NCBI GenBank assembly: GCA_040880995.1
Contig: JBBEEB010000104.1
Location: 128 to 64,127 of the forward strand
DNA from: Halofilum sp. (in: g-proteobacteria)
GTDB lineage: Bacteria > Pseudomonadota > Gammaproteobacteria > XJ16 > Halofilaceae
Length of the DNA: 64,000 nt
Direction: 5' to 3'
Positions 1 through 64,000 of the stretch are shown piece by piece (within the stretch, counting starts at the first letter, position 1; each line of letters opens with the position of its first letter). The notes under the pieces were generated by a model. It ran no database searches. It was given only the letters and a program-made list of their open reading frames with translations, and had not been told where the DNA came from. A program made the translations under genes and the position numbers.

Positions 1-91
1 GGAACTGGAACACGACGGTGCCACGACGGCGCTGGCCCTCGATAGCTAACGCATACCCACCGGGCCGCGCGGCAAGGAAGACGGCCACCGC

Positions 92-1087
92 TCACGCGCC
101 ATTGGGGGTCTGGGCGTCCTGCGGCAGCAAGCCCTCGTGTTTCAATTCGGCCCAGAGGTCGGCCGGCACCGCCTGCCCCATCAAGGCCCGGTTCTGCAGA
201 ACCCGGTCGGGATGTTTGGCACCCGGGATGATCGCGGCCACGGCCGGATGCGCCGCGCTGAACTGCATGGCGGCGGTGCGCAGATCGACGCCGTGCCGCT
301 CGCTGATCTCCGCCATGCGGTCACGGCGGGCGACGAGCGTGGAGTCGGCCTCGGCATAGGCGTAGTGCCGCCCACCGGCCAGCAAGCCCGAAGCGAAGGG
401 CGAGCCGACAACCACGCGCACACCGCGTTCGACACAGGCGGGAAACAGTTCCTCCGCCCCGGTCTGATCGAGCAGGTGATACTGCGTGGCAAGCAGGAAT
501 ACGTCCGGGTCAGATTCGCGCAATGCCCGCAGGCAGGGCTCGACGTGGTTGACGCCCAAGCCCCAGCCGCGAATCACGCCCTCCTCGCGCAGCTGCGATA
601 GCGCCTGCGCAGCACCCTTCATGGCCGTTGCGAAATGCTCGGTCCACTCGGGGCCCAGCGCATCCTCGGCGAGGTCATGAATGAAGACATAGTCGATGCG
701 GCCCACGCCGAGGCGCTGGAGGCTATCTTCCAGGGCGCGCTTCGCGCCATCGCCAGAATAATCGAGCCGGCGACGGAACCAGAGACCATGGACGAACGGC
801 GGCATCGCCTCCGGGCCCGCGGGCGCCGGTTCGAGCACGCGTCCGACCTTGGTCGACAGCACGTACTCATCACGCGGCTTGGTTGCCAGGAAGGAACCGA
901 AGCGCTGCTCCGACAGGCCCGCGCCGTAATGCGGCGCGGTATCGAAATAGCGCACGCCGCTGTCCCAGGCGGCTTCGAGTGTGCGATAAGCCGTCGGGTT
1001 GTCGGTGCGCGCGAACATGTCGCCGAGGGGCGCGCCGCCAAAGCCCAGCGGTCCGGGAATCGCGACGCGTGGCTGTCCATTAGCCAT
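92..1087 (-). CDS. Aldo/keto reductase (D-threo-aldose/pyridoxal dehydrogenase-like)
   Basis: LGFGGAPLG, FDTAPHYG, STKVGR and IHD motifs of AKRs. ATG at 1087 follows AGGAGG, so the start is trimmed from the ORF-track 1138. Confidence 0.9.
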   Translation of the reverse strand: MANGQPRVAIPGPLGFGGAPLGDMFARTDNPTAYRTLEAAWDSGVRYFDTAPHYGAGLSEQRFGSFLATKPRDEYVLSTKVGRVLEPAPAGPEAMPPFVHGLWFRRRLDYSGDGAKRALEDSLQRLGVGRIDYVFIHDLAEDALGPEWTEHFATAMKGAAQALSQLREEGVIRGWGLGVNHVEPCLRALRESDPDVFLLATQYHLLDQTGAEELFPACVERGVRVVVGSPFASGLLAGGRHYAYAEADSTLVARRDRMAEISERHGVDLRTAAMQFSAAHPAVAAIIPGAKHPDRVLQNRALMGQAVPADLWAELKHEGLLPQDAQTPNGA

Positions 1088-1223
1088 GACTGCGCCTCCT
1101 GCGAGATCGGGGATGTGGCAGGTTCGACAGCGTGGCACGGGTCTCGTTCGCGGACCTCAATTAGGCCGGGCAGCAGATCGCAAGGTAGCCGATTCCGACC
1201 GGCCCTCTCCCGCTCTCACGAGC

Positions 1224-1676
1224 TCACTGGGTAGGTTGCTTCCCAAGCTCCTGAGCAAGCCCGATGAGAATGCATTCGGGGCCGCGGATGTAGCAGAGGC
1301 GATAGGTGTCTTCGTACTGGACCACTTCGCCGACAAGCTCCGCACCGAATTTGCCGACTCGGGCCAGCGTATCGTTGATGTCCTCCACGGTGAACATGAC
1401 TCGCAGGTAACCGAGCGCGTTCACTGGCGCGCTGCGGTGATCGTCGGCCACAGCGGGCGCGAGGAACCGAGACAGCTCAATCCGGCCATGTCCGTCCGGC
1501 GTACGCATCATGGCAATCTCGACACGCATGTCGGGTAATCCAGTGACCCGTCCCGCCCAGGCCCCCTCAATCGGCGCGCGTCCTTCGAGTTCCAGGCCGA
1601 GTTCGCTGAAGAACGCAATGGCGGCGTCGAGATCCTCGACCACGAGACCAACATTGTCCATTCGCTTGACCGTCAT
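1224..1676 (-). CDS. VOC (glyoxalase/bleomycin resistance) family protein
   Basis: MDNVGLVVEDLDAAIAFF ... IELSRF ... LCYIRGPE..LIGLAQE, a typical VOC pattern. Confidence 0.85.
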   Translation of the reverse strand: MTVKRMDNVGLVVEDLDAAIAFFSELGLELEGRAPIEGAWAGRVTGLPDMRVEIAMMRTPDGHGRIELSRFLAPAVADDHRSAPVNALGYLRVMFTVEDINDTLARVGKFGAELVGEVVQYEDTYRLCYIRGPECILIGLAQELGKQPTQ

Positions 1677-1796
1677 ACTGTGCCCCGGCGCTCAACGCCA
1701 CGCTATTCCGCAGGTAGGGGAATCGAAGGCTTGCGTTTCAGGGTAGTCGAGCCGCCCCGGCGGGAGTCTCTACTCTGACCCCGAATATCGTGGGTT

Positions 1797-4700
1797 CTAC
1801 CACTCGAAGCGCTCGTCACGCTCGCGATTCCCCTTCTCTTCGGCTTTACGTTCCCTTTCAACATCCTCAGAAAATGTTCGTGTGGCCGCCAAAGCCCAAT
1901 TCGCCACGATTGGATCATCGTGGGTCTGCAATGCTTCAAGCAGCGGAATTCTCTTGCGCATGGCTTCCGCCCGCGAGCCTGTCCACGACCGAGGCTCCAT
2001 GCGGTTAAGATAAGCATGGAGGACCTGCTCCTTCTGATCCGTGCGATCAATCAACTCCATTGCGGCGTCTGTCCATTCGTATGCCTTGTCGGAACCATCA
2101 GCATTTTCGTTTTCGCTCTTCCAAGCACGGATCATGTGAGCGGCAACTAATGTCCGCCTCTCAGGGGATTCCTCGACCCACTCAAAAAGGGTTCCTGCCG
2201 GAATTCCCGAGAACGGTGAGACCAAATGGCCCACTGCACGCGTCGCCGTGAATACCATGTCTTCGTCTAGGTCCTCGTCTTCATTGAAGGACTCCAGCAA
2301 CTCTTCCAACACTATGCGTGGGAATTTCTGCGAAAGCGCTCCGATGAATTGAGCGCAATCGTGCGTATAGATCTCGCGCGCCGAAATATGGCGCCTTAGT
2401 TTCTTGAGGCTGTCTCTGACTAAAGTCTCATGACGACCGGGCTGAATACATGCCTCGATGACATCCTTAAGCCGATGGGCTTCCCGGTCTTTCTGAGCAA
2501 ACTTGCCCAGACCCGCGAGTAGTATCTCCGCACAACGAATCTCGCCTTCACCGATACATCGCTGATCCTCTCGCCGCATTGAAAAGCAGCGCATGTACAG
2601 CAGCTCCAGTGCATGGTCGTAACTATCATCCATCGTATAGACGGCGCTCCAGAGCGCGCAGAACTGCTCTGATGTTAAATCGTCCGTCGTCCGGCCCCAT
2701 GCCAGGCGGTGATACTGCGCCGCGCGTACTTCTTCGATCTGCGTAGCGTCGATTAGTCGCTTTAGGCCTTGATCATCGAGCCCAAAAACGGTATGGAGTA
2801 CGACGATGTATGGGGTCAGTGTGGGGTCCGAAAGAGCACTGTCCAATAAGTCTTGAACAAATTTCGGGTCACGCTGGCTTGCGCCATCCACGTATCCAAC
2901 CAGTACATTGGCGCTGGCGTCTCTTTCCTCGTCACTCTGCTCAGCAACGTGTCGGCGAATCAGCTCCCAATCGCGGCTTAGGTCTGGTGTTGCCGCTGCT
3001 GCTCCGGCCCCGACCTGCCAAAGCCTGCTGTGTTCGCGGCTCCAAAGAAGCGGGAGGTGCTTCTGAAGCAGTCCGGGTGTTTGAACGAGCTCCGCCCCAA
3101 TCGCTTCGCACTTCGCATCGACGCTCTTTCGTTTGGCCTCGATCTTCGAAGCATCTTCGCCGTCCGTGGCTGGATCAAAATCCCCCAAATCGCGGCTGCT
3201 CCATAAGGGTGCGAGCGCGTACACAGCGATCTTTTCTTCCAAACTGGACGGAGTGAGTTGTTCCGCTAATTGCTCCAACGCCGCCGCGTGCGAACTGTTG
3301 TCCTTTGCCGCTAACCGGTGGGCCTTGCGCACGGCTGACCAGACATCGGGCCACGGGCGGTTCGCCCGAATCTGATTGATGATGTTGATGAGTTGATTAC
3401 CATCCCTCATTTGAGACGCGATGTTGGGAATTTTGTCGGTGAGCAAGCGCCGAACTCGCTGTGAATGAGCAGTAGACTTTTCGTCGAGCTCCACACAGAA
3501 TTTCAGTGCGCTTTCGAACCAGAGACTTACGTCCATATTTGTAGCCGGCTGGTATCCGAAGTCTCGGCGCCGACTACCAAACTGATGGTTGTAAGGCGAC
3601 GAGAAGAAGCGAGTCTCCAACATCGCCTCAAGCGCATTGATCAGTAAGTCGAGTGACGGCTTGTCGTCCCGTTCTGCAAGTTTTCGGAGCACGTCGATCC
3701 GCTGCTCGACGTTTGCATGCGTGCCCGAAAGCAGGATAAAGAAAAGTGAGCGAAAAATGTTGCAGGCGTCGCTGGTATTGTTGGATTTGGTTTTCGTGCC
3801 GGCGAGCGTCGCCAAGAGCAAAGCGGCACGGTCAAAGTACTCGACGTCGTAGCAGATTGACCGCAGCAATTCAGCTGGTCGCATCGCACTAAGGACGCCT
3901 TGATTCTCGGTCAACCTATTGCTCTCTACCGCGCGTTCTATAGCATCGAGGGTGGCGTCGATATCGACGGAAGCAACGTTCGAGAATAGTGTCTGCCCGA
4001 GTTCATTGACGGCGCCAATATCTCCAAGCCACCCTCCCGGAGACAACCACTGAGTAATCAGGGCTCGTACTTCAGCTACATCATGAAGATCACCTAGGCG
4101 CTTCGAAAAGGACTTGATGAGGCGTTCTGGCGTCTTGGAATTAGTGAATAGCTGAGCGATATGGCTGATCGGCAAGCGCTGAATTGCTTGTTTCGCAAGC
4201 CGTTGCGCCAGTGCGTGTGGAAGGATTGCTCGCCAGCGCCCTCTGCTTTGAACGAGGTGACGCTGTTTCAGCTCGGCCACCTGCGCGTAGAGATCCAGGT
4301 GTGAGATACGAGCGAGACTGGCAAGCACAAGCAGTTCCGCATGTGCGTCTTCTTGCGTCTCGGCATCAAAAGAATAGACCAGTGAGCACACTTGAGCGGC
4401 TTTCGTGAGGTCCGGCGCATCTGGTTTCCGCTGACGGAACAATCGCTCAAAGAGCTGCCCATCGGTCAAATTCGCAAGCGATTGTCCGGGCTCCGACGTG
4501 CTCGCAATCGCAAGTGCGACCCGGGCATTACCTTCCGAAAAGTTAGCGATTGCCTGCGTCTCGGGGCTGCTCAGAGTGGGATGGTGCTGCTCGACGATCT
4601 TCCTGACGATTTCTGGTGAAGATGGCTCCATCCGGACAACGTTCGTGTTCTCAGGCGTGTCGTCCGAAATGTCGTACTCGACCGTGATCAATCTAACGTG

Positions 4701-5654
4701 AGCGCCGTTGTTCTTGATTGATAACGCGAGCTTGCCGTGCAACTCCGCACCGCAGTTGTCGATGATCAAGACGCAAGGCCTTCCAAGGTCATGAAGGAGG
4801 CTCAGCAGCTCTTGCGGGACCGGGTGAGGATTGTCGCTAATGTCTGTATAGATGACTTCAGAGGGGCTCAACGCCTGTTCCCCAGCACGGTCGTCAAAGA
4901 GCGCGTGGACGAGTTTGGTCTTTCCGACGCCGGACAAACCCACCAACCGAACCACACTTTTAGGCTTGCGCAACTCATCGCGTAGACGCTCAATCCCGGC
5001 AGCGGTATCGATGCCTTCGGGTTCTGACGAGAGGCAAAAGTTCAATCGCAGTTGATCATCGTGCAGGTAAGGCTCGTCACTCGGAGCGCTGGACCAGTCA
5101 CAAAAGGGCCGCCATCCCGAAAATGGTTGACCGATGGTGGTCTTGACCCAGTTAATGAGCCCCGGGTGTTGATTGACCCATGTCGCCAACCGCTGTCTGT
5201 CATAAAAATCGACCAGGAGCTGACCGTTCAATTTCGCGCGCGCCACGCAAGCCCGCATTGCCTCGCGGCGATTCTTGAGAGGAGTATCGGCAACGGACCC
5301 CTTCGAACTGACGATAATATAGGCCCCGTTTCCCTCGGCAATATCCTCAATGGACTTTAGGAGCGTCCCATCGGGGGCCATTTCGTCGCGGATTTTCGAT
5401 GCAGGCATATCTGTCGCTTTCGCCTGAAAGCCAGTCGCTCGCCGAGGGACGAACCCGTCAATAGTTGCCTCATCACCAAGTTCTACACGGACGTCAATAC
5501 CGCCATCTTTTGCATTTTGGTCTCCACCTGAAAGCACTGCGGCTGGCGACAGTCCCCTTTGGGAAAGTTCTTGTTCAGCGAGCAGTGCAACCAGTCGCCG
5601 GAGCGGGTCGTCCCCGAGTTGCGCAATATCCTCAGCAGTGACTTCGAAAATCAT
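1797..5654 (-). CDS. 1285-aa PD-(D/E)xK nuclease-like + STAND-type P-loop NTPase + long helical C-terminus; candidate Avs-like defence protein
   Basis: D50-GGID54...Q77-A-K79; Walker A GLSGVGKT (239-246); Walker B LIIDN (296-300); GNAR (375-378) at the GxP position. GC is lower than flanks: 29/60 at 2281-2340 vs ~39/60 in a copA line. Confidence 0.75.
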   Translation of the reverse strand: MIFEVTAEDIAQLGDDPLRRLVALLAEQELSQRGLSPAAVLSGGDQNAKDGGIDVRVELGDEATIDGFVPRRATGFQAKATDMPASKIRDEMAPDGTLLKSIEDIAEGNGAYIIVSSKGSVADTPLKNRREAMRACVARAKLNGQLLVDFYDRQRLATWVNQHPGLINWVKTTIGQPFSGWRPFCDWSSAPSDEPYLHDDQLRLNFCLSSEPEGIDTAAGIERLRDELRKPKSVVRLVGLSGVGKTKLVHALFDDRAGEQALSPSEVIYTDISDNPHPVPQELLSLLHDLGRPCVLIIDNCGAELHGKLALSIKNNGAHVRLITVEYDISDDTPENTNVVRMEPSSPEIVRKIVEQHHPTLSSPETQAIANFSEGNARVALAIASTSEPGQSLANLTDGQLFERLFRQRKPDAPDLTKAAQVCSLVYSFDAETQEDAHAELLVLASLARISHLDLYAQVAELKQRHLVQSRGRWRAILPHALAQRLAKQAIQRLPISHIAQLFTNSKTPERLIKSFSKRLGDLHDVAEVRALITQWLSPGGWLGDIGAVNELGQTLFSNVASVDIDATLDAIERAVESNRLTENQGVLSAMRPAELLRSICYDVEYFDRAALLLATLAGTKTKSNNTSDACNIFRSLFFILLSGTHANVEQRIDVLRKLAERDDKPSLDLLINALEAMLETRFFSSPYNHQFGSRRRDFGYQPATNMDVSLWFESALKFCVELDEKSTAHSQRVRRLLTDKIPNIASQMRDGNQLINIINQIRANRPWPDVWSAVRKAHRLAAKDNSSHAAALEQLAEQLTPSSLEEKIAVYALAPLWSSRDLGDFDPATDGEDASKIEAKRKSVDAKCEAIGAELVQTPGLLQKHLPLLWSREHSRLWQVGAGAAAATPDLSRDWELIRRHVAEQSDEERDASANVLVGYVDGASQRDPKFVQDLLDSALSDPTLTPYIVVLHTVFGLDDQGLKRLIDATQIEEVRAAQYHRLAWGRTTDDLTSEQFCALWSAVYTMDDSYDHALELLYMRCFSMRREDQRCIGEGEIRCAEILLAGLGKFAQKDREAHRLKDVIEACIQPGRHETLVRDSLKKLRRHISAREIYTHDCAQFIGALSQKFPRIVLEELLESFNEDEDLDEDMVFTATRAVGHLVSPFSGIPAGTLFEWVEESPERRTLVAAHMIRAWKSENENADGSDKAYEWTDAAMELIDRTDQKEQVLHAYLNRMEPRSWTGSRAEAMRKRIPLLEALQTHDDPIVANWALAATRTFSEDVERERKAEEKGNRERDERFEW

Positions 5655-6164
5655 CCCGGCCTAAACCTGTTCAATAAATCTACTTGCCGCAGCGTATTAT
5701 CTCTGTAGTGAAGGCCAAAACCAGCCGTCCGGAGCTCTACGAGCGGACCTCTAATCGACGAAGATCGGTGCGTTCTCAGAGAGCCTGGGAATCGGGTCCT
5801 GATTCAGTAGCCGTGACAGCGGAGATCTACCCGGCTGCTTTGAGCTGTAAGCGGACTGCCCCGGCGAGATGCGTCGGAGTCTGCCAAGCGCCCTTACCGG
5901 AAGTTACGATGTCCGCCTATCACTCAAGAATCTGACCGCCTAATTCTTTCGTGACCGATCGCCATTTTCGCCTCAATCCTGCCGAATTCCGCGCAATAAC
6001 GCCAACTTAGAGTGCCCGCCAGTACACAATAGTGTTTTCGCTCCTGCGTGATAGGTGGACATCAGCCGTATAACACGCACCGCATAGCAGCCCTCCGTTC
6101 GCCACAACGGCCGGTGCTAAAATCGGTTGCTCCGATCCCGTGAGACTACTGCCAACCTTCGCTG

Positions 6165-6578
6165 ATGCTGCAACTGACGCGCGATATCACGATCGCCGAA
6201 GACGAGGTCGAGCTCACGGCCATTGGTGCCAGTGGCCCGGGCGGCCAGCACGTAAACAAGGCGTCCACGGCGGTGCACTTGCGCTTCGACGTCGCGAGCT
6301 CGTCGTTGCCGGAGCGGTACAAGCGCCGGTTGCTCGCCATGCACGATCACCGCATCACGCGCGACGGAGTGGTGGTGATCAAGGCGCAGGAATATCGGAG
6401 TCGCGAGAAGAACGAGCAGAGCGCGCTCGAGCGGCTGGGGGAGTTGATCGAGGCGGCTGGGACCGAGCGCAAGCCGCGCCGTCCCACGCGGCCGAGTAAG
6501 CGTGCACGCGGCCGGCGCACGGATCGGAAGACGCAGCGGGGTCGTACAAAGTCGCTGCGCAAGCCGCCGCAGGACTGA
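6165..6578 (+). CDS. arfB: Alternative ribosome rescue peptidyl-tRNA hydrolase ArfB (YaeJ)
   Basis: SGPGGQHVNK (GGQ motif), AQEYRSRE.N and a basic C-terminal tail PRRPTRPSKR. Confidence 0.93.
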   Translation: MLQLTRDITIAEDEVELTAIGASGPGGQHVNKASTAVHLRFDVASSSLPERYKRRLLAMHDHRITRDGVVVIKAQEYRSREKNEQSALERLGELIEAAGTERKPRRPTRPSKRARGRRTDRKTQRGRTKSLRKPPQD

Positions 6579-6588
6579 GCGGCGCGCT

Positions 6589-7101
6589 TTAGCCGGCGTT
6601 GCGCTCCAGCACCTGCGGCAGCCACACCAGATCGGTCACGCCGACATCCTTGCCGAATTGACTCAGCAGCGTCGTGAGCTGACCGCGGTGGTGAGTCTGG
6701 TGGTTGAAGAAGTGCGTGACCGCCAGCCACATCTCGTACTTACGCTCACCCGGACGGACGGCGCTGGTATAGCGCAGCGTGGCGTTCAGATCGTCCTCGA
6801 TCAGCGATTCGGCCCATTCGGCGATGCGCACATCGAGCGCTTCGCGCGCGGCGCGCAGTTCTTGGAAGTCGTGGTGTAGCTCCTGACCGAGGCTCTCGAA
6901 GTGGAAGGGCTCGCCGGTGAAGCGGCCGAGCCATATCTGATCGGTCAGTACCAGGTGGTTGAGCGTGCCGTGGATCGACTTGAAGAAGGCGCCGCAATCG
7001 CGACGGCGCTGCTCGTCGGTGAGCTCGGCGCAGACGCCGTATAGGCGCTCGTTCATCCAGCGGTTGTAGGCGGCTAGGTCGCGAGCTTGTTCCGGGCGCA
7101 T
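6589..7101 (-). CDS. DinB family protein
   Basis: FFKSIHGTLNH...D.IW and HFFNHQTHHRGQ His motifs. Confidence 0.88.
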   Translation of the reverse strand: MRPEQARDLAAYNRWMNERLYGVCAELTDEQRRRDCGAFFKSIHGTLNHLVLTDQIWLGRFTGEPFHFESLGQELHHDFQELRAAREALDVRIAEWAESLIEDDLNATLRYTSAVRPGERKYEMWLAVTHFFNHQTHHRGQLTTLLSQFGKDVGVTDLVWLPQVLERNAG

Positions 7102-7130
7102 GTTGTACTCCTTTGAAGTATCGCGTGGTT

Positions 7131-7163
7131 CCCCGGATTCCGCTGGCGCTCCATCCGGGCTAC
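7131..7163 (-). repeat. GTAG-family REP palindrome (GTAGCCCGGATGGAGCG...GCGGAATCCGGGG)
   Basis: Plus strand CCCCGGATTCCGCTGGCGCTCCATCCGGGCTAC is an imperfect palindrome ending in CTAC. It is extragenic, between DUF488 and DinB. Confidence 0.7.
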
Positions 7164-7184
7164 GGCTTCCGAAACCGACATTCT

Positions 7185-7655
7185 CTATAACTCCAACCCG
7201 AGCTGACCGTTATCCGGGTCGGGGATTAAGTGGCGGGCCGCCAACCCCGTACGGGCTTCCAGCGCTTTGGCCACTTCGCGCCGGTGGCATTCACGCACGT
7301 CGCGCTCATAGCAGAGCAGCGCTATGTGCCCCGCCAGCTCGCCGGGAAGTTGGTCGAGCAATCCCTGCTGGCGTTGGCCGGCCAGGTGCTCGGCGTAGCC
7401 CACGAAGAACTCGTCCGCTGTGCATTGCCCCTGCTTGATCCGATCGCGCAGCGGCTTGGGCGCGCCCAGTGCTCCTTCATGGCGGTAATCGATCCCGACT
7501 TCGGCGAGGGCAGCGGCGAGCGCCTTTTTGGCGAATGCGGGTCGGCGGGAGATCGGCGCCTCGCGCACGTCCAGTACCACACCCGCGCGGCGCAGCGTGG
7601 CCAGGAAGGCTTCCAGGCTAGCGCCCTCGTAGCCGATCGTGCACAAGCCGTTCAT
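7185..7655 (-). CDS. DUF488 domain protein
   Basis: LCTIGYEG, DVRE.PISR, ALLCYERD..ECHRR. Start trimmed to MNGLCTIG. Confidence 0.85.
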   Translation of the reverse strand: MNGLCTIGYEGASLEAFLATLRRAGVVLDVREAPISRRPAFAKKALAAALAEVGIDYRHEGALGAPKPLRDRIKQGQCTADEFFVGYAEHLAGQRQQGLLDQLPGELAGHIALLCYERDVRECHRREVAKALEARTGLAARHLIPDPDNGQLGLEL

Positions 7656-7736
7656 GGCCGCATCGTAGCCGATGCAGCCGTTACTCACCTGGCACTAGGC
7701 CCGTGCGCGCCGCCCAATGGGGTCCATTTGCATGTA

Positions 7737-7756
7737 TTAACTAAACGGTTTATTAA
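7737..7756. promoter_or_regulatory. AT-rich imperfect palindrome, candidate TetR operator
   Basis: TTAACTAAAC-G-GTTTATTAA immediately upstream of the TetR start (7763). Confidence 0.5.
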
Positions 7757-7762
7757 TTACCC

Positions 7763-8431
7763 ATGAGCAAGCCCGAAAAACCCGCTGGATCGCGGGCCGT
7801 GGCGCGCCAGCCGGGGCGCCCGCGGGGCGATTCGCAGCTACGTGATCGGTTGCTGGAAGCGGCCCTGGCCGAGTTCGCCGAGCACGGGTTTGGTGGTGCG
7901 TCGATGCGACGCATCGCGCAGGCCGCCGGCGCGACACCGGCAATGGCGCACTACTACTTCGGCGACAAACGCGGGCTGTATCGGGCGATTCTCGAACACA
8001 CCCTCGCCCCCGCGCTCGCGGAGATTCGGGGGCAGACGCAGGAAGCGCTGGAGGGCGGCGATCCGATTGCGCGCTTCGTGCGGGCGTTCATGCGCCGGCT
8101 GGCCGGGGAACCCGGGATCGCGGCAGTTCTAGCGCGCGACCTGCTCACACCCGATAGTGAGATCCGCGAGGTACTCATCCGTGGCTCCGGGCGCAGCGGC
8201 GCCGATGCAGTGCGTGGCATCATTCGTCACGAGATCGGCTGCGGCAGGCTGCGCCGCGACCTCGACCCCGAACTCGCGGCGCTGTCACTGCTAAGCCTGT
8301 GCGCCTTCCCCTTCCTCGCCCCACCCGTCGCCGGCCACGTGCTGGACGAGCCGCCCACGCCGGAGCAAGTCGAGCGCTTGGCCACCCATACGCTGGCGCT
8401 GTTCTTCCAGGGTGCGGAGGTACGGCCGTGA
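7763..8431 (+). CDS. TetR/AcrR family transcriptional regulator
   Basis: LLEAALAEFAEHGF..ASMRRIAQAAG.TPAMAHYYFGDK helix-turn-helix. Confidence 0.93.
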   Translation: MSKPEKPAGSRAVARQPGRPRGDSQLRDRLLEAALAEFAEHGFGGASMRRIAQAAGATPAMAHYYFGDKRGLYRAILEHTLAPALAEIRGQTQEALEGGDPIARFVRAFMRRLAGEPGIAAVLARDLLTPDSEIREVLIRGSGRSGADAVRGIIRHEIGCGRLRRDLDPELAALSLLSLCAFPFLAPPVAGHVLDEPPTPEQVERLATHTLALFFQGAEVRP

Positions 8432-8500
8432 ATTGTCGGCTCTCGGCAATGCCCCGCGCGAGTTAACTCCTTTCGCGCACACTCCGCCGGATCGCCAACA

Positions 8501-9127
8501 CTACGTTCGGGCGATCACCCAAACGCCGACAATTATCATCACCCCTGCCGCTACAAAGTGGAGCACCTCACCCACGCGCGGACTGACAACTCGACCCGCC
8601 CGATCGGCCACATAGGCGTACACGAGTTTCACGCCCCCGACGGCAAGCACGGTAATCGCCAAGATCGCCGCGACATCGAAGACCGTGAGCGCCGTTAAAT
8701 CGACAAACGCGGGAAAGAAACCGAAGTAGAACAGCAGGGCCTTCTGATCGGCCAACGTCACGAGAAGGCCGGCGGCGAAACTGGAGACGCGCGTGGGCGC
8801 CGGGCCGGAGTCCGGGCGGGCCATCGCGCCCGACCTGCCGCGCACGAGCATATAGCCGAGTGCGATGAGGTAGGCGCCGCCCAGATACCGGACGAGTGCG
8901 AAGAAGTCTCCCAGCGACTCTACGAGCAGGACCAGGCCGAAGATCGCGACGACTACGAAAAGCACGTCGGCCGCCAGAATGCCCGCGCTCACGAGGGCGC
9001 CGTGCGCGAACCCCGCGCTCGCCGCACGCGCGGACACGAGCAGGACGCTTACGCTGGGAACGGCTGCCAATACGGCCATGGCGCCGAATAGCCCGGCCAT
9101 GCTGGACAGCGTGAGGCTCAGCTGCAC
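8501..9127 (-). CDS. LysE/RhtB family translocator
   Basis: PS.SVLLV..R....GF..G, YLGGAYLI.LG and F..G..VTL...KA..FY..FFP. Probable GTG start at 9127. Confidence 0.85.
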   Translation of the reverse strand: MQLSLTLSSMAGLFGAMAVLAAVPSVSVLLVSARAASAGFAHGALVSAGILAADVLFVVVAIFGLVLLVESLGDFFALVRYLGGAYLIALGYMLVRGRSGAMARPDSGPAPTRVSSFAAGLLVTLADQKALLFYFGFFPAFVDLTALTVFDVAAILAITVLAVGGVKLVYAYVADRAGRVVSPRVGEVLHFVAAGVMIIVGVWVIART

Positions 9128-9246
9128 GGCTCGACCGTTGGGCGGACCGTGGACGTGTGCGAGCGCCGTACCGCCCACGACGAGCTGCGGGCACGTAGCA
9201 GCACGCGCTCGTTAGACACGCTCAGCAAACCTGCCCGGATTGGGCG

Positions 9247-9687
9247 TCACAGTTGCTGGTAGGTCGCGTAGATGCTGGGTGCTTGAGCCGCCTGGGCGGG
9301 GATGGTCCAGACCTGTAGCGGCTCGCGCAGCCCCTCTCCCATCCCCGGGGAGCCGATCGGCATGCCCGGCACGGCGATACCCGCCACATCCGGTTGCTCC
9401 GACAGCAGGCGACGGATGCTGTCGATCGGCACGTGGCCCTCGACCACGTAGCCGTCGATGACCATCGTGTGGCAGGAAGCCAGCGGGCGGGGCACGCCCT
9501 GCTCCGACTTCACCGCGCCGAGGTCGTCGGCGGCGATGATCTCGATCTTGAGGCCATGATCGCGCAGGTACTCGGCGTGGGCCTCGCAGCAGCCGCAGTT
9601 CGGGTCGCGATAGAGCTCTCCCGAACCGGCCGCCAGGACGCCGCTCGACAGACTCGCGGCCAGCAGTAACAGCGCGGTGCGGATCAT
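9247..9687 (-). CDS. DUF411 periplasmic metal-binding protein (CopG-like)
   Basis: Signal peptide followed by P.CGCC, SCHT, EGHVP and PGMP.GSPGM motifs. Confidence 0.88.
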   Translation of the reverse strand: MIRTALLLLAASLSSGVLAAGSGELYRDPNCGCCEAHAEYLRDHGLKIEIIAADDLGAVKSEQGVPRPLASCHTMVIDGYVVEGHVPIDSIRRLLSEQPDVAGIAVPGMPIGSPGMGEGLREPLQVWTIPAQAAQAPSIYATYQQL

Positions 9688-9824
9688 CTTGTCTCTCCCA
9701 GGTCAGTACGGTTCGGGCATCGTCCGTTCGCGGGCAAGTGCGAAGCCGGGACTCGCAATATAGGGCCGGCTTGTAGGGCATGGCAATTGGCACGCACGCG
9801 CGGCCGCCGGCGTCGTCAGCGGAC

Positions 9825-9856
9825 TTGACTCCGTACCGGACTACGAGGTCTAGGCT
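9825..9856 (+). promoter_or_regulatory. MerR-type promoter 1 (-35 TTGACT, 20-bp spacer with dyad, -10 TAGGCT)
   Basis: TTGACT-CCGTACCGGACTACGAGGTC-TAGGCT, with a CGTA...TACG dyad as in merT-type operators. Confidence 0.6.
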
Positions 9857-9932
9857 CTACGCACGCGCCGGCGAGCGCTTCCGGCGAATCCACCGACCCG
9901 CGCAACGGGGACAGCGCGACATGCGGAAAGCC

Positions 9933-9964
9933 TTGACTCTGTAGCCGACTACGTACTTTAGAAT
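9933..9964 (+). promoter_or_regulatory. MerR-type promoter 2 (-35 TTGACT, 20-bp spacer with dyad, -10 TAGAAT)
   Basis: TTGACT-CTGTAGCCGACTACGTACTT-TAGAAT, with a GTAG-N4-CTAC dyad; 34 bp upstream of the regulator start. Confidence 0.75.
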
Positions 9965-9998
9965 CGGAAGTAGATCCACCACCGGAGCGGTACGCACC

Positions 9999-10401
9999 GT
10001 GACCACAATGACCATCGGCCGGCTCGCCAAGGCGACGGAAGTCGGCGTCGAGACGATCCGCTACTACGAACGGGAAGGCTTGCTCGAGCCGCCCGACCGC
10101 ACCGCCAGCGGCTATCGGCTTTATCCGCCGAAGGCGGTCGAGCGCCTCGGCTTCATCCGCCGGGCGAAGGCGCTCGGCTTCTCGCTCGCCGAGATCCGCG
10201 AGCTGCTCGGGCTGGCCGATCCGCGCGGCGACCGAGCCAAGGTGAAGGCGCTCACCGAGCACAAACTCGCCGAGATCGACCAGCGGATCGAAGAACTGCG
10301 CCGGATGCGCCAGGCGCTGGCCGGGCTCGACCGGCAATGCTCGGGCCACGGCCCGGTCGAAGGCTGTCCCATCATCGAAGCACTGACGCAGGAACACGGG
10401 C

Positions 10402-10409
<8 letters not shown>
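9999..10409 (+). CDS. MerR-family heavy-metal-responsive regulator
   Basis: TIGRLAK...[26 protein letters not shown] and a C-x8-C loop ([10 protein letters not shown]). Confidence 0.93.
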
Positions 10410-12831
<2,422 letters not shown>

Positions 12832-12903
12832 CCTGGGGCGATGTTCAGCCTATTTCCGTGTCCTAGCGGGCCTGACGCCGGCGTCGACACCGGGAGAGAG
12901 ACC

Positions 12904-13236
12904 ATGAAGATCGCAGCACCCATGACGCGCGGACTCGCGTTGGCGAGCGGCCTGACTGCGACCGCTCCCGCACTGGCTCAATCCGGCGCCGGCGGCTGGA
13001 ACCATCCCGGCATGATGGGCGGCGCCGGCTGGATCATGGGCCCGCTCATGATGTTTCTTTGGGTGGCCGTCACCGTGGGGATCGTCGCGCTGGTATTCCG
13101 CTGGCTCGGCGGCCCCGGCGACAGCGGGGCGCAACGCCCGATTTCGTCAGCCTGCAAGATCCTGGAGGAACGCTTCGCCCGCGGAGAAATCGACGAAGAG
13201 GAATTCCGCAAGCGCAAGCAGGCGCTCGAAGAGTAG
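12904..13236 (+). CDS. SHOCT domain membrane protein
   Basis: Met/Gly-rich region, one TM helix and C-terminal ILEERFARGEIDEEEF. GGAGAG precedes ATG 12904. Confidence 0.85.
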   Translation: MKIAAPMTRGLALASGLTATAPALAQSGAGGWNHPGMMGGAGWIMGPLMMFLWVAVTVGIVALVFRWLGGPGDSGAQRPISSACKILEERFARGEIDEEEFRKRKQALEE

Positions 13237-13251
13237 GCAGGGCCGACGCGG

Positions 13252-13689
13252 TCAGCCCCCGCCCTCCAGTTCCTGGACGCGGGCCTTGAGCGCCTTCATC
13301 TCCTGCCAGCGCGCGGTAACGTCTCGCAGCACAGCCGCGATGCCCACCATGGTGCCGCCTTCGTCATGCCACGGCACGACCGTGAATTCCAGCGAGACGC
13401 GATCTCCTGCCTTGGTCTGTCCCGGAACCGAGAGCAGATCGCCCGGCGCATAGCGGCTTTCGCCGCCGGCCATCACACGAAAATAGCCCTCCCAATGCGC
13501 CTCACGCAGCTTGGGCGGGATGATGATGTCGAGCGATTCGCCCACGGCCTCATCGGGCGTGAAGCCGAACATGCGCTCGGCACCTGCGTTCCAGAATCGA
13601 ATGAGGCCCTCGTGGTCGGAGTAGATCACCGCCTCGGCCGCGCTCCCGATGATGGCGCGGCCCAAGTCCGCAACTTCGTCTTGTTCCAA
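13252..13689 (-). CDS. Stand-alone PAS domain protein
   Basis: G.IRFWNAGAERMFG..EAVGESLDIIIP PAS signature. TTG start after AAGGAGAG. Confidence 0.85.
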   Translation of the reverse strand: MEQDEVADLGRAIIGSAAEAVIYSDHEGLIRFWNAGAERMFGFTPDEAVGESLDIIIPPKLREAHWEGYFRVMAGGESRYAPGDLLSVPGQTKAGDRVSLEFTVVPWHDEGGTMVGIAAVLRDVTARWQEMKALKARVQELEGGG

Positions 13690-13935
13690 TCGACTCTCCT
13701 TAGAGTTTTGCCTCGCGCAGTCGTCGGTTTGCGCGGGTCTAAGCGCCGGCCGGCGTCGTACCTCCTCATCCTTGACGGTTGCAAAACCAGTTCCTGGTAC
13801 GGCGCGCGGAGCCCAAGACGCCTTTGGCGAGATTTTCCCGGATTCCGCTTCGAGACTCGAAGAGTATTCTGCGCCGTTGCGAGGGAATGACCCAACCCGG
13901 TAGGTTCACGGTCCAGCCACATGCGAGAGGACGAA

Positions 13936-14679
13936 ATGACCAGCGAAACGCCCGAGCGCAGCCTGCGCCTCGGGATCCTGCAATGCGATTCGGTCGCGCC
14001 GGAGCTGCAGCCACAGTTCGGCGATTACCCGGATATGTTCAAGACCATGCTGGGGACGGGCGGACCGCCCATGACCTTCGCCGTCTACGATCTCACGCGC
14101 GACGAATTCCCCTCGGCGCCGGACGAGTGCGACGCCTGGTTGTTCACCGGCAGCGTCTGGAGCGCCTATGACGCCGACGAGTGGATCTCCCGCGCGCATG
14201 AGTTCGTCCGGGCGCTGCATGCAGAGCGCCGCCCGATGATCGGGATCTGCTTTGGCCACCAGCTCATCGCACGGGCGCTCGGCGGCGAGGTTGCCGCGGC
14301 GCAGGCCGGTTGGGGTGTCGGCGTCCACACCGCCTTTGTATCCGAGCACCCGCGGTGGATGGAGCCGCACCGGGAGAGTCTGCCGCTACTGGTCAGCCAC
14401 CAGGATCAGGTGTCACGCCCGCCCGAGGGCGCAACGGTGCTCGCCTCGCACGCTTTCTGCCCCTACGACATGCTACAGATCGACGAACACGTGCTGACCT
14501 TCCAGGGCCATCCGGAATTCGAGCCCGGCTACATCCGCGCGTTGATCGAGCGCCGACGCGAGGTCATCGGCGAACCGACCGCCCAGTCCGGCATCGACTC
14601 GCTGAGCGAGCCCACCGAGGGTGAGATTGCCCGAACCTGGATCCACAACTTCTTGCGCAATGCCGCGTCATGCGACTGA
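13936..14679 (+). CDS. Type 1 glutamine amidotransferase (GMP synthase-like)
   Basis: GICFGHQ nucleophile elbow and FQGHPEF His-x-Glu; GAGAGGA before ATG 13936. Confidence 0.9.
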   Translation: MTSETPERSLRLGILQCDSVAPELQPQFGDYPDMFKTMLGTGGPPMTFAVYDLTRDEFPSAPDECDAWLFTGSVWSAYDADEWISRAHEFVRALHAERRPMIGICFGHQLIARALGGEVAAAQAGWGVGVHTAFVSEHPRWMEPHRESLPLLVSHQDQVSRPPEGATVLASHAFCPYDMLQIDEHVLTFQGHPEFEPGYIRALIERRREVIGEPTAQSGIDSLSEPTEGEIARTWIHNFLRNAASCD

Positions 14680-14729
14680 ACGGGATGGTGGCCCGGCTCG
14701 TTTGGTAGCCCACCAGGCTGCTTCGTTCG

Positions 14730-14750
14730 TTCGCGGGCAAGCCCGCTCCT
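14730..14750 (-). repeat. REP-like repeat (AGGAGCGGGCTTGCCCGCGAA family)
   Basis: TTCGCGGGCAAGCCCGCTCCT is identical to 63828-63848. Confidence 0.65.
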
Positions 14751-14932
14751 TCATGGGCGTAGCCGGGTTCATATTCGGTTCGGGGCCGCCCGGCTGGCCG
14801 GACAGGGGAGCTCGCGAGGGCCGCCCTCCGACCGAGGCCATCACGGGTGCCCGCCGGTCCTTGGCTTTGTCCGCCGGCTAAGTCGGCGCCGCGCGTGTTT
14901 GACGAGCTTCCGCGCCGGAGAGCGTGGCCGGC

Positions 14933-16099
14933 TCAGACGCCCGCGGCGGCCGGGAACAAGCGGGGGAAATAAGCCTCGGCGGCGTAGGTAGGGAAAGCCA
15001 GGCGCAAGGGTGCGCGGTGGCTGCCGGCCTGAATCAGACCGCGATCGAGCAGGTCCCGGATGACCTCGCGGCCGGCGTCCTCGGACATGCCGAGCATGCG
15101 TGGCGCGTCGGAGCGTGCCACGCGTCCGCGTAACGCCATATCCCACAGCAGGTTGGCGGCCTCGGGCGGTATCTCCTCGTGAGCCTCGACGAACCGCCGT
15201 ACGCGCCGCTCCAGGCCTTCGATCTCAAGGCTACGCTGCATGAAGCGCACCTGTTCAAGGGCAGTGTCGACCATGAACTGACAGTAGGTCGCCAACTCCT
15301 GCTCGGTGTGACGGCCCTCGCCATCGCGCCCATCCGCAGCGGTGAGATACTGCTTGTAGAGCGCATCCGCACGCGCCAATCCCCGCGCCATCGACCACAG
15401 GCCGGCACCGTCCAGCCCTAACCGATGAAGATGGGCCTGCGTCATGATGCGGGCAACCCGGCCGTTGCCGTCGAGAAACGGCTGGATCCAAAGGAGCCGA
15501 TGGTGCGCGGAGAACACTGCCGCCAGATTCTCCGGGTGGTGCAGCCCTTCGATTTGATAGGCACCGACGAATGCGCGCATGAGCTTGTCGAGGTCCTGCA
15601 CGTCCGGCGTGGGGTGCCGGCCCACGATCACGCCCTTGGTGCGCAGCTCGCCGGGCTCCACCTTCAGCGTGCGCCCGCCCGGGGTTTCGATCACCCGAAA
15701 CTGTGCCGGCAGGCGTTCATAGAACAGGCGATGCACCCAGGAGAGAAAATCGGGCGAGGCCGGATCGAGCTCGGGGTCCTCGTGCAGCTGCTGGCGCACC
15801 AGACGCTCGACCTGTACGTGCGCCACGCCCTCGGCCTGGTAGTCACGCGCGTCTTCGGCATCCGACCAGCGCTCAGCCAGGCCATGCTCGATATCGCGCG
15901 GGAAGGTGTAATGGCCCTCGATCAGATTCGAATAGTAGGCATTGATCAGGGCAATGAGCTCGGCGATGCCCTCGCAGGTCTGCGGCGCGAGTGTGGCGCC
16001 CAGGCGATTGGTCTCGCGGACCAGGGCATCCGCGCTCGCGCGGAAGGCGTCGGACAAGGGCGGGCGAGTGGGGCGGAGAGGGCGATCGGCGCGCGACAT
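14933..16099 (-). CDS. Fic family protein with a non-canonical active-site motif
   Basis: YYSNLIEG and HHRLLWI-QPFLDGNGRVAR (canonical HPFxDGNGRxxR). Confidence 0.88.
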   Translation of the reverse strand: MSRADRPLRPTRPPLSDAFRASADALVRETNRLGATLAPQTCEGIAELIALINAYYSNLIEGHYTFPRDIEHGLAERWSDAEDARDYQAEGVAHVQVERLVRQQLHEDPELDPASPDFLSWVHRLFYERLPAQFRVIETPGGRTLKVEPGELRTKGVIVGRHPTPDVQDLDKLMRAFVGAYQIEGLHHPENLAAVFSAHHRLLWIQPFLDGNGRVARIMTQAHLHRLGLDGAGLWSMARGLARADALYKQYLTAADGRDGEGRHTEQELATYCQFMVDTALEQVRFMQRSLEIEGLERRVRRFVEAHEEIPPEAANLLWDMALRGRVARSDAPRMLGMSEDAGREVIRDLLDRGLIQAGSHRAPLRLAFPTYAAEAYFPRLFPAAAGV

Positions 16100-16295
16100 A
16101 AGCTTGTTCTTCAGTCGGTTCCGGATCGGAAAAGCGGCGAATTATACAGGAGGTTGCCAATGGAATGAGAACCACACCCCATTTTGGTCCATCAGGCGTC
16201 TATCGTCGCGCCAAACGCCCGCCGCAGACGGCGGCAGACGACCACCGCCCGACCGCCACCCCCCGCGCGGCGGCGTTCACGTACACTCGCGCACC

Positions 16296-17492
16296 ATGGC
16301 GGCACGTTCGGATGAGGCCCAGCACTGGGACGTCGTAATCCTCGGTGGCGGCGCGGCGGGGCTGTTCTGCGCCGCCGCGGCCGGCGCGCGCGGGCGCCGC
16401 GTGCGGGTGCTCGAACATGCCAACAAGGTCGGCAAAAAGATCCTCATGTCCGGCGGCGGCCGCTGCAACTTCACCAATATCCATAGTGGCCCCGAGCACT
16501 TCCTCTCGGCCAATCCAAACTTCGCAAAATCGGCCCTGGCGCGCTACACGCCCTGGCAGTTCGTCGACTTGGTCGAGCGCCACGGCATCCCGTACCACGA
16601 AAAGAAGCTCGGCCAGCTATTCTGCGATCGCTCGTCCCGGGACATCGTGCGGATGCTGCTCGACGAGTGCGCCGCCGTCGGCGCGGAGGTCCACACCCGA
16701 GCGCCCGTGCACGACATCGCGACCGGCCCACCGCACCGCCTGGAAACCGCGCTCGGCCCGCTGACCTGCGACTCGCTGGTCATCGCTACCGGCGGCTACT
16801 CGATCCCGAAGATGGGCGCGACCGGCTTTGGCATCGAGTTCGCCCGCTCGCTCGGCCTGGCGGTTCAGCCGACGCGCGCGGCGCTCGTACCGTTCACGCT
16901 CGACGGCGATGTGGGCGCGCAGCTAGGCGAACTCGCCGGCGTGTCCCTCGACGCCGTTGCGCGTGCCAACGGCACCGCATTCCGCGAGAACATCCTGTTT
17001 ACTCACAAAGGTCTGTCCGGCCCCGCGATCCTGCAGGTTTCGTCGTATTGGCAGCCGGGCGAGTCCGTCGAGGTCGACTTGCTACCGGAACTCGACATCG
17101 CCGAAGCGCTGCGCGCCGCGCGCCGCGAGCGCCCCAAGCGCCGACTGCGGAACCTGCTGGCCGAGTGGCTGCCCAACCGAGTGGCGCAACGCTGGTGCGA
17201 CTTGTGGCTGCCCGACAAGCCCGCCGGCGATCTCTCCGACGCCGACATCCGGCAAGTCGAAGCCGCAGTCCAGCCCTGGATCGTCGCGCCCTCCGGCACC
17301 GAGGGCTACCGCACGGCCGAAGTCACCCTGGGCGGCGTGGACACGAACGCGCTATCGTCGAAGACGATGGCCTGCAAGGATCATCCGGGCGTGTACTTCG
17401 TCGGCGAAGTGGTCGACGTCACCGGCCACCTGGGCGGGCACAATTTCCAGTGGGCCTGGGCCTCGGCACACGCCGCAGGCCAGTACGCCTGA
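16296..17492 (+). CDS. HI0933/YhiN-family NAD(P)/FAD-dependent oxidoreductase
   Basis: GGGAAG, GKKILMSGGGRCNFTN, LFTHKGLSGP, AEVTLGGV and GGHNFQWAW. Confidence 0.93.
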   Translation: MAARSDEAQHWDVVILGGGAAGLFCAAAAGARGRRVRVLEHANKVGKKILMSGGGRCNFTNIHSGPEHFLSANPNFAKSALARYTPWQFVDLVERHGIPYHEKKLGQLFCDRSSRDIVRMLLDECAAVGAEVHTRAPVHDIATGPPHRLETALGPLTCDSLVIATGGYSIPKMGATGFGIEFARSLGLAVQPTRAALVPFTLDGDVGAQLGELAGVSLDAVARANGTAFRENILFTHKGLSGPAILQVSSYWQPGESVEVDLLPELDIAEALRAARRERPKRRLRNLLAEWLPNRVAQRWCDLWLPDKPAGDLSDADIRQVEAAVQPWIVAPSGTEGYRTAEVTLGGVDTNALSSKTMACKDHPGVYFVGEVVDVTGHLGGHNFQWAWASAHAAGQYA

Positions 17493-17513
17493 GCGAGCGG
17501 AGGACCACGAACC

Positions 17514-17780
17514 ATGGCCAAAGGCTGGGCGAGCGAAGACGCTGTACAGGACCAGATCGACAGCACGGTCGAGGACGCGCTGCAACGTGCGCGGCAGAAT
17601 CTGCCGAAGGGCGAGAGCCTGGAAGAATGCGAGGAATGCGGCGCCGAGATCCCTCAGGCCCGCCGTGAGGCGCTGCCGGGCGTGCGCCTGTGCGTCGCTT
17701 GCCAGAGCAAACTCGACGATCAAGAACAGGCAACTAGCCTCTACAACCGGCGCGGGAGCAAGGACAGCCAGCTGCGGTGA
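17514..17780 (+). CDS. DksA/TraR family C4 zinc-finger protein (YbiI-like)
   Basis: CEECGAEIP.ARREALPGVRLCVACQ and C-terminal NRRGSKDSQLR. Confidence 0.92.
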   Translation: MAKGWASEDAVQDQIDSTVEDALQRARQNLPKGESLEECEECGAEIPQARREALPGVRLCVACQSKLDDQEQATSLYNRRGSKDSQLR

Positions 17781-17843
17781 GCTGGCGCCGGCGCCACGTC
17801 GGTCCGGTGATTCAGGCCATCGCACCGTTCGTTCGGCGCGGCG

Positions 17844-18548
17844 CTATCCGAGTGCGACGGAATCGCCGACCCTTGCGACTCCGGGCTGGATGACCGCCGC
17901 ATAGACGCCGAACATCAGATCGGCCCGGTTCCGGATGTGCCGCAACACCCGCGCGTCGCGCGGAAGCTCGTCCTGCGCCAGGCTCACCATGCCGCAACGC
18001 TCCGTCGGCGCGGTGATCTCCAGCACCAGATCGGCGCCTACGTATAGCCGGCGGCCCACCCAATCCTGTTCGAGCGGCTCCGATCCATCGGCCGCCAGCA
18101 GTATGTTCGGACGGAAGCGGCGTTCATCCGCCGCCACGTCCGGCAACTCGCGCGACAGCCACGCGAGCGACGCAGTCGTCAGCAGATGGACCGGGCTATC
18201 GTCGAGATGCGAACCGTCATCCGCACGCTCGAGCGTGACCGGCCACCCCAGCAGGGTCGATAGCCGCTCGTCGATGCGGGGGTCATCGGCCGCCATCTCG
18301 CTGCCGTCCGGCAGCGTCAGTCGCGCGCCCTGCCCCGCGTACCGCGCACGAAAGCGGAATAGCCCGTCGATTTTCCGAAATCCGCCGGCATTCTTGCCGC
18401 TCCCCAGGCACCCCGATGGTTCCCGAACCGCATAGCGGCGGTCGCCGACCACCCCGTGCCGCGCGACGTCGATGCTTCCCGCGCGCTGCCCGAGCATCGA
18501 CTTCACCGGATAACGCCAGACACGATCGACGTTGAGCGATACGCCCAT
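17844..18548 (-). CDS. MOSC domain protein
   Basis: WRYPVKSM, RRFRPN and conserved Cys in RCGMV. Start trimmed to MGVSLNV. Confidence 0.88.
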   Translation of the reverse strand: MGVSLNVDRVWRYPVKSMLGQRAGSIDVARHGVVGDRRYAVREPSGCLGSGKNAGGFRKIDGLFRFRARYAGQGARLTLPDGSEMAADDPRIDERLSTLLGWPVTLERADDGSHLDDSPVHLLTTASLAWLSRELPDVAADERRFRPNILLAADGSEPLEQDWVGRRLYVGADLVLEITAPTERCGMVSLAQDELPRDARVLRHIRNRADLMFGVYAAVIQPGVARVGDSVALG

Positions 18549-18835
18549 AAGGCCTCGAGGCAAGAGTGCTGTCGCGACAAACCACCGCAGCATACAACGG
18601 TAACCGTAGGATGCCGCCGCGACGATGGGAAAGACAACCGAAGACCAGAGGCGCCCGATCGACGCCACGCGGGCACTTTAGCTAGCCGTACCTAAGCCGC
18701 CTCACGACTCGATGATTCGACATGCTGTAACGCTATGGAACAAGTGAAATTCTAGATATGCTGTTTTTCGGACATACAGTTTAATACATAATACCAACCG
18801 TACTCAGCGATCATCCTCCAAGGGAGAGCAAGAAA

Positions 18836-18949
18836 ATGTCCGTTTCCGATATCAGCCGTGTTGAGAACTCCTCCGCTTCCTGGCTCGAGCTGGGCGAAGC
18901 CCTGGGCTCCTCGGTCCGCCGCGTGGTCGACCTCTGCACCGGCAAGTAA
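18836..18949 (+). CDS. Unannotated 37-aa small protein MSVSDISRVENSSASWLELGEALGSSVRRVVDLCTGK
   Basis: AAGGGAG RBS, AT-rich upstream region, host-like codon usage and a downstream hairpin. Below the ORF-track size cut-off. Confidence 0.55.
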   Translation: MSVSDISRVENSSASWLELGEALGSSVRRVVDLCTGK

Positions 18950-19041
18950 GACCCGTATCGCGGCACGCTGCGCCTCGATAGCGCGCGCCGCACTGGGTCA
19001 CCAATCGGTGACTGCAGGGGGAAACACTTGTAACGCTCTGG

Positions 19042-19085
19042 CGAAGCCCGATTCCCGCAGACGCGGAAATCGGGCTTTCGTGTTT
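19042..19085 (+). terminator. Intrinsic terminator-like hairpin
   Basis: CGAAGCCCGATTCCCGC-AGAC-GCGGAAATCGGGCTTTCG followed by TGTTT. Confidence 0.6.
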
Positions 19086-19306
19086 ATAAACGAAATCCAA
19101 TCTCCCCCGCCCCGTGGGGCGCCGCCATTCTGGCCGACCATCATGCGGGCACCCTCGCCTCCTAATCGGCAACCATCGGTTGCCCTTTTGCAAGCTAACT
19201 TCCGGGCGGAAACGCCACGATCACTGGCTCGTGAGTCGTCCGGCGCCGAGTCCGCAGCCGAGAATCCGGAATGTTGGACATGGGCGGGAGCGCTCATGAC
19301 CTCCGG

Positions 19307-20314
19307 TTAGGCGCTCAGGCAGGCCCGCAGGCGCTCGCCCACCGCCGCCCAGTCCGGAGCCGCGCCTTCGCGCGCGATGCACTCGACGCGGCTATCGGCG
19401 CGCCAGGCGCTGGGGCGCGTGGACAAGTCCGTGCCCACGCGGTCGACATGGAGCCAGCGATCGCAGCGGAATACGCCCTTGAGCCGCTCCACCGGAATCT
19501 CCTCCAGCACGGCCAGTAGGCGCCGCTGCTCAAAGCGGTCCGCGGGGTCGAAGATCCAGCCGCAGGCGTCGAGTCCCTGGCCGGTGTTGCCATAGCGAAG
19601 GGGCTGCCCCGGTTCGGGACGCCCGAGCGCCACGACGTGGCCATGGTCGTGCGCATGTTCGTGAGCATGGGCCTGGGGGTAGAGCGGCGTGCGGCCGGGA
19701 TCGGAGGGCAGCTCCAGCCAAGCCGGGTCGAGCTGACCGCGCTCGGCCACGGCCACGCGCGCCTTGGGCGGGAACAGGTTCACGGCCCATTCGCGGAAAT
19801 GCGCCACCGCGGCGGCGTCGCACAGATCGGCTTTATTGGCCACCAGCACCTCGGCCAACTCCACCTGATCCTGGAACACCTCGCGGCCGGTGATGCGCTC
19901 GTCGGCGAGCTGGCGCGGATCGATCAGGCAGACCGTGGCGCGCACGTCGAGCGCGGGGGCGAGGTCGCCCGTGCGCAGCGTGTCGAGTACGCGCGCGGGA
20001 TGGCCCACGCCGGTCGGCTCGATCAGCAGTCGGTCGGGGCGGGCCTGACGCAGCAGCCGCGTCAGTGTGACCTTGAGCGGGGCGCCCAGCGTGCAGCACA
20101 TACAGCCGCCGGGCAGCTCCTGGATGACCGCACGCTCGTCGCCGCCGATGGCGGCCGCATCGACACCCACCTCGCCGAATTCGTTGACCAGTACGGCCCA
20201 GCGTTCGCCCGCCGGCGCGCGCGCCAATAGCTCGCGAATCGCCGTGCTCTTGCCGACCCCGAGGAAGCCGGTGATCAGGTTGGTCGGTACGCGGGAGATT
20301 GCGTGCGCTGCCAT
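19307..20314 (-). CDS. COG0523/CobW-family G3E metallochaperone GTPase
   Basis: TGFLGVGKST, NEFGEVG, GCMCC, IEPTG, NKAD and a His-rich AHAHEHAHDHGH. Start at MAAHAIS. Confidence 0.92.
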   Translation of the reverse strand: MAAHAISRVPTNLITGFLGVGKSTAIRELLARAPAGERWAVLVNEFGEVGVDAAAIGGDERAVIQELPGGCMCCTLGAPLKVTLTRLLRQARPDRLLIEPTGVGHPARVLDTLRTGDLAPALDVRATVCLIDPRQLADERITGREVFQDQVELAEVLVANKADLCDAAAVAHFREWAVNLFPPKARVAVAERGQLDPAWLELPSDPGRTPLYPQAHAHEHAHDHGHVVALGRPEPGQPLRYGNTGQGLDACGWIFDPADRFEQRRLLAVLEEIPVERLKGVFRCDRWLHVDRVGTDLSTRPSAWRADSRVECIAREGAAPDWAAVGERLRACLSA

Positions 20315-20386
20315 ATCCAGATTCGTGCGCGGGCGAAGCGTATACGTTAGCACGCCCCGCCTCGCCGACTCGGCACCAGCGGAACT

Positions 20387-23300
20387 ATGGCGCATCGCCG
20401 CGAACCAACTTGGATGGCCGGCCCGCGGGCGCGCCCCCCAAAGCCGGGGCGCCGGAAGACTACCCAACCGGTGACCGCACGAGCACAATGCAGTCGTGCC
20501 CTCGTTGACCTTCCGGCCCGGCACTCGGATCGTCCAAGCGGTGGCCCGCTGCGAGCGCTGCAGCGAACGCACGAGGCGAATGCGTTGACAGCTCCCCCCC
20601 GCGACCCAGAGCTTTCCGGAGTGGTCCGCCCAAGGCCGGCCGCGTCCGACGACCATCGCGCCCAATCCGCGCTCGTGGCTTCGATGCTGGACGGTATGGT
20701 CTTGCTGGACGCCGCCGGCCGTATCGTCGAGTTCAACCCGGCGGCCGAGCGCACGCTCGGCTATGCGCGCAGCCAGATCATCGGCAAGGATTTCGCCGAC
20801 ACGCTCCTCCCTGAGCACCTGCGTGACGCGCATCGGCGTGGCCTTTCGGACTACCGCACCAGCGGCCAAGGCGATCTCGTCGGGCGGCGACTCGAGAGGC
20901 CGATCCTGCGCGCCGACGGCAGTGAGATCCTGGTGGAGCAATCCATTACCCCAGCCGATGCCGATGCCGGCGACGGGCCGCGGTTCGCATGCCAGCTACG
21001 CGACCTGACCGCGCACAAAAGCGGGGAGCGTCAGCTGCACCTACGCGTGGCGCAGCAGGCAGCCGTGGCCGCACTGGGGCAAGAGGCACTCGCCAATCAA
21101 GATTTGCAGGCACTGCTCGAACGCGCCGTACGGCTGGTGGCCGAGGCACTCGATACGGCGTTGTGCCAGGTGCTCGAGTTCGATGGCGAACGCTGGTTCG
21201 AACTGCGGGCAGGAGTCGGCTGGCCCGAGGACCTGATCGGCCGGACCCGCACCGGGTCCGAGGGCCAGGCCGGCTACACGCTGCGCGTGGGTGAGCCGGT
21301 CGTGGTCGACGATCTGCGCGTCGAGACGCGCTTTACGCCCATCCCCCTGCTGTTGGCTCAAGGGGTGATCAGCGGCATGAGCGCCGTCATCTGCGGACCC
21401 GACGATGATCCCTGGGGCGTACTGGCGACGCACTCGCGCCAGCGCAAGCAGTTCACCCCCGAGGACGCGCACTTTCTCCAAGCCGTCGCCAACACGCTGG
21501 CGACGGCAATCCAGCGGGCCAAGGGGGAGCAGTACGTGCTCGCGAGCGAGGCCCGGGAACGGGCCCGCGCCGATGAGCTCAACGCCATCATGGAATCGGT
21601 GCCCGCCGTCGTGTGGATCGCGCATGACGCGACCTCGTCGGTAATCTCGGGCAGCCGCAGCTCGTATGAGTTCCTGCGCATCCCGGCAGGACAGAACCAG
21701 TCGCAGACGGCCAGCCCGAACGAAGCGCCGACGCACTTTCAGATGCACATCGACGGGCGCCCGCTGTCGCCGCACGAGTTGCCGGTGCAGCGCGCCGCCC
21801 GCGGCGAAACGGTCGACGGCTGCGAGCTCGAGGCGCGATTCACGGACGGGTCCCGGAGCTTTCTGTTCGGCAATGCGACCCCGCTCTACGACGAACAAGG
21901 CCAACCGCGGGGCTCGGTCGCGGCCTTCGTCGATATCACCGAACTCAAGACGGCGCAGCAGGACCGCGAGCGGCTGCACGCCCGCCTCGAGGCCGACCGG
22001 GCGCTGATGGAGCGGATCCTCGAGCAGATGCCCGTGGGCGTGATCGCGGTCGAGGCGCCGAGCGGGAAGCGGCTGTTCCGCAATCCTCAGGTCGAGCGGT
22101 TGACCGGGTTCGCCACGGCCCCGCAACAACCGCACGAGCGGCATGACTTTCATGCCCGGTCGGACCAGGGCTGGCCATACACGCCCGATCGCTGGCCGTT
22201 GATCCGAGCGTTGCGCCAGGGCGAGACCATCACGGGCGAGGAGATGGCGTTCACCCACCGGGACGGTCGCACCCGCACGATCAGCGCGAGCGCAAGCCCG
22301 ATCCGCGACGCCGCCGGCCATCACATCGCCGCAGTGACGACCTTCCACGACATCACTGAGCGCAAACTGCGCGAGGAAGCGGCTTCCTTTCTCGCCGAGG
22401 TCACTGATCTGCTCGGCAGATCACTCGACTACGAGCAGACGCTGGCGCGGATCGCCCATCTCGCGGTGCCACGTCTGGGCGACTGGTGCATCGTGGATAT
22501 TTGTGAATCCGGGATCGGCGAGGTGCCGCAGTCCGGCATCCGCCGCTTTGCTGCACACGCCGATCCGGACAAGGTCGCCGTGGCTCAGCGTCTGGCCGAG
22601 CAAGACATCCTCGGGGCCGAGGCCTCCCGCGGCATCGGCCGTGTCATGTCTACGGGGGAGGCCGAATGGGCATCCGAGATCTCGGACACCATGCTGTGCG
22701 AGGCCGCCCGCGACGAAGAACACTTGCGTGCCCTGCGCGAGCTCGGGCTGCGCTCGTACATCTGCATGCCGATCAAGCGTCGGGAGGAAGTCCTCGGAAC
22801 GATCACACTACTGGCGGCCGAGTCCGGGCCGCGCGAGATCGGTCGCGACGTGCAACTGGCGGAGGAGCTGGCCGAACGCGTCGGTCTCGCACTGGACAAC
22901 GCCCGGCTGTACCAGGCCGCGCGGCGGGAAGTCGCCGAGCGCGAACGGGCCGAGCGCGAACTCCGTCAACTCAACGACGAACTGGAACAACGGGTGGCGG
23001 CGCGCACCGCGGAAACCGAGCAGCGCGCGGCCCAGTTGCGTGCCCTCACCGCCGAGCTCGCCCAGACAGAACAGCGCGAACGGCGGCGACTAGCGCAAAT
23101 ACTGCACGACCATCTGCAGCAGTTACTGGTCGCCGGCAAGCTCGAGATCGCGAACGCACGCCGCAAGGTCGGCGACGGAGCGTCCCTTCAGGCGCTCGAA
23201 CGAACGCACGACCTGCTGGATCAATCCATTCAGGAATGCCGTTCGCTCACGGTGGAGCTGAGCCCGCCCGTGCTCTACGACGCGGGCCTGATCGCCGGGC

Positions 23301-24151
23301 TTCGTTGGCTCGGTCAGTGGATGCACGAGCAACACGGCCTCACGGTCGATCTCCATGCCGACGAGGGCCTCGACCCGGAAGGGGACGACCTTAGCGTGCT
23401 GCTGTTCCAGGCCGTGCGCGAACTGCTGTTCAACGCCGTCAAACATGCAGGCGTCGATCGCGCCGAGGTCCGGGCGCGCCGCGACGCGACCGATCAACTC
23501 GAGATTCGCGTGCGTGACCGCGGCCGCGGCTTCGACCCAGCGTCTGCGGAGGCGGACGACACGCACGACCATTTCGGCCTGTTCAGTATCCGCGAGCGCG
23601 CCGCGCGCCTCGGCGGCGATCTGGCCGTCCACTCGACACCCGGTCGCGGCACCGAAGTCGTGCTCACCGTGCCCGATCGCTCGACCTCCGGCACGCCGGC
23701 CGGTGCCCAAGCGGGCGTTCCGCCAGAGGCGCGAGAGGCGCCCGATCACAAGCCGGTCGCGTCAGACGCGAATCGAACGGGCGCGATACGCGTGGTCCTC
23801 GCGGACGACCACGAGATCGTGCGTGCGGGGCTGGTCAGCGCATTGCAGGGTCAGCCCGACATCGACATCGTCGGCGAGGCCGGCGACGGTCGCACAGCCC
23901 TCGAGCAGGTTCGCCGCACGCGGCCGAGCGTGGCCATCCTCGACGTCACCATGCCGGGCATGACCGGGATCGAAGCCGCTCGGGCGATCACGAGCGAGTA
24001 TCCCGACGTCCGCGTGATCGGCCTTTCCGTGCATGATTCGGACGACATCGCCGCGGCCATGCGCGACGCCGGCGCGGTCGAGTTCGTCAACAAGGCCGCC
24101 GCCTCGGACCGTCTGCTGGCCGTAATTCGGGGGGTAGCACCGCCGCACTGA
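20387..24151 (+). CDS. Hybrid sensor kinase K1: PAS-GAF-PAS-PAS-GAF-HisKA_3-HATPase-REC
   Basis: RRRLAQILHDHLQQ H-box, ELLFNAVKHA N-box, DRGRGF, FGLFSIRER and C-terminal LADDH...LDVTMPGMTG...NK. The true start is uncertain (probably 20585-20690). Confidence 0.9.
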   Translation: MAHRREPTWMAGPRARPPKPGRRKTTQPVTARAQCSRALVDLPARHSDRPSGGPLRALQRTHEANALTAPPRDPELSGVVRPRPAASDDHRAQSALVASMLDGMVLLDAAGRIVEFNPAAERTLGYARSQIIGKDFADTLLPEHLRDAHRRGLSDYRTSGQGDLVGRRLERPILRADGSEILVEQSITPADADAGDGPRFACQLRDLTAHKSGERQLHLRVAQQAAVAALGQEALANQDLQALLERAVRLVAEALDTALCQVLEFDGERWFELRAGVGWPEDLIGRTRTGSEGQAGYTLRVGEPVVVDDLRVETRFTPIPLLLAQGVISGMSAVICGPDDDPWGVLATHSRQRKQFTPEDAHFLQAVANTLATAIQRAKGEQYVLASEARERARADELNAIMESVPAVVWIAHDATSSVISGSRSSYEFLRIPAGQNQSQTASPNEAPTHFQMHIDGRPLSPHELPVQRAARGETVDGCELEARFTDGSRSFLFGNATPLYDEQGQPRGSVAAFVDITELKTAQQDRERLHARLEADRALMERILEQMPVGVIAVEAPSGKRLFRNPQVERLTGFATAPQQPHERHDFHARSDQGWPYTPDRWPLIRALRQGETITGEEMAFTHRDGRTRTISASASPIRDAAGHHIAAVTTFHDITERKLREEAASFLAEVTDLLGRSLDYEQTLARIAHLAVPRLGDWCIVDICESGIGEVPQSGIRRFAAHADPDKVAVAQRLAEQDILGAEASRGIGRVMSTGEAEWASEISDTMLCEAARDEEHLRALRELGLRSYICMPIKRREEVLGTITLLAAESGPREIGRDVQLAEELAERVGLALDNARLYQAARREVAERERAERELRQLNDELEQRVAARTAETEQRAAQLRALTAELAQTEQRERRRLAQILHDHLQQLLVAGKLEIANARRKVGDGASLQALERTHDLLDQSIQECRSLTVELSPPVLYDAGLIAGLRWLGQWMHEQHGLTVDLHADEGLDPEGDDLSVLLFQAVRELLFNAVKHAGVDRAEVRARRDATDQLEIRVRDRGRGFDPASAEADDTHDHFGLFSIRERAARLGGDLAVHSTPGRGTEVVLTVPDRSTSGTPAGAQAGVPPEAREAPDHKPVASDANRTGAIRVVLADDHEIVRAGLVSALQGQPDIDIVGEAGDGRTALEQVRRTRPSVAILDVTMPGMTGIEAARAITSEYPDVRVIGLSVHDSDDIAAAMRDAGAVEFVNKAAASDRLLAVIRGVAPPH

Positions 24152-24301
24152 TCCATCCGGGATTTGACGCGACAAGCGCGGTTTGCTGCATCCGGCCGTT
24201 GGCTCGCTCGCCCACTCGGAATAAGCTGGGATTGCCGACGATCACAACGCCGCGATCGCACGCCGCCGTCGCGTGCCCCGGCGCTGGACAGGATCCAGTC
24301 C

Positions 24302-26374
24302 ATGGATTCGTTGCTCGTACGCGTGACCCTGACCGGGATCGGCTCACGCCGGCGCCCGGTATGGCATCACCCAGACGATCATGCCGGAAGGCATCGCAGT
24401 ACTATGGCCTCCCAACGCCGTACTGCTATCCGCGTTGCTGCTTTCGCCCTATCGGCATTGGCCGTGGATCGGTCTGGCCACGCTCCTTGCGGAATGCATC
24501 GCCGACATCCCGGCATTTCCACTCTGGGCCGCGGTCGCTTTCGGGCTGATCAATCTGTTCGAGAGCGCACTGGCCGCCTGGCTGATCCGCCGATTGGGCA
24601 CGGGTCCGTTCGACTTTGGTCGGCTCGCCAACGGGGTCCGCTTCCTCGTCTTCGGCCCTCTGTTTGGCTCTGCGTTGGCCGCGCTTTTCGGCGCCGCCGT
24701 GTACGTCCAGCTGCAAGGCGCCGAGGCCAACTATCTCGCGTTATGGCGCATCTGGTGGTTCGGCGACGCGCTGGGATTGCTCATCCTCACGCCCCCGATC
24801 ATCGCGCTGTGGCGACAGTTCGAGAGCCGCACACCGTTTGCGTTCTCGTGGCTCAAATTGGCGGAGGCCGTGGCCCTCGCACTTTCGGTCACCGCGTTGA
24901 GCATCGTGGTATTCATCCAGGACGAACCCCGGATGCCGCAGTTCTATTCCGCCCCCATACTCCTGTTGCCCTTGGGAATGTGGGCCGCGATTCGTTTCGG
25001 CATTTTCGGTACCGCCGCGACCATGGCGCTCATCGCCCTGCTGGCGGTGGCCCAACTCGTGCGCGGCGTTTATCCCTATCCGGACGTCACGGCGCAGCAG
25101 GCGGTCTGGCTCACGCAGGAGTATCTGGCGATCGTCGCCGTCGCGACGGTCGGTCTGTCGATCCTGCGGCACGAAATGGCCGAGCAGTGCCAGGCCCTGA
25201 TCGCCAGCGAGCGCGACCTGCGGCGTTTCAACGAGCAGCTCGAACAGCGCGTCGCCAAGCGTACCGCGGAGCTCGAACAGCGCGCGGCGCAACTTCGCGC
25301 CCTCACGTCTGAACTCACGCAGACCGAAGAGCGCGAACGCCGCCGCCTCGCCCAAGTGCTCCACGACCATCTCCAGCAGCTGGTCGTAGCGGGCAAGTTC
25401 GAGATCGCGTCGGCCCTCAACCAGTCCGACGACGAAGCGACCGCTGCATCACTGAAGCGCGTCGGCAACCTGCTGGACCAATCGATCCAGGAATCGAGGT
25501 CGCTGACGATCGAACTCAGCCCACCCGTACTCTACGACGCTAGGCTTATCGCCGGACTGGGATGGCTGACGCAGTGGATGCGGGAGCAGCACGGCCTGAC
25601 GGTCGACCTGCACGCAGCCGAAGGCGCGGATCCCTCGAGCGACGATCTCAGCGTCCTCGTCTTTCAGGCCGTACGGGAGTTTCTGTTCAACGTGGTCAAG
25701 CACGCCGGAGTCGATCACGCGGAGATCACCGTACGTCGCGACGAACTCGGTTGCCTCGAGGTCCGAGTATGCGATCTCGGTTGCGGGTATCGGACGTCTA
25801 GCGATTCTTCCGCGAGCGATCGGTTCGGTCTGTTCAGCATCCGTGAGCGTGCGCAACGCCTCGGTGGCGACCTCACGATCCGGTCTGCGCCCGGAAAGGG
25901 GACCTGCGCGGTGCTCACCGTGCCCGAGGACCCGGCGTCAGTGGCGCGCTGTGCGACGACGCCCGTGCCGCCGGCGCGGGCGCGCGATCCAGGGAATGGC
26001 TCGGTTCGATCGGGGGCGATCCGCGTGCTGGTGGCGGACGATCATGAAGTCGTCCGCGAGGGGCTGGTCGCGACCTTACGCGACCAGCCCGAGATCGTGG
26101 GCGAGGCGGGCGACGGCCAGGCCGCGGTCGAGCTCGTACGCGCCACGCGCCCCACCATCGCGGTGCTCGACATCACCATGCCAGTCATGAATGGCATCGA
26201 GGCGACCCGCGCCATTGTTTCCGAGTTTCCGGCACGCGCGTGATCGGACTGTCGGTGCACGACTCCGAGGACATCGCGGCCGCGATGCGCGACGCCGGTG
26301 CGATCGCCTATCTCAACAAGGCCACGGCATCGACCCGACTTCTGACGCTGATCCGCGAAGCGGCTTGCACGTAG
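24302..26374 (+). pseudogene. Hybrid kinase K2: MASE1-HisKA_3-HATPase-REC with two apparent frameshifts
   Basis: Main frame is 24381-26243. The N-terminus (ATG 24302) and REC tail (VIGLSVHD...TAG 26372-26374) are in other frames. Confidence 0.75.
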
Positions 26375-26443
26375 GGCACTCGCACAACACGCGCGCGGTC
26401 ACGGGCCTCGGCGTTGCCGCCATGTCCGCTCCCGCAGGGCCCA

Positions 26444-27817
26444 CTAGTTGCCCAATCCCATGCTCATGCCGAGCAGGCCGCGACCGTTGATTCGGATCTG
26501 GCCCCGATCATAGCCGGCCGTGGCGAAGAGTTCGTTGCCGTCCGCCTGGATCCAGCCCTGTGACTGTAGGCCTCGTACCTGATCGCGGGCGCTGCTCCGC
26601 GCCTCGGCATCGCTCAGGTCGGACGCTTCAGCCTGCGCGCGCTGCGCGAAAGCGTCGACCACGACCGCCTCCGGCGCCCGCAGGCTGACCTCGGCATGGG
26701 CAAAGCCCGCCAGATCGAACATCTGCATCTGCGCGGCCTGTTCCGGCGCGGGTGCGTTGAGCCCGAGCTTGCCCGAGGCACTCACCGCCCCCTGACCGGC
26801 ACTGCCCTGCAGATCGAGCGTGATTAGCGGCTCGCCGCGCGCCACCTCGCCCCACGGCACCCGCCCGATCACCTGACGCGCGATGCGCTGGCGCTGCGCC
26901 TCGCTCTCGGCGGCAGCGCTTTCACTCGAGAAAGTCTGCAGGGCCTGCAGCAGTTCAGGGGCGAGCCGGTTCGCGCTGAACTTCATCCGAACGTCCGTGA
27001 TCTCATTTTCAGGGGCGACCGCGCGTGCTATGCGGCCATCGAGGCGCGTTGCCACCAGCCCCTGCTGCAGCGAGGTCTCCTGTGAGAACTCGATGCCATC
27101 GATCGAAAGGTCACCCTCGGGAGCGCCGCCCATGCGCATGGAAGCGATGCTCGACGTGCCCGCACCGGTCCAGATGCCGTCGAACTCGGTGGTTGCAAAA
27201 TTCCCCTGCCCACGAATCGCGCCGACCGCCATCGACTCGATCTCGCCCGAATTCGGCTCGAATCGCAGCCCCGGAACCTGCAGCCGATACTCGCCATCAC
27301 CGCCAGGGGTGACGCTGACCTCGCCATTCAGGCCCTTCCACTCCACGGCGCCGTAGTCGAGCTCACGCATACCGTCCGTCGGCGGCGATTGAATCTGCGC
27401 GACACTCGTGCCATCCAGCCGCATCCGGTAATCCACCGTCAGCGGGGAACGCTCGTCGAAGAGTCGCTGCGCGACCTGCTGCGCGCGGCCCTCGGGAATG
27501 CGTGGCGTCGTGCGGATTCGCAGCAGCGAGTTTCCAGCGGCCAAGGCATGATCGATATCATGGTCCAGCACCAGCGTGAATGATTCTTCCAGCTCGGGAT
27601 GGCGGAAGGTGAGCTCGCTGACTGCGGTAGCGCCGAGATAGTCGGACTCGTAGCGGGTGACCACCCATTTCAGATTCGGCGACTGCAGCAACACGGGGTT
27701 CTGTGCGAACGCGTGCATCCGCTGTTCAGCCATATTGCCGGTCACGAGCGGAGCGGCCACCGCGCCGCCGGCGGCCGCGACCAGGATCACCGCGCCTACT
27801 TTGGTCCACTTACCCAT
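26444..27817 (-). CDS. YdgA (DUF945) family protein
   Basis: N-terminal anchor followed by the W.V..YE...GATAVS pattern and C-terminal YDRGQIRING of DUF945. Confidence 0.75.
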   Translation of the reverse strand: MGKWTKVGAVILVAAAGGAVAAPLVTGNMAEQRMHAFAQNPVLLQSPNLKWVVTRYESDYLGATAVSELTFRHPELEESFTLVLDHDIDHALAAGNSLLRIRTTPRIPEGRAQQVAQRLFDERSPLTVDYRMRLDGTSVAQIQSPPTDGMRELDYGAVEWKGLNGEVSVTPGGDGEYRLQVPGLRFEPNSGEIESMAVGAIRGQGNFATTEFDGIWTGAGTSSIASMRMGGAPEGDLSIDGIEFSQETSLQQGLVATRLDGRIARAVAPENEITDVRMKFSANRLAPELLQALQTFSSESAAAESEAQRQRIARQVIGRVPWGEVARGEPLITLDLQGSAGQGAVSASGKLGLNAPAPEQAAQMQMFDLAGFAHAEVSLRAPEAVVVDAFAQRAQAEASDLSDAEARSSARDQVRGLQSQGWIQADGNELFATAGYDRGQIRINGRGLLGMSMGLGN

Positions 27818-28194
27818 GCTGGCTCCCTTCCGTTGTTATTCGGCTGTTTTCCTCGTCGGTGACTGCACGCTCGCCCCATTGCGTGCACGACGCGCGTTCG
27901 GCCGAGCCTACACCGTCGCGCGCTGCCGGCGCGACCGCGCAGCGATTGCTCTGTGGACAAGTTCCGCGCCGCAGTGGATGGCAGGGCCGCCCGGAGGGAG
28001 CCGTCCGTCGGGCAGGCGGGTCCGCTCTTCGCGAAAACCGGGGCTCGATGCATTGTCCGTGGCAGGATTCCGGCCGATGCGAGGATCGCATATCATCCGG
28101 CGGTCCCCGGCGGGCCACGCCCCGACCCAGGTCGCAGGTCGGCCGCGGAATCGTGCGCGATGCGGCGCCACCGCGCCATTCGTGAGGAGTCAGC

Positions 28195-28860
28195 ATGCCG
28201 AGCATTTTCGTCGAACGCGGCCATCCGCGGAATCGGATTCTGATTGATTCCGAGAACAACCGACAGGCGATCGTCGATACCACCGGCCTGACCTGGCAGA
28301 TGCTGGGGGCGGCACGGGTCGCCATGGACGGACGCGTACTCGACTACATCGAAGAGCCCGACATGCGCCCACAGGATATCCTGGTGGCGTACGCGCGGGC
28401 GCAGAACGATCCCTCGCACGTGGGCCGCGCCTGGCGCACGATCCCGCACGAGCTGCGCAGCGGGACACAGCGCAACGAGCAAACCCGGTTCACGTCGTTC
28501 TACTTCGCGCTGCGCCGCTGGCGCCTGGACAGCGCGCGCTTCGTCGCCACCCATGACTGGCGTTCGCTACGCCGGTACAGCGGTCCGGGCCTGCTCTACA
28601 TCCCCGGGCGCGAGAGCACGTCACTGACGCCGTACACGCACACGAGCGCTTGGCCGGCACAATGGCAGATCGTCCCCGCCGCCGATGCAGACGATTACTC
28701 CCGCCGTTGGTCGATCAGCACCGAGGAAATGACGCTGCGCGCCCTGCGGGCGGCCGGACTCAACGCCGACGAAATCGCAGCAGAATGGCCACGCGGCACA
28801 TCGGCCGATGCCTCCGACCGATTCGACCTCTCGCCCATCCGGTACGCCCGCTTTCGCTGA
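28195..28860 (+). CDS. Hypothetical protein (221 aa)
   Basis: GAGGAG RBS before the ATG and host-like codon usage; no motif recognised. Confidence 0.6.
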   Translation: MPSIFVERGHPRNRILIDSENNRQAIVDTTGLTWQMLGAARVAMDGRVLDYIEEPDMRPQDILVAYARAQNDPSHVGRAWRTIPHELRSGTQRNEQTRFTSFYFALRRWRLDSARFVATHDWRSLRRYSGPGLLYIPGRESTSLTPYTHTSAWPAQWQIVPAADADDYSRRWSISTEEMTLRALRAAGLNADEIAAEWPRGTSADASDRFDLSPIRYARFR

Positions 28861-28869
28861 ACTACGCCG

Positions 28870-30393
28870 CTACTCGGTCTCGACCCGATTGCGTCCCAGA
28901 CGTTTCGCGCAGTAGAGCGCGTCATCCGCCTTCTGCATCAGAAGGTCGAGCGTGTCGCAGCCTTTCCATTCGGCCACGCCGAAGCTGGCCGTCACCCGGA
29001 TGACCTGCGACTGATGTTCGATAACCATGGCGTCGATCCCGGCACGAATCCGTTCGGCCACTTTGCATGCCTGGGCTGAGTCGGTCTGCGTCAGGAGGAT
29101 GACGAACTCCTCTCCGCCGGAGCGTCCGCATAGATCGCTCGGGCGCAGTGCATCGCTGACGGGATCGAAGATTCGTCTCAGGACTTCGTCGCCGGTGTCA
29201 TGCCCGTAGCAATCGTTGACCTGCTTGAAATGGTCCAGATCGAACATGATCAGCGACGCGGTCTCGCCATCCGCAGCCACACGCTTGAGCTGGCGCTGAC
29301 CGAGCTGCTCGAAATGGCGACGGTTCGCGAAGCCGGTCAAAAAATCAGTGGTCGCCAGCTGCTCGAGTCGCTTGTTCGCCTTCCGCAGCTCCTCGTTGGC
29401 GCGTTCAACCTCGCTCGTGCGCGCGGCTACGGCTGTCTCGAGTTGCGCGTTGTGTGCATGGAGTTCGCGCTCCTGCGCCAGCAGCATCTCGCGTTGTTGC
29501 CGTAACTCATGCATGAGGATCGCCAATCCCACCGAGGCAACGACGACGATGGTCAGGTACTCCTGGGTCAGCCAGACCGCCTGCGCGGGGGTAACCTGGG
29601 GGTACGGGTATATCCCCTCGACGAGGTGGCCAACGGCCAGCAGAGAGATCAGCGCGACGATCACGCTGGCACCGAGCACTTCGAACCTTAGAGCTGCCCA
29701 AAGACCCACCGGCAAGAGCAGGATGGGCGCGAAATCGAACTGCAGGGCGTCCGGATCGTTCTGGATGAACGCGAGTACACCCATGATCAGGACAACCAAT
29801 ACGAGCGCCGCGAACTCCAGAACGCGCGTCCACTCAAGCCGCATCCATCGGGCCTGCTCGATCCAGCGGACCGCGGTGACGAGCAACGGAGTCAGCACCA
29901 ACAGGCCCAACGCGTCGCCAAACCACCATATCCGCCACGCCGCGAAATATCCGCTGTCCGCGCGCCCAAGCAGCACATAGATCGCCGCGCCGAACACGGC
30001 GGCCAGCGCCGAGGCCAGCAGTGGCCCGGCCAGCAAGAACACGCGTCCCTCGTAGAGGCGGTTGAACCCGAATCGCTCGCCGCACAAATGTCGAATCAGG
30101 GAGGCCGCGAGCGTGGCCTCGAGCACATTGATCAGCCCGAACCCGATGGCGGCCGACACCGGGAACGCCGGTATGTCGGCGACGAGTTCGGCAGCAAGGG
30201 CGGCCAGGGCCAGCCACGGCCACTGGCGTGGTGGGCATAACAGCAAGGCCGCCAACAGCACGGCATTGGGTGGCCACAGCACCGCGATTCCGCTGGGGGC
30301 GATCGTGTAGTTCACGCCGTACCACGCGCAGAGGTAATACCCGCCGGCGACAAGCGCCATACGCCGGAGCACGACGAGTGAAGAACCTTCCAT
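28870..30393 (-). CDS. MASE1-GGDEF diguanylate cyclase
   Basis: LWPPN MASE1 motif, TDFLTG..NRR, DLDHFKQVND.YGH, RPSD I-site and GGEEF. Start trimmed to MEGSS. Confidence 0.92.
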   Translation of the reverse strand: MEGSSLVVLRRMALVAGGYYLCAWYGVNYTIAPSGIAVLWPPNAVLLAALLLCPPRQWPWLALAALAAELVADIPAFPVSAAIGFGLINVLEATLAASLIRHLCGERFGFNRLYEGRVFLLAGPLLASALAAVFGAAIYVLLGRADSGYFAAWRIWWFGDALGLLVLTPLLVTAVRWIEQARWMRLEWTRVLEFAALVLVVLIMGVLAFIQNDPDALQFDFAPILLLPVGLWAALRFEVLGASVIVALISLLAVGHLVEGIYPYPQVTPAQAVWLTQEYLTIVVVASVGLAILMHELRQQREMLLAQERELHAHNAQLETAVAARTSEVERANEELRKANKRLEQLATTDFLTGFANRRHFEQLGQRQLKRVAADGETASLIMFDLDHFKQVNDCYGHDTGDEVLRRIFDPVSDALRPSDLCGRSGGEEFVILLTQTDSAQACKVAERIRAGIDAMVIEHQSQVIRVTASFGVAEWKGCDTLDLLMQKADDALYCAKRLGRNRVETE

Positions 30394-30869
30394 CAAATGA
30401 TCCGATCGTCCAGGAGGTGTATGCGGCGTGATACGAGCAGACGCTGGGGGGCGTAGCGGCCTCCGGTACTTACGCCAAGCCCGCGGCGTGCCCCCGAGTT
30501 CGCCTCGGCCCGCTTCAAGTTTGCCGGACCGAGGTAAAAGCAAAATGCGTGCCGCGGTGCGCCGCGCAACTGGCCTCGCGGTCGGCGTCATCGATGCAGC
30601 GGCGGTTCGACTCAGGAGAGTATCGTCTCTAGGAGCAGGCTTGGCCGCGCGGTGCATTCACGGCAAAAGGGTCTCGACCGAGAGCGTAGGCGTTGCTCTG
30701 GCGTTTGCGGATGGCCCCGCCCAGCGGTTCGTCCTTGGGACGGCTGCGCGCTACGCCAAGTCGTCATGCCGTCGGCCGCCCAACAGGCGCATAGCACGAG
30801 GCCATAAATAGCGCGGACGCCGCCACGCTCCTGTCGCCATGGGTGGCGCTACGGGTCCGCGCGCGCGGT

Positions 30870-31601
30870 TCATGTGCGCCGGCCGCCACTGGCCTCCGCT
30901 ACCTCAGCGGCCGCCTGGATCGGGCGCTCGTCGGCCAGGCGTTCGCTGTAGCGGTCGACGAGGTAATCGCCGAGATCGCGCGTGAGCAGGGTGAACTTGA
31001 CCAGTTCCTCCATGACATCGACCACGCGGTTGTACAACGAGGACGGCTTCATGCGACCGTTCTCTTCGAACTCGTCATACGCCTTGGGCACGGACGACTG
31101 GTTGGGGACGGTCAGCATGCGCATCCAGCGGCCGAGGATGCGCATGTTGTTGACGGCATTGAACGACTGCGAGCCGGCATTGACCTGCATCAACGCGAGC
31201 GTCCGCCCCTGGGTTGGACGCACGCCGCCGTAGGACAAGGGCAGCCAGTCGATCTGCGCCTTCATGAGCCCGGTCATGTTGCCGTGGCGCTCCGGGCTCG
31301 ACCAGACCTGGCCCTCCGACCACTCGGACAGCTGGCGCAGCTCGACCACCTTGGGGTGGTCAGGCGGTGCGTCGTCGGGCAACGGCAGCCCCGAGGGGTT
31401 GAAGAAGCGCGCCTCGGCACCGAACGCCTCCAGCAAGCGAGCCGCTTCCTCGGCCAGCAGACGGCTGTAGGAGCGCTCCCGCAGCGAGCCGTAGAGCAAC
31501 AGGATGCGCGGCCGATGGGTCGACGGCTGCGCCGCGCGCAGGCGCTCGACCGTCGGGTGGTCGAGAAAGGCGCGCTCAATGTTGGGCAGATCACTCGTCA
31601 C
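30870..31601 (-). CDS. arsH: Arsenical resistance flavoprotein ArsH
   Basis: [34 protein letters not shown] and [10 protein letters not shown]. Confidence 0.95.
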
Positions 31602-31650
31602 GACATTTTCCTCATAGATGTATCGGGCACCCCCCCTTCCCGAATCCGCT

Positions 31651-31672
31651 GTAGGTCGGGCTTTGGCCCGAT
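31651..31672 (+). repeat. GTAG-family REP
   Basis: GTAG-GTCGGGC-TTTG-GCCCGAT. Confidence 0.75.
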
Positions 31673-31704
31673 CGAACCCCGCTGCACGATTCGGTCAGGC
31701 TGAA

Positions 31705-31865
31705 GAGACTGTGTAAGAAATCCGGCGCCTACTGCGGAAGCGCCACAGCGGCCGCTTTTGACGATCCTTCTCGTCGCATAAGACCCACTATGTTCCTCGA
31801 ACGATCGTCAAAATCGCCTCGCCGGGCCACTTCCTCGCTACGGCGCGGATTTCTCACACAGTCTC
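31705..31865. mobile_element. 161-bp non-autonomous MITE inserted in a REP loop
   Basis: 20-bp TIRs GAGACTGTGT(A/G)AGAAATCCG at 31705-31724 and 31846-31865; TGAA direct repeat at 31701-31704 and 31866-31869; internal 11-bp inverted repeat at 31756-31766 / 31803-31813. Confidence 0.82.
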
Positions 31866-31976
31866 TGAAGCCTGACCTACTGCGTGCGTGCAGCGCGCGA
31901 TCGACGTCCCGGCGAGTTGTGAATGCCGCACCAGTGCCGCTACCCGAAGCACCCTTCAAGCCCTACACGGCCCCGG

Positions 31977-32288
31977 CTACGACTGAGCGCCGCTGGCCTC
32001 GACGAACAAACGGCGCCAACGCGCCAATCCCTCGGCGCGGATCGTGAGGTCGGTCTCCGCCCTCCCCTCGGCGATGGCCGGATCGATGTAGACCTCAAGG
32101 CCATCGATCTCACGTTGCAGCCAGCGCCCCGGCTCGTCCGGGCGGCGCGCTTCGGCCACGGGCAGCATGGCGGTGCCGCCGCAACAGCCATGACGCGGCG
32201 ACGCGCGCAACGTCACTGCGCCGCCGTGGCGCCGGAGCCAGTCGCGTGCCCCGGCGTCCACGTGGATTCGCGGCCCGTGCGGCGTCAC
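31977..32288 (-). CDS. Small HesB-like CC-motif protein (resembles the CC/Se-motif family) in the ars operon
   Basis: GTG start overlaps the acr3 stop (GTGA); RHGCCGGT motif; DGLEVYID pattern typical of HesB/IscA-like folds. Confidence 0.7.
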   Translation of the reverse strand: MTPHGPRIHVDAGARDWLRRHGGAVTLRASPRHGCCGGTAMLPVAEARRPDEPGRWLQREIDGLEVYIDPAIAEGRAETDLTIRAEGLARWRRLFVEASGAQS

Positions 32289-33382
32289 GCACTCGCCCCC
32301 ATCGCCTGGCCAGTCGGAAATCGGTCGCGCGTGCGATTGGCGATGCGCACCAGGGCGAGCATGACGGGCACCTCCACCAGCACGCCGACGACCGTCGCCA
32401 GGGCCGCGCCCGACTGCAGCCCGAACAGCGCGATTGCCGCGGCCACCGCCAGCTCGAAGAAGTTGCTGGCGCCGATCATGGCTCCCGGGGCCGCCACTGC
32501 ATGCGGCACACGCCAAACGCGGGCCCAGCCGTAGGCGAGCGCGAAGATCAGGAAGGTCTGCACGATCAGCGGAATCGCGATCAGCACGATATGCAGCGGA
32601 TTGTTGAGGATCACCTCGCCCTGGAAGGCGAACAGCAACACCAGCGTGAGGATCAGGCCGGTCGGGGTGACCGCGCCGAGGCGCGGCATGAAATCCTTGT
32701 CGAACCACTCGACGCCCCTGTGCGCGATCAGCGCCCGGCGCGTGGCATAGCCGGCGGCGAGCGGGATCACGATGTAGAGCACCACCGAGAGTGCCACGGT
32801 GTTCCAGGGCACGCTGATGTCGGAGATGCCCAGCAGGAACACGACGATGGGCGCGAAGGCGAACAGCATGATCAGGTCGTTCACCGAGACCTGTACCAGC
32901 GTGTAGGCCGGATCGCCGCGGGTCAGGTAGCTCCAGACGAACACCATGGCCGTGCACGGTGCCGCGCCCAGCAGGATAGCGCCGGCCAGATACTCGCGCG
33001 CCAGCGCGGCCGGGATCAGCGGTTCGAATACCACCACGAGGAAAAACCAGGCGATGGCGAACATCGTGAACGGCTTGATCAGCCAGTTCACCGTGGTGGT
33101 GATGATCAGGCCTTTGGGCTGTCGCCGCACGCCAAGGATGGAAGCAAAATCGATCTGGACCATCATTGGGAAGATCATGGCCCAGATCAGGATCGCCACC
33201 GGGATCGAGACCTGGGCGTACTCAAAGCGCGCCAGCGCAGCCGGCACGGCCGGCACCCATTGGCCGAGCGCAATCCCCACGATGATCGCCAGGGCCACCC
33301 ATACGGTCAGGTAACGCTCGAACAGGCCCATACCCTCGCGGATATCGGGGGCCTGCTGTGCAATTTCGGAGTTGGCGTTCAT
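32285..33382 (-). CDS. acr3: ACR3-family arsenite efflux permease
   Basis: FERYLT.WV, NWLIKPF, LLGAAPCTAMVFVWS, GASNFFELAVA and VGVLVEVPVML. Confidence 0.95.
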   Translation of the reverse strand: MNANSEIAQQAPDIREGMGLFERYLTVWVALAIIVGIALGQWVPAVPAALARFEYAQVSIPVAILIWAMIFPMMVQIDFASILGVRRQPKGLIITTTVNWLIKPFTMFAIAWFFLVVVFEPLIPAALAREYLAGAILLGAAPCTAMVFVWSYLTRGDPAYTLVQVSVNDLIMLFAFAPIVVFLLGISDISVPWNTVALSVVLYIVIPLAAGYATRRALIAHRGVEWFDKDFMPRLGAVTPTGLILTLVLLFAFQGEVILNNPLHIVLIAIPLIVQTFLIFALAYGWARVWRVPHAVAAPGAMIGASNFFELAVAAAIALFGLQSGAALATVVGVLVEVPVMLALVRIANRTRDRFPTGQAMGASA

Positions 33383-33407
33383 CGGCTCACATTCTCGACA
33401 TTTCGAA

Positions 33408-33866
33408 TCAAAGGGTCGGTTTCGTCTCGGGGCCCGCGGACGCATCGCTGCGCAGCAGATCGTGCTCAGCGAGCAGCGCGTGGACCCGCGCGCGAATGTC
33501 ATCGCGCACACTGCGAAACTCGGCCGCGATCTCATCCTCAGTCCCCCGCGCTCGAGCGGGATCGGGCAGCGGCCAGTGGACCTTACGCGTGCCCGGCGGC
33601 AGCAGGGGACACTGCTCGTCGGCGTCTCCACAGACGGTGACTACCAGATCGGCACTCGCCAGCATCGCGTCATTCAGCCGAGTCGACTGTTGGCCGGAGA
33701 TGTCGATACCGACTTCGTTCATCGCCGCGATGGCACGCGGATTCTGACCATGCGGATCGATGCCCGCGGAGGCCGCGCCGGTCCCGTCGACGGCCAAGGC
33801 GCGGGCAAAGCCCTCGGCCATCTGGGAGCGGCAGGAGTTACCGGTACAAAGGAACAGGATGCGCAT
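33408..33866 (-). CDS. arsC: Thioredoxin-type (LMW-PTP fold) arsenate reductase
   Basis: FLCTGNSCRSQMAEG P-loop, TVCGDADEQCP and HW.L.DP. Confidence 0.93.
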   Translation of the reverse strand: MRILFLCTGNSCRSQMAEGFARALAVDGTGAASAGIDPHGQNPRAIAAMNEVGIDISGQQSTRLNDAMLASADLVVTVCGDADEQCPLLPPGTRKVHWPLPDPARARGTEDEIAAEFRSVRDDIRARVHALLAEHDLLRSDASAGPETKPTL

Positions 33867-33882
33867 GGGACGTCTCCAGAAT

Positions 33883-34218
33883 TCAGTCGCAAGCGGCCGA
33901 GGGACGGCTGGGCATGCTGGCCAACCGCTGGCGCACGTCGCTCAGTGCCTCGGCCTGAAAGGTCGCCTCGAGCACGTCGTGTGACCACGGCGGCAGTGCC
34001 GGATGCAGGCGGTAATGGACCCACTGCCCGCGACGCTCGTCCTGAACGATGCCGAGGTCGCGCAGATGACCGAGATGGCGCGAGACGCGCGGCTGCGAGA
34101 GTTCGAGCGCATGCACGAACTCGCATACGCACAGGCGCTCTTCCGCAAAGAGCAGCAGGAGGCAGCGCAGGCGCGTCGGATCGGAGAGCGCGCGGAAGAA
34201 TTGCTCGGGCTCATGCAT
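33883..34218 (-). CDS. arsR: ArsR/SmtB family repressor
   Basis: FRALSDPTRL, ELCVCE-type box (RLCVCE), SQPRVSRHL..LR and R.GQWVHY. Confidence 0.93.
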   Translation of the reverse strand: MHEPEQFFRALSDPTRLRCLLLLFAEERLCVCEFVHALELSQPRVSRHLGHLRDLGIVQDERRGQWVHYRLHPALPPWSHDVLEATFQAEALSDVRQRLASMPSRPSAACD

Positions 34219-34220
34219 AT

Positions 34221-34276
34221 TCGTATATCCATATATATACGAGTGCGACTATAGCGCCGACGCAAGCGACCCGCAA
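34221..34276 (-). promoter_or_regulatory. ars promoter and operator
   Basis: Minus strand TTGCGG-N17-TATAGT. An 8-6-8 inverted repeat TCGTATAT/ATATACGA (34221-34242) abuts the arsR start. Confidence 0.65.
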
Positions 34277-34555
34277 CCGGTCCATGAGTCGGCGGACGAG
34301 GGTGGGCATCGGTCGCCGCCCTGAGGCCAAACGGCGCGATTGATTTGCCGAAGTGCTTCCGCGGGGAACCCCCCAACAGCTCTATGGTCTCCCGTTGGTT
34401 GCCCAGGACCCCAGCAATCCAAATGCATTAACATTCAAGCCTTGGCCCCCCGTTGCTGATCACGACCAGCATCGCCTCGGGGTCCAGCGCGAGCGCAGCC
34501 ACCTTGTCTTCGCAGCTGGCAGCTTCGGCCCGAGTCGCTCGCCGATGGAGTAGTC

Positions 34556-37234
34556 ATGGAACGCCAACTCCCCCAATCGAGGCGTGGTACGACGGACTTG
34601 GTCGAATCCGAGTGCCGCCGTGCGCTGGAAACCCTCGTCCTCGGAGCACCGCTCGAAGACGCGCTCGACGTGCTCGTCCGCGCAGCACAAGTGCGTGCCG
34701 GGGGCGGTGCGCACGCCGCCGTGTTCATCCCTGCCCGTGACGACACCGGATGCGCCGTCGGCGCCGCCTCCGATCCATCTTTTGTGCATGTAGGAGTCGA
34801 CGCCAGGTCCAGTAGCGACCCCGCTTCCCAGACCCGCCGCCGGGCGGCATTAGCTGGCGAACCGATCATCGTCTCCGACGTCACGACGGATCCGCGGAGT
34901 CAGGATCTGGCCGATCGCGCCGATCAAAGCGGTATCCGCGCCTGCTGGTCCTATCCGATCGCCACATCGCGCGGCGAGGTGACCGGCAGCTTGGAGGTTT
35001 ATCCGGTTCGAACGTGCGAACCCGGGCCGGAAGATGTCGCCTGGCTCGAGGCGCTCGCACATACAGCCGGCGTCATCGTCGAACGAGATCTGGAGCCGAG
35101 CGACAAACGGGAACGGCTGGACGAAGAGCGCGATGCGCTGCTCGACATGGTAGCGGCCGGGCACCCGGTGGCCGATTGCCTTTCGGCACTGTGCGCCGCG
35201 ATCCCGCGGCTCGATCCCGGCACCCGGGCTTGCGTTCAACTCGCCGATGCCGAGCGCCGGCGGTTTCGCGCCTCCGTTGCTCCCGACTTCGAATCCATTT
35301 TCCGCGAAGCGGTCGAGGGCGCACCGGTAGACGATGTAAAGCTCGGCAGCTGCGCTGGTGCGATATCCCACGGCCAATCCGTGACCTGCCCCGACACGGA
35401 AAACGACCCACTTGGGTCTCAGGCATGGCGCGACCTATGCGTCGCATGCGCGATTCGCGCGTGTCATGCCGAACCCATCATGGATTCGAACGCTCGCCCC
35501 GTGGCGTCCTTCATGCTGTGCTTCGATCAACCACAGCTGCCCGATGCGTGGGCGCGGCGCCTTGCCGCATTCGGCGCGCGCATCGCCGCCATTGCCCTCG
35601 GGCGCGAACGCTCGAACGACGCACTGCGGGAGAGCGAAGAACGCTATCGCGCCGTGGTAACGGCGACATCGGATGTGGTCTATCGGATGAGCGCGGATTG
35701 GAGCGAGATGCGCACACTCCGCGGCTATCCCTTCCTCAGCGATACGGAAGAACCCGACCGGGACTGGCTTTCCAAATACATCCACCCGGATGACCAGCCG
35801 AAGGTGTTGGAAACAATCCAACAGGCGATTGAACACAAGAAGATATTTGAACTCGAACATCGGGTGCTCCGCCCGGATGGCACGTTGGGCTGGACACTCT
35901 CGCGCGCCATTGCGGTACTCGATGAAGACGGCGAAATCACCGAATGGTTTGGCACCGCCAGCGATATCACCGAGCGCAGGCGCGCTGAAGACGCGTTGCG
36001 TGAGTCTGAGGCGCGACTACGGGAGCTGAACCACTCGCTCGAGCAACGGGTCGACGAACGCACCCACGAACTGCAGCGCCAGGCAGAGCGCTTGCGCGGC
36101 TTGGCCATCGAGCTCACCACCGCCGAACAGCGTGAACGCCGACGGCTCGCCGCCATGTTGCACGACGACCTACAGCAATCGGCCGTTGCAGGTAGGATCC
36201 AACTCAAGCAATGCCGGTCGCGGGTATACGACCAGACCGCGATCGACGCGATCGGCACCACGGAAGACCTGCTGGACGAGATCATGGCCACGTCCAGGGA
36301 TCTGACCCGCCAGCTAAGGCCCGCGGCGTTGTACGAGGATGGTCTGATCGCGGCACTTCGTGGCCTGGCTTCGGACATCGAACGTCGTTATCTCATGCAC
36401 GTAGCGCTGGACTCCGGCGACGCGAACCCCGCCCTCGCAGAAGATGCCAAGGTGTTCGTATTCGAGACCTGCCGCGAGTTGCTGATCAACGCCGCCAAGC
36501 ACGCAGACGCGGATCGAGCCACCATCTCGATTCGACACGAACAGAAGCATCTGCACGTAGCCGTGTGCGATCGAGGCGCGGGCTTCGATCCCGAAACCAT
36601 CGACACGCCCACGCCTCATGGCACCGGATTCGGCCTGTTCAGTATCCGCGAACGGCTGGCCGCCCTGGGCGGCAACCTTCAGATCGAGTCCGCACCCACC
36701 TGGGGCACGCGAATCGAACTCGCGTTACCGGTCACGGATCTCAGTGACTCTGGCGCCCCCAGAGAGTTCCAGGCGGCTCATGCGCAATTGGTCCCCGCCG
36801 ATGCATCAAGCCATTGCACCCGGGTGCTGCTGGTCGATGATCATGTCGTGGTACGCCAAGGCCTGGCGCAGCTGCTCGAGTCGCACGCCGAACTGGTAGT
36901 CGTCGGCGAGGCCGGGGATGGCGCCGAGGCCGTTGGACTGTTCCAGCAGCGGATGCCGGACGTAGTGCTGATGGACGTCAACATGCCAGGCATGAACGGC
37001 GTCGAGGCCACGCATCGGATCTGTCGCCGGTGGCCCGAGGCCATCGTCATCGGATTGTCGGTTCAGGATAACCTCGCCACGGATGACATGATGCGCGAGG
37101 CGGGCGCGGCGGGCTTCCTCGCCAAATCAGGGAATGGAGAAGAGATGCTGGCGACCATCCGCCGACTGACCTATAGCGGCGGTCACAAGAGTGCGTTCAC
37201 AGATTGCCACGAAACGGGCGGACGCGCCGTGTGA
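34556..37234 (+). CDS. Hybrid sensor kinase K3: GAF-GAF-PAS-HisKA_3-HATPase-REC
   Basis: RRRLAAMLHDDLQQ, ELLINAAKHA, FGLFSIRER and VDDH...MDVNMPGMNG...AK. Confidence 0.9.
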   Translation: MERQLPQSRRGTTDLVESECRRALETLVLGAPLEDALDVLVRAAQVRAGGGAHAAVFIPARDDTGCAVGAASDPSFVHVGVDARSSSDPASQTRRRAALAGEPIIVSDVTTDPRSQDLADRADQSGIRACWSYPIATSRGEVTGSLEVYPVRTCEPGPEDVAWLEALAHTAGVIVERDLEPSDKRERLDEERDALLDMVAAGHPVADCLSALCAAIPRLDPGTRACVQLADAERRRFRASVAPDFESIFREAVEGAPVDDVKLGSCAGAISHGQSVTCPDTENDPLGSQAWRDLCVACAIRACHAEPIMDSNARPVASFMLCFDQPQLPDAWARRLAAFGARIAAIALGRERSNDALRESEERYRAVVTATSDVVYRMSADWSEMRTLRGYPFLSDTEEPDRDWLSKYIHPDDQPKVLETIQQAIEHKKIFELEHRVLRPDGTLGWTLSRAIAVLDEDGEITEWFGTASDITERRRAEDALRESEARLRELNHSLEQRVDERTHELQRQAERLRGLAIELTTAEQRERRRLAAMLHDDLQQSAVAGRIQLKQCRSRVYDQTAIDAIGTTEDLLDEIMATSRDLTRQLRPAALYEDGLIAALRGLASDIERRYLMHVALDSGDANPALAEDAKVFVFETCRELLINAAKHADADRATISIRHEQKHLHVAVCDRGAGFDPETIDTPTPHGTGFGLFSIRERLAALGGNLQIESAPTWGTRIELALPVTDLSDSGAPREFQAAHAQLVPADASSHCTRVLLVDDHVVVRQGLAQLLESHAELVVVGEAGDGAEAVGLFQQRMPDVVLMDVNMPGMNGVEATHRICRRWPEAIVIGLSVQDNLATDDMMREAGAAGFLAKSGNGEEMLATIRRLTYSGGHKSAFTDCHETGGRAV

Positions 37235-37300
37235 CGGCCCCCATGTCGTCCAAGACGTGCCCTCGCGATTCGAGGAAGTCACAACCACGAGGACAACTGG

Positions 37301-38911
37301 CTACGCATCTCGCCTAGTGCCCAACCGGCGCGTCCGAGCACGCCGCCGGCGCCAGCCTTTGCCGCGCCGGCCAGTACGCCTCAACGGGAGCCGCAACCGG
37401 ATACGGCAACCACCGTTGGAGGCGACGTCGAAACGGCCGCCGAGCAACTCCACGCGCTGGCGGATGTTGGCCAGACCATAGTGCCCCGAATTGGTCTGCG
37501 TAAGCTGGTCCGGGTGGACGCCCGCGCCACGGTCCTCCACCTCCACCTCGAGCCATGAGGATGTGCGCCGCAAACGCAACCAGGCGGTATCGCTGTCGGC
37601 ATGCTTGACGACGTTCAGCAGCAGTTCGCGAGTCGCCTGCAGAACGAATGAGGCGATCTCGGGGAGTTCCGCGTCCGAGGACTCATCCGTCTCGACCTGC
37701 ACGTCGAGGCCATGCCGGTCGCGTGCCTCCTCGCCGAGCCAGCGCATGGCAGCCGCCAGCCCGAGCGTATCGAGCACGGGTGGATGCAGTTCCACCGACA
37801 AAGTGCGCGCGTTGCCGATGGCCTCGCGAATCAGCGCGTCGGCCCGCTCGCCGGCTGCGACTTCCCCGCCGCGCAAGCGCGCGACCGCCATGTTCGCGGC
37901 GACCAGCAGTTGTTGCAGGTGATCGTGCAGCACCTGGGCGATCCGCTGGCGCTCGCGGTGCTCTGCGCTGCTGAGTTCGCGCGCCAGATCCTCGGCCCGC
38001 GTCCGCCGCTCGTCCGACTCCGCCCGCAACAGCGCCGTGACGTAGGTCGCGACATTGAGTGTGAATGCGAACACGACGTCGCGCAGGAAGTAGACGTGAA
38101 AATCCTGCGGATTCGCCATGCGCAGCTCCAGCGTACTCAGGGACAAATACACCACCGAGGTGAGTCCGACGGCCGTCGCGGCCCACTTCACCGGCACGCG
38201 CATCGCGATCGCCAGATGCGCTGCGACGAGCAGGTAGCGTGCCTGTTCGGGGGCCGGCATCAGCAGCACCAGCGTGGTCACGCCGGCCAGCGCGGCGAGT
38301 TCGCCGGCCTCGCGCAGCCCGAGATCCAGCTGCATACGCGCCAGCCACAACACGAACGGCGGCGCCAGCGCCAGCAGTCCCATCCAGTCGGACAAGGCCG
38401 CGGCATGCCAGGTAGCGCTCCACCCGATCCAGGAGTGGGTCGTCACCAGGCCGCCCACCCATTGCCCCAGCACCAGCGGGACCGCGCCTACGAAGCAGGC
38501 CACAGGCGCCGCGACCAGCATCGCGACGAGGAAAGGGCCGGCGCGGGCCAGATAATCCTCGCCTGTCATGCGCCAGATGAGCCACGCGGCCAGCACGGGC
38601 TCCACCGTGGCCGCCACACCATTAATCAGCGCGCCACCGACCTGGGCCAGCGTTACACCCCCGTCATACGTGCTGAGCATCCCCGCGGGCACCGACACGA
38701 GGAAGATCAACGGCCACACGCGTAGGCCGCGCGTGAGCACGAGCGCCAGGCCGATGCCGGCGGCAGGCCAGATCAATGGCGCGGGCGCATTCGCCGCACC
38801 GAGCAGCTCGGCGCCCCAGGTGGCTACGGCGAAATACGCCGCGAGCAGCCCGCCCGTGGCGAGGCGCCCTGCGGGCGCAATGGGAGGCTGGGACGGGATC
38901 GGGGCTTCCAT
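37301..38911 (-). CDS. Sensor kinase K4: MASE1-HisKA_3-HATPase, no receiver
   Basis: IWPAAG MASE1 motif with several TM helices; RQRIAQVLHDHLQQ, ELLLNVVKHA and YGLANIRQR. Confidence 0.88.
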   Translation of the reverse strand: MEAPIPSQPPIAPAGRLATGGLLAAYFAVATWGAELLGAANAPAPLIWPAAGIGLALVLTRGLRVWPLIFLVSVPAGMLSTYDGGVTLAQVGGALINGVAATVEPVLAAWLIWRMTGEDYLARAGPFLVAMLVAAPVACFVGAVPLVLGQWVGGLVTTHSWIGWSATWHAAALSDWMGLLALAPPFVLWLARMQLDLGLREAGELAALAGVTTLVLLMPAPEQARYLLVAAHLAIAMRVPVKWAATAVGLTSVVYLSLSTLELRMANPQDFHVYFLRDVVFAFTLNVATYVTALLRAESDERRTRAEDLARELSSAEHRERQRIAQVLHDHLQQLLVAANMAVARLRGGEVAAGERADALIREAIGNARTLSVELHPPVLDTLGLAAAMRWLGEEARDRHGLDVQVETDESSDAELPEIASFVLQATRELLLNVVKHADSDTAWLRLRRTSSWLEVEVEDRGAGVHPDQLTQTNSGHYGLANIRQRVELLGGRFDVASNGGCRIRLRLPLRRTGRRGKGWRRRRARTRRLGTRRDA

Positions 38912-39135
38912 GTTTGACGTGGGGCATCCTGTCCGCTGATCCCTGGAGACTCCACGCAGAATAGTTGCCAGCCCCGTTCGGGGCCACCGCGCACGACGAT
39001 TGGCCAACCCCATGGATAGGGTGACTCACTGCAAGCCGCTCCGCTCCGGGAGGAGCCCATCGCGCGCCGAGCCGATCCGCGAGATGCGCACCTCGCCTCG
39101 CTGAGGCACCAACACATGCCTCCACGGCAGTATCG

Positions 39136-41364
39136 CTATATGGGTTTTTCTCCGCGGATGGCCGCGAGTAGGCTTTCGGAGGCTTCTGCCTTATTGACGT
39201 ATGCCACGGCCCCCGCCTTTTCCATCGCCTCCGCCAGATCGGCCGACTCATGCACTGAAAGCCCCACCACGCGAATTCCGGGATGCTCGGTGGTAATCGC
39301 GCGCGCGGCTTCGATACCGCTCATCCCGGGCATGGTCACGTCCAGCACGACGACATCGGGTCGAACGCGACGGACGACCTCCACGGCTTCCTGACCATTA
39401 GCGGCCTCGCCGAGCACCGTTATATCCGGCTCTCCCGCGAGCGCGTTGACCAGCCCCTTGCGCACGATCGCGTGATCGTCGGCCAGCACTACCGTTCTCG
39501 TCGTTGTTCGAGCCGGCGGTTCGTCCGTGTAGTGGCGCGAATCGTCGTCCACAACGCCGATACCCTTGTCACTTGTATGCGCGAGGGCTTCCTTGCCGTG
39601 ACCACTATCGTCCGGAACCCTCAGTGCTACACGGGTACCCTTACCGGGTACCGAATCGATGGTCATCTCGCCGCCAAGCCACGCCATGCGCTCGCGCATG
39701 TTGAACAGCCCGAAGCGATCCTGCGCGTTCGATAGGGCGCTCTTCGCATCAAAGCCCCGGCCGACGTCGGCCACGGCCGCTTCGATGATCCCGTCGACCC
39801 GGCGAAGGGACACCTCGGCGCCGTCGGTCCCGGCGTGCTTGACCACGTTAAAGAGCAGTTCCCGTACAGACTGGAACAGCAGCGCGCGCAGATCTTCGCC
39901 GCCAGGCTCGGCTAGGGACGACGCGGATACCTCCACTCGGAGACCCTGCTGCGCTTCCATCCAGCGTCCAAGGGCGCCGAGGGCCGCGGTAAGGCCCGCA
40001 TCGTAGAGCACGGGTGGGATGAGTCCCGCGGTGAGCGACCGCGACTCCTCAATGGCTTGAACCAGCAAGTCATCGACCCTGCTGATTCCTTGTGCGGCCT
40101 GCTCGTCCGTCACCCCGTTCGCCAACGAGCTGAGCTGAATCCGACCGGCGACGAGTAGCTGCTGGAGGCTATCGTGCAGGATATCGCCGATGCGGCGGCG
40201 TTCGCGTTGCTCCGCCTGGGTGAGTTCGGCGGCCAGTGCACGCAGCTGCGCGGCGCGCTCTTCGAGCTCCGCCGTACGTTCAGCGACGCGTTCCTCGAGC
40301 GAGGCGTTGATCTCCTTCAGTCGCTGTTCACTCTCACGCAGGGCTTGCTCGACGCGTTTGCGATCCGTGAGATCGACACCTTGGACGTAGATCCCGGTTA
40401 CCGTGCCTTCGACGCTCCGGACGGGCTGATAGACGAAATCAATCCAGCGAGTCTCGTAGGCCTCTGTCTTCGGCTGATCGGCCGGAGGCGCCAGGACTAT
40501 CGATACATCGCGGCCAACGAACGTTTCTCCCGTATGGAATACATGATCGAGAAGCTCGAGGAACCCCTGACCCTCGATCTCGGGCAATGCCTCCGCCATG
40601 GGTTTGCCGACTAAGCACCGGTGGCCGACAAGCGCCATGAAGTGATCGTTCGCCCGCTCAAAGACGTGCTCGGATCCACTCAGGACACACATGAACGAGG
40701 GAGCGTTACGAAAGATCTCGGCGAGCTGGGTTCGCTCGGCCTGGGCCTCCCGCAGTCGATGCTCACTCTCGGCCCGCGCCTTCTGGGCGGCCTCATAGAG
40801 TCGGGCATTTTCCACCGAGATCGCGGCGATTTCGGCCAGCTGTGCCAGCACATTCTCGTCGTGCTCGGTGAAATCCGCGCCGTCGTGTTTGTCGGAGAGT
40901 TGGACCAATCCGATGTTCTCGCCGCGGCGCCCGACGAAGGGCGCTGCCAGCCAGCCACGCATTGGGGGGTGATGTTCCACCTCGGAGCCAAACCGCCGCC
41001 ATCTGGGGTGCGCCTCCAGCTCCGCCTGCGTTAGGCGCATCGGGCGGTTGGTTTCGCACACGAGCGAATAGATGCCCGAGCCGTCGGGGGGCGTGGCGTA
41101 ATCCCGCCACGCGGCGTAAGTCTCGGATAACGACACCGCACTGTTTCGTTGAGCCCAGTTGTGGCCGATGGTGAGGCTGGCCACGGATTGGTGTGCCCCA
41201 ACCAGACTGCGGGCTTCCTCGGCGATTGCCTCGAGCGTCGGCCCGACGCCACGGGTGGAGTTGATCCGTCGAGCAGCCTTGCTCAGCTGTTCGAGCGTGA
41301 TGCTCGTAGCCGTATCTCGGCCGCTACAGGATCCTCGCGGGCCGTCATTCGCGGTAGGGGGCAT
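39136..41364 (-). CDS. Hybrid sensor kinase K5: GAF-PAS-HisKA_3-HATPase-REC
   Basis: RRRIGDILHDSLQQ, ELLFNVVKHA, FGLFNMRER and LADDH...LDVTMPGMSG...NK. Probable start at MPPTAND. Confidence 0.9.
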   Translation of the reverse strand: MPPTANDGPRGSCSGRDTATSITLEQLSKAARRINSTRGVGPTLEAIAEEARSLVGAHQSVASLTIGHNWAQRNSAVSLSETYAAWRDYATPPDGSGIYSLVCETNRPMRLTQAELEAHPRWRRFGSEVEHHPPMRGWLAAPFVGRRGENIGLVQLSDKHDGADFTEHDENVLAQLAEIAAISVENARLYEAAQKARAESEHRLREAQAERTQLAEIFRNAPSFMCVLSGSEHVFERANDHFMALVGHRCLVGKPMAEALPEIEGQGFLELLDHVFHTGETFVGRDVSIVLAPPADQPKTEAYETRWIDFVYQPVRSVEGTVTGIYVQGVDLTDRKRVEQALRESEQRLKEINASLEERVAERTAELEERAAQLRALAAELTQAEQRERRRIGDILHDSLQQLLVAGRIQLSSLANGVTDEQAAQGISRVDDLLVQAIEESRSLTAGLIPPVLYDAGLTAALGALGRWMEAQQGLRVEVSASSLAEPGGEDLRALLFQSVRELLFNVVKHAGTDGAEVSLRRVDGIIEAAVADVGRGFDAKSALSNAQDRFGLFNMRERMAWLGGEMTIDSVPGKGTRVALRVPDDSGHGKEALAHTSDKGIGVVDDDSRHYTDEPPARTTTRTVVLADDHAIVRKGLVNALAGEPDITVLGEAANGQEAVEVVRRVRPDVVVLDVTMPGMSGIEAARAITTEHPGIRVVGLSVHESADLAEAMEKAGAVAYVNKAEASESLLAAIRGEKPI

Positions 41365-41580
41365 GAGAACGCCTCCAAAGGAACAGCGCCAGAGCATTCT
41401 ACGGCGTGCGGCTTGCTGCGGGTATCCGCGATTTCGGGCAACACCCGGGCGAACCCATCTGCAACGGGACACTAGCCCCGGGTTTGATTCAGACTCGGAC
41501 TAATCCCGTAACACGGCCTGTTGCGGAACTGGCGTAGCTGACGGGTACGCACCTTCTACGAAGGCATCCCCGCGCCCACG

Positions 41581-43662
41581 CTACTCGACCAGGAAAGGTG
41601 TCATATCCCCCGTATACGTCAGCACGAGCCGGTGCATGGCGCGGGTACAGGCCACATACAAGAGATTCCGGTCCATTTGCGAGCAGTAGTTCTTCGCGCT
41701 GACTTCGGGCACGAGAACCTGGTCGAATTCCAATCCCTTGGCCATGTGCGCGGTACATACGACCACACCCTGACTGAATGAGCTGCTCCCCTCGGTGAGA
41801 AGGAGCAAAGGGAAATCTGCAGCCTCCAGGGCGTCATACGCCCGACGAGCCTGCTTCTGCGTTTTGCAGACGATCCCAAGCGTGTTGAGACCTGACCGAC
41901 CGAACGCCGCGAGTTCATCGCGGGTGGCCTCGATCTCCTTGGCTCGAGAGCCGTACCCAATCACGCGGGGCTCCTCGCCGTGTCGTTCGATCGCCTCGAG
42001 GTCGGGGTTGGGACAGATGCGCTGAGCAAACTGCGTGATCTCGTAACTGGAGCGATAGCTCTTGTTCAGCGTGACGCAAGTAGACTGGCGTAACACATGC
42101 CGGATCTGCTCCGCCGTGGAGGCGTTGTACGGATTCACGGCCTGATTGGCATCGCCGAGGATCGTCTTCTTGCAGCTGAAGAGCTTCGCCAGCACGGCGT
42201 ATTGAACCGGCGTGTAGTCCTGCATCTCATCGATCAGTAGGTGCTTTACTCGTCTGTAAGGCGAGCGCACACCCTCCAGCTTCATCTTGAGGTAGATCAA
42301 CGGAAATACGTCGGCGTACTCCAGACGGCTGTTCTTCGCCGTCTTGAACAGCTCCGGCGTGCCCAGCCATTCGTAGAAGCGTTTGTAGGTCTCGCGCAGC
42401 GTCGACCGGCGCACCATTTTCTCGATCTTCGCCTTGAGCTCCCGCCGATCCTCCGGCATGAGGTCGTAGTTGTACTCGATACCGACTTTCTGCTCGACCT
42501 CGCGCGCCACCTGGCGAACGCGCTCGGACATCGGCATGGACCGGTGCTTGCGGAAGATCTCGTCGAGCAGCCAGCCAGGGACCATGCGCCGGGCGATCCA
42601 GACATCTTCGGACTCGAACTGCGTGCGCTCGACGTGTTCGGCGTAGCGATCGAGTTGCCGGAGAAACTCCGGGGAGGCCTTGTACTCGAGGCGCTGCTTC
42701 ATCGCCTCGTCGCCCTTGTCCAATAGTTCAGCGGTCTGCTCGAAGAAGGTCTGGAAGCGGTATTGCCCTTCGAGCAGTTCGTCGGCGACGGCCTCCATGA
42801 CCGTCTCGTTGACCTGCTCCTCGCCGAGCTCCGGAAGAACGTTCGAGATATAGTCGGCAAACACCCGGTTCGGCGAGATGATCAGAATGTCTTCCGAGGA
42901 AAGCGTGTCCTTGAATCGGTAAAGCAGGAAAGCGATGCGGTGCAGCGCGATCGAGGTCTTACCCGAGCCCGCAACACCCTGGATGATCAGCTCGTGCGCT
43001 TCTTCATCCCGCACGATCGTATTCTGATGGCGCTGAATAGTCGCGACGATGTTCTTCATGCCCTCGTCGGACGAGCGGCTGAGCTCTTCCTGGAGCACGT
43101 CGTCGACGACGTTGACCTCACTGTCGATCATCAGGGCCATCTCGCCGCCCTGAATCCGGAACTGGCGCTTCAGCGCGATCTCGCAGTCGACCTCACCCTC
43201 GGGAGTGGAGTAGCGAGCAGGCCCCGTCTCGTAGTCATAGAAAAGGGTCGCGATCGGCGCGCGCCAGTCGTAGACGACATTCTCGCGCGCCGCGTCGTCG
43301 AAGAAGTGGTGAATCCCGATGTAGATGGGCTCAGCGTCCCTCGCGGGGGTACGGACCACGTCGAAACGGCCGAAGTACGGTGAGCGCTCCAGCTTCTGCA
43401 GCCGCATCTTCTTGTCGAACAGAAAATTGCCGCTGCGCACGGACTGATCGATGGACTCCCGCGACGCGATCTTCTCGACGTGATCCATCTCGTCACGGTT
43501 CTCGGACAGGTACGTCTTCTGCTCTTCGATGTCTTGGGCGTAGTCATCGATCCGGACTTCCGTTGCCTCCACAGCGCGACGCAATCGCGCCTGCACGTCT
43601 GCAAGCCGGGCGCGCTCTTCGTCTTCGGCGCTCCCTGCGCTCGGTCGGGGATCAGCACTCAT
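41581..43662 (-). CDS. HelD-like SF1 helicase/ATPase (RNA polymerase recycling factor family)
   Basis: SPYFGRFD, DWRAPIA.LFY, IVATIQ..QN, QGVAGSGKTSIALHRIAFLLY, DEMQD, LGDANQ, SYRSS and KGLEFD. Confidence 0.85.
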   Translation of the reverse strand: MSADPRPSAGSAEDEERARLADVQARLRRAVEATEVRIDDYAQDIEEQKTYLSENRDEMDHVEKIASRESIDQSVRSGNFLFDKKMRLQKLERSPYFGRFDVVRTPARDAEPIYIGIHHFFDDAARENVVYDWRAPIATLFYDYETGPARYSTPEGEVDCEIALKRQFRIQGGEMALMIDSEVNVVDDVLQEELSRSSDEGMKNIVATIQRHQNTIVRDEEAHELIIQGVAGSGKTSIALHRIAFLLYRFKDTLSSEDILIISPNRVFADYISNVLPELGEEQVNETVMEAVADELLEGQYRFQTFFEQTAELLDKGDEAMKQRLEYKASPEFLRQLDRYAEHVERTQFESEDVWIARRMVPGWLLDEIFRKHRSMPMSERVRQVAREVEQKVGIEYNYDLMPEDRRELKAKIEKMVRRSTLRETYKRFYEWLGTPELFKTAKNSRLEYADVFPLIYLKMKLEGVRSPYRRVKHLLIDEMQDYTPVQYAVLAKLFSCKKTILGDANQAVNPYNASTAEQIRHVLRQSTCVTLNKSYRSSYEITQFAQRICPNPDLEAIERHGEEPRVIGYGSRAKEIEATRDELAAFGRSGLNTLGIVCKTQKQARRAYDALEAADFPLLLLTEGSSSFSQGVVVCTAHMAKGLEFDQVLVPEVSAKNYCSQMDRNLLYVACTRAMHRLVLTYTGDMTPFLVE

Positions 43663-43920
43663 GGACTCTCCAGCGAACGACTCGCCATGCCGGACGGGAT
43701 CACGCCCGTGGGGCCGGACGACTCGAGCTCGGTGTTCGGGCAACCAGCGAGCACGAGGCGATGGCTGCTGGCGCGAGGACGGTGGCGAGACGGCTCGATC
43801 GGAGGCGGCGGCGGGATGCTGCGCACGCCCGTCCGGCGCCAGCGCGAGGGCCGGAAAATACCAGCCGCGGGTCAAGGGGTGAAGTCCCTCGTGGCGGGCC
43901 TGCAGCGCCGACCGCCTCCG

Positions 43921-44367
43921 CTACGGCGGCCCCGTGTCCACCGTATGCCGGCCTCCGTCAGCACAATCGCCGAGGAACTCGTGGACGAGGAACGTGACCA
44001 CCGATGCCTCGAAGTCGGGCTGCACGCGATACGAGTAGCTCCCGTAGCCGGGCATCTCGACCTGCAGGTACCACTCGGCCTCTTCCGCCCGATCTTGCTG
44101 GGCGTCCCACAAATCTTCCACGACGGCGGGCATTTCGACGGACCGGAGGGACTCCGGTGACTGCGCCCATGCGTGGGCCTGGCGGTGCATCCCCTCCTGC
44201 TTTCGCGCTGTTCGGAGACTCGGTGCCGTATCCAGCATGAGCCATAGGCGAGGCGCTTCGGTGGTGTTCAGACGGAGGTTGGAGACCGCAATCAGCTGGG
44301 CAGGATCGGACTCCGCCCCGAAATGCACGTCGACGTGCAGCTTGACCTTGCGAACGAGTTTTTCCAT
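43921..44367 (-). CDS. Hypothetical protein (148 aa, MEKLVRKVKLHVDV...)
   Basis: AGAGGA precedes ATG 44367. The rest of the long ORF-track call shadows the transglycosylase gene. Confidence 0.5.
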   Translation of the reverse strand: MEKLVRKVKLHVDVHFGAESDPAQLIAVSNLRLNTTEAPRLWLMLDTAPSLRTARKQEGMHRQAHAWAQSPESLRSVEMPAVVEDLWDAQQDRAEEAEWYLQVEMPGYGSYSYRVQPDFEASVVTFLVHEFLGDCADGGRHTVDTGPP

Positions 44368-44791
44368 TCCCGGATCCTCTTCGAGCCGTTGCACTCGGTA
44401 GGCCGGGCTGCCCAAGACACGGGCGCCTTGAGATGCACGGAGCGAACTGGGGAGGCTATCGAAAGCAGCGCGCGTCTGTGAAGACGCTCCGGTCGGTGAA
44501 GCGACACGATTGCTTTGAGTACGTAGGACCTCGCGCAGCCGCGGTAGTGCTGGCATTACTCGCGCTACTGGCCGCTGGACGTCCGTGGATCCATGCAACG
44601 GGTCATTTCGGACGCCCGCCAGAAAAGCGGGCACGTCGAGCGATCGAGGTGATCTGTCCGGGGATTCTCCGGCTCGCGGGCGGCCGGATTTGGCGATCAC
44701 GCCCGAAATTGGGGACACCGCTGGGGCTGGCAGGCGCGCCATCCGGCTGTATGCTGCCGGAAGTCCCCAAGCGCTGCGCGCACCGGAGCAC

Positions 44792-45991
44792 ATGACCGTG
44801 AGATACCCCCTGCGATGGGCGCTGTGCCTCGCTCTTGCCGGTCCGAGCGGCGCACAGGCCCTGACCGACGAAGGCTTCGCCTCCTGCCTCGCCGACCTGC
44901 GGGAGCGCGCGACCGACCATGGCGTGTCCGCCGATGCGCTGGCGGCGGTGGAGCCGATCGAGCAGGTGCTCGAGCTCGACCGGGACCAGCCGGAGTTCAC
45001 CACCACCCTCGCCGACTACCTCGGGCGCCGCGTTACGGACGCCCGCGTGGAGCAAGGCCGCGCGCTGATCGAGGAGCACAAGACACTGCTCGACGCACTC
45101 TATCGCGAATACGGCGTGCCACCGCGCTATCTGGTCGCCTTCTGGGGCTTGGAGACCGACTTCGGCTCCTACACCGGGCGCACGCCCATCCTTGACGCGG
45201 TCGCCACGCTGGCTTGCGACCAGCGCCGCAGCGACTACTACGCCGAGCAAGTACTAGCGGCACTGCGCATCCTCGATGAAGGTCCGCTCGAGCCCGACGA
45301 TCTCAAGGGATCGTGGGCCGGCGCGATGGGCCACGTGCAGTTCATGCCCGAGGTGTTCGTACGCTACGCGGTCGACCACGATGGCGATGGGCAGCGGGAC
45401 CTGTGGGGCAGCGTGCCGGATTCGTTGGCTTCGGCCGCCAACTTCCTGCGAGCGGTGGGCTGGGAGAGTGGCTGGCGCTGGGGCCGGGAAGTGTTGCTGC
45501 CGCCGGACTTCCCCTACGAACTCGCCGGCTACGAGCCGCGGCCGCTGACCGAATGGAAGCGCCACGGCGTGCGCACCGCCTATGGGCATGAGCTCTCGGA
45601 CGCCGACGTCGACACCTCATTGCTCGTGCTCGCCGGGCACGAGGGTCCCGCGTTCCTGGTCTACGACAACTTCCATACCATCTTGCGCTGGAACCGCTCG
45701 GAGTTCTACGCGGTAGCCGTGGGGCACCTGGCCGACCGACTCGCCGGCCGTGCGGGCCTCGCCAATCCGCCCCCGGAAGACGCCCCTCCGCTGCGGCGCG
45801 ACCAGGTCATGGCACTGCAGGAGCGGCTGGCCGAGCGTGGGTTCGAGCCCGGCCCGGCCGACGGCGTCAGCGGTCCACAGACGCGCCAAGCGATCCGGCG
45901 TTTCCAGAAGAGCCAGGACATGATCGCCGATGGTTTCGCCTCGCGTGAAGTGCTGTCGAGGCTGTCCCTGCAGGTCGCCGAGCCCGAGTAG
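44792..45991 (+). CDS. Lytic murein transglycosylase (MltB/SltB2-like) with C-terminal PG-binding domain
   Basis: Signal peptide, VAFWGLETDFG, GSWAGAMG..QFMP, WN.SEFYA and G.ADG..GP.TR.AIR.FQ. Confidence 0.92.
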   Translation: MTVRYPLRWALCLALAGPSGAQALTDEGFASCLADLRERATDHGVSADALAAVEPIEQVLELDRDQPEFTTTLADYLGRRVTDARVEQGRALIEEHKTLLDALYREYGVPPRYLVAFWGLETDFGSYTGRTPILDAVATLACDQRRSDYYAEQVLAALRILDEGPLEPDDLKGSWAGAMGHVQFMPEVFVRYAVDHDGDGQRDLWGSVPDSLASAANFLRAVGWESGWRWGREVLLPPDFPYELAGYEPRPLTEWKRHGVRTAYGHELSDADVDTSLLVLAGHEGPAFLVYDNFHTILRWNRSEFYAVAVGHLADRLAGRAGLANPPPEDAPPLRRDQVMALQERLAERGFEPGPADGVSGPQTRQAIRRFQKSQDMIADGFASREVLSRLSLQVAEPE

Positions 45992-46147
45992 CATCTGGAG
46001 CACAGGCTGGCGCACGGCGCCCTCGCGCGCCTTGACGTGCCAGTGAACGACCCACCGCTACAGCCATGCCCCGTCAGCGGGCATGCCCCGACCCGTTGTG
46101 ACTGGGCGAGTTGAAGGCAATTGTCTTGCGCGCGTTTTAGTTAGAAA

Positions 46148-46175
46148 CATAACCCTGCCAAACGGCAAAGTTATG
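46148..46175 (-). terminator. Terminator-like hairpin downstream of tRNA-Phe
   Basis: Minus strand CATAACTTTGCC-GTTT-GGCAGGGTTATG followed by TTTCT. Confidence 0.55.
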
Positions 46176-46209
46176 CTTGGAACGTCACGTCACAGGAAGG
46201 AGGGGGAAA

Positions 46210-46285
46210 TGGTGGCCAGGGACAGAATCGAACTGCCGACACCGCGATTTTCAGTCGCGTGCTCTACCGACTGAGCTACCTGGCC
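46210..46285 (-). tRNA. tRNA-Phe (GAA)
   Basis: 76-nt cloverleaf GGCCAGGTAGCTCAGTCGGTAGAGCACGCGACTGAAAATCGCGGTGTCGGCAGTTCGATTCTGTCCCTGGCCACCA, with encoded CCA. Confidence 0.97.
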
Positions 46286-46348
46286 AGACGTACAACCCGA
46301 TGGGCACCGGGCTAGGAGCGCGTATTACACCGTTCGCGGGCGGTAACG

Positions 46349-47401
46349 TCAACCGAGCGTGGAGCGGACCAGTCGGTCGGCGAGCCGGCGGATGGGGGCC
46401 GGCAGTCCCCCGGGCGCCATATCGGCGGCATACCAGCCGTGCGCATCGGCCTCGGCGATCGCTGCGGGCGGCTCCATGAACACGCGCCGGGGGTGAATGC
46501 GCAGGCGGAAATGCGTAAACGCGTGCTCGACCGCCGCGAGCGCCTCGGCGGGCACATCGCCCAACCGGGCCGCCAGCCATTGCTGCAGCCGTTCCTCGTC
46601 GTCGAACTCGGGCAGCGACCAGAGCCCACCCCAGATTCCGGTCGGGGGGCGGCGCTCCAGCAGGATCGCTCTGTCCGATGGGCGCTGCAGCACCAGCGCT
46701 ACGGTCTCGCGCTGGGGCACGGCGCGCCGGGGTTTCGGTGCCGGGATGGCGTCCGTTACCTCGTCACGGTAGGCACGACAATCGCTGCGGACGGGACAGG
46801 CTTCGCAGCGCGGCCGACGCAGGCAGACGGTAGCACCCAGGTCCATCATCGCCTGGTTGTACTCGGCCACCCGGGCGCGCGGCGTGCGCACCTCGGCCTC
46901 CGTCCACAGCCGCTTCTGCGCCTGGGTGCCGCCGGGCCACTCGGTGAGCCCGATGTGGCGCGCCAGCACGCGCTTGACGTTGCCATCGAGGATCGCCTGG
47001 CGCTGGCCGCCAGCCAGGCTGAGGATCGCCCCGGCCGTGGAGCGCCCGATGCCCGGTAGCGCGATCAGCGCGTCGTAATCGGCCGGTACCGACCCACCGT
47101 GTTCGTCCGCCATGCGCTGAGCGGCGCGATGCAGGTTGCGGGCTCGCGCGTAGTAGCCCAGCCCGGCCCAATGTTCGAGGACTTCGCCCACGTCCGCGGC
47201 CGCCAACGTGGCTACATCGGGGAAGCGCTCCATGAATCGCTCGAAGTACGGACGCACGGTCTCCACCCGTGTCTGCTGCAGCATGATCTCGGAGATCCAC
47301 ACCCGATAGGGGCTGGCCGGCCGCTGCCACGGCAGGTCGTGGCGCCCATGGCGCTCGTACCAGGCGAGCACGCGTTCGGCGACGTCGCGTCCGTCACTCA
47401 C
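46349..47401 (-). CDS. mutY: A/G-specific adenine glycosylase
   Basis: WISEIMLQQT, GLGYYARARNL, LPGIGRSTAGAI, DGNVKRV, Fe-S Cys cluster and HAFTHF. Confidence 0.96.
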   Translation of the reverse strand: MSDGRDVAERVLAWYERHGRHDLPWQRPASPYRVWISEIMLQQTRVETVRPYFERFMERFPDVATLAAADVGEVLEHWAGLGYYARARNLHRAAQRMADEHGGSVPADYDALIALPGIGRSTAGAILSLAGGQRQAILDGNVKRVLARHIGLTEWPGGTQAQKRLWTEAEVRTPRARVAEYNQAMMDLGATVCLRRPRCEACPVRSDCRAYRDEVTDAIPAPKPRRAVPQRETVALVLQRPSDRAILLERRPPTGIWGGLWSLPEFDDEERLQQWLAARLGDVPAEALAAVEHAFTHFRLRIHPRRVFMEPPAAIAEADAHGWYAADMAPGGLPAPIRRLADRLVRSTLG

Positions 47402-49602
47402 TCGAACAGACCGTCCAGGCCTTCGCGCAGCTCCTCCTCGATGCGATCGCGCGCCTTTTCGGTCTCCTCCTCGATCTCCTCCCTGGCGCGCTGCTCGGCC
47501 TCTTCGCTTTCCTGCTCGACTTCCTGCTCCACGCGGTCGCGCAGACCCTCGGCAATGGCCAGCTCGATCTCCGGCGAGTTCAACGGCCCGCTCAGGCGCA
47601 ACGGCACCTCGAGACCGCGCAGGTCCGGACCGGTCTCACCACCCTGACCTTCGAGGGTGCCGGTCACGAGCACGCGCGCGGTGTAATCCAGCGTGCGCTC
47701 GGGCAGGTTCACCCAGCCCTCACCGCTGGCGCGCACCAGTGGTGCACGCAGGTCGAGATCGTCCGAGCGTGCCACGCCCTCCTCGATGGCCGCGCTGAGC
47801 GAGAGCGAGGAGAAATCCGTGGCGCGCGATTCGGAGGCCTGCGCGAGTTCGTCGCCGCGCAGGCGCGCCGCGGCCATGCGCAGACGCTGGGGGACGTTCA
47901 GCCCCCGGATGGCGCCATCGTGGAAGATCGTGGCCAGGTTGCCATTGAGCGAGCGCGTCCAGGCGTCGAGGTTGGGGCCGGCCGCGGAGAGCTGCGCCTG
48001 GGCATTGAGGCGGCCGGAGATGAGGGGGTTGTCGAGAAACGCCGCGAGCAGAGGCTCGGACTGCAGACCCGCCAGTTCCGCATTCACCTGCGCCGCGGGG
48101 TTCTCCGCATCGCGCGCGTCGAACTGACCGGTCGCACTGACCCGTCCGCCGGCCACGCCCAGGTCGGCGCGAGTGAGATCGAGCACGCCGTCTCCAAGGT
48201 TCGCCTCGAGCCGCACATCGTCCATGGTCAGCTCGCGCCATGACAGCTGCCCCACATCAAGCCGCGCGTGGGCGCCCAGGCCCTGCAGGGCCTCTGTCGG
48301 CAGGTTCGCGATTGGATCCGACGGCTCCGCATCGCTGGTTTCGTCCGGTCCGCCCCCGGATTGCGACTCGTTGCTGTCCTCACCCTCTCCCTCGGGCGGA
48401 AGATAGCGGTCGAGGTCGATCGCGTTGACGTTCATACCGAGCTCGACCCGCGGCATCTGCGCGAAGCGCGCATGGACGCGCGCGGAGATCGCGGTGTCGT
48501 CCAGCCCCACCTCGAGCGGCTCGAGGGTGATCTCTTCGTTGGTCCCGCGGAAGCTCAGGGCGAGGTCCGCATGTTGCAAGGTGCTCGAATCGGCGCGTTC
48601 GGGCAGCGTCCCGTGGGCGGCTTCAATCAACTCCGCCGGGCTGAATGGCGCGATCGCGAAATTACCGGAGAACGAAGGCGTACCGTCGCCGAAGCGCACG
48701 TGCGTAGCGCCCTCGCCCGTGAGCGTATCCATCGCGGTCAGCGTAAGCGGGTCCACGGTCGCGGTCCCGTCCGCCAGATCGAACTGCAGGTCGGCGCCCA
48801 GACTCGCGCTCGTGCCGGGCGGCAGGCCCGGGCCCTGCGCGGCGAGATCGATGGTCAGTCCCTGCACGGTGCCGACCTGCGTCGCGAGATCGTACTGCAC
48901 GCGCGCGCGCGTCTCGACGGCAACCACGAGCGCGTTATCGGCGCGCAGCGTGCCGGTCAGATGGATGTCGGCGGGCCGGTCGAGCGCGAGCGCGCCCGTG
49001 CTCAGGTCGAGGTCGTCGAACACGAGCTCGCGATTGTTCTGGGCATCACGCCAACTCAGGCGCGCGTCGCGCAGATCCACGCCCTCCACCCGGAATTGCA
49101 GAGCCGGGCCTTCGTTGGCCGCGGGCGCGGCCGGACTTTCGGCCGGCGGAGATTCGGGCCGCGCGGTCTCTTCCTCTTCGCCAGCGGCTCCCTGACGTTC
49201 GAGCAGATCGGCCCAGTTGGTACGCCCCTGGGCGTTACGCGCCGCGTTCACCCGCGCGCCGTGCAGCACGACGGTATCGAGCACGATCTCGCGCTGCAGC
49301 AGCGGCAGTACTCGCACGCGCAGTTCGGCATGGTTCAGGGCGACAAAATCGCGTTCGCCGAAGCCCGGCGCGTTGGCCAGGCGGGTGGGGCCGAGTTCGA
49401 ACCCCACCCAGGGGAAGACGGAGATCTCCAGCGGACCCTCGATGTTCAGCTCGCGGCCGGTCTCGGCGAGGACGCGGCCCTCGATGCGGCTCTTCAGCGC
49501 CTCGGTATCGACCAGAAGCAGCGCCGCGGCGACGGCGCCGACGACCACAATCACGAGGACCACGAGGGTCAGTCCAATCCTTTTGAGCCAGCGTGCGATC
49601 AT
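47398..49602 (-). CDS. asmA: AsmA family protein
   Basis: N-terminal TM anchor, TGREL.I.G.L..S.FPW and C-terminal DL....P..R..G.G; adjacent to mutY. Confidence 0.88.
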   Translation of the reverse strand: MIARWLKRIGLTLVVLVIVVVGAVAAALLLVDTEALKSRIEGRVLAETGRELNIEGPLEISVFPWVGFELGPTRLANAPGFGERDFVALNHAELRVRVLPLLQREIVLDTVVLHGARVNAARNAQGRTNWADLLERQGAAGEEEETARPESPPAESPAAPAANEGPALQFRVEGVDLRDARLSWRDAQNNRELVFDDLDLSTGALALDRPADIHLTGTLRADNALVVAVETRARVQYDLATQVGTVQGLTIDLAAQGPGLPPGTSASLGADLQFDLADGTATVDPLTLTAMDTLTGEGATHVRFGDGTPSFSGNFAIAPFSPAELIEAAHGTLPERADSSTLQHADLALSFRGTNEEITLEPLEVGLDDTAISARVHARFAQMPRVELGMNVNAIDLDRYLPPEGEGEDSNESQSGGGPDETSDAEPSDPIANLPTEALQGLGAHARLDVGQLSWRELTMDDVRLEANLGDGVLDLTRADLGVAGGRVSATGQFDARDAENPAAQVNAELAGLQSEPLLAAFLDNPLISGRLNAQAQLSAAGPNLDAWTRSLNGNLATIFHDGAIRGLNVPQRLRMAAARLRGDELAQASESRATDFSSLSLSAAIEEGVARSDDLDLRAPLVRASGEGWVNLPERTLDYTARVLVTGTLEGQGGETGPDLRGLEVPLRLSGPLNSPEIELAIAEGLRDRVEQEVEQESEEAEQRAREEIEEETEKARDRIEEELREGLDGLFE

Positions 49603-49761
49603 GGCCGTGGCGCTCCGTGCATACGTTATATGTTGGCGCGATTATAGCGTGCTGCTCTGCCGTCCTGTGGGGCGCCCGGATCCGCCGCGGGACGACCCGA
49701 CCTCCCGGGCTTGCTTCCGCCACGCGCGGGGCTATTACACTGAGCGAACCAATCGGCAGAC

Positions 49762-50454
49762 ATGGAGACGGACATGGCGGGACACACCATCGCGATCACC
49801 GGCGCCAATCGCGGCATCGGCCTGGAGATGGCACGTATCTTCGCCGAGCGCGGGGACCGCGTGATCGCGCTGTGCCGCAAGGCCAGCGAGGCGCTGCAGG
49901 CAACGGGCGCGCAGATTGTCGAGAACGTGGAGGTCACTTCGATCGAGGCCCTGCGCTCCTGTGCCTGGCCGGAGGATGCGCCGCACATCGACGTGCTGAT
50001 CAATAACGCCGGCATTCTCACCGACGAGGATTTCGACAGTCTCGACCAACCCCACGCGATCGATCAGCTCAAGCGTCAACATGAGGTCAACGCGATTGGT
50101 CCGTTGCTGGTCACGCGCATGTTCGCGGACCGCCTCAAACAGGGCTCGAAGGTCGCGCTGATCACGAGCCGCATGGGCTCGATCGACGACAATGACTCGG
50201 GCGGGCGTTACGGCTATCGCATGTCGAAGGCGGCGCTCAACGCCGGCGGCAAATCGCTGGCGGTCGACCTCGCGCCGCGCGGGATCTCGGTCGGCATCCT
50301 GCATCCGGGCGCCGTGCGCACGGAGATGACCGGCGGCCGCGGACAGGTCGACGCCCCGGATGCGGCGCGCATGCTGGTCGAACGTATCGACGAACTCGGG
50401 CCGGAAACGAGCGGGGAGTTCCGGCACGCCAACGGCGAGACGCTGCCCTGGTAG
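49762..50454 (+). CDS. SDR oxidoreductase (CsgA/C-factor-like)
   Basis: TGANRGIG, INNAG, YRMSKAALN and LHPG.VRTEM. The start may be 49774. Confidence 0.92.
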   Translation: METDMAGHTIAITGANRGIGLEMARIFAERGDRVIALCRKASEALQATGAQIVENVEVTSIEALRSCAWPEDAPHIDVLINNAGILTDEDFDSLDQPHAIDQLKRQHEVNAIGPLLVTRMFADRLKQGSKVALITSRMGSIDDNDSGGRYGYRMSKAALNAGGKSLAVDLAPRGISVGILHPGAVRTEMTGGRGQVDAPDAARMLVERIDELGPETSGEFRHANGETLPW

Positions 50455-50480
50455 CGAGATCGCACGGAGTGGCTATCGAC

Positions 50481-50630
50481 GTAGATCGGGCTTTTAGCCC
50501 GGTCGGAGACGGACAGCGCGGCGCCGGTTCGGTCGGGCTGAAGAGACTGTGTAAGAAATCCGGCGCCTACTGCGGAAGCGCCACAGCGGCGCCGCTTCTA
50601 TTGCTGACGTAGGTCGGGCTTCAGCCCGAC
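50481..50630. repeat. REP cluster with a truncated MITE left end
   Basis: REP at 50481-50503; half-REP GGTCGGGC+TGAA, then 48 bp (50543-50590) identical to 31705-31752; intact REP GTAGGTCGGGCTTCAGCCCGAC at 50609-50630. Confidence 0.8.
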
Positions 50631-50688
50631 AGCCCAACGCAGGCAATACGGCGAACCGCGGGTATCAGCGCCGGTAATGGGCCACCGT

Positions 50689-51114
50689 TCAGCCCGGCTC
50701 GCCACCCGCGCGGCAGGCCCGCACGTAGGGATCGTGCCAGCGGGCGGCGAAGTCCTGCTCGTCCCAGGGCGCGTCCGCCAGACTGGCGCGAAACCGGCGA
50801 CGCAGGACGTAGGCATACGCCTCGAATTCGTCGCCGTCGTCGGTCGTGACGGTGACCGGCTCGCGCCGGTATAGCTCGCCCTCGAAATCGTCGAGGCACG
50901 CCAGCTCAGCCGGGCCGATCTCGCCGATGAACAGTCCGCGCACCTGCTCCCCGGGACTTGGGACAATGGCGGGATACGGCGCGCGTTTGACGGCGTAGCG
51001 CGCGTAGCCGTCGAGCGTCGCCGCGGTGCCGACGGGCGTTCGGCCCATCACGGCCGCGATGATCGCGGGAAACTGCAGCGTGCCGTAGACGAATACCCGG
51101 TGCGACAAGGGCAC
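50689..51114 (-). CDS. Gamma-glutamylcyclotransferase family protein
   Basis: VFVYGTL, YPAI, LD.FEG..Y.R and AYAYV. Confidence 0.88.
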   Translation of the reverse strand: MPLSHRVFVYGTLQFPAIIAAVMGRTPVGTAATLDGYARYAVKRAPYPAIVPSPGEQVRGLFIGEIGPAELACLDDFEGELYRREPVTVTTDDGDEFEAYAYVLRRRFRASLADAPWDEQDFAARWHDPYVRACRAGGEPG

Positions 51115-51142
51115 CTCCAGATCGCAGTTTCGCGCGAGACCG

Positions 51143-51169
51143 GTAGGGGCGGGTCTGCAACCTGCCCCT
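51143..51169 (+). repeat. GTAG-family REP (GTAGGGGCGGGT...ACCTGCCCCT)
   Basis: Extragenic imperfect palindrome preceded by GTAG. Confidence 0.6.
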
Positions 51170-51187
51170 GCTCACACGACGACGGGC

Positions 51188-51373
51188 CTACTCCGATTCG
51201 GGAGCGGAACCGGGCAGGAATGTCTCGATGAGGAATTGCTCCTCTTCCGGCGACAGGTTGAACCGGCAGCTCGCTTCTTCCACGCCCTCGAGCGTGTAGC
51301 CCTCGGTCTCGTTGAGCCAGTGCGCGGCGCGGCGCAGCCCCTCGCCTTGCGGCAGGATGCCATCGGTCGCCAT
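51188..51373 (-). CDS. Small hypothetical protein (61 aa)
   Basis: GGGGAGG RBS; GE.LRRA..W...EA..RFNLSP.EE.FL resembles a conserved small protein. Confidence 0.65.
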   Translation of the reverse strand: MATDGILPQGEGLRRAAHWLNETEGYTLEGVEEASCRFNLSPEEEQFLIETFLPGSAPESE

Positions 51374-51462
51374 CGCATTTCCTCCCCGCCGGAATCCCCG
51401 GCACGGTCAGTGGGGATCCACTACTACGCCTTTGGTCCTCACCCGGCAAGACGGTTTCGTAC

Positions 51463-52218
51463 TCACTCGCCCTCCTCGGACGGCCCGATCCCCGCGCGCT
51501 CCAGGGCCGCCTCCAGGGCGGCGAAGGCCGGCTCGACCGCTTCGGCCGGACCGCTCACGCCCAACTCGACCACATAGCCCCGGTCGCGCATCTCGGGGAG
51601 GCTGGAGAAGCGCGCGGCGGGATGCTCGGCCCCGAGCCGCTCGAGCATAGCGATCAGGTCGCCCTCGCGTGCGCGTACGCGCACGGCACGGCTGACCGGC
51701 GGCTCGCGCGTGAGTTGCGGATAGCGCACGTCGAGCACCCACTCGAGCATTGGCCAGGCCATGCGTGGGAAGCCGGGCACGAAACAGTGGTGCTCGAGCT
51801 GGAAGCCGGGGATGCGGTTGACCGGGTTGGGGATGAGCACCGCCCCCTCAGGGAATTCCACCATGCGCAGGCGGTGCTCGGTGAGGTGATCATCGAAGCG
51901 CTCGCGCAGGATCTCGCAGCCTTCCGGGTGATGCAGCAGGCGCCGGTCGCTCGCAGCCGCGGCGGCCTGGCGCGTGACGTCGTCGGGCGTGGCGCCGATG
52001 CCGCCGCAACAGAACACCAGCGCCTCGGTCGCCATGGTTTCGCGTAGTACGCCCGCCAGGCGCCCCTCGTCGTCACCTTCGTAACGCGCCCAGGTCAGCG
52101 CCAAACCGCGCGCGGCCAGTCGCTCGATAGCGGCGGCCACATGACGGTCGACACGACGTCCGGAAAGGATCTCGTCGCCAACGACGATCAGGCCGATTTC
52201 GGGCAAGGATTCGCTCAT
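51463..52218 (-). CDS. CinA-like molybdopterin-binding domain protein
   Basis: IVVGDEILSG, GGIGATPDD.T, LIPNPVN.IPGF and VPGFP.MAWPM. Confidence 0.88.
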   Translation of the reverse strand: MSESLPEIGLIVVGDEILSGRRVDRHVAAAIERLAARGLALTWARYEGDDEGRLAGVLRETMATEALVFCCGGIGATPDDVTRQAAAAASDRRLLHHPEGCEILRERFDDHLTEHRLRMVEFPEGAVLIPNPVNRIPGFQLEHHCFVPGFPRMAWPMLEWVLDVRYPQLTREPPVSRAVRVRAREGDLIAMLERLGAEHPAARFSSLPEMRDRGYVVELGVSGPAEAVEPAFAALEAALERAGIGPSEEGE

Positions 52219-52399
52219 GAGGGCTCGATTGTAGTGGCCCGGAGCGTCCGCGCGAACCGGAGGCGAACCGCGCGGCCGCGACGCACCTCGTCGCTGGATT
52301 GCTTCGTCGCCTGGCGGCTCCTTGCAACGACGAGCACGCTGTTGGAAGCGTCGTAGCCTTGATGAAGCCGGCATCCGGGACAGCTCAGATTCGAGGCAA

Positions 52400-53305
52400 T
52401 CAGGCGGGTACGCCGGCGTCCAGCACGCGCGTCCAGCGGCGGCGCTCGTCGTCGGTGAATCCTAGGCGCGCGAACAGCGCTTCCAATGCGTCACGGTCCG
52501 GCTCGGCCGGGATCAGTGCCTCTGGCGTCTCCGGCAGACCCTCCGCGTGCAGCGCACCCGTCAGGCGCCGTGCCATGCGGACCGTCGCCTCGTACTCGCG
52601 CAAACGCGCGGCCACCTGCGGCGCGCCGCGAAATTGCATTACCCGGACACGGTCGAGATTGGCGAAGACCCCGTCGAGATCTTCCCACCGGCGCAGCAGT
52701 CGCGCCGCGGTCGGCCGGCCGACGCCCGGTACGCCCGGGATGCTGTCGCCGGGATCGCCGGCCAGAGCGAGCAGGTCGGGGATCTGGTGCGGCGCAACGC
52801 CGAATTTGCGGCGGATGCCCCGCATGTCCAGGCGCCGGTCGCGCTCGTAGTCCCACCATTCGTCGCCCGTACGCACCAGCTGCGCCAGATCCTTGTCGCC
52901 ACTGATCACGGTATGGCGCCAACCCTGGCGGCGCGGATTCGCCGCCAGGGTGGCGAGGACGTCGTCGCCCTCGACGCGCTGACTGGCGAATTCAGGCAGA
53001 CCGGCGGCACGCGCCAGCGCGCGGCAGTCCTGGAACTGGCGCCGCAGCTCCGGCGGTGCCGAGGGCCGGCCCGACTTGTAAGCGGGGTAGATTGCGCGCC
53101 GGTCGCAATGCTCGCGCCGGTCGTCGAACACCAGCGCGAGCGCGCGCGGGCGCTCGCGTTCAAGCAGCTCCAGGAGAAACGCGGCGAAGCCGAGCACGGC
53201 GTGGACCGGCTCGCCATCGCGATCGAACCGATCCGGTGTGCACCGATGCCAGGCACGAAAAACGTAGATACTGGCATCGACCAGATGGGCGCGTGGGCTG
53301 CTCAT
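52400..53305 (-). CDS. 5'-3' exonuclease / flap endonuclease (Xni-like)
   Basis: LVDAS.YVFRAW, Y.AYK..R, EGDD, SGDKD, LAGD..D.IPGVPGVG and no polymerase domain. Confidence 0.88.
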   Translation of the reverse strand: MSSPRAHLVDASIYVFRAWHRCTPDRFDRDGEPVHAVLGFAAFLLELLERERPRALALVFDDRREHCDRRAIYPAYKSGRPSAPPELRRQFQDCRALARAAGLPEFASQRVEGDDVLATLAANPRRQGWRHTVISGDKDLAQLVRTGDEWWDYERDRRLDMRGIRRKFGVAPHQIPDLLALAGDPGDSIPGVPGVGRPTAARLLRRWEDLDGVFANLDRVRVMQFRGAPQVAARLREYEATVRMARRLTGALHAEGLPETPEALIPAEPDRDALEALFARLGFTDDERRRWTRVLDAGVPA

Positions 53306-53354
53306 CGTCCCATCATGCGCCCGCCCGCAATCACTGTCGCGCACACCGGCACGC

Positions 53355-54812
53355 TCAGCGCAGCAGCTTGATCGGGTGGCCGGGCTCGGGCTGGCCGTCG
53401 GGCCAGTCGCCATTGAGCAGGCGCAGTTGCGCCACGGCGTCATCAAGGCGGTCGGCGACCGGCTCGGCCAGGGCCTCATAGGTATCGCCGGACTCGGGAT
53501 CGTAGCCTACGATTTCCAGCGGCTGCGCCTGTTTGCGCTGTGCGGGGGCCAGACGATCCAGGCTGGTGGCGATTTCGAGGAAATCGTCGTCGAACTCGCG
53601 CATGGCCCCGCGCTCACGCGCAAGGCCGGTGAAGAACCAGGCGTGCTCGCCCTTGCGGATCACGACGTGACGCAATTGGCGCGGCCCGATCTGCGTCCGC
53701 GCCATGGTAACCGCCGTGAATCCGTCGTACGGACCCACATCGATCGTGCGCGCATCCGAGGTCTCGGCGCCGTCGAGACGCTCGGCGAGCAGTTCGCGGG
53801 CGGGCTGCCCTTCGGCCTGCCCGATGGTGGCCACCAGCATCGCGGCATCGTCCGGCCCCTGGAAGATCAGCCGCTGCGGCTGATTGACGATGGTCCAGCC
53901 GCGGGGCGCCTGCACGGAGGCGTCGAGCCCAAGATGGAGGAACTGATGCGCGACGACCGTGCCCTGATCGGCGCTCGGCCCGAAGGGCATGCCCTCGATC
54001 AGGCGCACATACTCCGCGCGGCTGGCCGTGCGCGGGTTCTCGGCCTGATGCTTGCGGGCCGCGCGGACCACCTCCTGTAACCGGGCATCGTTCTCCGGGT
54101 GGGTGGAAAACAGGCCGTGATAGCCGCTTGGCTCGCGTCCCTCGTCGCGCGCCTGCTGCATGGCGTATTGCTCCTGGTCGGCGAGCACGCCGACGACGTC
54201 GAGCATCTCCTCGGAGTCGTAGCCGCTACGCGCGAGGTACTCCGCGCCAAGGCGATCCGCCTGCAGCTCCTGCTCGCGGCCGTACCCGCGGATGGCGGCG
54301 AGTTGCGCGGTCTGAAACAGCTCGGCCGCGCCCGCGCCAGCCCCCGTGCCGGCAATCAGCAGCGCGCCGAGCAGCGACGAGGCGGTCTCAGCGCTATGTC
54401 GCTGCACGCCGTGGCGCGCGGTGACGTGCCCGATTTCATGGCCCAGCACACCGGCGAGCTCGGCCTCCGAGTTGAAGTAGGCCATGATGCCGCGGGTAAT
54501 GTAGACGTAGCCGCCCGGCAGAGCGAAGGCGTTGACGTCCGGGCTGTCGAGGACGGTGAAAGTGTAATCGAGGTCGGAGCGGTGGCTGTTCTCGGCCAGG
54601 CGTTGGCCGATCTCCTTCACCCGCTGTTGCACCGCCTCGTTCTCATAGACCGGCGTCTGCTCCAGCATGCGCGGGTGGAAATCGCGGCCGAGTTCGATCT
54701 CCTGCTCCTCGGACATGAGCACGAAATCGCGCCCGCCGGTGACCGGATTGGTCGCGCAGCCGGTCAGCGTCAGCGCGATTGACAGGCCAAGACTGCTCAG
54801 GCGACGCAACAT
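53355..54812 (-). CDS. M48 family metalloprotease lipoprotein with LysM-like C-terminus
   Basis: Lipobox LTGC, NAFALPGG, HEIGH, Y.REQELQAD and STHP. Confidence 0.92.
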   Translation of the reverse strand: MLRRLSSLGLSIALTLTGCATNPVTGGRDFVLMSEEQEIELGRDFHPRMLEQTPVYENEAVQQRVKEIGQRLAENSHRSDLDYTFTVLDSPDVNAFALPGGYVYITRGIMAYFNSEAELAGVLGHEIGHVTARHGVQRHSAETASSLLGALLIAGTGAGAGAAELFQTAQLAAIRGYGREQELQADRLGAEYLARSGYDSEEMLDVVGVLADQEQYAMQQARDEGREPSGYHGLFSTHPENDARLQEVVRAARKHQAENPRTASRAEYVRLIEGMPFGPSADQGTVVAHQFLHLGLDASVQAPRGWTIVNQPQRLIFQGPDDAAMLVATIGQAEGQPARELLAERLDGAETSDARTIDVGPYDGFTAVTMARTQIGPRQLRHVVIRKGEHAWFFTGLARERGAMREFDDDFLEIATSLDRLAPAQRKQAQPLEIVGYDPESGDTYEALAEPVADRLDDAVAQLRLLNGDWPDGQPEPGHPIKLLR

Positions 54813-54826
54813 CGGGCTTCCTCAGC

Positions 54827-55636
54827 TCATCCACTGAGCCATTCGACCGCGGCCGGGTGGCGCAGATTCATGCGCGGCTCATCGTCGACCCGGTAGATCC
54901 AGCCGCGCACCCGCAGGCGCTGACCCTCACGGCGCTGCGGTTCACCATCGAAGTATGGTAGATCGTTTTTGGGCAGACGCAGCGTCAGTTTGCCGTCGAG
55001 CTCCAGCCAGAAGGCCGATCGGCTCTCGCCCACGCGGATGATGCGGCCAGTGACCACGGCAAAGCCGCCGGCGTCGGCCGGCAGGCGGTCGGCCGGTACG
55101 CCAAGGAATCGCGGCTCGGTCCAGACGCCACGATCCGCGGCGCGCGCCGCCGCTTCGGCGCGCGCATAGCAGCGCTGATGCGCCAGATTGGGCGGCACGA
55201 CCACGCGCAGGCCGTAGCCGCGTTCGAGGAGCCGTTCGGTGATATTACGCCCGTCGGGCAGGTAGAGATGGGCGAGCAGGCGGTCGTAATTGTCGCGCGC
55301 CTCGCGGCCGATCTGGAGACCGACGCGCCCGTCGGCGGACGCGATCAGACGCTGCAGGGATTGGCGAGCCGCCTGCGCGAAGGGCTCATCGGGCGCGCCG
55401 TCGCGGCCTAGCTCGGGGGTGTTGAGGCCAATGATGCGGACCTGGCGGCCGTCTGACAGGCGCACGGTATCGCCGTCGGTGACGGAGTCCACGACGGCCT
55501 GCTCATCGATGCGCTCCGCGGCGCATTCGGCCGGCGCGCTCGACGCGGAAGCGGGGAACAAGCAGGCGCCCACGAGGAGCGCCTCAAGGAGCTTCGCAGC
55601 ACTAAAACGCCGAACGCAGGGTCCGGCTGGCTGCAC
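54827..55636 (-). CDS. Secreted thermonuclease (SNase) family protein
   Basis: VTDGDTV, RIIGLNTPE and D.YDRLLAH, after a signal peptide. The GTG start at 55636 is inferred. Confidence 0.85.
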   Translation of the reverse strand: MQPAGPCVRRFSAAKLLEALLVGACLFPASASSAPAECAAERIDEQAVVDSVTDGDTVRLSDGRQVRIIGLNTPELGRDGAPDEPFAQAARQSLQRLIASADGRVGLQIGREARDNYDRLLAHLYLPDGRNITERLLERGYGLRVVVPPNLAHQRCYARAEAAARAADRGVWTEPRFLGVPADRLPADAGGFAVVTGRIIRVGESRSAFWLELDGKLTLRLPKNDLPYFDGEPQRREGQRLRVRGWIYRVDDEPRMNLRHPAAVEWLSG

Positions 55637-55646
55637 GAGGGACCAA

Positions 55647-55847
55647 TCAGCGCCGGTAGCGGCGACGGAACTTGTCGACCTGGCCGGCCGTATCCATGAT
55701 CTTCTGCTTGCCCGTGAAGAACGGGTGGCAGCTCGCGCAAACCTCGACATGCACGTCGCTGCCGTGCGTCGATCGGGTTTCGAAGCTGTTGCCACAGGCG
55801 CAGACCACCTGGACCTTTTCGTAGCTCGGGTGAATATCCGCCTTCAT
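55647..55847 (-). CDS. rpmE: 50S ribosomal protein L31 (Zn-binding form)
   Basis: [25 protein letters not shown] and G.VDKF. Confidence 0.97.
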
Positions 55848-55955
55848 CGCCCTACATCCTCAGGAGTACCGTCGCAATGCGTGCGCGGGGTGCGCGCGGC
55901 AGGCCGGTCATTGTACCCATGCGAACTCGCCTCAACAAGGCACCACATCGCTCGC

Positions 55956-56144
55956 CTACAGGTCGTCTCGCTCGGTATCGACGGTCGCGGCGCCCGTTTC
56001 AGGGTCGACAGTAACCGCGAAAGTAATGGGCGAGCAGCACACCTCGCAATCCTGGATGTAGCGGCTATCGCCCTCACTGGCGTCGACCAGCGCGGTGAAC
56101 GTCTCCCCGCAATAGGGGCATTCGACGTCGATCTCCTCGAGCAT
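55956..56144 (-). CDS. CPXCG-motif cysteine-rich small protein
   Basis: CPYCGE...Y.QDCEVCC.PI. Confidence 0.85.
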   Translation of the reverse strand: MLEEIDVECPYCGETFTALVDASEGDSRYIQDCEVCCSPITFAVTVDPETGAATVDTERDDL

Positions 56145-56145
56145 C

Positions 56146-57369
56146 TCAGGCCGGGCCCTGCGGAACGATGCGCAGACTGGCGGCCGCCTCGCGACCCGCG
56201 CCCCAGGACTCGGTCTCGGCCGCGAACAGGGCCAGGAGGTCGTTGTGCAGCTCCAGCCCGCGCGCCGTCGGCCGCACGCCGTCGGCATCGTGGACCAGCA
56301 GGCTGCGCTCGGCGGCCTGGCCCGCCGGCCCCTTGAGCCAGGCAAAGGGCACGCCGGTGCGCTCGGTGAACAGGGCCGGCTCGAAACCGCCCGGCAGGCG
56401 CAGCGCGTTGAGCAGGAATTCGAACGCGGCATCGGCCGCGCTCAGCCGGCGGCGATCGGCGACGCGCTCGGCGCCGGCCGCCGTCTCGAGGTAGCGCTGC
56501 GGCGCGCGCATCTTGGCCCGGCGCTCGATCGCGCTCTCCACAGGCAGCGTGAGCTTGCCGTGGGCGCCCGCACCGATGCCGAGGTAGTCGCCGAAATACC
56601 AGTAGTTGAGGTTGTGATCGGAGCGGGCCGCGCGGCCGCGCGCCCAGGCGGAGATCTCATAACGCTCGAAATCGTGCGCGGTGAGGCGCGCGTGCCCGGC
56701 GGCCTCGATATCCGCGATCGCGTCCTCCTCGGGCAGTTCAGGCGGCTGACTCCAGAACACCGTGTTGGGTTCGAGCGTAAGCTGATACCAGGAGACATGC
56801 CGCGGGTCGAGTCCGAGCGCCGTCGCCAGATCGGCATCGGCCTGGGCCGCGCTTTGCCCCGGGAGGGCGTACATCAGATCGACGTTCACGCGCTCGAACG
56901 TGGCGACGGCCGTCTCGAGCGCGCGCTGCGCCGCATCGCCGTCGTGAATCCGACCGAGGGCCTTGAGCATCGCATCGTCGAAACTCTGCACGCCCAGCGA
57001 GAGGCGGTTGACGCCGGCGTCCCGGAAGCCGACGAACCGCTCGGCCTCGAACGTGCCCGGATTGGCCTCCAGCGTGACCTCGATCTCCGGGTCGGGGTTG
57101 AAGTAGGCGCGCACGCGCGACAGCAAACGGTCGATCGCCTCGGGCGGGAACAGGCTGGGCGTGCCGCCGCCGATGAACACGGCTTCGAGGGGCCGCCCCC
57201 AGACGTCGGGCAGCTCCTGCTCCAGGTCGGCGACCAACGCGTCGACGTAGGCGTCGGCGGGCAACACCTCGGGCGCCTCGTGCGAATTGAAATCGCAGTA
57301 CGGGCATTTGCGCACGCACCAGGGCAGATGCACGTACAGCGTCAGCGGCGGGTTGCTATGAAATTCCAT
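56146..57369 (-). CDS. hemW: Radical SAM heme chaperone HemW
   Basis: LYVHLPWCVRKCPYCDFNS, GGGTPS, EANP, NRLSLGVQSF and YLGIGAGAHG. Confidence 0.93.
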   Translation of the reverse strand: MEFHSNPPLTLYVHLPWCVRKCPYCDFNSHEAPEVLPADAYVDALVADLEQELPDVWGRPLEAVFIGGGTPSLFPPEAIDRLLSRVRAYFNPDPEIEVTLEANPGTFEAERFVGFRDAGVNRLSLGVQSFDDAMLKALGRIHDGDAAQRALETAVATFERVNVDLMYALPGQSAAQADADLATALGLDPRHVSWYQLTLEPNTVFWSQPPELPEEDAIADIEAAGHARLTAHDFERYEISAWARGRAARSDHNLNYWYFGDYLGIGAGAHGKLTLPVESAIERRAKMRAPQRYLETAAGAERVADRRRLSAADAAFEFLLNALRLPGGFEPALFTERTGVPFAWLKGPAGQAAERSLLVHDADGVRPTARGLELHNDLLALFAAETESWGAGREAAASLRIVPQGPA

Positions 57370-57497
57370 GGAGGTTCAGTCTACCTTAGGCCGCAACGGT
57401 TTTATCGGGGTGCGCCCGACTGTCCCGCAGAGCCGCACGATACCGCGTGGATGGATGTCGGGCGGACGGCCAGCAGACGCACAAGAGGAGGCCCACC

Positions 57498-58268
57498 ATG
57501 CTCGGCGCAATTGCCGGCGACATCATCGGCTCGATCTACGAGGCGCGCCCGATCAAGACCAAGGAGTTTTCGCTGTTCGAGCGGCGCAGCCGCTTCACCG
57601 ACGATTCGGTGCTGAGCATCGCGGTCGCTCGAGCGATCCTGCATGGCGAGGATTATCGCTCGGCTGTGTGGTCGCTCGGCCGGCGCTATCCGGATGCCGG
57701 CTATGGGGGATCGTTCATCGGCTGGCTCGGCGACGACAACCCCGAACCCTACGGTAGCTTCGGCAACGGCTCCGCCATGCGGGTGGCCCCCGTGGGCTTC
57801 GCCTTCGACGACCCCGCCACCGTGCTGCACGAGGCAGAGCGCCAGGCCGCCATCTCCCACGATCACCCGGAGGGCATCAAGGGCGCGCAAGCGGTCGCGC
57901 TGGCGGTGTTGCTCGCGCGCACGACCGGCGATCGCGAGGGCATACGCACGCAGATCGAACACCGCTTCGACTACGACCTGCAGCGCACGGTCGATGACAT
58001 CCGACCCGGCTACGCCTTTGACGTGACCTGCCAGGGCAGCGTTCCGGAGGCGATCGTCGCGTTCCTCGATTCGACCTCGTACGAGGACGCGGTTCGCAAT
58101 GCGGTATCGCTCGGCGGAGACAGCGATACGCAGGCCTGCATGGCCGGCGGAATCGCGGAGGCCTTCTACGGCCTGCCCGCCGACATCGCCGCGCAGGCCC
58201 GCGCGCGCCTGACCGAAGAGCTACGCGCGATCGTCGACGAGTTCACGGCACGATTTTGCGCGGAGTAA
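57498..58268 (+). CDS. ADP-ribosylglycohydrolase family protein
   Basis: GAIAGDIIGS.YE, TDD, SFGNGSAMR and GGDSDT; GAGGAGG RBS. Confidence 0.92.
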   Translation: MLGAIAGDIIGSIYEARPIKTKEFSLFERRSRFTDDSVLSIAVARAILHGEDYRSAVWSLGRRYPDAGYGGSFIGWLGDDNPEPYGSFGNGSAMRVAPVGFAFDDPATVLHEAERQAAISHDHPEGIKGAQAVALAVLLARTTGDREGIRTQIEHRFDYDLQRTVDDIRPGYAFDVTCQGSVPEAIVAFLDSTSYEDAVRNAVSLGGDSDTQACMAGGIAEAFYGLPADIAAQARARLTEELRAIVDEFTARFCAE

Positions 58269-58329
58269 CCCACCCGGAACCACTGCGGCCCCGGGCACGC
58301 AGGCCGGGGTAGCGCCCATTCGCGGCGCT

Positions 58330-59367
58330 TCAGGCGCAGCGGTCGGCGTTGGCGGCGCGACCCATGACCGATATGGGCGCGGGTTCGTCCACCGGCACGG
58401 GTGCATCGGCGGCCGCGAAGCGTTCACGGGCGAATTCGGCCCGATCGGCGGCCGCCTCGGGCAGCGCATCGGCCGCGTCGATCGCCTGCAGGCGCGGCGC
58501 CAGACCGGCGCCGGTAGCCAGTTGGACACTGAGTCCCGGGCGCGCGTTGAGCTCGAGCACCAGCGGACCGCGGTCGCGATCGAGCACCACGTCGACGCCG
58601 AGATAACCCAGGCCGCACAGGTCGTAGCAGCGCGCGGACAGTTCCAGCAGCCGTTCCCAACCGGGTATGGCGCGACCGAGCAAGGGCGCCAGCGAGTCCG
58701 GGTGCTCATCCACCGGACGGTCGTGATGCACGGCTGAAATACTACGCCCACTGGCGAGATCGATGCCCAGCCCCACGGCGCCGTGGTGCAGGTTGGCCTT
58801 GCCGTCGGAAGCGTGGGTGGGCAACCGCATCATCGCCATGATCGGCACGCCGCGATAGACCACGGTGCGGATATCGGGCACACCGCCGCCACTGACGTCG
58901 TCGAAGCGGTCGTCGAAGCACACCCGCTCCTCGATCATCGCGGCATCCGGCAATCCGCCCAGACTGTGCATCCCGCTCAGGATATTGGCCGCGTGATGCT
59001 CGAGTTCGTCGCGGCTCGCCAGCCTGCCGTTGGTCATCCGATAGTACGGCCCGACGCGGTCGCGGATCACCAGGATGCCGTTGCCACTGCTGCCGTGCGC
59101 CGGCTTGAGCGCAAAGCCTGCCTCGATCGGACCGACGACCTCATGCAACGCGCGCAGCTCGTGATGCGAGTCGATCCCGCCAAGCAGGCGCGGGACGGCG
59201 ATTCCCGCGGCCTCTGCCAGGTGTTTCGTGCGACGCTTGTCATCCACCAGCGGAAACCGGCTGCGCGGGTTGGTTGCCATGATGTAGCTGGCGTTGCGCG
59301 CGTTCATGCCGAGCACGCCGGCGCGACGCAGCCGGGCGAAAGGATTGGGCAACAAGCGCCGGATCAA
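58330..59367 (-). CDS. Alpha-L-glutamate ligase-like ATP-grasp protein (RimK-related)
   Basis: LGMNARN, VDDK..TK, KP..GS.GNGI, GVPDIR, ANLH.GA, GVD and LELNARPGL. The TTG start overlapping the upstream stop is inferred. Confidence 0.88.
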   Translation of the reverse strand: MIRRLLPNPFARLRRAGVLGMNARNASYIMATNPRSRFPLVDDKRRTKHLAEAAGIAVPRLLGGIDSHHELRALHEVVGPIEAGFALKPAHGSSGNGILVIRDRVGPYYRMTNGRLASRDELEHHAANILSGMHSLGGLPDAAMIEERVCFDDRFDDVSGGGVPDIRTVVYRGVPIMAMMRLPTHASDGKANLHHGAVGLGIDLASGRSISAVHHDRPVDEHPDSLAPLLGRAIPGWERLLELSARCYDLCGLGYLGVDVVLDRDRGPLVLELNARPGLSVQLATGAGLAPRLQAIDAADALPEAAADRAEFARERFAAADAPVPVDEPAPISVMGRAANADRCA

Positions 59368-60902
59368 CGCGACGGATCCTGGCGCAGCACACTGCGGAAA
59401 CGCCACAGCTCGAACAGGCGATAGCCCGTGTAGCGGCCGAACAGCAAGGCCAGGGCGAACACGACCAGCAGCATCTCCGGGTAGATGAACATGACATGCT
59501 GGAGCCACGGACGCGTCATCACGCCATAGGCCATCACGGCGACAATCAGGCTGCCGACGCCCTGTTTGAGCGCATCGGCGGGGCCGGACTCCTCCCACAC
59601 CACCGACATCCGCTCGACCGTCATCGCCAGGACGATGATCGGGAACAGCCCGACGGACAGCGCCCGATCCACGCCCAGGTGGTGGCTGGCCACGCTGATC
59701 ACGGCCATCAGCGCGACGATGACGGTCAGCACGGCAGCCAGGCGCGGTACCAGCAGCAAGCGCAGACGCTCAAGGTAGAAGCGGATGACCAGCGCCAGGG
59801 CCACGGTCGCGCAGAACAGCGCCATGCCGAGCCATAGCTGCGTCTCGCGGAAGGCAAAGGCGATCAACACCGGCATGAAGGTGCCGAAGGTCTGCACGCC
59901 GACGACGTTGCGCATGAGCACCACGATCAGCGCGCCCACGGGCAGCACGAGCAACAGGCGGAATAGCTGCTGACTTTGAACCGGCAATGAGATCAGCGAC
60001 AGGTCGACCACGCGCGAGCCCGCCTCGGCCGCGCGCTGGCTCGCCACGGTGAGCACGTCGCGCTGGGTCCGTGTGGCGGCGATCTGCCAGCCCTCCAGTT
60101 CGCCCCCATACACGCGCACGCCGGCGCCGTCGTCCACCGCCCAGAGCAGGCGATCATGGGGCAGGCCCATGTCGCCAGTGACCGGATCGATCACGCGCCA
60201 GCGGGCGCCGGTGTAGACCTGCAGCCACGGCTCGAGGCGACCATTGCGCAGGCCCTCCGCCAGCTCCAGGGTCCAGACCGTGCGTGCCGGAATGCGCGCG
60301 TCGGCGAGGACATAGGCGAGCTGCTCGACATGCTCGTGCGCCGAGTCGGTGCGTCCCTCCAGCAGCTGGATGCGGTCGTCGGTCTCGTTGCGCGCGTAAT
60401 GCAGCACGAGTTGGCGCGCGAAGGAGCCCACGTCGGCCGACTTCTGGCGCACCTCCTCGAGCAGGCTGGTGATGGCGGCACCGAGCGACTCGTCATACTC
60501 CGGCGGATCTGGATAGGTCGGCGCCGGGCTTTGGGGTGGGTCGCCGCGTTCACCGGACTCGGCCAGCTGCATGCGGTAGTACAAGACCGGGGCACTGCCG
60601 GGGGCGCGCGCGGTCCAGACCACGCGGCGGGTCTCGCCGCTGTCATCCGGCACCGCACCGAAGGTCGCCGAGATGAAATCCTCTTCGATGATCTTGTAAC
60701 CGTGCAGTTGGTCCGGCACGGGGATCTCGACGCGCATCGGACCGCCATCGGCCTGCAGCCGCGCGCGCGCCTCGACCGTCCATACGGCCGTTTCGGGGTC
60801 GGGCGTCAGGGGGAAGCCAAAGCTCACGTGCTTCCAGGCGGCAACGCCCAAGCCAATGGCAGCGAGCATCGCCGCAAGGATGACAGTATGTAGTGTCCGC
60901 AT
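59364..60902 (-). CDS. Inactive transglutaminase fused to 7-TM domain
   Basis: W.VEAR, VG..TFGTFMPVLIA.AF, LL.VPRL and FPIIVLAMTVER. Confidence 0.88.
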   Translation of the reverse strand: MRTLHTVILAAMLAAIGLGVAAWKHVSFGFPLTPDPETAVWTVEARARLQADGGPMRVEIPVPDQLHGYKIIEEDFISATFGAVPDDSGETRRVVWTARAPGSAPVLYYRMQLAESGERGDPPQSPAPTYPDPPEYDESLGAAITSLLEEVRQKSADVGSFARQLVLHYARNETDDRIQLLEGRTDSAHEHVEQLAYVLADARIPARTVWTLELAEGLRNGRLEPWLQVYTGARWRVIDPVTGDMGLPHDRLLWAVDDGAGVRVYGGELEGWQIAATRTQRDVLTVASQRAAEAGSRVVDLSLISLPVQSQQLFRLLLVLPVGALIVVLMRNVVGVQTFGTFMPVLIAFAFRETQLWLGMALFCATVALALVIRFYLERLRLLLVPRLAAVLTVIVALMAVISVASHHLGVDRALSVGLFPIIVLAMTVERMSVVWEESGPADALKQGVGSLIVAVMAYGVMTRPWLQHVMFIYPEMLLVVFALALLFGRYTGYRLFELWRFRSVLRQDPSR

Positions 60903-60985
60903 ACGGGCCTAGGTTGCGTGATTATCGGGCCCGGTCCGCGCCGCGCGCGCCACTCAGCGGCCGGCGCGGAGTCCGTTATGGGGCG

Positions 60986-61552
60986 TCATGAGTCCGGGCG
61001 CAGATCCGCCGGCCGCGTCCAGTCGCATTCCGCGGCCGCCAGGAACGAGTCGGACGAGTCCACAAGGATCACATCGTCGAGAAAGCGGCGTCCAAGCAGG
61101 GCCGGGTAGTTCCATTCGTGACGGTCCGTCAGGGTGAACTGAGTCTCATACCGACGCCCCGAGATGCAAAACGGCAACTCCACTACGAAGCGTGACTGCG
61201 TGCCACCCTTGCTCTTGATTCGGACTTTGCGCTCGACCGGGCGCTTGAAGGTGAGTTCCGGCACGGCGTCCTCGGCCAGTTCCTCCTTGTGGTCGGTCAG
61301 GGGCACCCGAAACCGGACCCACTCGTCTCCGTCACGCTCAAACGGCTCAACATCAATCGCGTGCAGGGAGGACGTATTGGCTCCGGTATCAAGCCGGGCC
61401 TTGAGGCGTAGCCCGCTCGGCTCGAGCACAAGCCATTCCACCCATCCCAGGATCTCGCGAGCTTGGCCGGTCACCGGCAGCGAGGTCGCGATCACCGCGC
61501 AGGCAAGCGCCAGCACGCACGGCAAACGGCGGACGGACGAAAAACGGCGCAT
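60986..61552 (-). CDS. Exported retropepsin-like ('ATP-dependent zinc protease') protein
   Basis: Signal peptide, GWVE, KARLDTGANTSS, FTLTDR and YP.LLGRRF. Confidence 0.9.
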   Translation of the reverse strand: MRRFSSVRRLPCVLALACAVIATSLPVTGQAREILGWVEWLVLEPSGLRLKARLDTGANTSSLHAIDVEPFERDGDEWVRFRVPLTDHKEELAEDAVPELTFKRPVERKVRIKSKGGTQSRFVVELPFCISGRRYETQFTLTDRHEWNYPALLGRRFLDDVILVDSSDSFLAAAECDWTRPADLRPDS

Positions 61553-61677
61553 GGACGGCTCCGGACACACCAAGGCGGGCAGTCTACACGGGCGCGGGCG
61601 TAGAGACAGACGACTCGCTCACGGCTCTGTGAACGAGGTCCGGCCCAGACGGGCGGTGCCCGCCCGGGCCGGAGGCC

Positions 61678-62682
61678 TCAGGACTCGCCGGTGCGAACCA
61701 CCGTGCGGCCGCGGATCTTGCCGGCGAGCGTGCGCTCGAACACGTCGCCGAGTTCGTCCAGGCCGACGGTGGCGCTGACGATCGAGTCGATGTTGTGCGG
61801 CTTCCAGTCGCTGCCCAGGCGGTTCCACACTTCGCGGCGGCGATCCTGCGGGCAGTTGGCCGAGGTCACGCCGAGCAGGCTGACGCCGCGGAGGATGAAC
61901 GGCATTACCGTGGTCTCGAGCTTGGGGCCGCCGGCGAGGCCGATGCTGGCGATACTGCCCCAGGGTACGGTGGTGCGCAGCAGCTCGGCGAGCATGCCAT
62001 CGCCGACGTTGTCGATGGCGCCGCCCCAGACGGCCTTCTCCATCGGCCGGCCCTTGGTCTCCAGCTCCTCGCGGGAGATCACGCGCGCGGCGCCGAGCGA
62101 CTTGAGGTAATCGGCCTGATCGGCCTTGCCGGTGACGGCGACGGCTTCGTAGCCGGCGCGCGCCAGCAGATCGATGGCGAAGCTGCCAACGCCGCCGGTG
62201 GCACCGGTCACGGCAACCGGACCGAGATCGGGACGCAGGCCGTTTTGCTCCATGCGCACCAGCGCCAGCGCAGCGGAGAATCCGGCTGTCCCAATGGCCA
62301 TGGCCTCATACGGCGTCAGGCCGCTGGGCATCGGGATGACCAGCTCGCCCGGCACGCGCACGTACTCGGCGTAGCCGCCATCGCGGTCCTCGGAGAGACC
62401 CGAGCCGTTGACCAGGACGATGTCGCCGGCCTTGATGCCGTCGACCTCGGAGTGGGCCACGGTGCCGGCGACGTCGACGCCGCCGATCAGCGGCAACTTG
62501 CGGGCGATCTGGCCCTTGCCGGTGCCCGCCAGCGCGTCCTTGTAGTTGACCGAGGAATACTGCGACTTGATCACCACCTCGCCGGGATTGAGGTCATCCA
62601 GCGTGATCGTGGTCACCTCGCCGCCATCGCCGCCCTCGCGCAGGCGGAAGGCACGAAACGGTTGTTGGGGCAGATCGCTCAT
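61678..62682 (-). CDS. YhdH/YhfP-family quinone oxidoreductase (acryloyl-CoA reductase-like)
   Basis: YSSVNYKDALA, IGTAGF.AAL, VTGATGGVGS and TVMPFILRGVSLLG. Confidence 0.92.
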   Translation of the reverse strand: MSDLPQQPFRAFRLREGGDGGEVTTITLDDLNPGEVVIKSQYSSVNYKDALAGTGKGQIARKLPLIGGVDVAGTVAHSEVDGIKAGDIVLVNGSGLSEDRDGGYAEYVRVPGELVIPMPSGLTPYEAMAIGTAGFSAALALVRMEQNGLRPDLGPVAVTGATGGVGSFAIDLLARAGYEAVAVTGKADQADYLKSLGAARVISREELETKGRPMEKAVWGGAIDNVGDGMLAELLRTTVPWGSIASIGLAGGPKLETTVMPFILRGVSLLGVTSANCPQDRRREVWNRLGSDWKPHNIDSIVSATVGLDELGDVFERTLAGKIRGRTVVRTGES

Positions 62683-62880
62683 GCGCTTTCTCCGACTGAT
62701 CCATTGCCTCGCGCGGGCGCCGCGAACGCCGATGCGGTTCGGCCCTCGTCGCGCCCCAGAGGCGCCGGATGCTAACACACCACCGGGTGTTCCCGGATGC
62801 GGCGAGGCCGCTGAAGCGCCCGCCGCACCGGGGTACAATCGGCGCCCTATCAACGCGGGCGTCAGTGAGGAGATCGACGG

Positions 62881-63807
62881 ATGAACAAGATTGCGGTAGT
62901 GGGTGGCGCCGGGCGCGTGGGCGAATCGACGGCGCTATACCTGATGCAACAGCACCTGTGCCGCGAGGTCGTGGTGATCGACATCAACGAGGGCCCGGCC
63001 AAGGGCGCGGCGCTCGACATCGCGGAGACCGCGCCGGTATTCGGCTCCGATGTGCGCGTGACCGGCAGCGCCGACTACGCCGACCTGGCCGGCTGCGACC
63101 TGATCGTCGTGACCGCGGGCCTGCCGCGCAAGCCGGGCATGAGCCGCTCCGACCTGCTGGACAAGAACGTCGCCATCATGGACCAGATCGCCGACGCCGC
63201 GGTGCAGTACGCGCCCGACGCGATGATGCTGGTCGTGGCGAACCCGGTCGACGTCATGACCTACCGCGCCTGGCAGCGCACCGGCTGGCCCCGCAGCCGC
63301 GTCTTCGGTCAGGCCGGCGTGCTCGACTCGGCGCGCATGGCCACCTTCATTGCCGAAGCCACCGGCCGTTCGCTGGCCGACATCGACGCGATGGTGCTCG
63401 GCGGCCACGGCGACCAGATGGTGCCGATGATGCGCTACACCACGGTCAACGGTGTCTCGGTGAGTAACTTCCTGCCCCAGTCCCAGATCGACGCGATCGT
63501 CGACCGCACGCGCAAGGGCGGCGCCGAGGTGCTGCAGCTGCGCGAGAATTCCAGCGCCTATCTGGCCCCGGGCGCGGCCACCGTCGAGATGGTCGATTCG
63601 CTGGTCCACGACCGCGGCCGGCTGCTGCCCTGCGTGGCCATCCTCAACGGCGAGTACGGCCACAAGGACTGCGCCATGGGCGTACCTTCGATCCTGACGC
63701 GTGAGGGCCTGAGCCACGTAGTCGAGCTCGATCTCACCGACGAGGAGCGCCAGCAGTTCGAGAGTTCCTTGGCCGCCGTGGAAGAGGATCTGGCGCGGAT
63801 CAAGTAG
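62881..63807 (+). CDS. mdh: Malate dehydrogenase (LDH-like type)
   Basis: GGAGRVG, TAGLPRKPGMSRSDL (MDH-specific Arg), NPVD, LDSAR and VLGGHGD. Confidence 0.93.
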   Translation: MNKIAVVGGAGRVGESTALYLMQQHLCREVVVIDINEGPAKGAALDIAETAPVFGSDVRVTGSADYADLAGCDLIVVTAGLPRKPGMSRSDLLDKNVAIMDQIADAAVQYAPDAMMLVVANPVDVMTYRAWQRTGWPRSRVFGQAGVLDSARMATFIAEATGRSLADIDAMVLGGHGDQMVPMMRYTTVNGVSVSNFLPQSQIDAIVDRTRKGGAEVLQLRENSSAYLAPGAATVEMVDSLVHDRGRLLPCVAILNGEYGHKDCAMGVPSILTREGLSHVVELDLTDEERQQFESSLAAVEEDLARIK

Positions 63808-63827
63808 CGCGCCACACCGCCGGGTTC

Positions 63828-63894
63828 TTCGCGGGCAAGCCCGCTCCTACACGCGATTTCTGCGAAGCCATGTAGGAGCGGCCTTGGCCGCGAA
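63828..63894. repeat. Inverted pair of GTAGGAGCG-family REPs
   Basis: TTCGCGGGCAAGCCCGCTCCTAC (63828-63850) and GTAGGAGCGGCCTTGGCCGCGAA (63872-63894), downstream of mdh. Confidence 0.8.
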
Positions 63895-64000
63895 CGAACC
63901 GGGCAACCACGCAAGACCGCCCACGCATGCGGTTTTTCCATTGATTGCACGTATTCGCCCATGAGCCACACCAACCACGCCACCCGCGCAAGGCTGCAAC

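Follow-up and report, generated by a model that had tools for sequence, protein, structure and literature searches.

Five clustered sensor kinases of Halofilum sp. appear to belong to a very large family joining HisKA_3 transmitters to NarL-type receivers

Five sensor-kinase genes, designated K1 to K5, are located within 21 kb of a 77-kb contig (C104) of Halofilum sp.; the window, that is, the whole stretch of this contig analyzed here, comprises 64,000 nucleotides. K1 (20387-24151, plus strand) has, by Pfam and alignment, a PAS-GAF-PAS-PAS-GAF sensor followed by HisKA_3, HATPase_c, and receiver (REC) domains, and K2 (plus strand; ORF 24381-26243, or 24381..26374 including the remainder of its receiver) carries the same three domains behind a MASE1 sensor. 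K3 (34556-37234, plus strand) combines a GAF-GAF-PAS sensor with HisKA_3, HATPase_c, and a NarL-type REC, and K5 (39136-41472, minus strand) places the same module behind GAF-PAS. K4 (37301-39013), which lies downstream of K5 on the same minus strand after a gap of 122 bp, contains a weak MASE1 domain, HisKA_3, and HATPase_c, without a REC. These Pfam assignments bear out the first-pass annotation of K1-K5 as HisKA_3/HATPase kinases with differing sensors. Between K2 and K3, a MASE1-GGDEF diguanylate cyclase with a GGEEF motif and an RxxD I-site is encoded on the minus strand (28870-30657; Pfam), and a sixth hybrid kinase is located 5 kb beyond the window end. Other genes in the region include ars genes, a low-GC gene of 1285 aa, and genes for a copper ATPase, a Fic protein, and a UvrD/HelD-like helicase; a tRNA-Phe is close by.

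The HisKA_3 domain PF07730 scores above its cut-off in K1, K2, K3, and K5, and in K4 it reaches 22.8 against a cut-off of 24 in the protein search and 27.9 in the genome scan; HATPase_c scores are 39-57 bits across all five. The alignment confirmed the motifs said to be held in common, the signalling helix with the H-box, the N-box, and the G2-box: LHD(H/D/S)LQQ was found in five of five proteins, with the phospho-accepting histidine followed by DxxxQ (the HDxxxQ motif), and the N, G1, and G2 boxes align as ELLxNxxKHA, DxGxG, and FGLxxxxER. In K1, the H-box of the DHp domain ends ...RERRRLAQILHDHLQQ.

Four kinases had been described as bearing a receiver; the C-terminal REC is intact in K1, K3, and K5, but that of K2 is frameshifted. 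The catalytic residues DD-D-S-K are kept in all fused receivers, in K2 only if the frameshift is read through. The best PDB sequence match of the fused receivers is NarL (1a04, E=5e-18), and in the receiver tree they cluster with fused receivers of other phyla in a single clade (SH-aLRT 94) nested within the NarL-type clade (support 95). Pfam detected no GerE helix-turn-helix (HTH) domain in K1-K5, which end 5-25 residues past the receiver, so that the proposal of NarL-type receivers without an HTH holds. In K1, HATPase_c and REC are separated by a linker of about 39 aa with no HTH, and in K5 the catalytic (CA) domain and REC are joined by a disordered tether of about 28-40 aa, which an AF2 model of the K5 module (pLDDT 86.9) places at its residues 233-260. 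By Foldseek, the predicted fold matches DesK, the DesK-DesR complex, full-length ShkA, and the NarL/VraR/DesR receivers, with the CA domain matching VraS and DesK. In the conserved family module, a flexible tether of ~30-40 residues joins a DesK/NarX-type (HisKA_3) transmitter to a NarL-type receiver that lacks a DNA-binding domain, and interchangeable PAS, GAF, and MASE1 sensors are placed ahead of this module.

The public gene call for K1 has 1158 aa, implying a start near 20675. The K2 ORF stops at 26243 through a 1-nt frameshift near 26228-26232; the remainder of its REC (GTRVIGLSVHDS...NK...) continues in the next frame to a stop at 26372-26374, and the Pfam match of the receiver is restricted to profile positions 1-67. 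At the other end, the K2 MASE1 domain (107.6 bits) covers profile positions 26-297 only, the first transmembrane segment being lost, and stop codons interrupt the residual homology upstream of the ATG. The K2 gene is probably decaying. K2 is 65% identical to K1 in the core and 69% in REC, its MASE1 domain shares 58% identity with the cyclase MASE1, and the MASE1 domain and S-helix of the cyclase are paralogous to the K2 sensor. K2 probably arose in an older domain-shuffling duplication, in which a K1-like core and REC were joined to a cyclase-type MASE1; the cyclase is a neighbor with the same sensor type as K2. In K4, MASE1 scores 22.4 bits, under the Pfam cut-off of 29.8.

The module is not confined to this locus. 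Searches with core and receiver yielded 9,655 clusters at 50% identity (E<=1e-30) in many phyla, and the best 150 of these 9,655 clusters cover the whole module. In the best 120 homologs, HisKA_3, HATPase, and REC occur together, the matches spanning at least 96% of the module with identities of 43-67%; GerE and Hpt are absent from all 120. Across the family, most positions of the H-box EQRERRRLAQVLHDHLQQLLVAAK are conserved to at least 90%; the core motif shared by the five kinases is family-wide, and is a family signature rather than evidence of local paralogy. This abundance in sequence space also tells against the suggestion of an undescribed system, and K1-K5 appear, as judged from sequence, to be ordinary members of a very large and ancient sensor-kinase family. 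The 2.5-Mb genome has 15 family members scattered through it, eight hybrids and seven non-hybrids, the latter comprising five with the histidine (K4 and proteins on contigs C139, C57, C97, and C124) and two His-to-Gln pseudokinases; the window holds five of the 15. Within the lineage, such an architecture is not routine: among 12 same-genus genomes only one was found to have hybrids, and 18 other genomes from the class yielded none.

The phylogeny does not agree with an array of five paralogs, as initially proposed. A single clade of K1-K5 was rejected by the AU test (p=2e-13), as was one uniting the 13 family cores of this genome included in the tree (p=1e-4). In the core tree, close grouping is seen only for K1 and K2; K3 has its sister paralog on contig C82, K4 branches deeply and, together with a further core, K6, falls outside the clade of K1, K2, K3, and K5, and K5 pairs with a foreign ortholog. 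K4 has a paralog on contig C139. The ortholog of K5 in a relative (67% identity over the queried core and REC residues 395-778) stands alone in a different genomic context, and in the closest family-bearing relative the orthologs are dispersed; those in relatives occur singly in unrelated contexts. The subgroups of the fused-receiver tree mirror those of the core tree, which indicates that the whole module was duplicated together.

The clustering exceeds chance: under uniform placement, p is ~1e-4 for five of the 15 family members falling inside 21 kb and likewise ~1e-4 for six falling inside 52 kb. The clustering reflects accretion in a chromosome stretch rich in accessory genes, plus the one older domain-shuffling duplication giving K2; the cluster is neither a tandem array nor an operon-like system, and it does not constitute a new signalling system complete in itself.

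When the whole genome was scanned for GerE, Hpt, and Response_reg, only fused receivers matched on the 77-kb contig, and no GerE, Hpt, or free receiver was found there; thus the lack of LuxR-type HTH, HPt, and CheY proteins reported for the window extends to the whole contig. Genome-wide, Pfam found no stand-alone HPt protein at E<=0.1. As the genome is a MAG of 94% completeness, an HPt protein or further regulators could be missing from it, and divergent HPt proteins escape Pfam. HPt domains occur only within three large kinases, on contigs C67 (ChpA-like), C93, and C81 (layout TM-HisKA-HATPase-REC-HPt), and these three could serve as acceptors from the fused receivers. The genome has two free receiver-only genes (C147:15235-15891 and C52:23424-24005) and a single orphan NarL-proper regulator, on contig C144. 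Both receiver-only proteins are of the fused-receiver subtype and group with the receivers of K3 and its C82 sister (support 99). The C147 gene has a 76% identical ortholog in a kinase-bearing relative, in the same lolCDE-[REC]-comEC block, and among same-genus genomes without hybrids a receiver-only match at E<=1e-20 was found only in one (G003), as a 277-aa frame.

In a quick receiver tree, the C144 orphan regulator groups with hybrid-linked regulators of Spirochaetota (support 91-95). In that phylum a REC+GerE regulator directly follows a family hybrid at two loci (L032 and L040) and lies within 1.5-3 kb of one at three others (L025, L035, and L054). Regulators of the C144 type are orphan in the relatives too, where none was found beside any family kinase, and 34 loci from other phyla have no conserved neighbor partner except occasional regulators. 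An orphan position is the norm for short hybrid kinases, with 985 orphans against 126 having cognates (PMC2267735, Table 2).

The reading that best fits this domain content, and to which we give about even chances, is a poorly insulated many-to-few set of kinases, in which phosphoryl groups pass from the histidine to the tethered aspartate, with a branch to free NarL-type receivers. Each sensor would control autophosphorylation of the histidine in LHDxLQQ. The phosphoryl group would then move to the aspartate of the tethered receiver, which, having no output of its own, would act as an intramolecular acceptor (a sink or feedback element) and set the kinase/phosphatase flux reaching the free NarL-type receivers. 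Among these, the single-domain receivers on C147 and C52 would be targets, and transcriptional output would probably proceed through the orphan NarL-family regulator on C144, a candidate link suggested by one quick receiver tree. The DHp recognition helix is near-invariant among the paralogs of this genome, suggesting that insulation would be provided mainly by tethering and that the paralogs probably address a small common set of free receivers; alternatively, this face may have been conserved for an intramolecular contact and not because free partners are shared. The hub or multikinase network suggested in the first-pass annotation is, given this helix and the few free receivers, plausible in a many-to-few form, but the sink and relay roles assigned to its receivers are established ideas for hybrid kinases and do not define a new kind of system.

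A classical multistep phosphorelay, from the fused receiver to an HPt domain (the GacS/BarA-like C81 protein, the TorS-like C93 protein, or a divergent or unassembled HPt) and on to a terminal regulator, for which the GacA-like NarL-family protein at C147:48437 is a candidate, seems unlikely, though HPt relays are usual for hybrid kinases. The candidate components listed are present, the receiver of K3 scores highest against the UvrY/GacA model of NCBIfam (97 bits), and the incompleteness of the MAG leaves room for a missing HPt. Against it stand the lack of a stand-alone HPt at the threshold given above and of Hpt in the best 120 homologs, the Spirochaetota pairs of hybrid and regulator, at whose loci no HPt gene was found, and the 34 loci, which show no recurrent small helical neighbor. 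A precedent is provided by Pseudomonas aeruginosa, where the HPt of GacS is fed by LadS (PMC4866733).

It is quite unlikely that the output is formed by the phosphorylated fused receivers themselves, acting through protein-protein contacts, for instance, on proteolysis or on the MASE1-GGDEF cyclase, and we give the same low weight to paralogs phosphorylating receivers in trans, K4, which has none, using that of K5. The proximity of K5 and K4 on one strand, a DHp helix whose near-invariance would allow trans-phosphorylation, and the paralogous sensors of K2 and the cyclase speak for such contacts, as does the precedent of Myxococcus xanthus, where, as far as the summary in PMC4320627 (citing Schramm et al. 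2012) goes, EspA phosphorylates its own receiver and that of EspC and the output is MrpC turnover with no known HPt or regulator. However, the interaction targets are so far only candidates, the C139 paralog of K4 and the other non-hybrids do not adjoin hybrids, the orthologs in relatives are single, and the hybrid-adjacent regulators of Spirochaetota indicate transcriptional output.

That no network exists, each kinase being independent with a distant partner of its own and the clustering an accident of accretion in a flexible region, is very unlikely. The polyphyly of the five kinases inside the family, the dispersed orthologs, and the accessory genes and tRNA-Phe of the region are in its favor, but 13 His-bearing kinases face a single orphan NarL-proper regulator and just two receiver-only proteins, and the recognition helix is undiverged among the paralogs. 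Finally, a split relay from the hybrid receiver to the histidine of a non-hybrid (K4, C139, C57, C97, or C124) and then to a NarL-type regulator is highly improbable: it has a precedent in TodS/TodT, with His1-Asp1-His2-Asp2 transfer across two transmitters ending on a NarL-family regulator (PMC4321377), and hybrids and non-hybrids share the DHp face, but the non-hybrids, with full sensors and intact ATP-binding boxes, resemble autonomous kinases, the relay is impossible for the two His-less members, and hybrid/non-hybrid pairing was not seen to be conserved across genomes.

K1-K5 can be compared with several known systems. UhpB joins a MASE1-type membrane sensor to HisKA_3, a combination that K2, with its MASE1 short of TM1, and probably K4 and C139 may share, but K2 has an extra receiver and K4 scores under the Pfam cut-off for MASE1. 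The UhpB model ranks among the top NCBIfam matches, at 70-108 bits, far under the cut-off of 408; no uhpA or uhpC is nearby and no regulator is on the contig, and equivalence to UhpB is not supported. In ShkA of Caulobacter, the DHp domain is occluded by a tethered receiver, and signalling proceeds with the HPt protein ShpA and a pseudo-receiver that binds c-di-GMP. Of the Foldseek matches to the whole K5 module, ShkA (PDB 6qrj), a DHp-CA protein with tethered receiver domains, ranks first, at 15% identity and a TM-score of 0.30.

EspA and EspC of M. xanthus are, in the same summary (PMC4320627, citing Schramm et al. 2012), orphan hybrids without HPt, one with MASE1, that are phosphorylated within and between proteins. 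K2 and K4 match the EspC model of NCBIfam in the MASE1 region, and the DHp region of the K1-K5 type has no match to the Esp models, suggesting that the transmitter probably belongs to a different subfamily; a counterpart of the MrpC turnover described there was not identified in this genome. TodS/TodT (PMC4321377) similarly has a cytoplasmic PAS kinase with an internal receiver and reaches a NarL-family regulator with no HPt domain involved, but TodS holds both transmitters in one protein, whereas here a second transmitter, if any, would be a separate paralog. LadS/RetS/GacS of Pseudomonas (PMC4866733, PMC8498467) share the tethered receiver, the lack of an own HPt, the orphan loci, and the convergence of sensors on one output; they differ in having a HisKA DHp and, in GacS, a demonstrated HPt, in place of HisKA_3 and a NarL-type receiver.

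Compared with DesK/DesR, NarX/NarL, and DosS-DosT/DosR, the receiver of the K1-K5 type is fused to the kinase, lacks an HTH, and has no adjacent regulator gene, but the DHp family, including its HDxxxQ phosphatase motif, the CA domain, and the receiver family are the same. DosS and DosT, two kinases that feed one regulator, also have GAF sensors, as found among the K1-K5 family.

Pfam agrees with the first-pass annotation on the five HisKA_3 kinases of the window and on their sensor sets: K1 (20387-24151, plus strand), K2 (24381-26374, plus), K3 (34556-37234, plus), K4 (37301-39013, minus), and K5 (39136-41472, minus). Four of them had been described as ending in a receiver (REC); the domain is complete in K1, K3, and K5 and partial in K2 (profile positions 1-67), and Pfam finds no receiver in K4. 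The reported lack of LuxR-type HTH, HPt, and CheY proteins in the window stands, as genome-wide GerE, Hpt, and Response_reg scans add nothing else on contig C104, the largest of this 2.5-Mb, 94% complete genome. The MASE1-GGDEF cyclase (28870-30657, minus) has both the GGEEF motif and the I-site. The gene cluster is real and correctly described.

The remaining window genes are a mixture of housekeeping and accessory functions: a cobW-like GTPase, DUF945, arsR-acr3-arsH-like genes, a UvrD/HelD-like helicase, MltB, tRNA-Phe, MutY, AsmA, HemN, and a copper ATPase. The true gene upstream of K1, and divergent from it, is that of the cobW/COG0523-type GTPase (19307-20310, minus); the ORF at 19637-20230 (plus), considered as a small partner of K1, is its shadow and was rejected. 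The family search with the ORF at 28195-28860 gave no matches, and no promoter or terminator signal between 24 and 43.9 kb exceeded the shuffled expectation. An arsenic-resistance cassette (30870-34218, minus), encoding an ArsH-like FMN reductase (30870-31601, minus), an ACR3/SBF transporter (32285-33631, minus), and ArsR (33883-34218, minus), sits between K2 and the cyclase on one side and K3 on the other. The helicase gene (41581-43875, minus), on the same strand as K5 and 108 bp upstream of it, may share a transcript with K5 and K4; this stretch is the GC minimum of the cluster (0.62). Two further features lie outside the kinase array. A 1285-aa ORF without Pfam matches (1797-5654, minus) occupies a low-GC segment (0.55), probably foreign DNA marking the margin of the accessory region, and tRNA-Phe (46210-46285, minus), about 2 kb past the stretch rich in accessory genes with MltB between, may be an old island boundary.

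The fused receivers, which lack an HTH, have NarL (1a04) as their top PDB sequence match, retain the DD-D-S-K residues, and, in a tree covering every one of the genome's 33 receivers, fall inside the NarL-type clade. The AlphaFold2 model of the K5 module (pLDDT 86.9) consists of a DHp hairpin, a CA domain, a disordered tether (residues 233-260), and the receiver; its Foldseek matches are full-length ShkA, DesK, the DesK-DesR complex, and the NarL, VraR, LiaR, and DesR receivers. No curated NCBIfam model matches the window kinases at cut-off, the closest being MctS, UhpB, NarQ, and LiaS for the core and GacA/UvrY and NarL for the receiver.

Textbook HisKA_3 kinases carry no fused receiver and have a regulator as their partner. 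The first-pass annotation had proposed a candidate undescribed system, and the searches place the cluster otherwise, as a sample of a large uncharacterized hybrid-kinase variant and not a discrete new system. The K5 core and receiver (384 aa) retrieved more than 2,400 proteins among 8,000 candidates scored, and the best 120 homologs all have HisKA_3, HATPase, and REC domains with at least 96% module coverage and 43-67% identity, none containing GerE or Hpt. An exhaustive phmmer search of 1.84 billion representatives of 50%-identity clusters gave 9,655 matches at E<=1e-30, the best 150 of which all span the whole module. The sources include Planctomycetota, Nitrospira, Desulfobacterota, Spirochaetota, and Balneolaceae, with module conservation of about 50% identity across phyla. 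The motif EQRERRRLAQVLHDHLQQLLVAAK, taken initially as the core shared by the five kinases, shows at least 90% conservation at most of its positions among the foreign sequences; it is a mark of the family and not of local duplication. Likewise, clusters of two to four family kinases occur in other phyla (L019 of Nitrospira sp. NFB02, the Balneolaceae locus L022, L030, and L099), so that local clustering is not unique to this genome; in L022, a receiver-only gene lies between the kinases. The window itself brings nothing new in domains, chemistry, or gene organization. Our literature search on hybrid HisKA_3 kinases found no papers and no characterized member. In a survey of 399 genomes, HisKA_3 hybrids are outside the eight commonest kinase architectures, and short HisKA hybrids are mostly orphans, 985 versus 126 (PMC2267735, Table 2).

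In a tree of the cores from this genome and 48 foreign sequences, K1 and K2 group with the foreign K1-like P0007, K5 is paired with its own ortholog P0001, and the C136 kinase with another, all inside one 16-sequence clade. K3 and the C82 kinase are sisters (support 100) amid foreign sequences. Outside these groupings are K4, K6, and the C97/C124 group. The AU test rejects a single clade of K1-K5 (p=2e-13) and of the 13 family cores of this genome that the tree includes (p=1e-4). The physical clustering of family genes is non-random (p ~1e-4).

Among 12 same-genus genomes, hybrids were found in one, G012, which has seven of them plus non-hybrids and a receiver-only match; there were none in the other 11 (seven at least 91% complete) or in 18 genomes from other families of the class. 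Since hybrids are nearly absent among relatives, and the orthologs in the family-bearing relative are dispersed among housekeeping genes, the architecture is neither routine in the lineage nor syntenic. The family has the appearance of a package that a single sub-lineage gained, or retained, and later expanded.

With the assembly taken as given, K2 looks degenerate at both ends. Its receiver resumes in reading frame 2 after a 1-nt shift near 26228-26232, the remainder being GTRVIGLSVHDS...YLNK with the stop at 26372-26374, and residual similarity to the first transmembrane segment of MASE1, interrupted by stop codons, is seen upstream of the ATG (24300-24400). The MASE1 domain and S-helix of K2 are 58% identical to those of the neighboring cyclase, and its core and receiver are 65% and 69% identical, respectively, to those of K1. 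This combination supports an older origin of K2 by domain shuffling, as judged from sequence.

Fifteen family members were identified in the genome. The hybrids are K1, K2, K3, K5, K6, and the kinases on contigs C136, C110, and C82; K6 (C104:69152-72064) is located 5 kb beyond the end of the window and is surrounded by rph, yicC, rdgB, and mltF. The non-hybrids are K4, C139, C57, C97, and C124_8578, with C139 a paralog of K4 and both membrane MASE1-like proteins. Two further members outside the window have Gln in place of the phosphoacceptor His and retain the N and G boxes: C124_2464 (C124:2464-3819, plus; LLQDDVQQ) and C6 (C6:4222-5583, minus; ELQENLQQ), candidate pseudokinases or phosphatase-only paralogs. 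Contig C47:1-11591 is a copy of the last 11.6 kb of C104 (65360-76950) that differs at 200 positions, and the contig extends further. Either the assembly is redundant here or a strain variant was co-assembled, and K6 is consequently counted twice in genome scans. Contamination or a binning artefact was considered and rejected: the family is on more than ten contigs, including the largest, with housekeeping genes, and recurs in G012. Beyond the family there are two classical HisKA_3 kinases, only one of which has an adjacent REC-GerE regulator (C135). Five of the seven GerE proteins carry receivers, which by family motifs we take to be two FixJ-like proteins, one GacA-like protein, the C135 partner, and the C144 regulator; the last is an orphan of the NarL-proper type.

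A single clade (support 94) unites the fused receivers of this genome with those of Spirochaetota and Balneolaceae, and its subgroups mirror those of the core tree, indicating that the module duplicates as a unit. Two receiver-only genes outside the window, C147:15235-15891 (plus), between lolD and comEC, and C52:23424-24005 (plus), after the sarcosine oxidase soxA-soxG genes, group with the K3 and C82 receivers (support 99, identity up to 62%). In the assembly of a kinase-bearing relative, an ortholog of the former (76% identity) occupies the corresponding position, lolCDE-[REC]-comEC-exbBD-msbA-lpxK. Receiver-only proteins of the fused-receiver subtype are also present in Nitrococcus, Phycisphaeraceae, and Balneolaceae; the free receiver has been seen so far only in family-bearing genomes, except for one match of unassigned type in the same-genus genome G003. 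Five Spirochaetota loci contain a family hybrid and a REC-GerE regulator, directly after the hybrid in L032 and L040 and within 1.5-3 kb of it in L025, L035, and L054, with no HPt gene at any of them. The C144 regulator groups with these hybrid-linked regulators (support 91-95). No family kinase adjoins the C144-type regulators of Halofilum ochraceum, a Planctomycetota MAG, and a near relative, which either are orphans or have a HisKA kinase as neighbor. The link that would make the C144 regulator the output of the family is weak. Finally, clustering of all ORFs within 5 kb of 34 family hybrids from other phyla revealed no HPt-like or other conserved partner, the recurrent ORFs being kinases, receivers, and shadow ORFs only.

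Hybrid kinases with no identifiable HPt partner are common, and their signaling route is largely unexplained; the family is the HisKA_3/NarL-type form of this problem. Its kinases and receivers are predicted to be catalytically competent, a flexible tether joins them, and the DxxxQ phosphatase motif is present. We suggest that the His phosphate would pass to the tethered Asp and that the output-less fused receiver would act as a sink or feedback element, tuning the flux to shared free receivers, that is, the receiver-only proteins and the C144 regulator. Also evident from sequence, the recognition helix hardly varies among paralogs, and free NarL-type receivers are few. Rival readings are Esp-like terminal receivers with trans-phosphorylation (PMC4320627), fully independent sensors, and a relay. 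The relay would be either LadS-like, into a GacS-type HPt (PMC4866733), or split and TodS-like (PMC4321377); the genome-wide Hpt scan detected no free HPt in this 94%-complete genome.

This small genome is a compact test case, since its 15 kinases face two receiver-only proteins and one orphan NarL-proper regulator, with no free HPt, and close relatives entirely without the family are natural controls. If the receivers turn out to be sinks or integrators for a shared regulator, multikinase-network logic would apply to HisKA_3 kinases as well; otherwise, the window simply contains a cluster of orphan sensors. A broader proposal, which we regard as unlikely, is an HPt-independent network of a type new for HisKA_3, acquired as a package. 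It would comprise the hybrids, the non-hybrids, the His-less pseudokinases, and the syntenic single-domain NarL-type receiver, gained and expanded together in one sub-lineage of the genus. In it, numerous sensors, both cytoplasmic and membrane-bound, would feed phosphate crosswise into one shared pool of NarL-type receivers that lack an output, and the free single-domain receiver would be the integrator, acting via protein-protein contact. Such a network would parallel the general stress response of α-proteobacteria, which is a network of HWE/HisKA_2 kinases and single-domain receivers.

Follow-up and report, generated by a model that had tools for sequence, protein, structure and literature searches.

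A 161-bp MITE in the duplicated loop of a Halofilum REP hairpin, probably moved in trans by an IS1182-family transposase

A 161-bp MITE of Halofilum sp. lies inside the loop of a GTAG-type REP, whose loop is present in duplicate on either side of the insert, and it is likely that the element is moved in trans by an IS1182-family DDE transposase that reads the stem-loop. The window, meaning the whole stretch of 64,000 nucleotides analysed here, corresponds to C104:128-64127 of a 2.5-Mb, 151-contig, 66%-GC MAG that is 94% complete, and Table 1 collects the features of interest. Inspection of window positions 31693-31880 reveals the layout GGTCAGGC-TGAA-(161-bp element)-TGAA-GCCTGACC-TAC, in which the 20-nt TIRs of the element match at 19 of 20 positions; an earlier note on this DNA had described these half-REPs, repeats and TIRs, and its description is borne out to the base. 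Deletion in silico of the element with one TGAA yields GTAGGTCAGGCTTCAGCCTGACC on the minus strand, which is the perfect REP that the note had expected and which differs at 3 positions from the intact REP at 50609, called near-identical there. The partner REP at 31651, the internal 11-bp inverted repeat and the lack of an ORF were also described correctly, with no ORF confined to the 161-bp element, or conserved between copies or subfamilies, on either strand. When the window was shuffled, a TIR match was obtained in 0 of 100 shuffles.

Table 1. Positions in the window of the element, the interrupted REP and related repeats
Feature	Position	Strand	Remark
Partner REP of the REPIN, intact, GTAGGTCGGGCTTTGGCCCGAT	31651-31672	+	also present at the orthologous locus L064
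Interrupted REP, 3' stem half (GGTCAGGC on the + strand)	31693-31700	-	pairs with 31870-31877
Target-site duplication copy 1, TGAA (TTCA on the GTAG strand)	31701-31704	.	a single TTCA at the orthologous empty site
161-bp MITE; G-end faces the GTAG tag	31705-31865	-	
Left TIR ('A-end'), GAGACTGTGTAAGAAATCCG	31705-31724		
Internal 11-bp inverted repeat of the element, TTTTGACGATC / GATCGTCAAAA	31756-31766 / 31803-31813		
Right TIR ('G-end'), reverse complement GAGACTGTGTGAGAAATCCG	31846-31865		
Target-site duplication copy 2, TGAA	31866-31869	.	
Interrupted REP, 5' stem half (31870-31877) and GTAG tag (31878-31880), GCCTGACC-TAC on the + strand	31870-31880	-	
Second MITE copy, incomplete: half-REP GGTCGGGC (50531-50538), TGAA (50539-50542), first 55 nt of the A-end (50543-50597)	50531-50597	+	
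Intact REP of the same family, GTAGGTCGGGCTTCAGCCCGACA	50609-50631	+	3 positions differ from the reconstructed window REP

The insertion is situated in an ars operon on the minus strand that comprises arsC, acr3, a small CC-motif gene, the REPIN with the element, and arsH. The REPIN lies between the acr3 and CC-motif genes and arsH, placing the insert directly upstream of arsH, and a sigma-70 promoter scan of 31550-32050 found none. Folded as single-stranded DNA, the REP stem and the element form one long hairpin of -54.7 kcal/mol (z -8.6). The second copy in the window has lost the remaining element and the other REP half, and 11 unrelated nt follow it before the intact REP at 50609.

The element entered a pre-existing REP and duplicated its 4-bp loop (TTCA on the GTAG strand), and the decisive evidence comes from locus L064, a Halofilum-like Logan contig (SRR34348017) whose ArsH, 86% identical, is the nearest homologue and whose gene order is that of the window, acr3 lying upstream of arsH and a GGDEF gene downstream of it. 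The region upstream of this arsH reads GTAGGTCAGGC-TTCA-GCCTGATC-GAATCGTGCAGCTGGTTCG-GTTGGGC-TGAA-GCCCGACCTAC and contains no element. Its REPIN has the same rare A/T stem variant, the same spacer and one TTCA; in an 87-nt alignment to the window site from which the element and one TTCA were removed, the stretch that begins at the GTAG tag and reaches into the spacer agrees at 36 of 37 positions. That is to say, the shared REPIN with its rare variant, the single TTCA and the missing element identify L064 as an orthologous empty site, which is the type of site in relatives that the earlier note proposed to seek. The small CC-motif gene (window 31977-32288; Pfam CC_Se_fam in L065 and L066) is found in the window, L065 and L066 and is absent from L064. 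No REPIN is present at the ArsH loci L065 and L066, and an exact ArsH look-up returned one contig only, which is broken inside the same filled site. For the site on contig C141, the intergenic region between pheS and pheT was compared in relatives whose PheS is 95%, 93% or 85% identical; in none of them was it homologous, so that no second orthologous empty site was obtained.

The earlier note had regarded its reading as lost if the TGAA and half-REP flanks proved to be the element's own ends, and three features of the copies indicate that they are not. The 4-mers are direct repeats (TGAA/TGAA) amid inverted surroundings, where an extended TIR would give TGAA/TTCA. Stem variants on the two sides of the insert compensate one another, as AGGC/GCCT does in the window and GGAC/GTCC on C118, and the same variants occur as intact REPs elsewhere in the genome. 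Divergence among copies amounts to ~10% in the 8-nt half-stems versus 1.6% in the element interior, a difference of about six times, which marks the REP halves as target rather than element. Intact counterparts of reconstructed sites are found within the assembly: the window site equals the intact copy at C118:11610-11635 (26/26), the filled site of C118 equals C21:6906-6935 (30/30) and the C57 site equals one on C38 (35/35). REPIN-length matches of reconstructed sites are 93-95% identical over 57-60 nt.

The target belongs to the GTAG-type REPs and REPINs, characterized by a GTAG tag, a GC-rich 7-8-bp stem, a short loop, high copy number and inverted pairs. Loops of intact tagged REPs read TTCA in 51-54 cases and TTTA in 18-19. 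The assembly holds at least 16 copies of the element that are 96-99% identical, 10 of them full, with many ends at contig edges; full copies carry 1-4 differences from the consensus, and the family has recently expanded in a burst within this Halofilum genome. Its TIRs, small non-coding body, dispersed near-identical copies and duplication relative to an empty site are those of a MITE. Insertion is all but confined to REP loops, and the orientation with respect to the GTAG tag is always the same. The genome-wide TIR search suggested by the earlier note gave this result, with 29 of 31 element ends abutting the half-REP GTCGGGC (at most 1 mismatch) through the loop 4-mer; the two other ends comprise one contig edge and one odd copy on C130. 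Of 13 G-ends (GAGACTGTGTGAGAAATCCGCGCCG), 12 stand beside the GTAG-tagged half, as against 0 of 17 A-ends. Some 75-100 intact tagged REPs compare with at least 16 occupied ones in 2.5 Mb, and therefore about 1 REP in 6 is filled.

Several individual sites are recorded here as observations in their own right. A RAYT gene is present on contig C20 at ~6491-7223 (Pfam Y1_Tnp, 31 bits; cut-off 23) with REPs on both sides. The REP upstream of it (GTAGGTCGGAC-TTCA) holds a MITE copy at C20:7185, which means that the element has struck a REP beside the enzyme thought to spread REPs. The copies at C47:11139-11299 and C104:76498-76658 are identical, as are their flanks, and probably reflect assembly redundancy rather than duplication. 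The copy at C130:63429-63636 has a 7-nt deletion in its A-end TIR, and at its G-end, 54 nt short of the end of the contig, the neighbouring sequence is AT-richer and not a REP (TAAGAGGGTGTTTACAAAAG...); another insertion or a chimeric join could account for this copy.

Beyond this assembly, the element family was found in all 12 other genomes of the same genus; across 28 other families of the class a single genome had it, in the form of a divergent subfamily. About 100 copies are listed among the relatives, and copies with the same anatomy are present on JGI metagenome contigs. Relatives of the element in other Halofilum species occupy GTGGGTCCGGC-TTCA REPs, and two other genomes of the genus (L002 and L003) have filled 5-nt loops, TTATA and TTACA. 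Other targets are the GAA loops of GCGAAGC-type mini-hairpins, filled on C150 and L007. These two copies (C150:8949-9108 and L007:1024-1184) belong to a second subfamily, with 3-nt direct repeats in a GAA/TTC mini-hairpin loop, and their mini-hairpins lie inside a different, longer REP class (GTAGCCYGGATGGAGCGAAGCG...). One copy, on L004, sits at a non-hairpin site and has a TGAA repeat. At L002:1690-1728, in the Halofilum-genus genome CAJXKK01, a MITE-bearing REPIN has GTCGGGC-TGTAA-GAGCCTTTGTAAAAA-GCCCGACCTAC as its partner REP, the loop of which contains 15 nt resembling a TIR tip without a second loop copy and looks like a remnant of deletion or excision.

The mobiliser is probably an IS1182-family DDE enzyme from the clade of full-length elements that end in GAGMCTGTGTGAAAA..CCG, judging by a scan of the TIR pattern against GTDB species genomes and metagenomes. 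Full-length IS1182-family IS in other phyla or on unassigned contigs terminate in the same tip as the TIR (GAGMCTGTGTRA.AA..CCG). In Verrucomicrobiae MAGs, multiple matches coincide exactly with the tips of an IS of 1673 bp (L015:2403-4075), whose 494-aa transposase contains DUF772, DDE_Tnp_1 and DDE_Tnp_1_6 and reaches 420.7 bits against NF033551, 'IS1182 family' (cut-off 270). This IS has 4-bp GCGC repeats at a recurrent target. In metagenomes the same tip is borne by 1.5-1.7-kb IS1182-type elements on at least 6 unrelated contigs, with 44-55% aa identity to the Verrucomicrobial enzyme. Full-length IS1182-type IS lie inside the loops of imperfect hairpins on L034 and L037, and one on L053 has an AGCG/AGCG repeat. 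Contig L049 (68% GC, not Halofilum) opens within an IS of this kind, whose tip adjoins GTAGGTCGGCA-TTCA and whose initial codons, ...GVNRSQSSLFPESL, show homology to the transposase N-terminus. Subterminal similarity between the MITE and the IS1182-type IS ends is not significant after nt 25 (z no higher than 2.5). The ~25 matching nt are the search pattern itself, so the link to IS1182 rests on the matches being exact IS tips, and the family assignment rests on the tip, the 4-bp repeat and the target behaviour.

Searches of the Halofilum MAG itself returned no IS1182 transposase, as tblastn gave no hit below E 0.4 and a 5-sequence HMM run over six-frame ORFs had a best E of 0.72. No TIR pairs 0.4-4 kb apart, and hence no autonomous copy, were found in the assembly, whose 94% completeness leaves room for one that was missed, and all Halofilum matches of the TIR scan are MITEs with no parent element among them. 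The IS1182 partner is consequently a putative one in Halofilum. Full-length elements sharing the TIR tip, of the kind that the earlier note proposed to look for, are IS1182-type and lie in other phyla or on unassigned contigs, not in this genome. Its reading of a non-autonomous element moved in trans is supported, and the enzyme, which it left unnamed, is narrowed to a probable IS1182-family DDE transposase.

Three matters touching the scan are set down separately. On L015, L025, L026, L029, L030, L040 and others (Verrucomicrobiae, peat and bog metagenomes) the IS always adjoins CCTAACACC-GCGC, with a GCGC repeat, and on L015 two inverted IS copies flank 0.9 kb, with flanks that suggest an inversion. 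An Alphaproteobacteria MAG has a 1054-bp segment (L027:3024-4077) bounded by the same TIR tip, with no transposase and a 271-aa ORF that by eye resembles a SAM-dependent methyltransferase; this segment is possibly a passenger-carrying derivative. A TIR match in Pseudomonas moraviensis is inside a membrane-protein gene and was treated as chance.

As the main remaining alternative, a transposase of the IS5 family (IS5 or IS427 group), and not of IS1182, would mobilise the element, which we consider unlikely. Consistent with it are element ends that start GAG, the 4-bp repeats, and sister subfamilies that sit at CTAG with CTAG repeats, a classic IS5-type target. IS5 and IS1182 transposases are moreover related, and the Verrucomicrobial enzyme also matches IS5 models below cut-off. 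Against this stands the identity of the enzymes themselves, in that every match to the TIR pattern with a transposase in view is IS1182-type and none is IS5-type.

With an IS1182-type transposase as the preferred mobiliser, the enzyme, supplied in trans, would recognise an extruded stem-loop rather than a fixed sequence. The element ends would be joined at the two stem-loop junctions, the repaired gap would be the whole loop, and the asymmetry of the REP (its GTAG tag and asymmetric loop) would set the orientation. A gap equal to the whole loop would explain why, in the clean cases, direct repeats of 3, 4 and 5 nt are found in loops of 3, 4 and 5 nt, a reading that is partly ambiguous because the outer G...C of the TIR equals the stem-closing C/G, such that each repeat could be up to 2 nt longer. 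Repeat length that tracks loop length is unusual for a DDE enzyme.

The repeats are not always equal. Flanking 4-mers differ in 4 of 9 full copies, each time by one base (TTCA/TTCG twice and TTCA/TTTA twice) and always at loop positions 3-4, at a rate greater than expected from the 1.6% divergence of the element. We read the TTCA/TTTA mismatches as hypermutation or conversion of the loop, at a site where the REP family itself is polymorphic. TTCG was seen in no intact REP loop, and the two TTCA/TTCG pairs are therefore not explained in this way. The alternative of a duplication of only 3 bp, the element having one more terminal A, was considered and rejected: 2 of the 4 mismatched repeats would persist, and TTCG loops, which are absent from intact REPs, would be required.

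Unequal 4-mers in 4 of 9 young copies also bear on a single-strand HUH/Y1 mechanism (IS200/IS605-like or RAYT), in which the apparent duplication would be one target plus one element-borne 3' tetranucleotide, inserted 3' of the loop tetranucleotide. The strict orientation, the hairpin target, the RAYT in the genome and the form of the element, a long hairpin whose mismatches favour G.U on one strand, agree with such a mechanism. Even so, we regard it as very unlikely: the 20-nt TIRs are of the same type as the DDE IS1182 tips and Y1 elements lack such TIRs, neither 4-mer is constant (TTCA, TTTA or TTCG on one side, TTCA or TTTA on the other), and in other hairpins the repeat follows the loop length (3, 4 or 5 nt). 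Least credible of all is the proposal that half-REPs and 4-mers belong to the repeat unit and that a filled REP or REPIN is copied whole by the genome's RAYT; the fixed orientation of the REP halves in every copy and the REP-flanked RAYT gene, with one such REP filled, would fit it, but it is excluded by the insert-free orthologous REPIN of L064 and is further opposed by the direct rather than inverted 4-mers, the compensatory stem variants that also exist as intact REPs, the greater divergence of the half-REP flanks (~10% versus 1.6%), and the copies found in hairpins of other classes and, in one case, away from a hairpin.

The element is one member of a wider group of 161-nt hairpins. Sister subfamilies in this genome that share its interior include one with TIR tip GAGACTGTGAATATATTCG, in REP loops or mini-hairpins, and one with TIR tip GAGCCTGTCCGAGAAA, at CTAG with CTAG repeats. 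A further subfamily with TIR CAGCCTGTCGGACTTAGG is ~170 bp long and CTAG-bounded (C43:2047-2224, C73, C79 and C96), and only the conserved interior is common to it and the window element. When 18 members, drawn from four subfamilies and at least 10 genomes, were aligned with window 31705-31865 as row 1, the alignment spanned 161 columns with essentially no gaps. Its consensus hairpin has 51 pairs with 93% of cells paired, versus 33-39% in slid controls. Pairs changed on both sides, which is to say compensatory, number 34 of 51, a count reached by 0 of 500 shuffles. The non-palindromic centre (CCACTATGCTCCTCGAACGATC) is nearly invariant, while TIR tips and target (REP loop versus CTAG) have changed. 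A coding or peptide role for this conserved centre was rejected, there being no conserved ORF on either strand.

Mismatches on the + strand comprise 34 A.C cells at 21 positions versus 11 G.U cells at 10 positions, which indicates that wobble pairs are tolerated on the strand reading GTAG first, although the non-independence of the cells makes this bias no more than suggestive. The pairing reflects either selection on the hairpin, in the form of single-stranded DNA or RNA, or homogenisation of its arms by repair. A further step would be to see the 161-nt hairpin as a selected structural module, and not just decayed transposon DNA, whose transposase reads DNA shape. We hold this view to be doubtful; a direct repeat equal to the loop (3, 4 or 5 nt) is what would be expected if strand transfer occurred at the stem-loop junctions of an extruded cruciform.

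One of the closest known systems is IS1272/TnSha1, IS1182-family elements of staphylococci that target hairpins or inverted repeats with little primary-sequence specificity and whose IS1272 insertions delete or replace part of the hairpin and leave no duplication (PMC4923244, PMC5678879). Palindrome targeting by other IS1182 members is attributed to Siguier et al. 2015, as cited in the same two papers (PMC4923244, PMC5678879). The MITE resembles these elements in that its TIR tip matches IS1182-type IS tips, those of a hairpin-seeking DDE family. It differs in that IS1272 is autonomous, whereas the MITE is a 161-bp non-coding element that keeps both stem halves, duplicates the loop and has a fixed orientation.

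The earlier note had drawn its analogy from IS1397, an IS3-family element that, like ISKpn1, generates a short 3-4-bp duplication. Both are autonomous 1.4-kb elements with another transposase family and other ends. As cited in PMC3184786 and PMC1525189, IS1397 and ISKpn1 of Enterobacteriaceae insert at the centre of REP (palindromic unit) hairpins. The analogy holds for the behaviour, insertion in a REP loop, and fails for the family, as the MITE ends in GAG...CTC rather than TG...CA and has no OrfAB. REPs have long been known as IS targets, and the REP-targeting elements described there are full-length IS (PMC1525189, PMC3184786).

The same holds for ISPpu9, ISPpu10, ISPa11, ISPsy8, ISRm19/22 and IS621, for which REPs are preferred landing sites and the joined flanks rebuild a REP (PMC1525189, PMC12288879), all of them full-length IS and none a MITE. 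Several REP-targeting IS, including ISPpu9 (PMC12288879) and IS621, belong to the IS110 family (PMC11208160). The MITE departs from the IS110/IS1111 pattern in having terminal TIRs and a 4-bp duplication, and no Rfam match was found in 31500-32050 at E up to 1. The IS110 family, which uses a DEDD recombinase with a bridge RNA, lacks terminal inverted repeats, or has subterminal ones only, and lacks classical duplications. IS200/IS605-type PATE and RAYT units, with subterminal hairpins but neither TIRs nor a duplication, are set apart from the MITE by its 20-nt TIRs and by flanks far more diverged than the element. The 161-nt hairpin recalls ERIC-type palindromic repeats, which are likewise long imperfect hairpins of fixed length with cross-species conservation and compensatory changes; ERIC differs in having no REP-loop specificity and in sequences unrelated to the MITE. 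No MITE of REP loops was found in the literature searched. Hairpin-targeted transposition is already known; to it this family adds a very clean new example, made more useful by its empty site, its orientation lock, a repeat that tracks loop length and covariation in the 161-nt core.

The insert adds a very stable 190-nt hairpin within the ars operon just upstream of arsH, and arsH expression may be altered as a result. For the genome at large, the family represents a second layer of genomic parasitism, in which a miniature transposon uses the REP hairpins of its host, themselves RAYT-dependent repeats, as safe landing pads. The filled loops (3, 4 or 5 nt), the variant stems and the constant orientation together constitute a natural data set with which to ask whether IS1182-type transposases read DNA structure or sequence, a question left open by the published IS1272 work, and insertion that is specific for both hairpin and orientation is relevant to targeted-integration tools.
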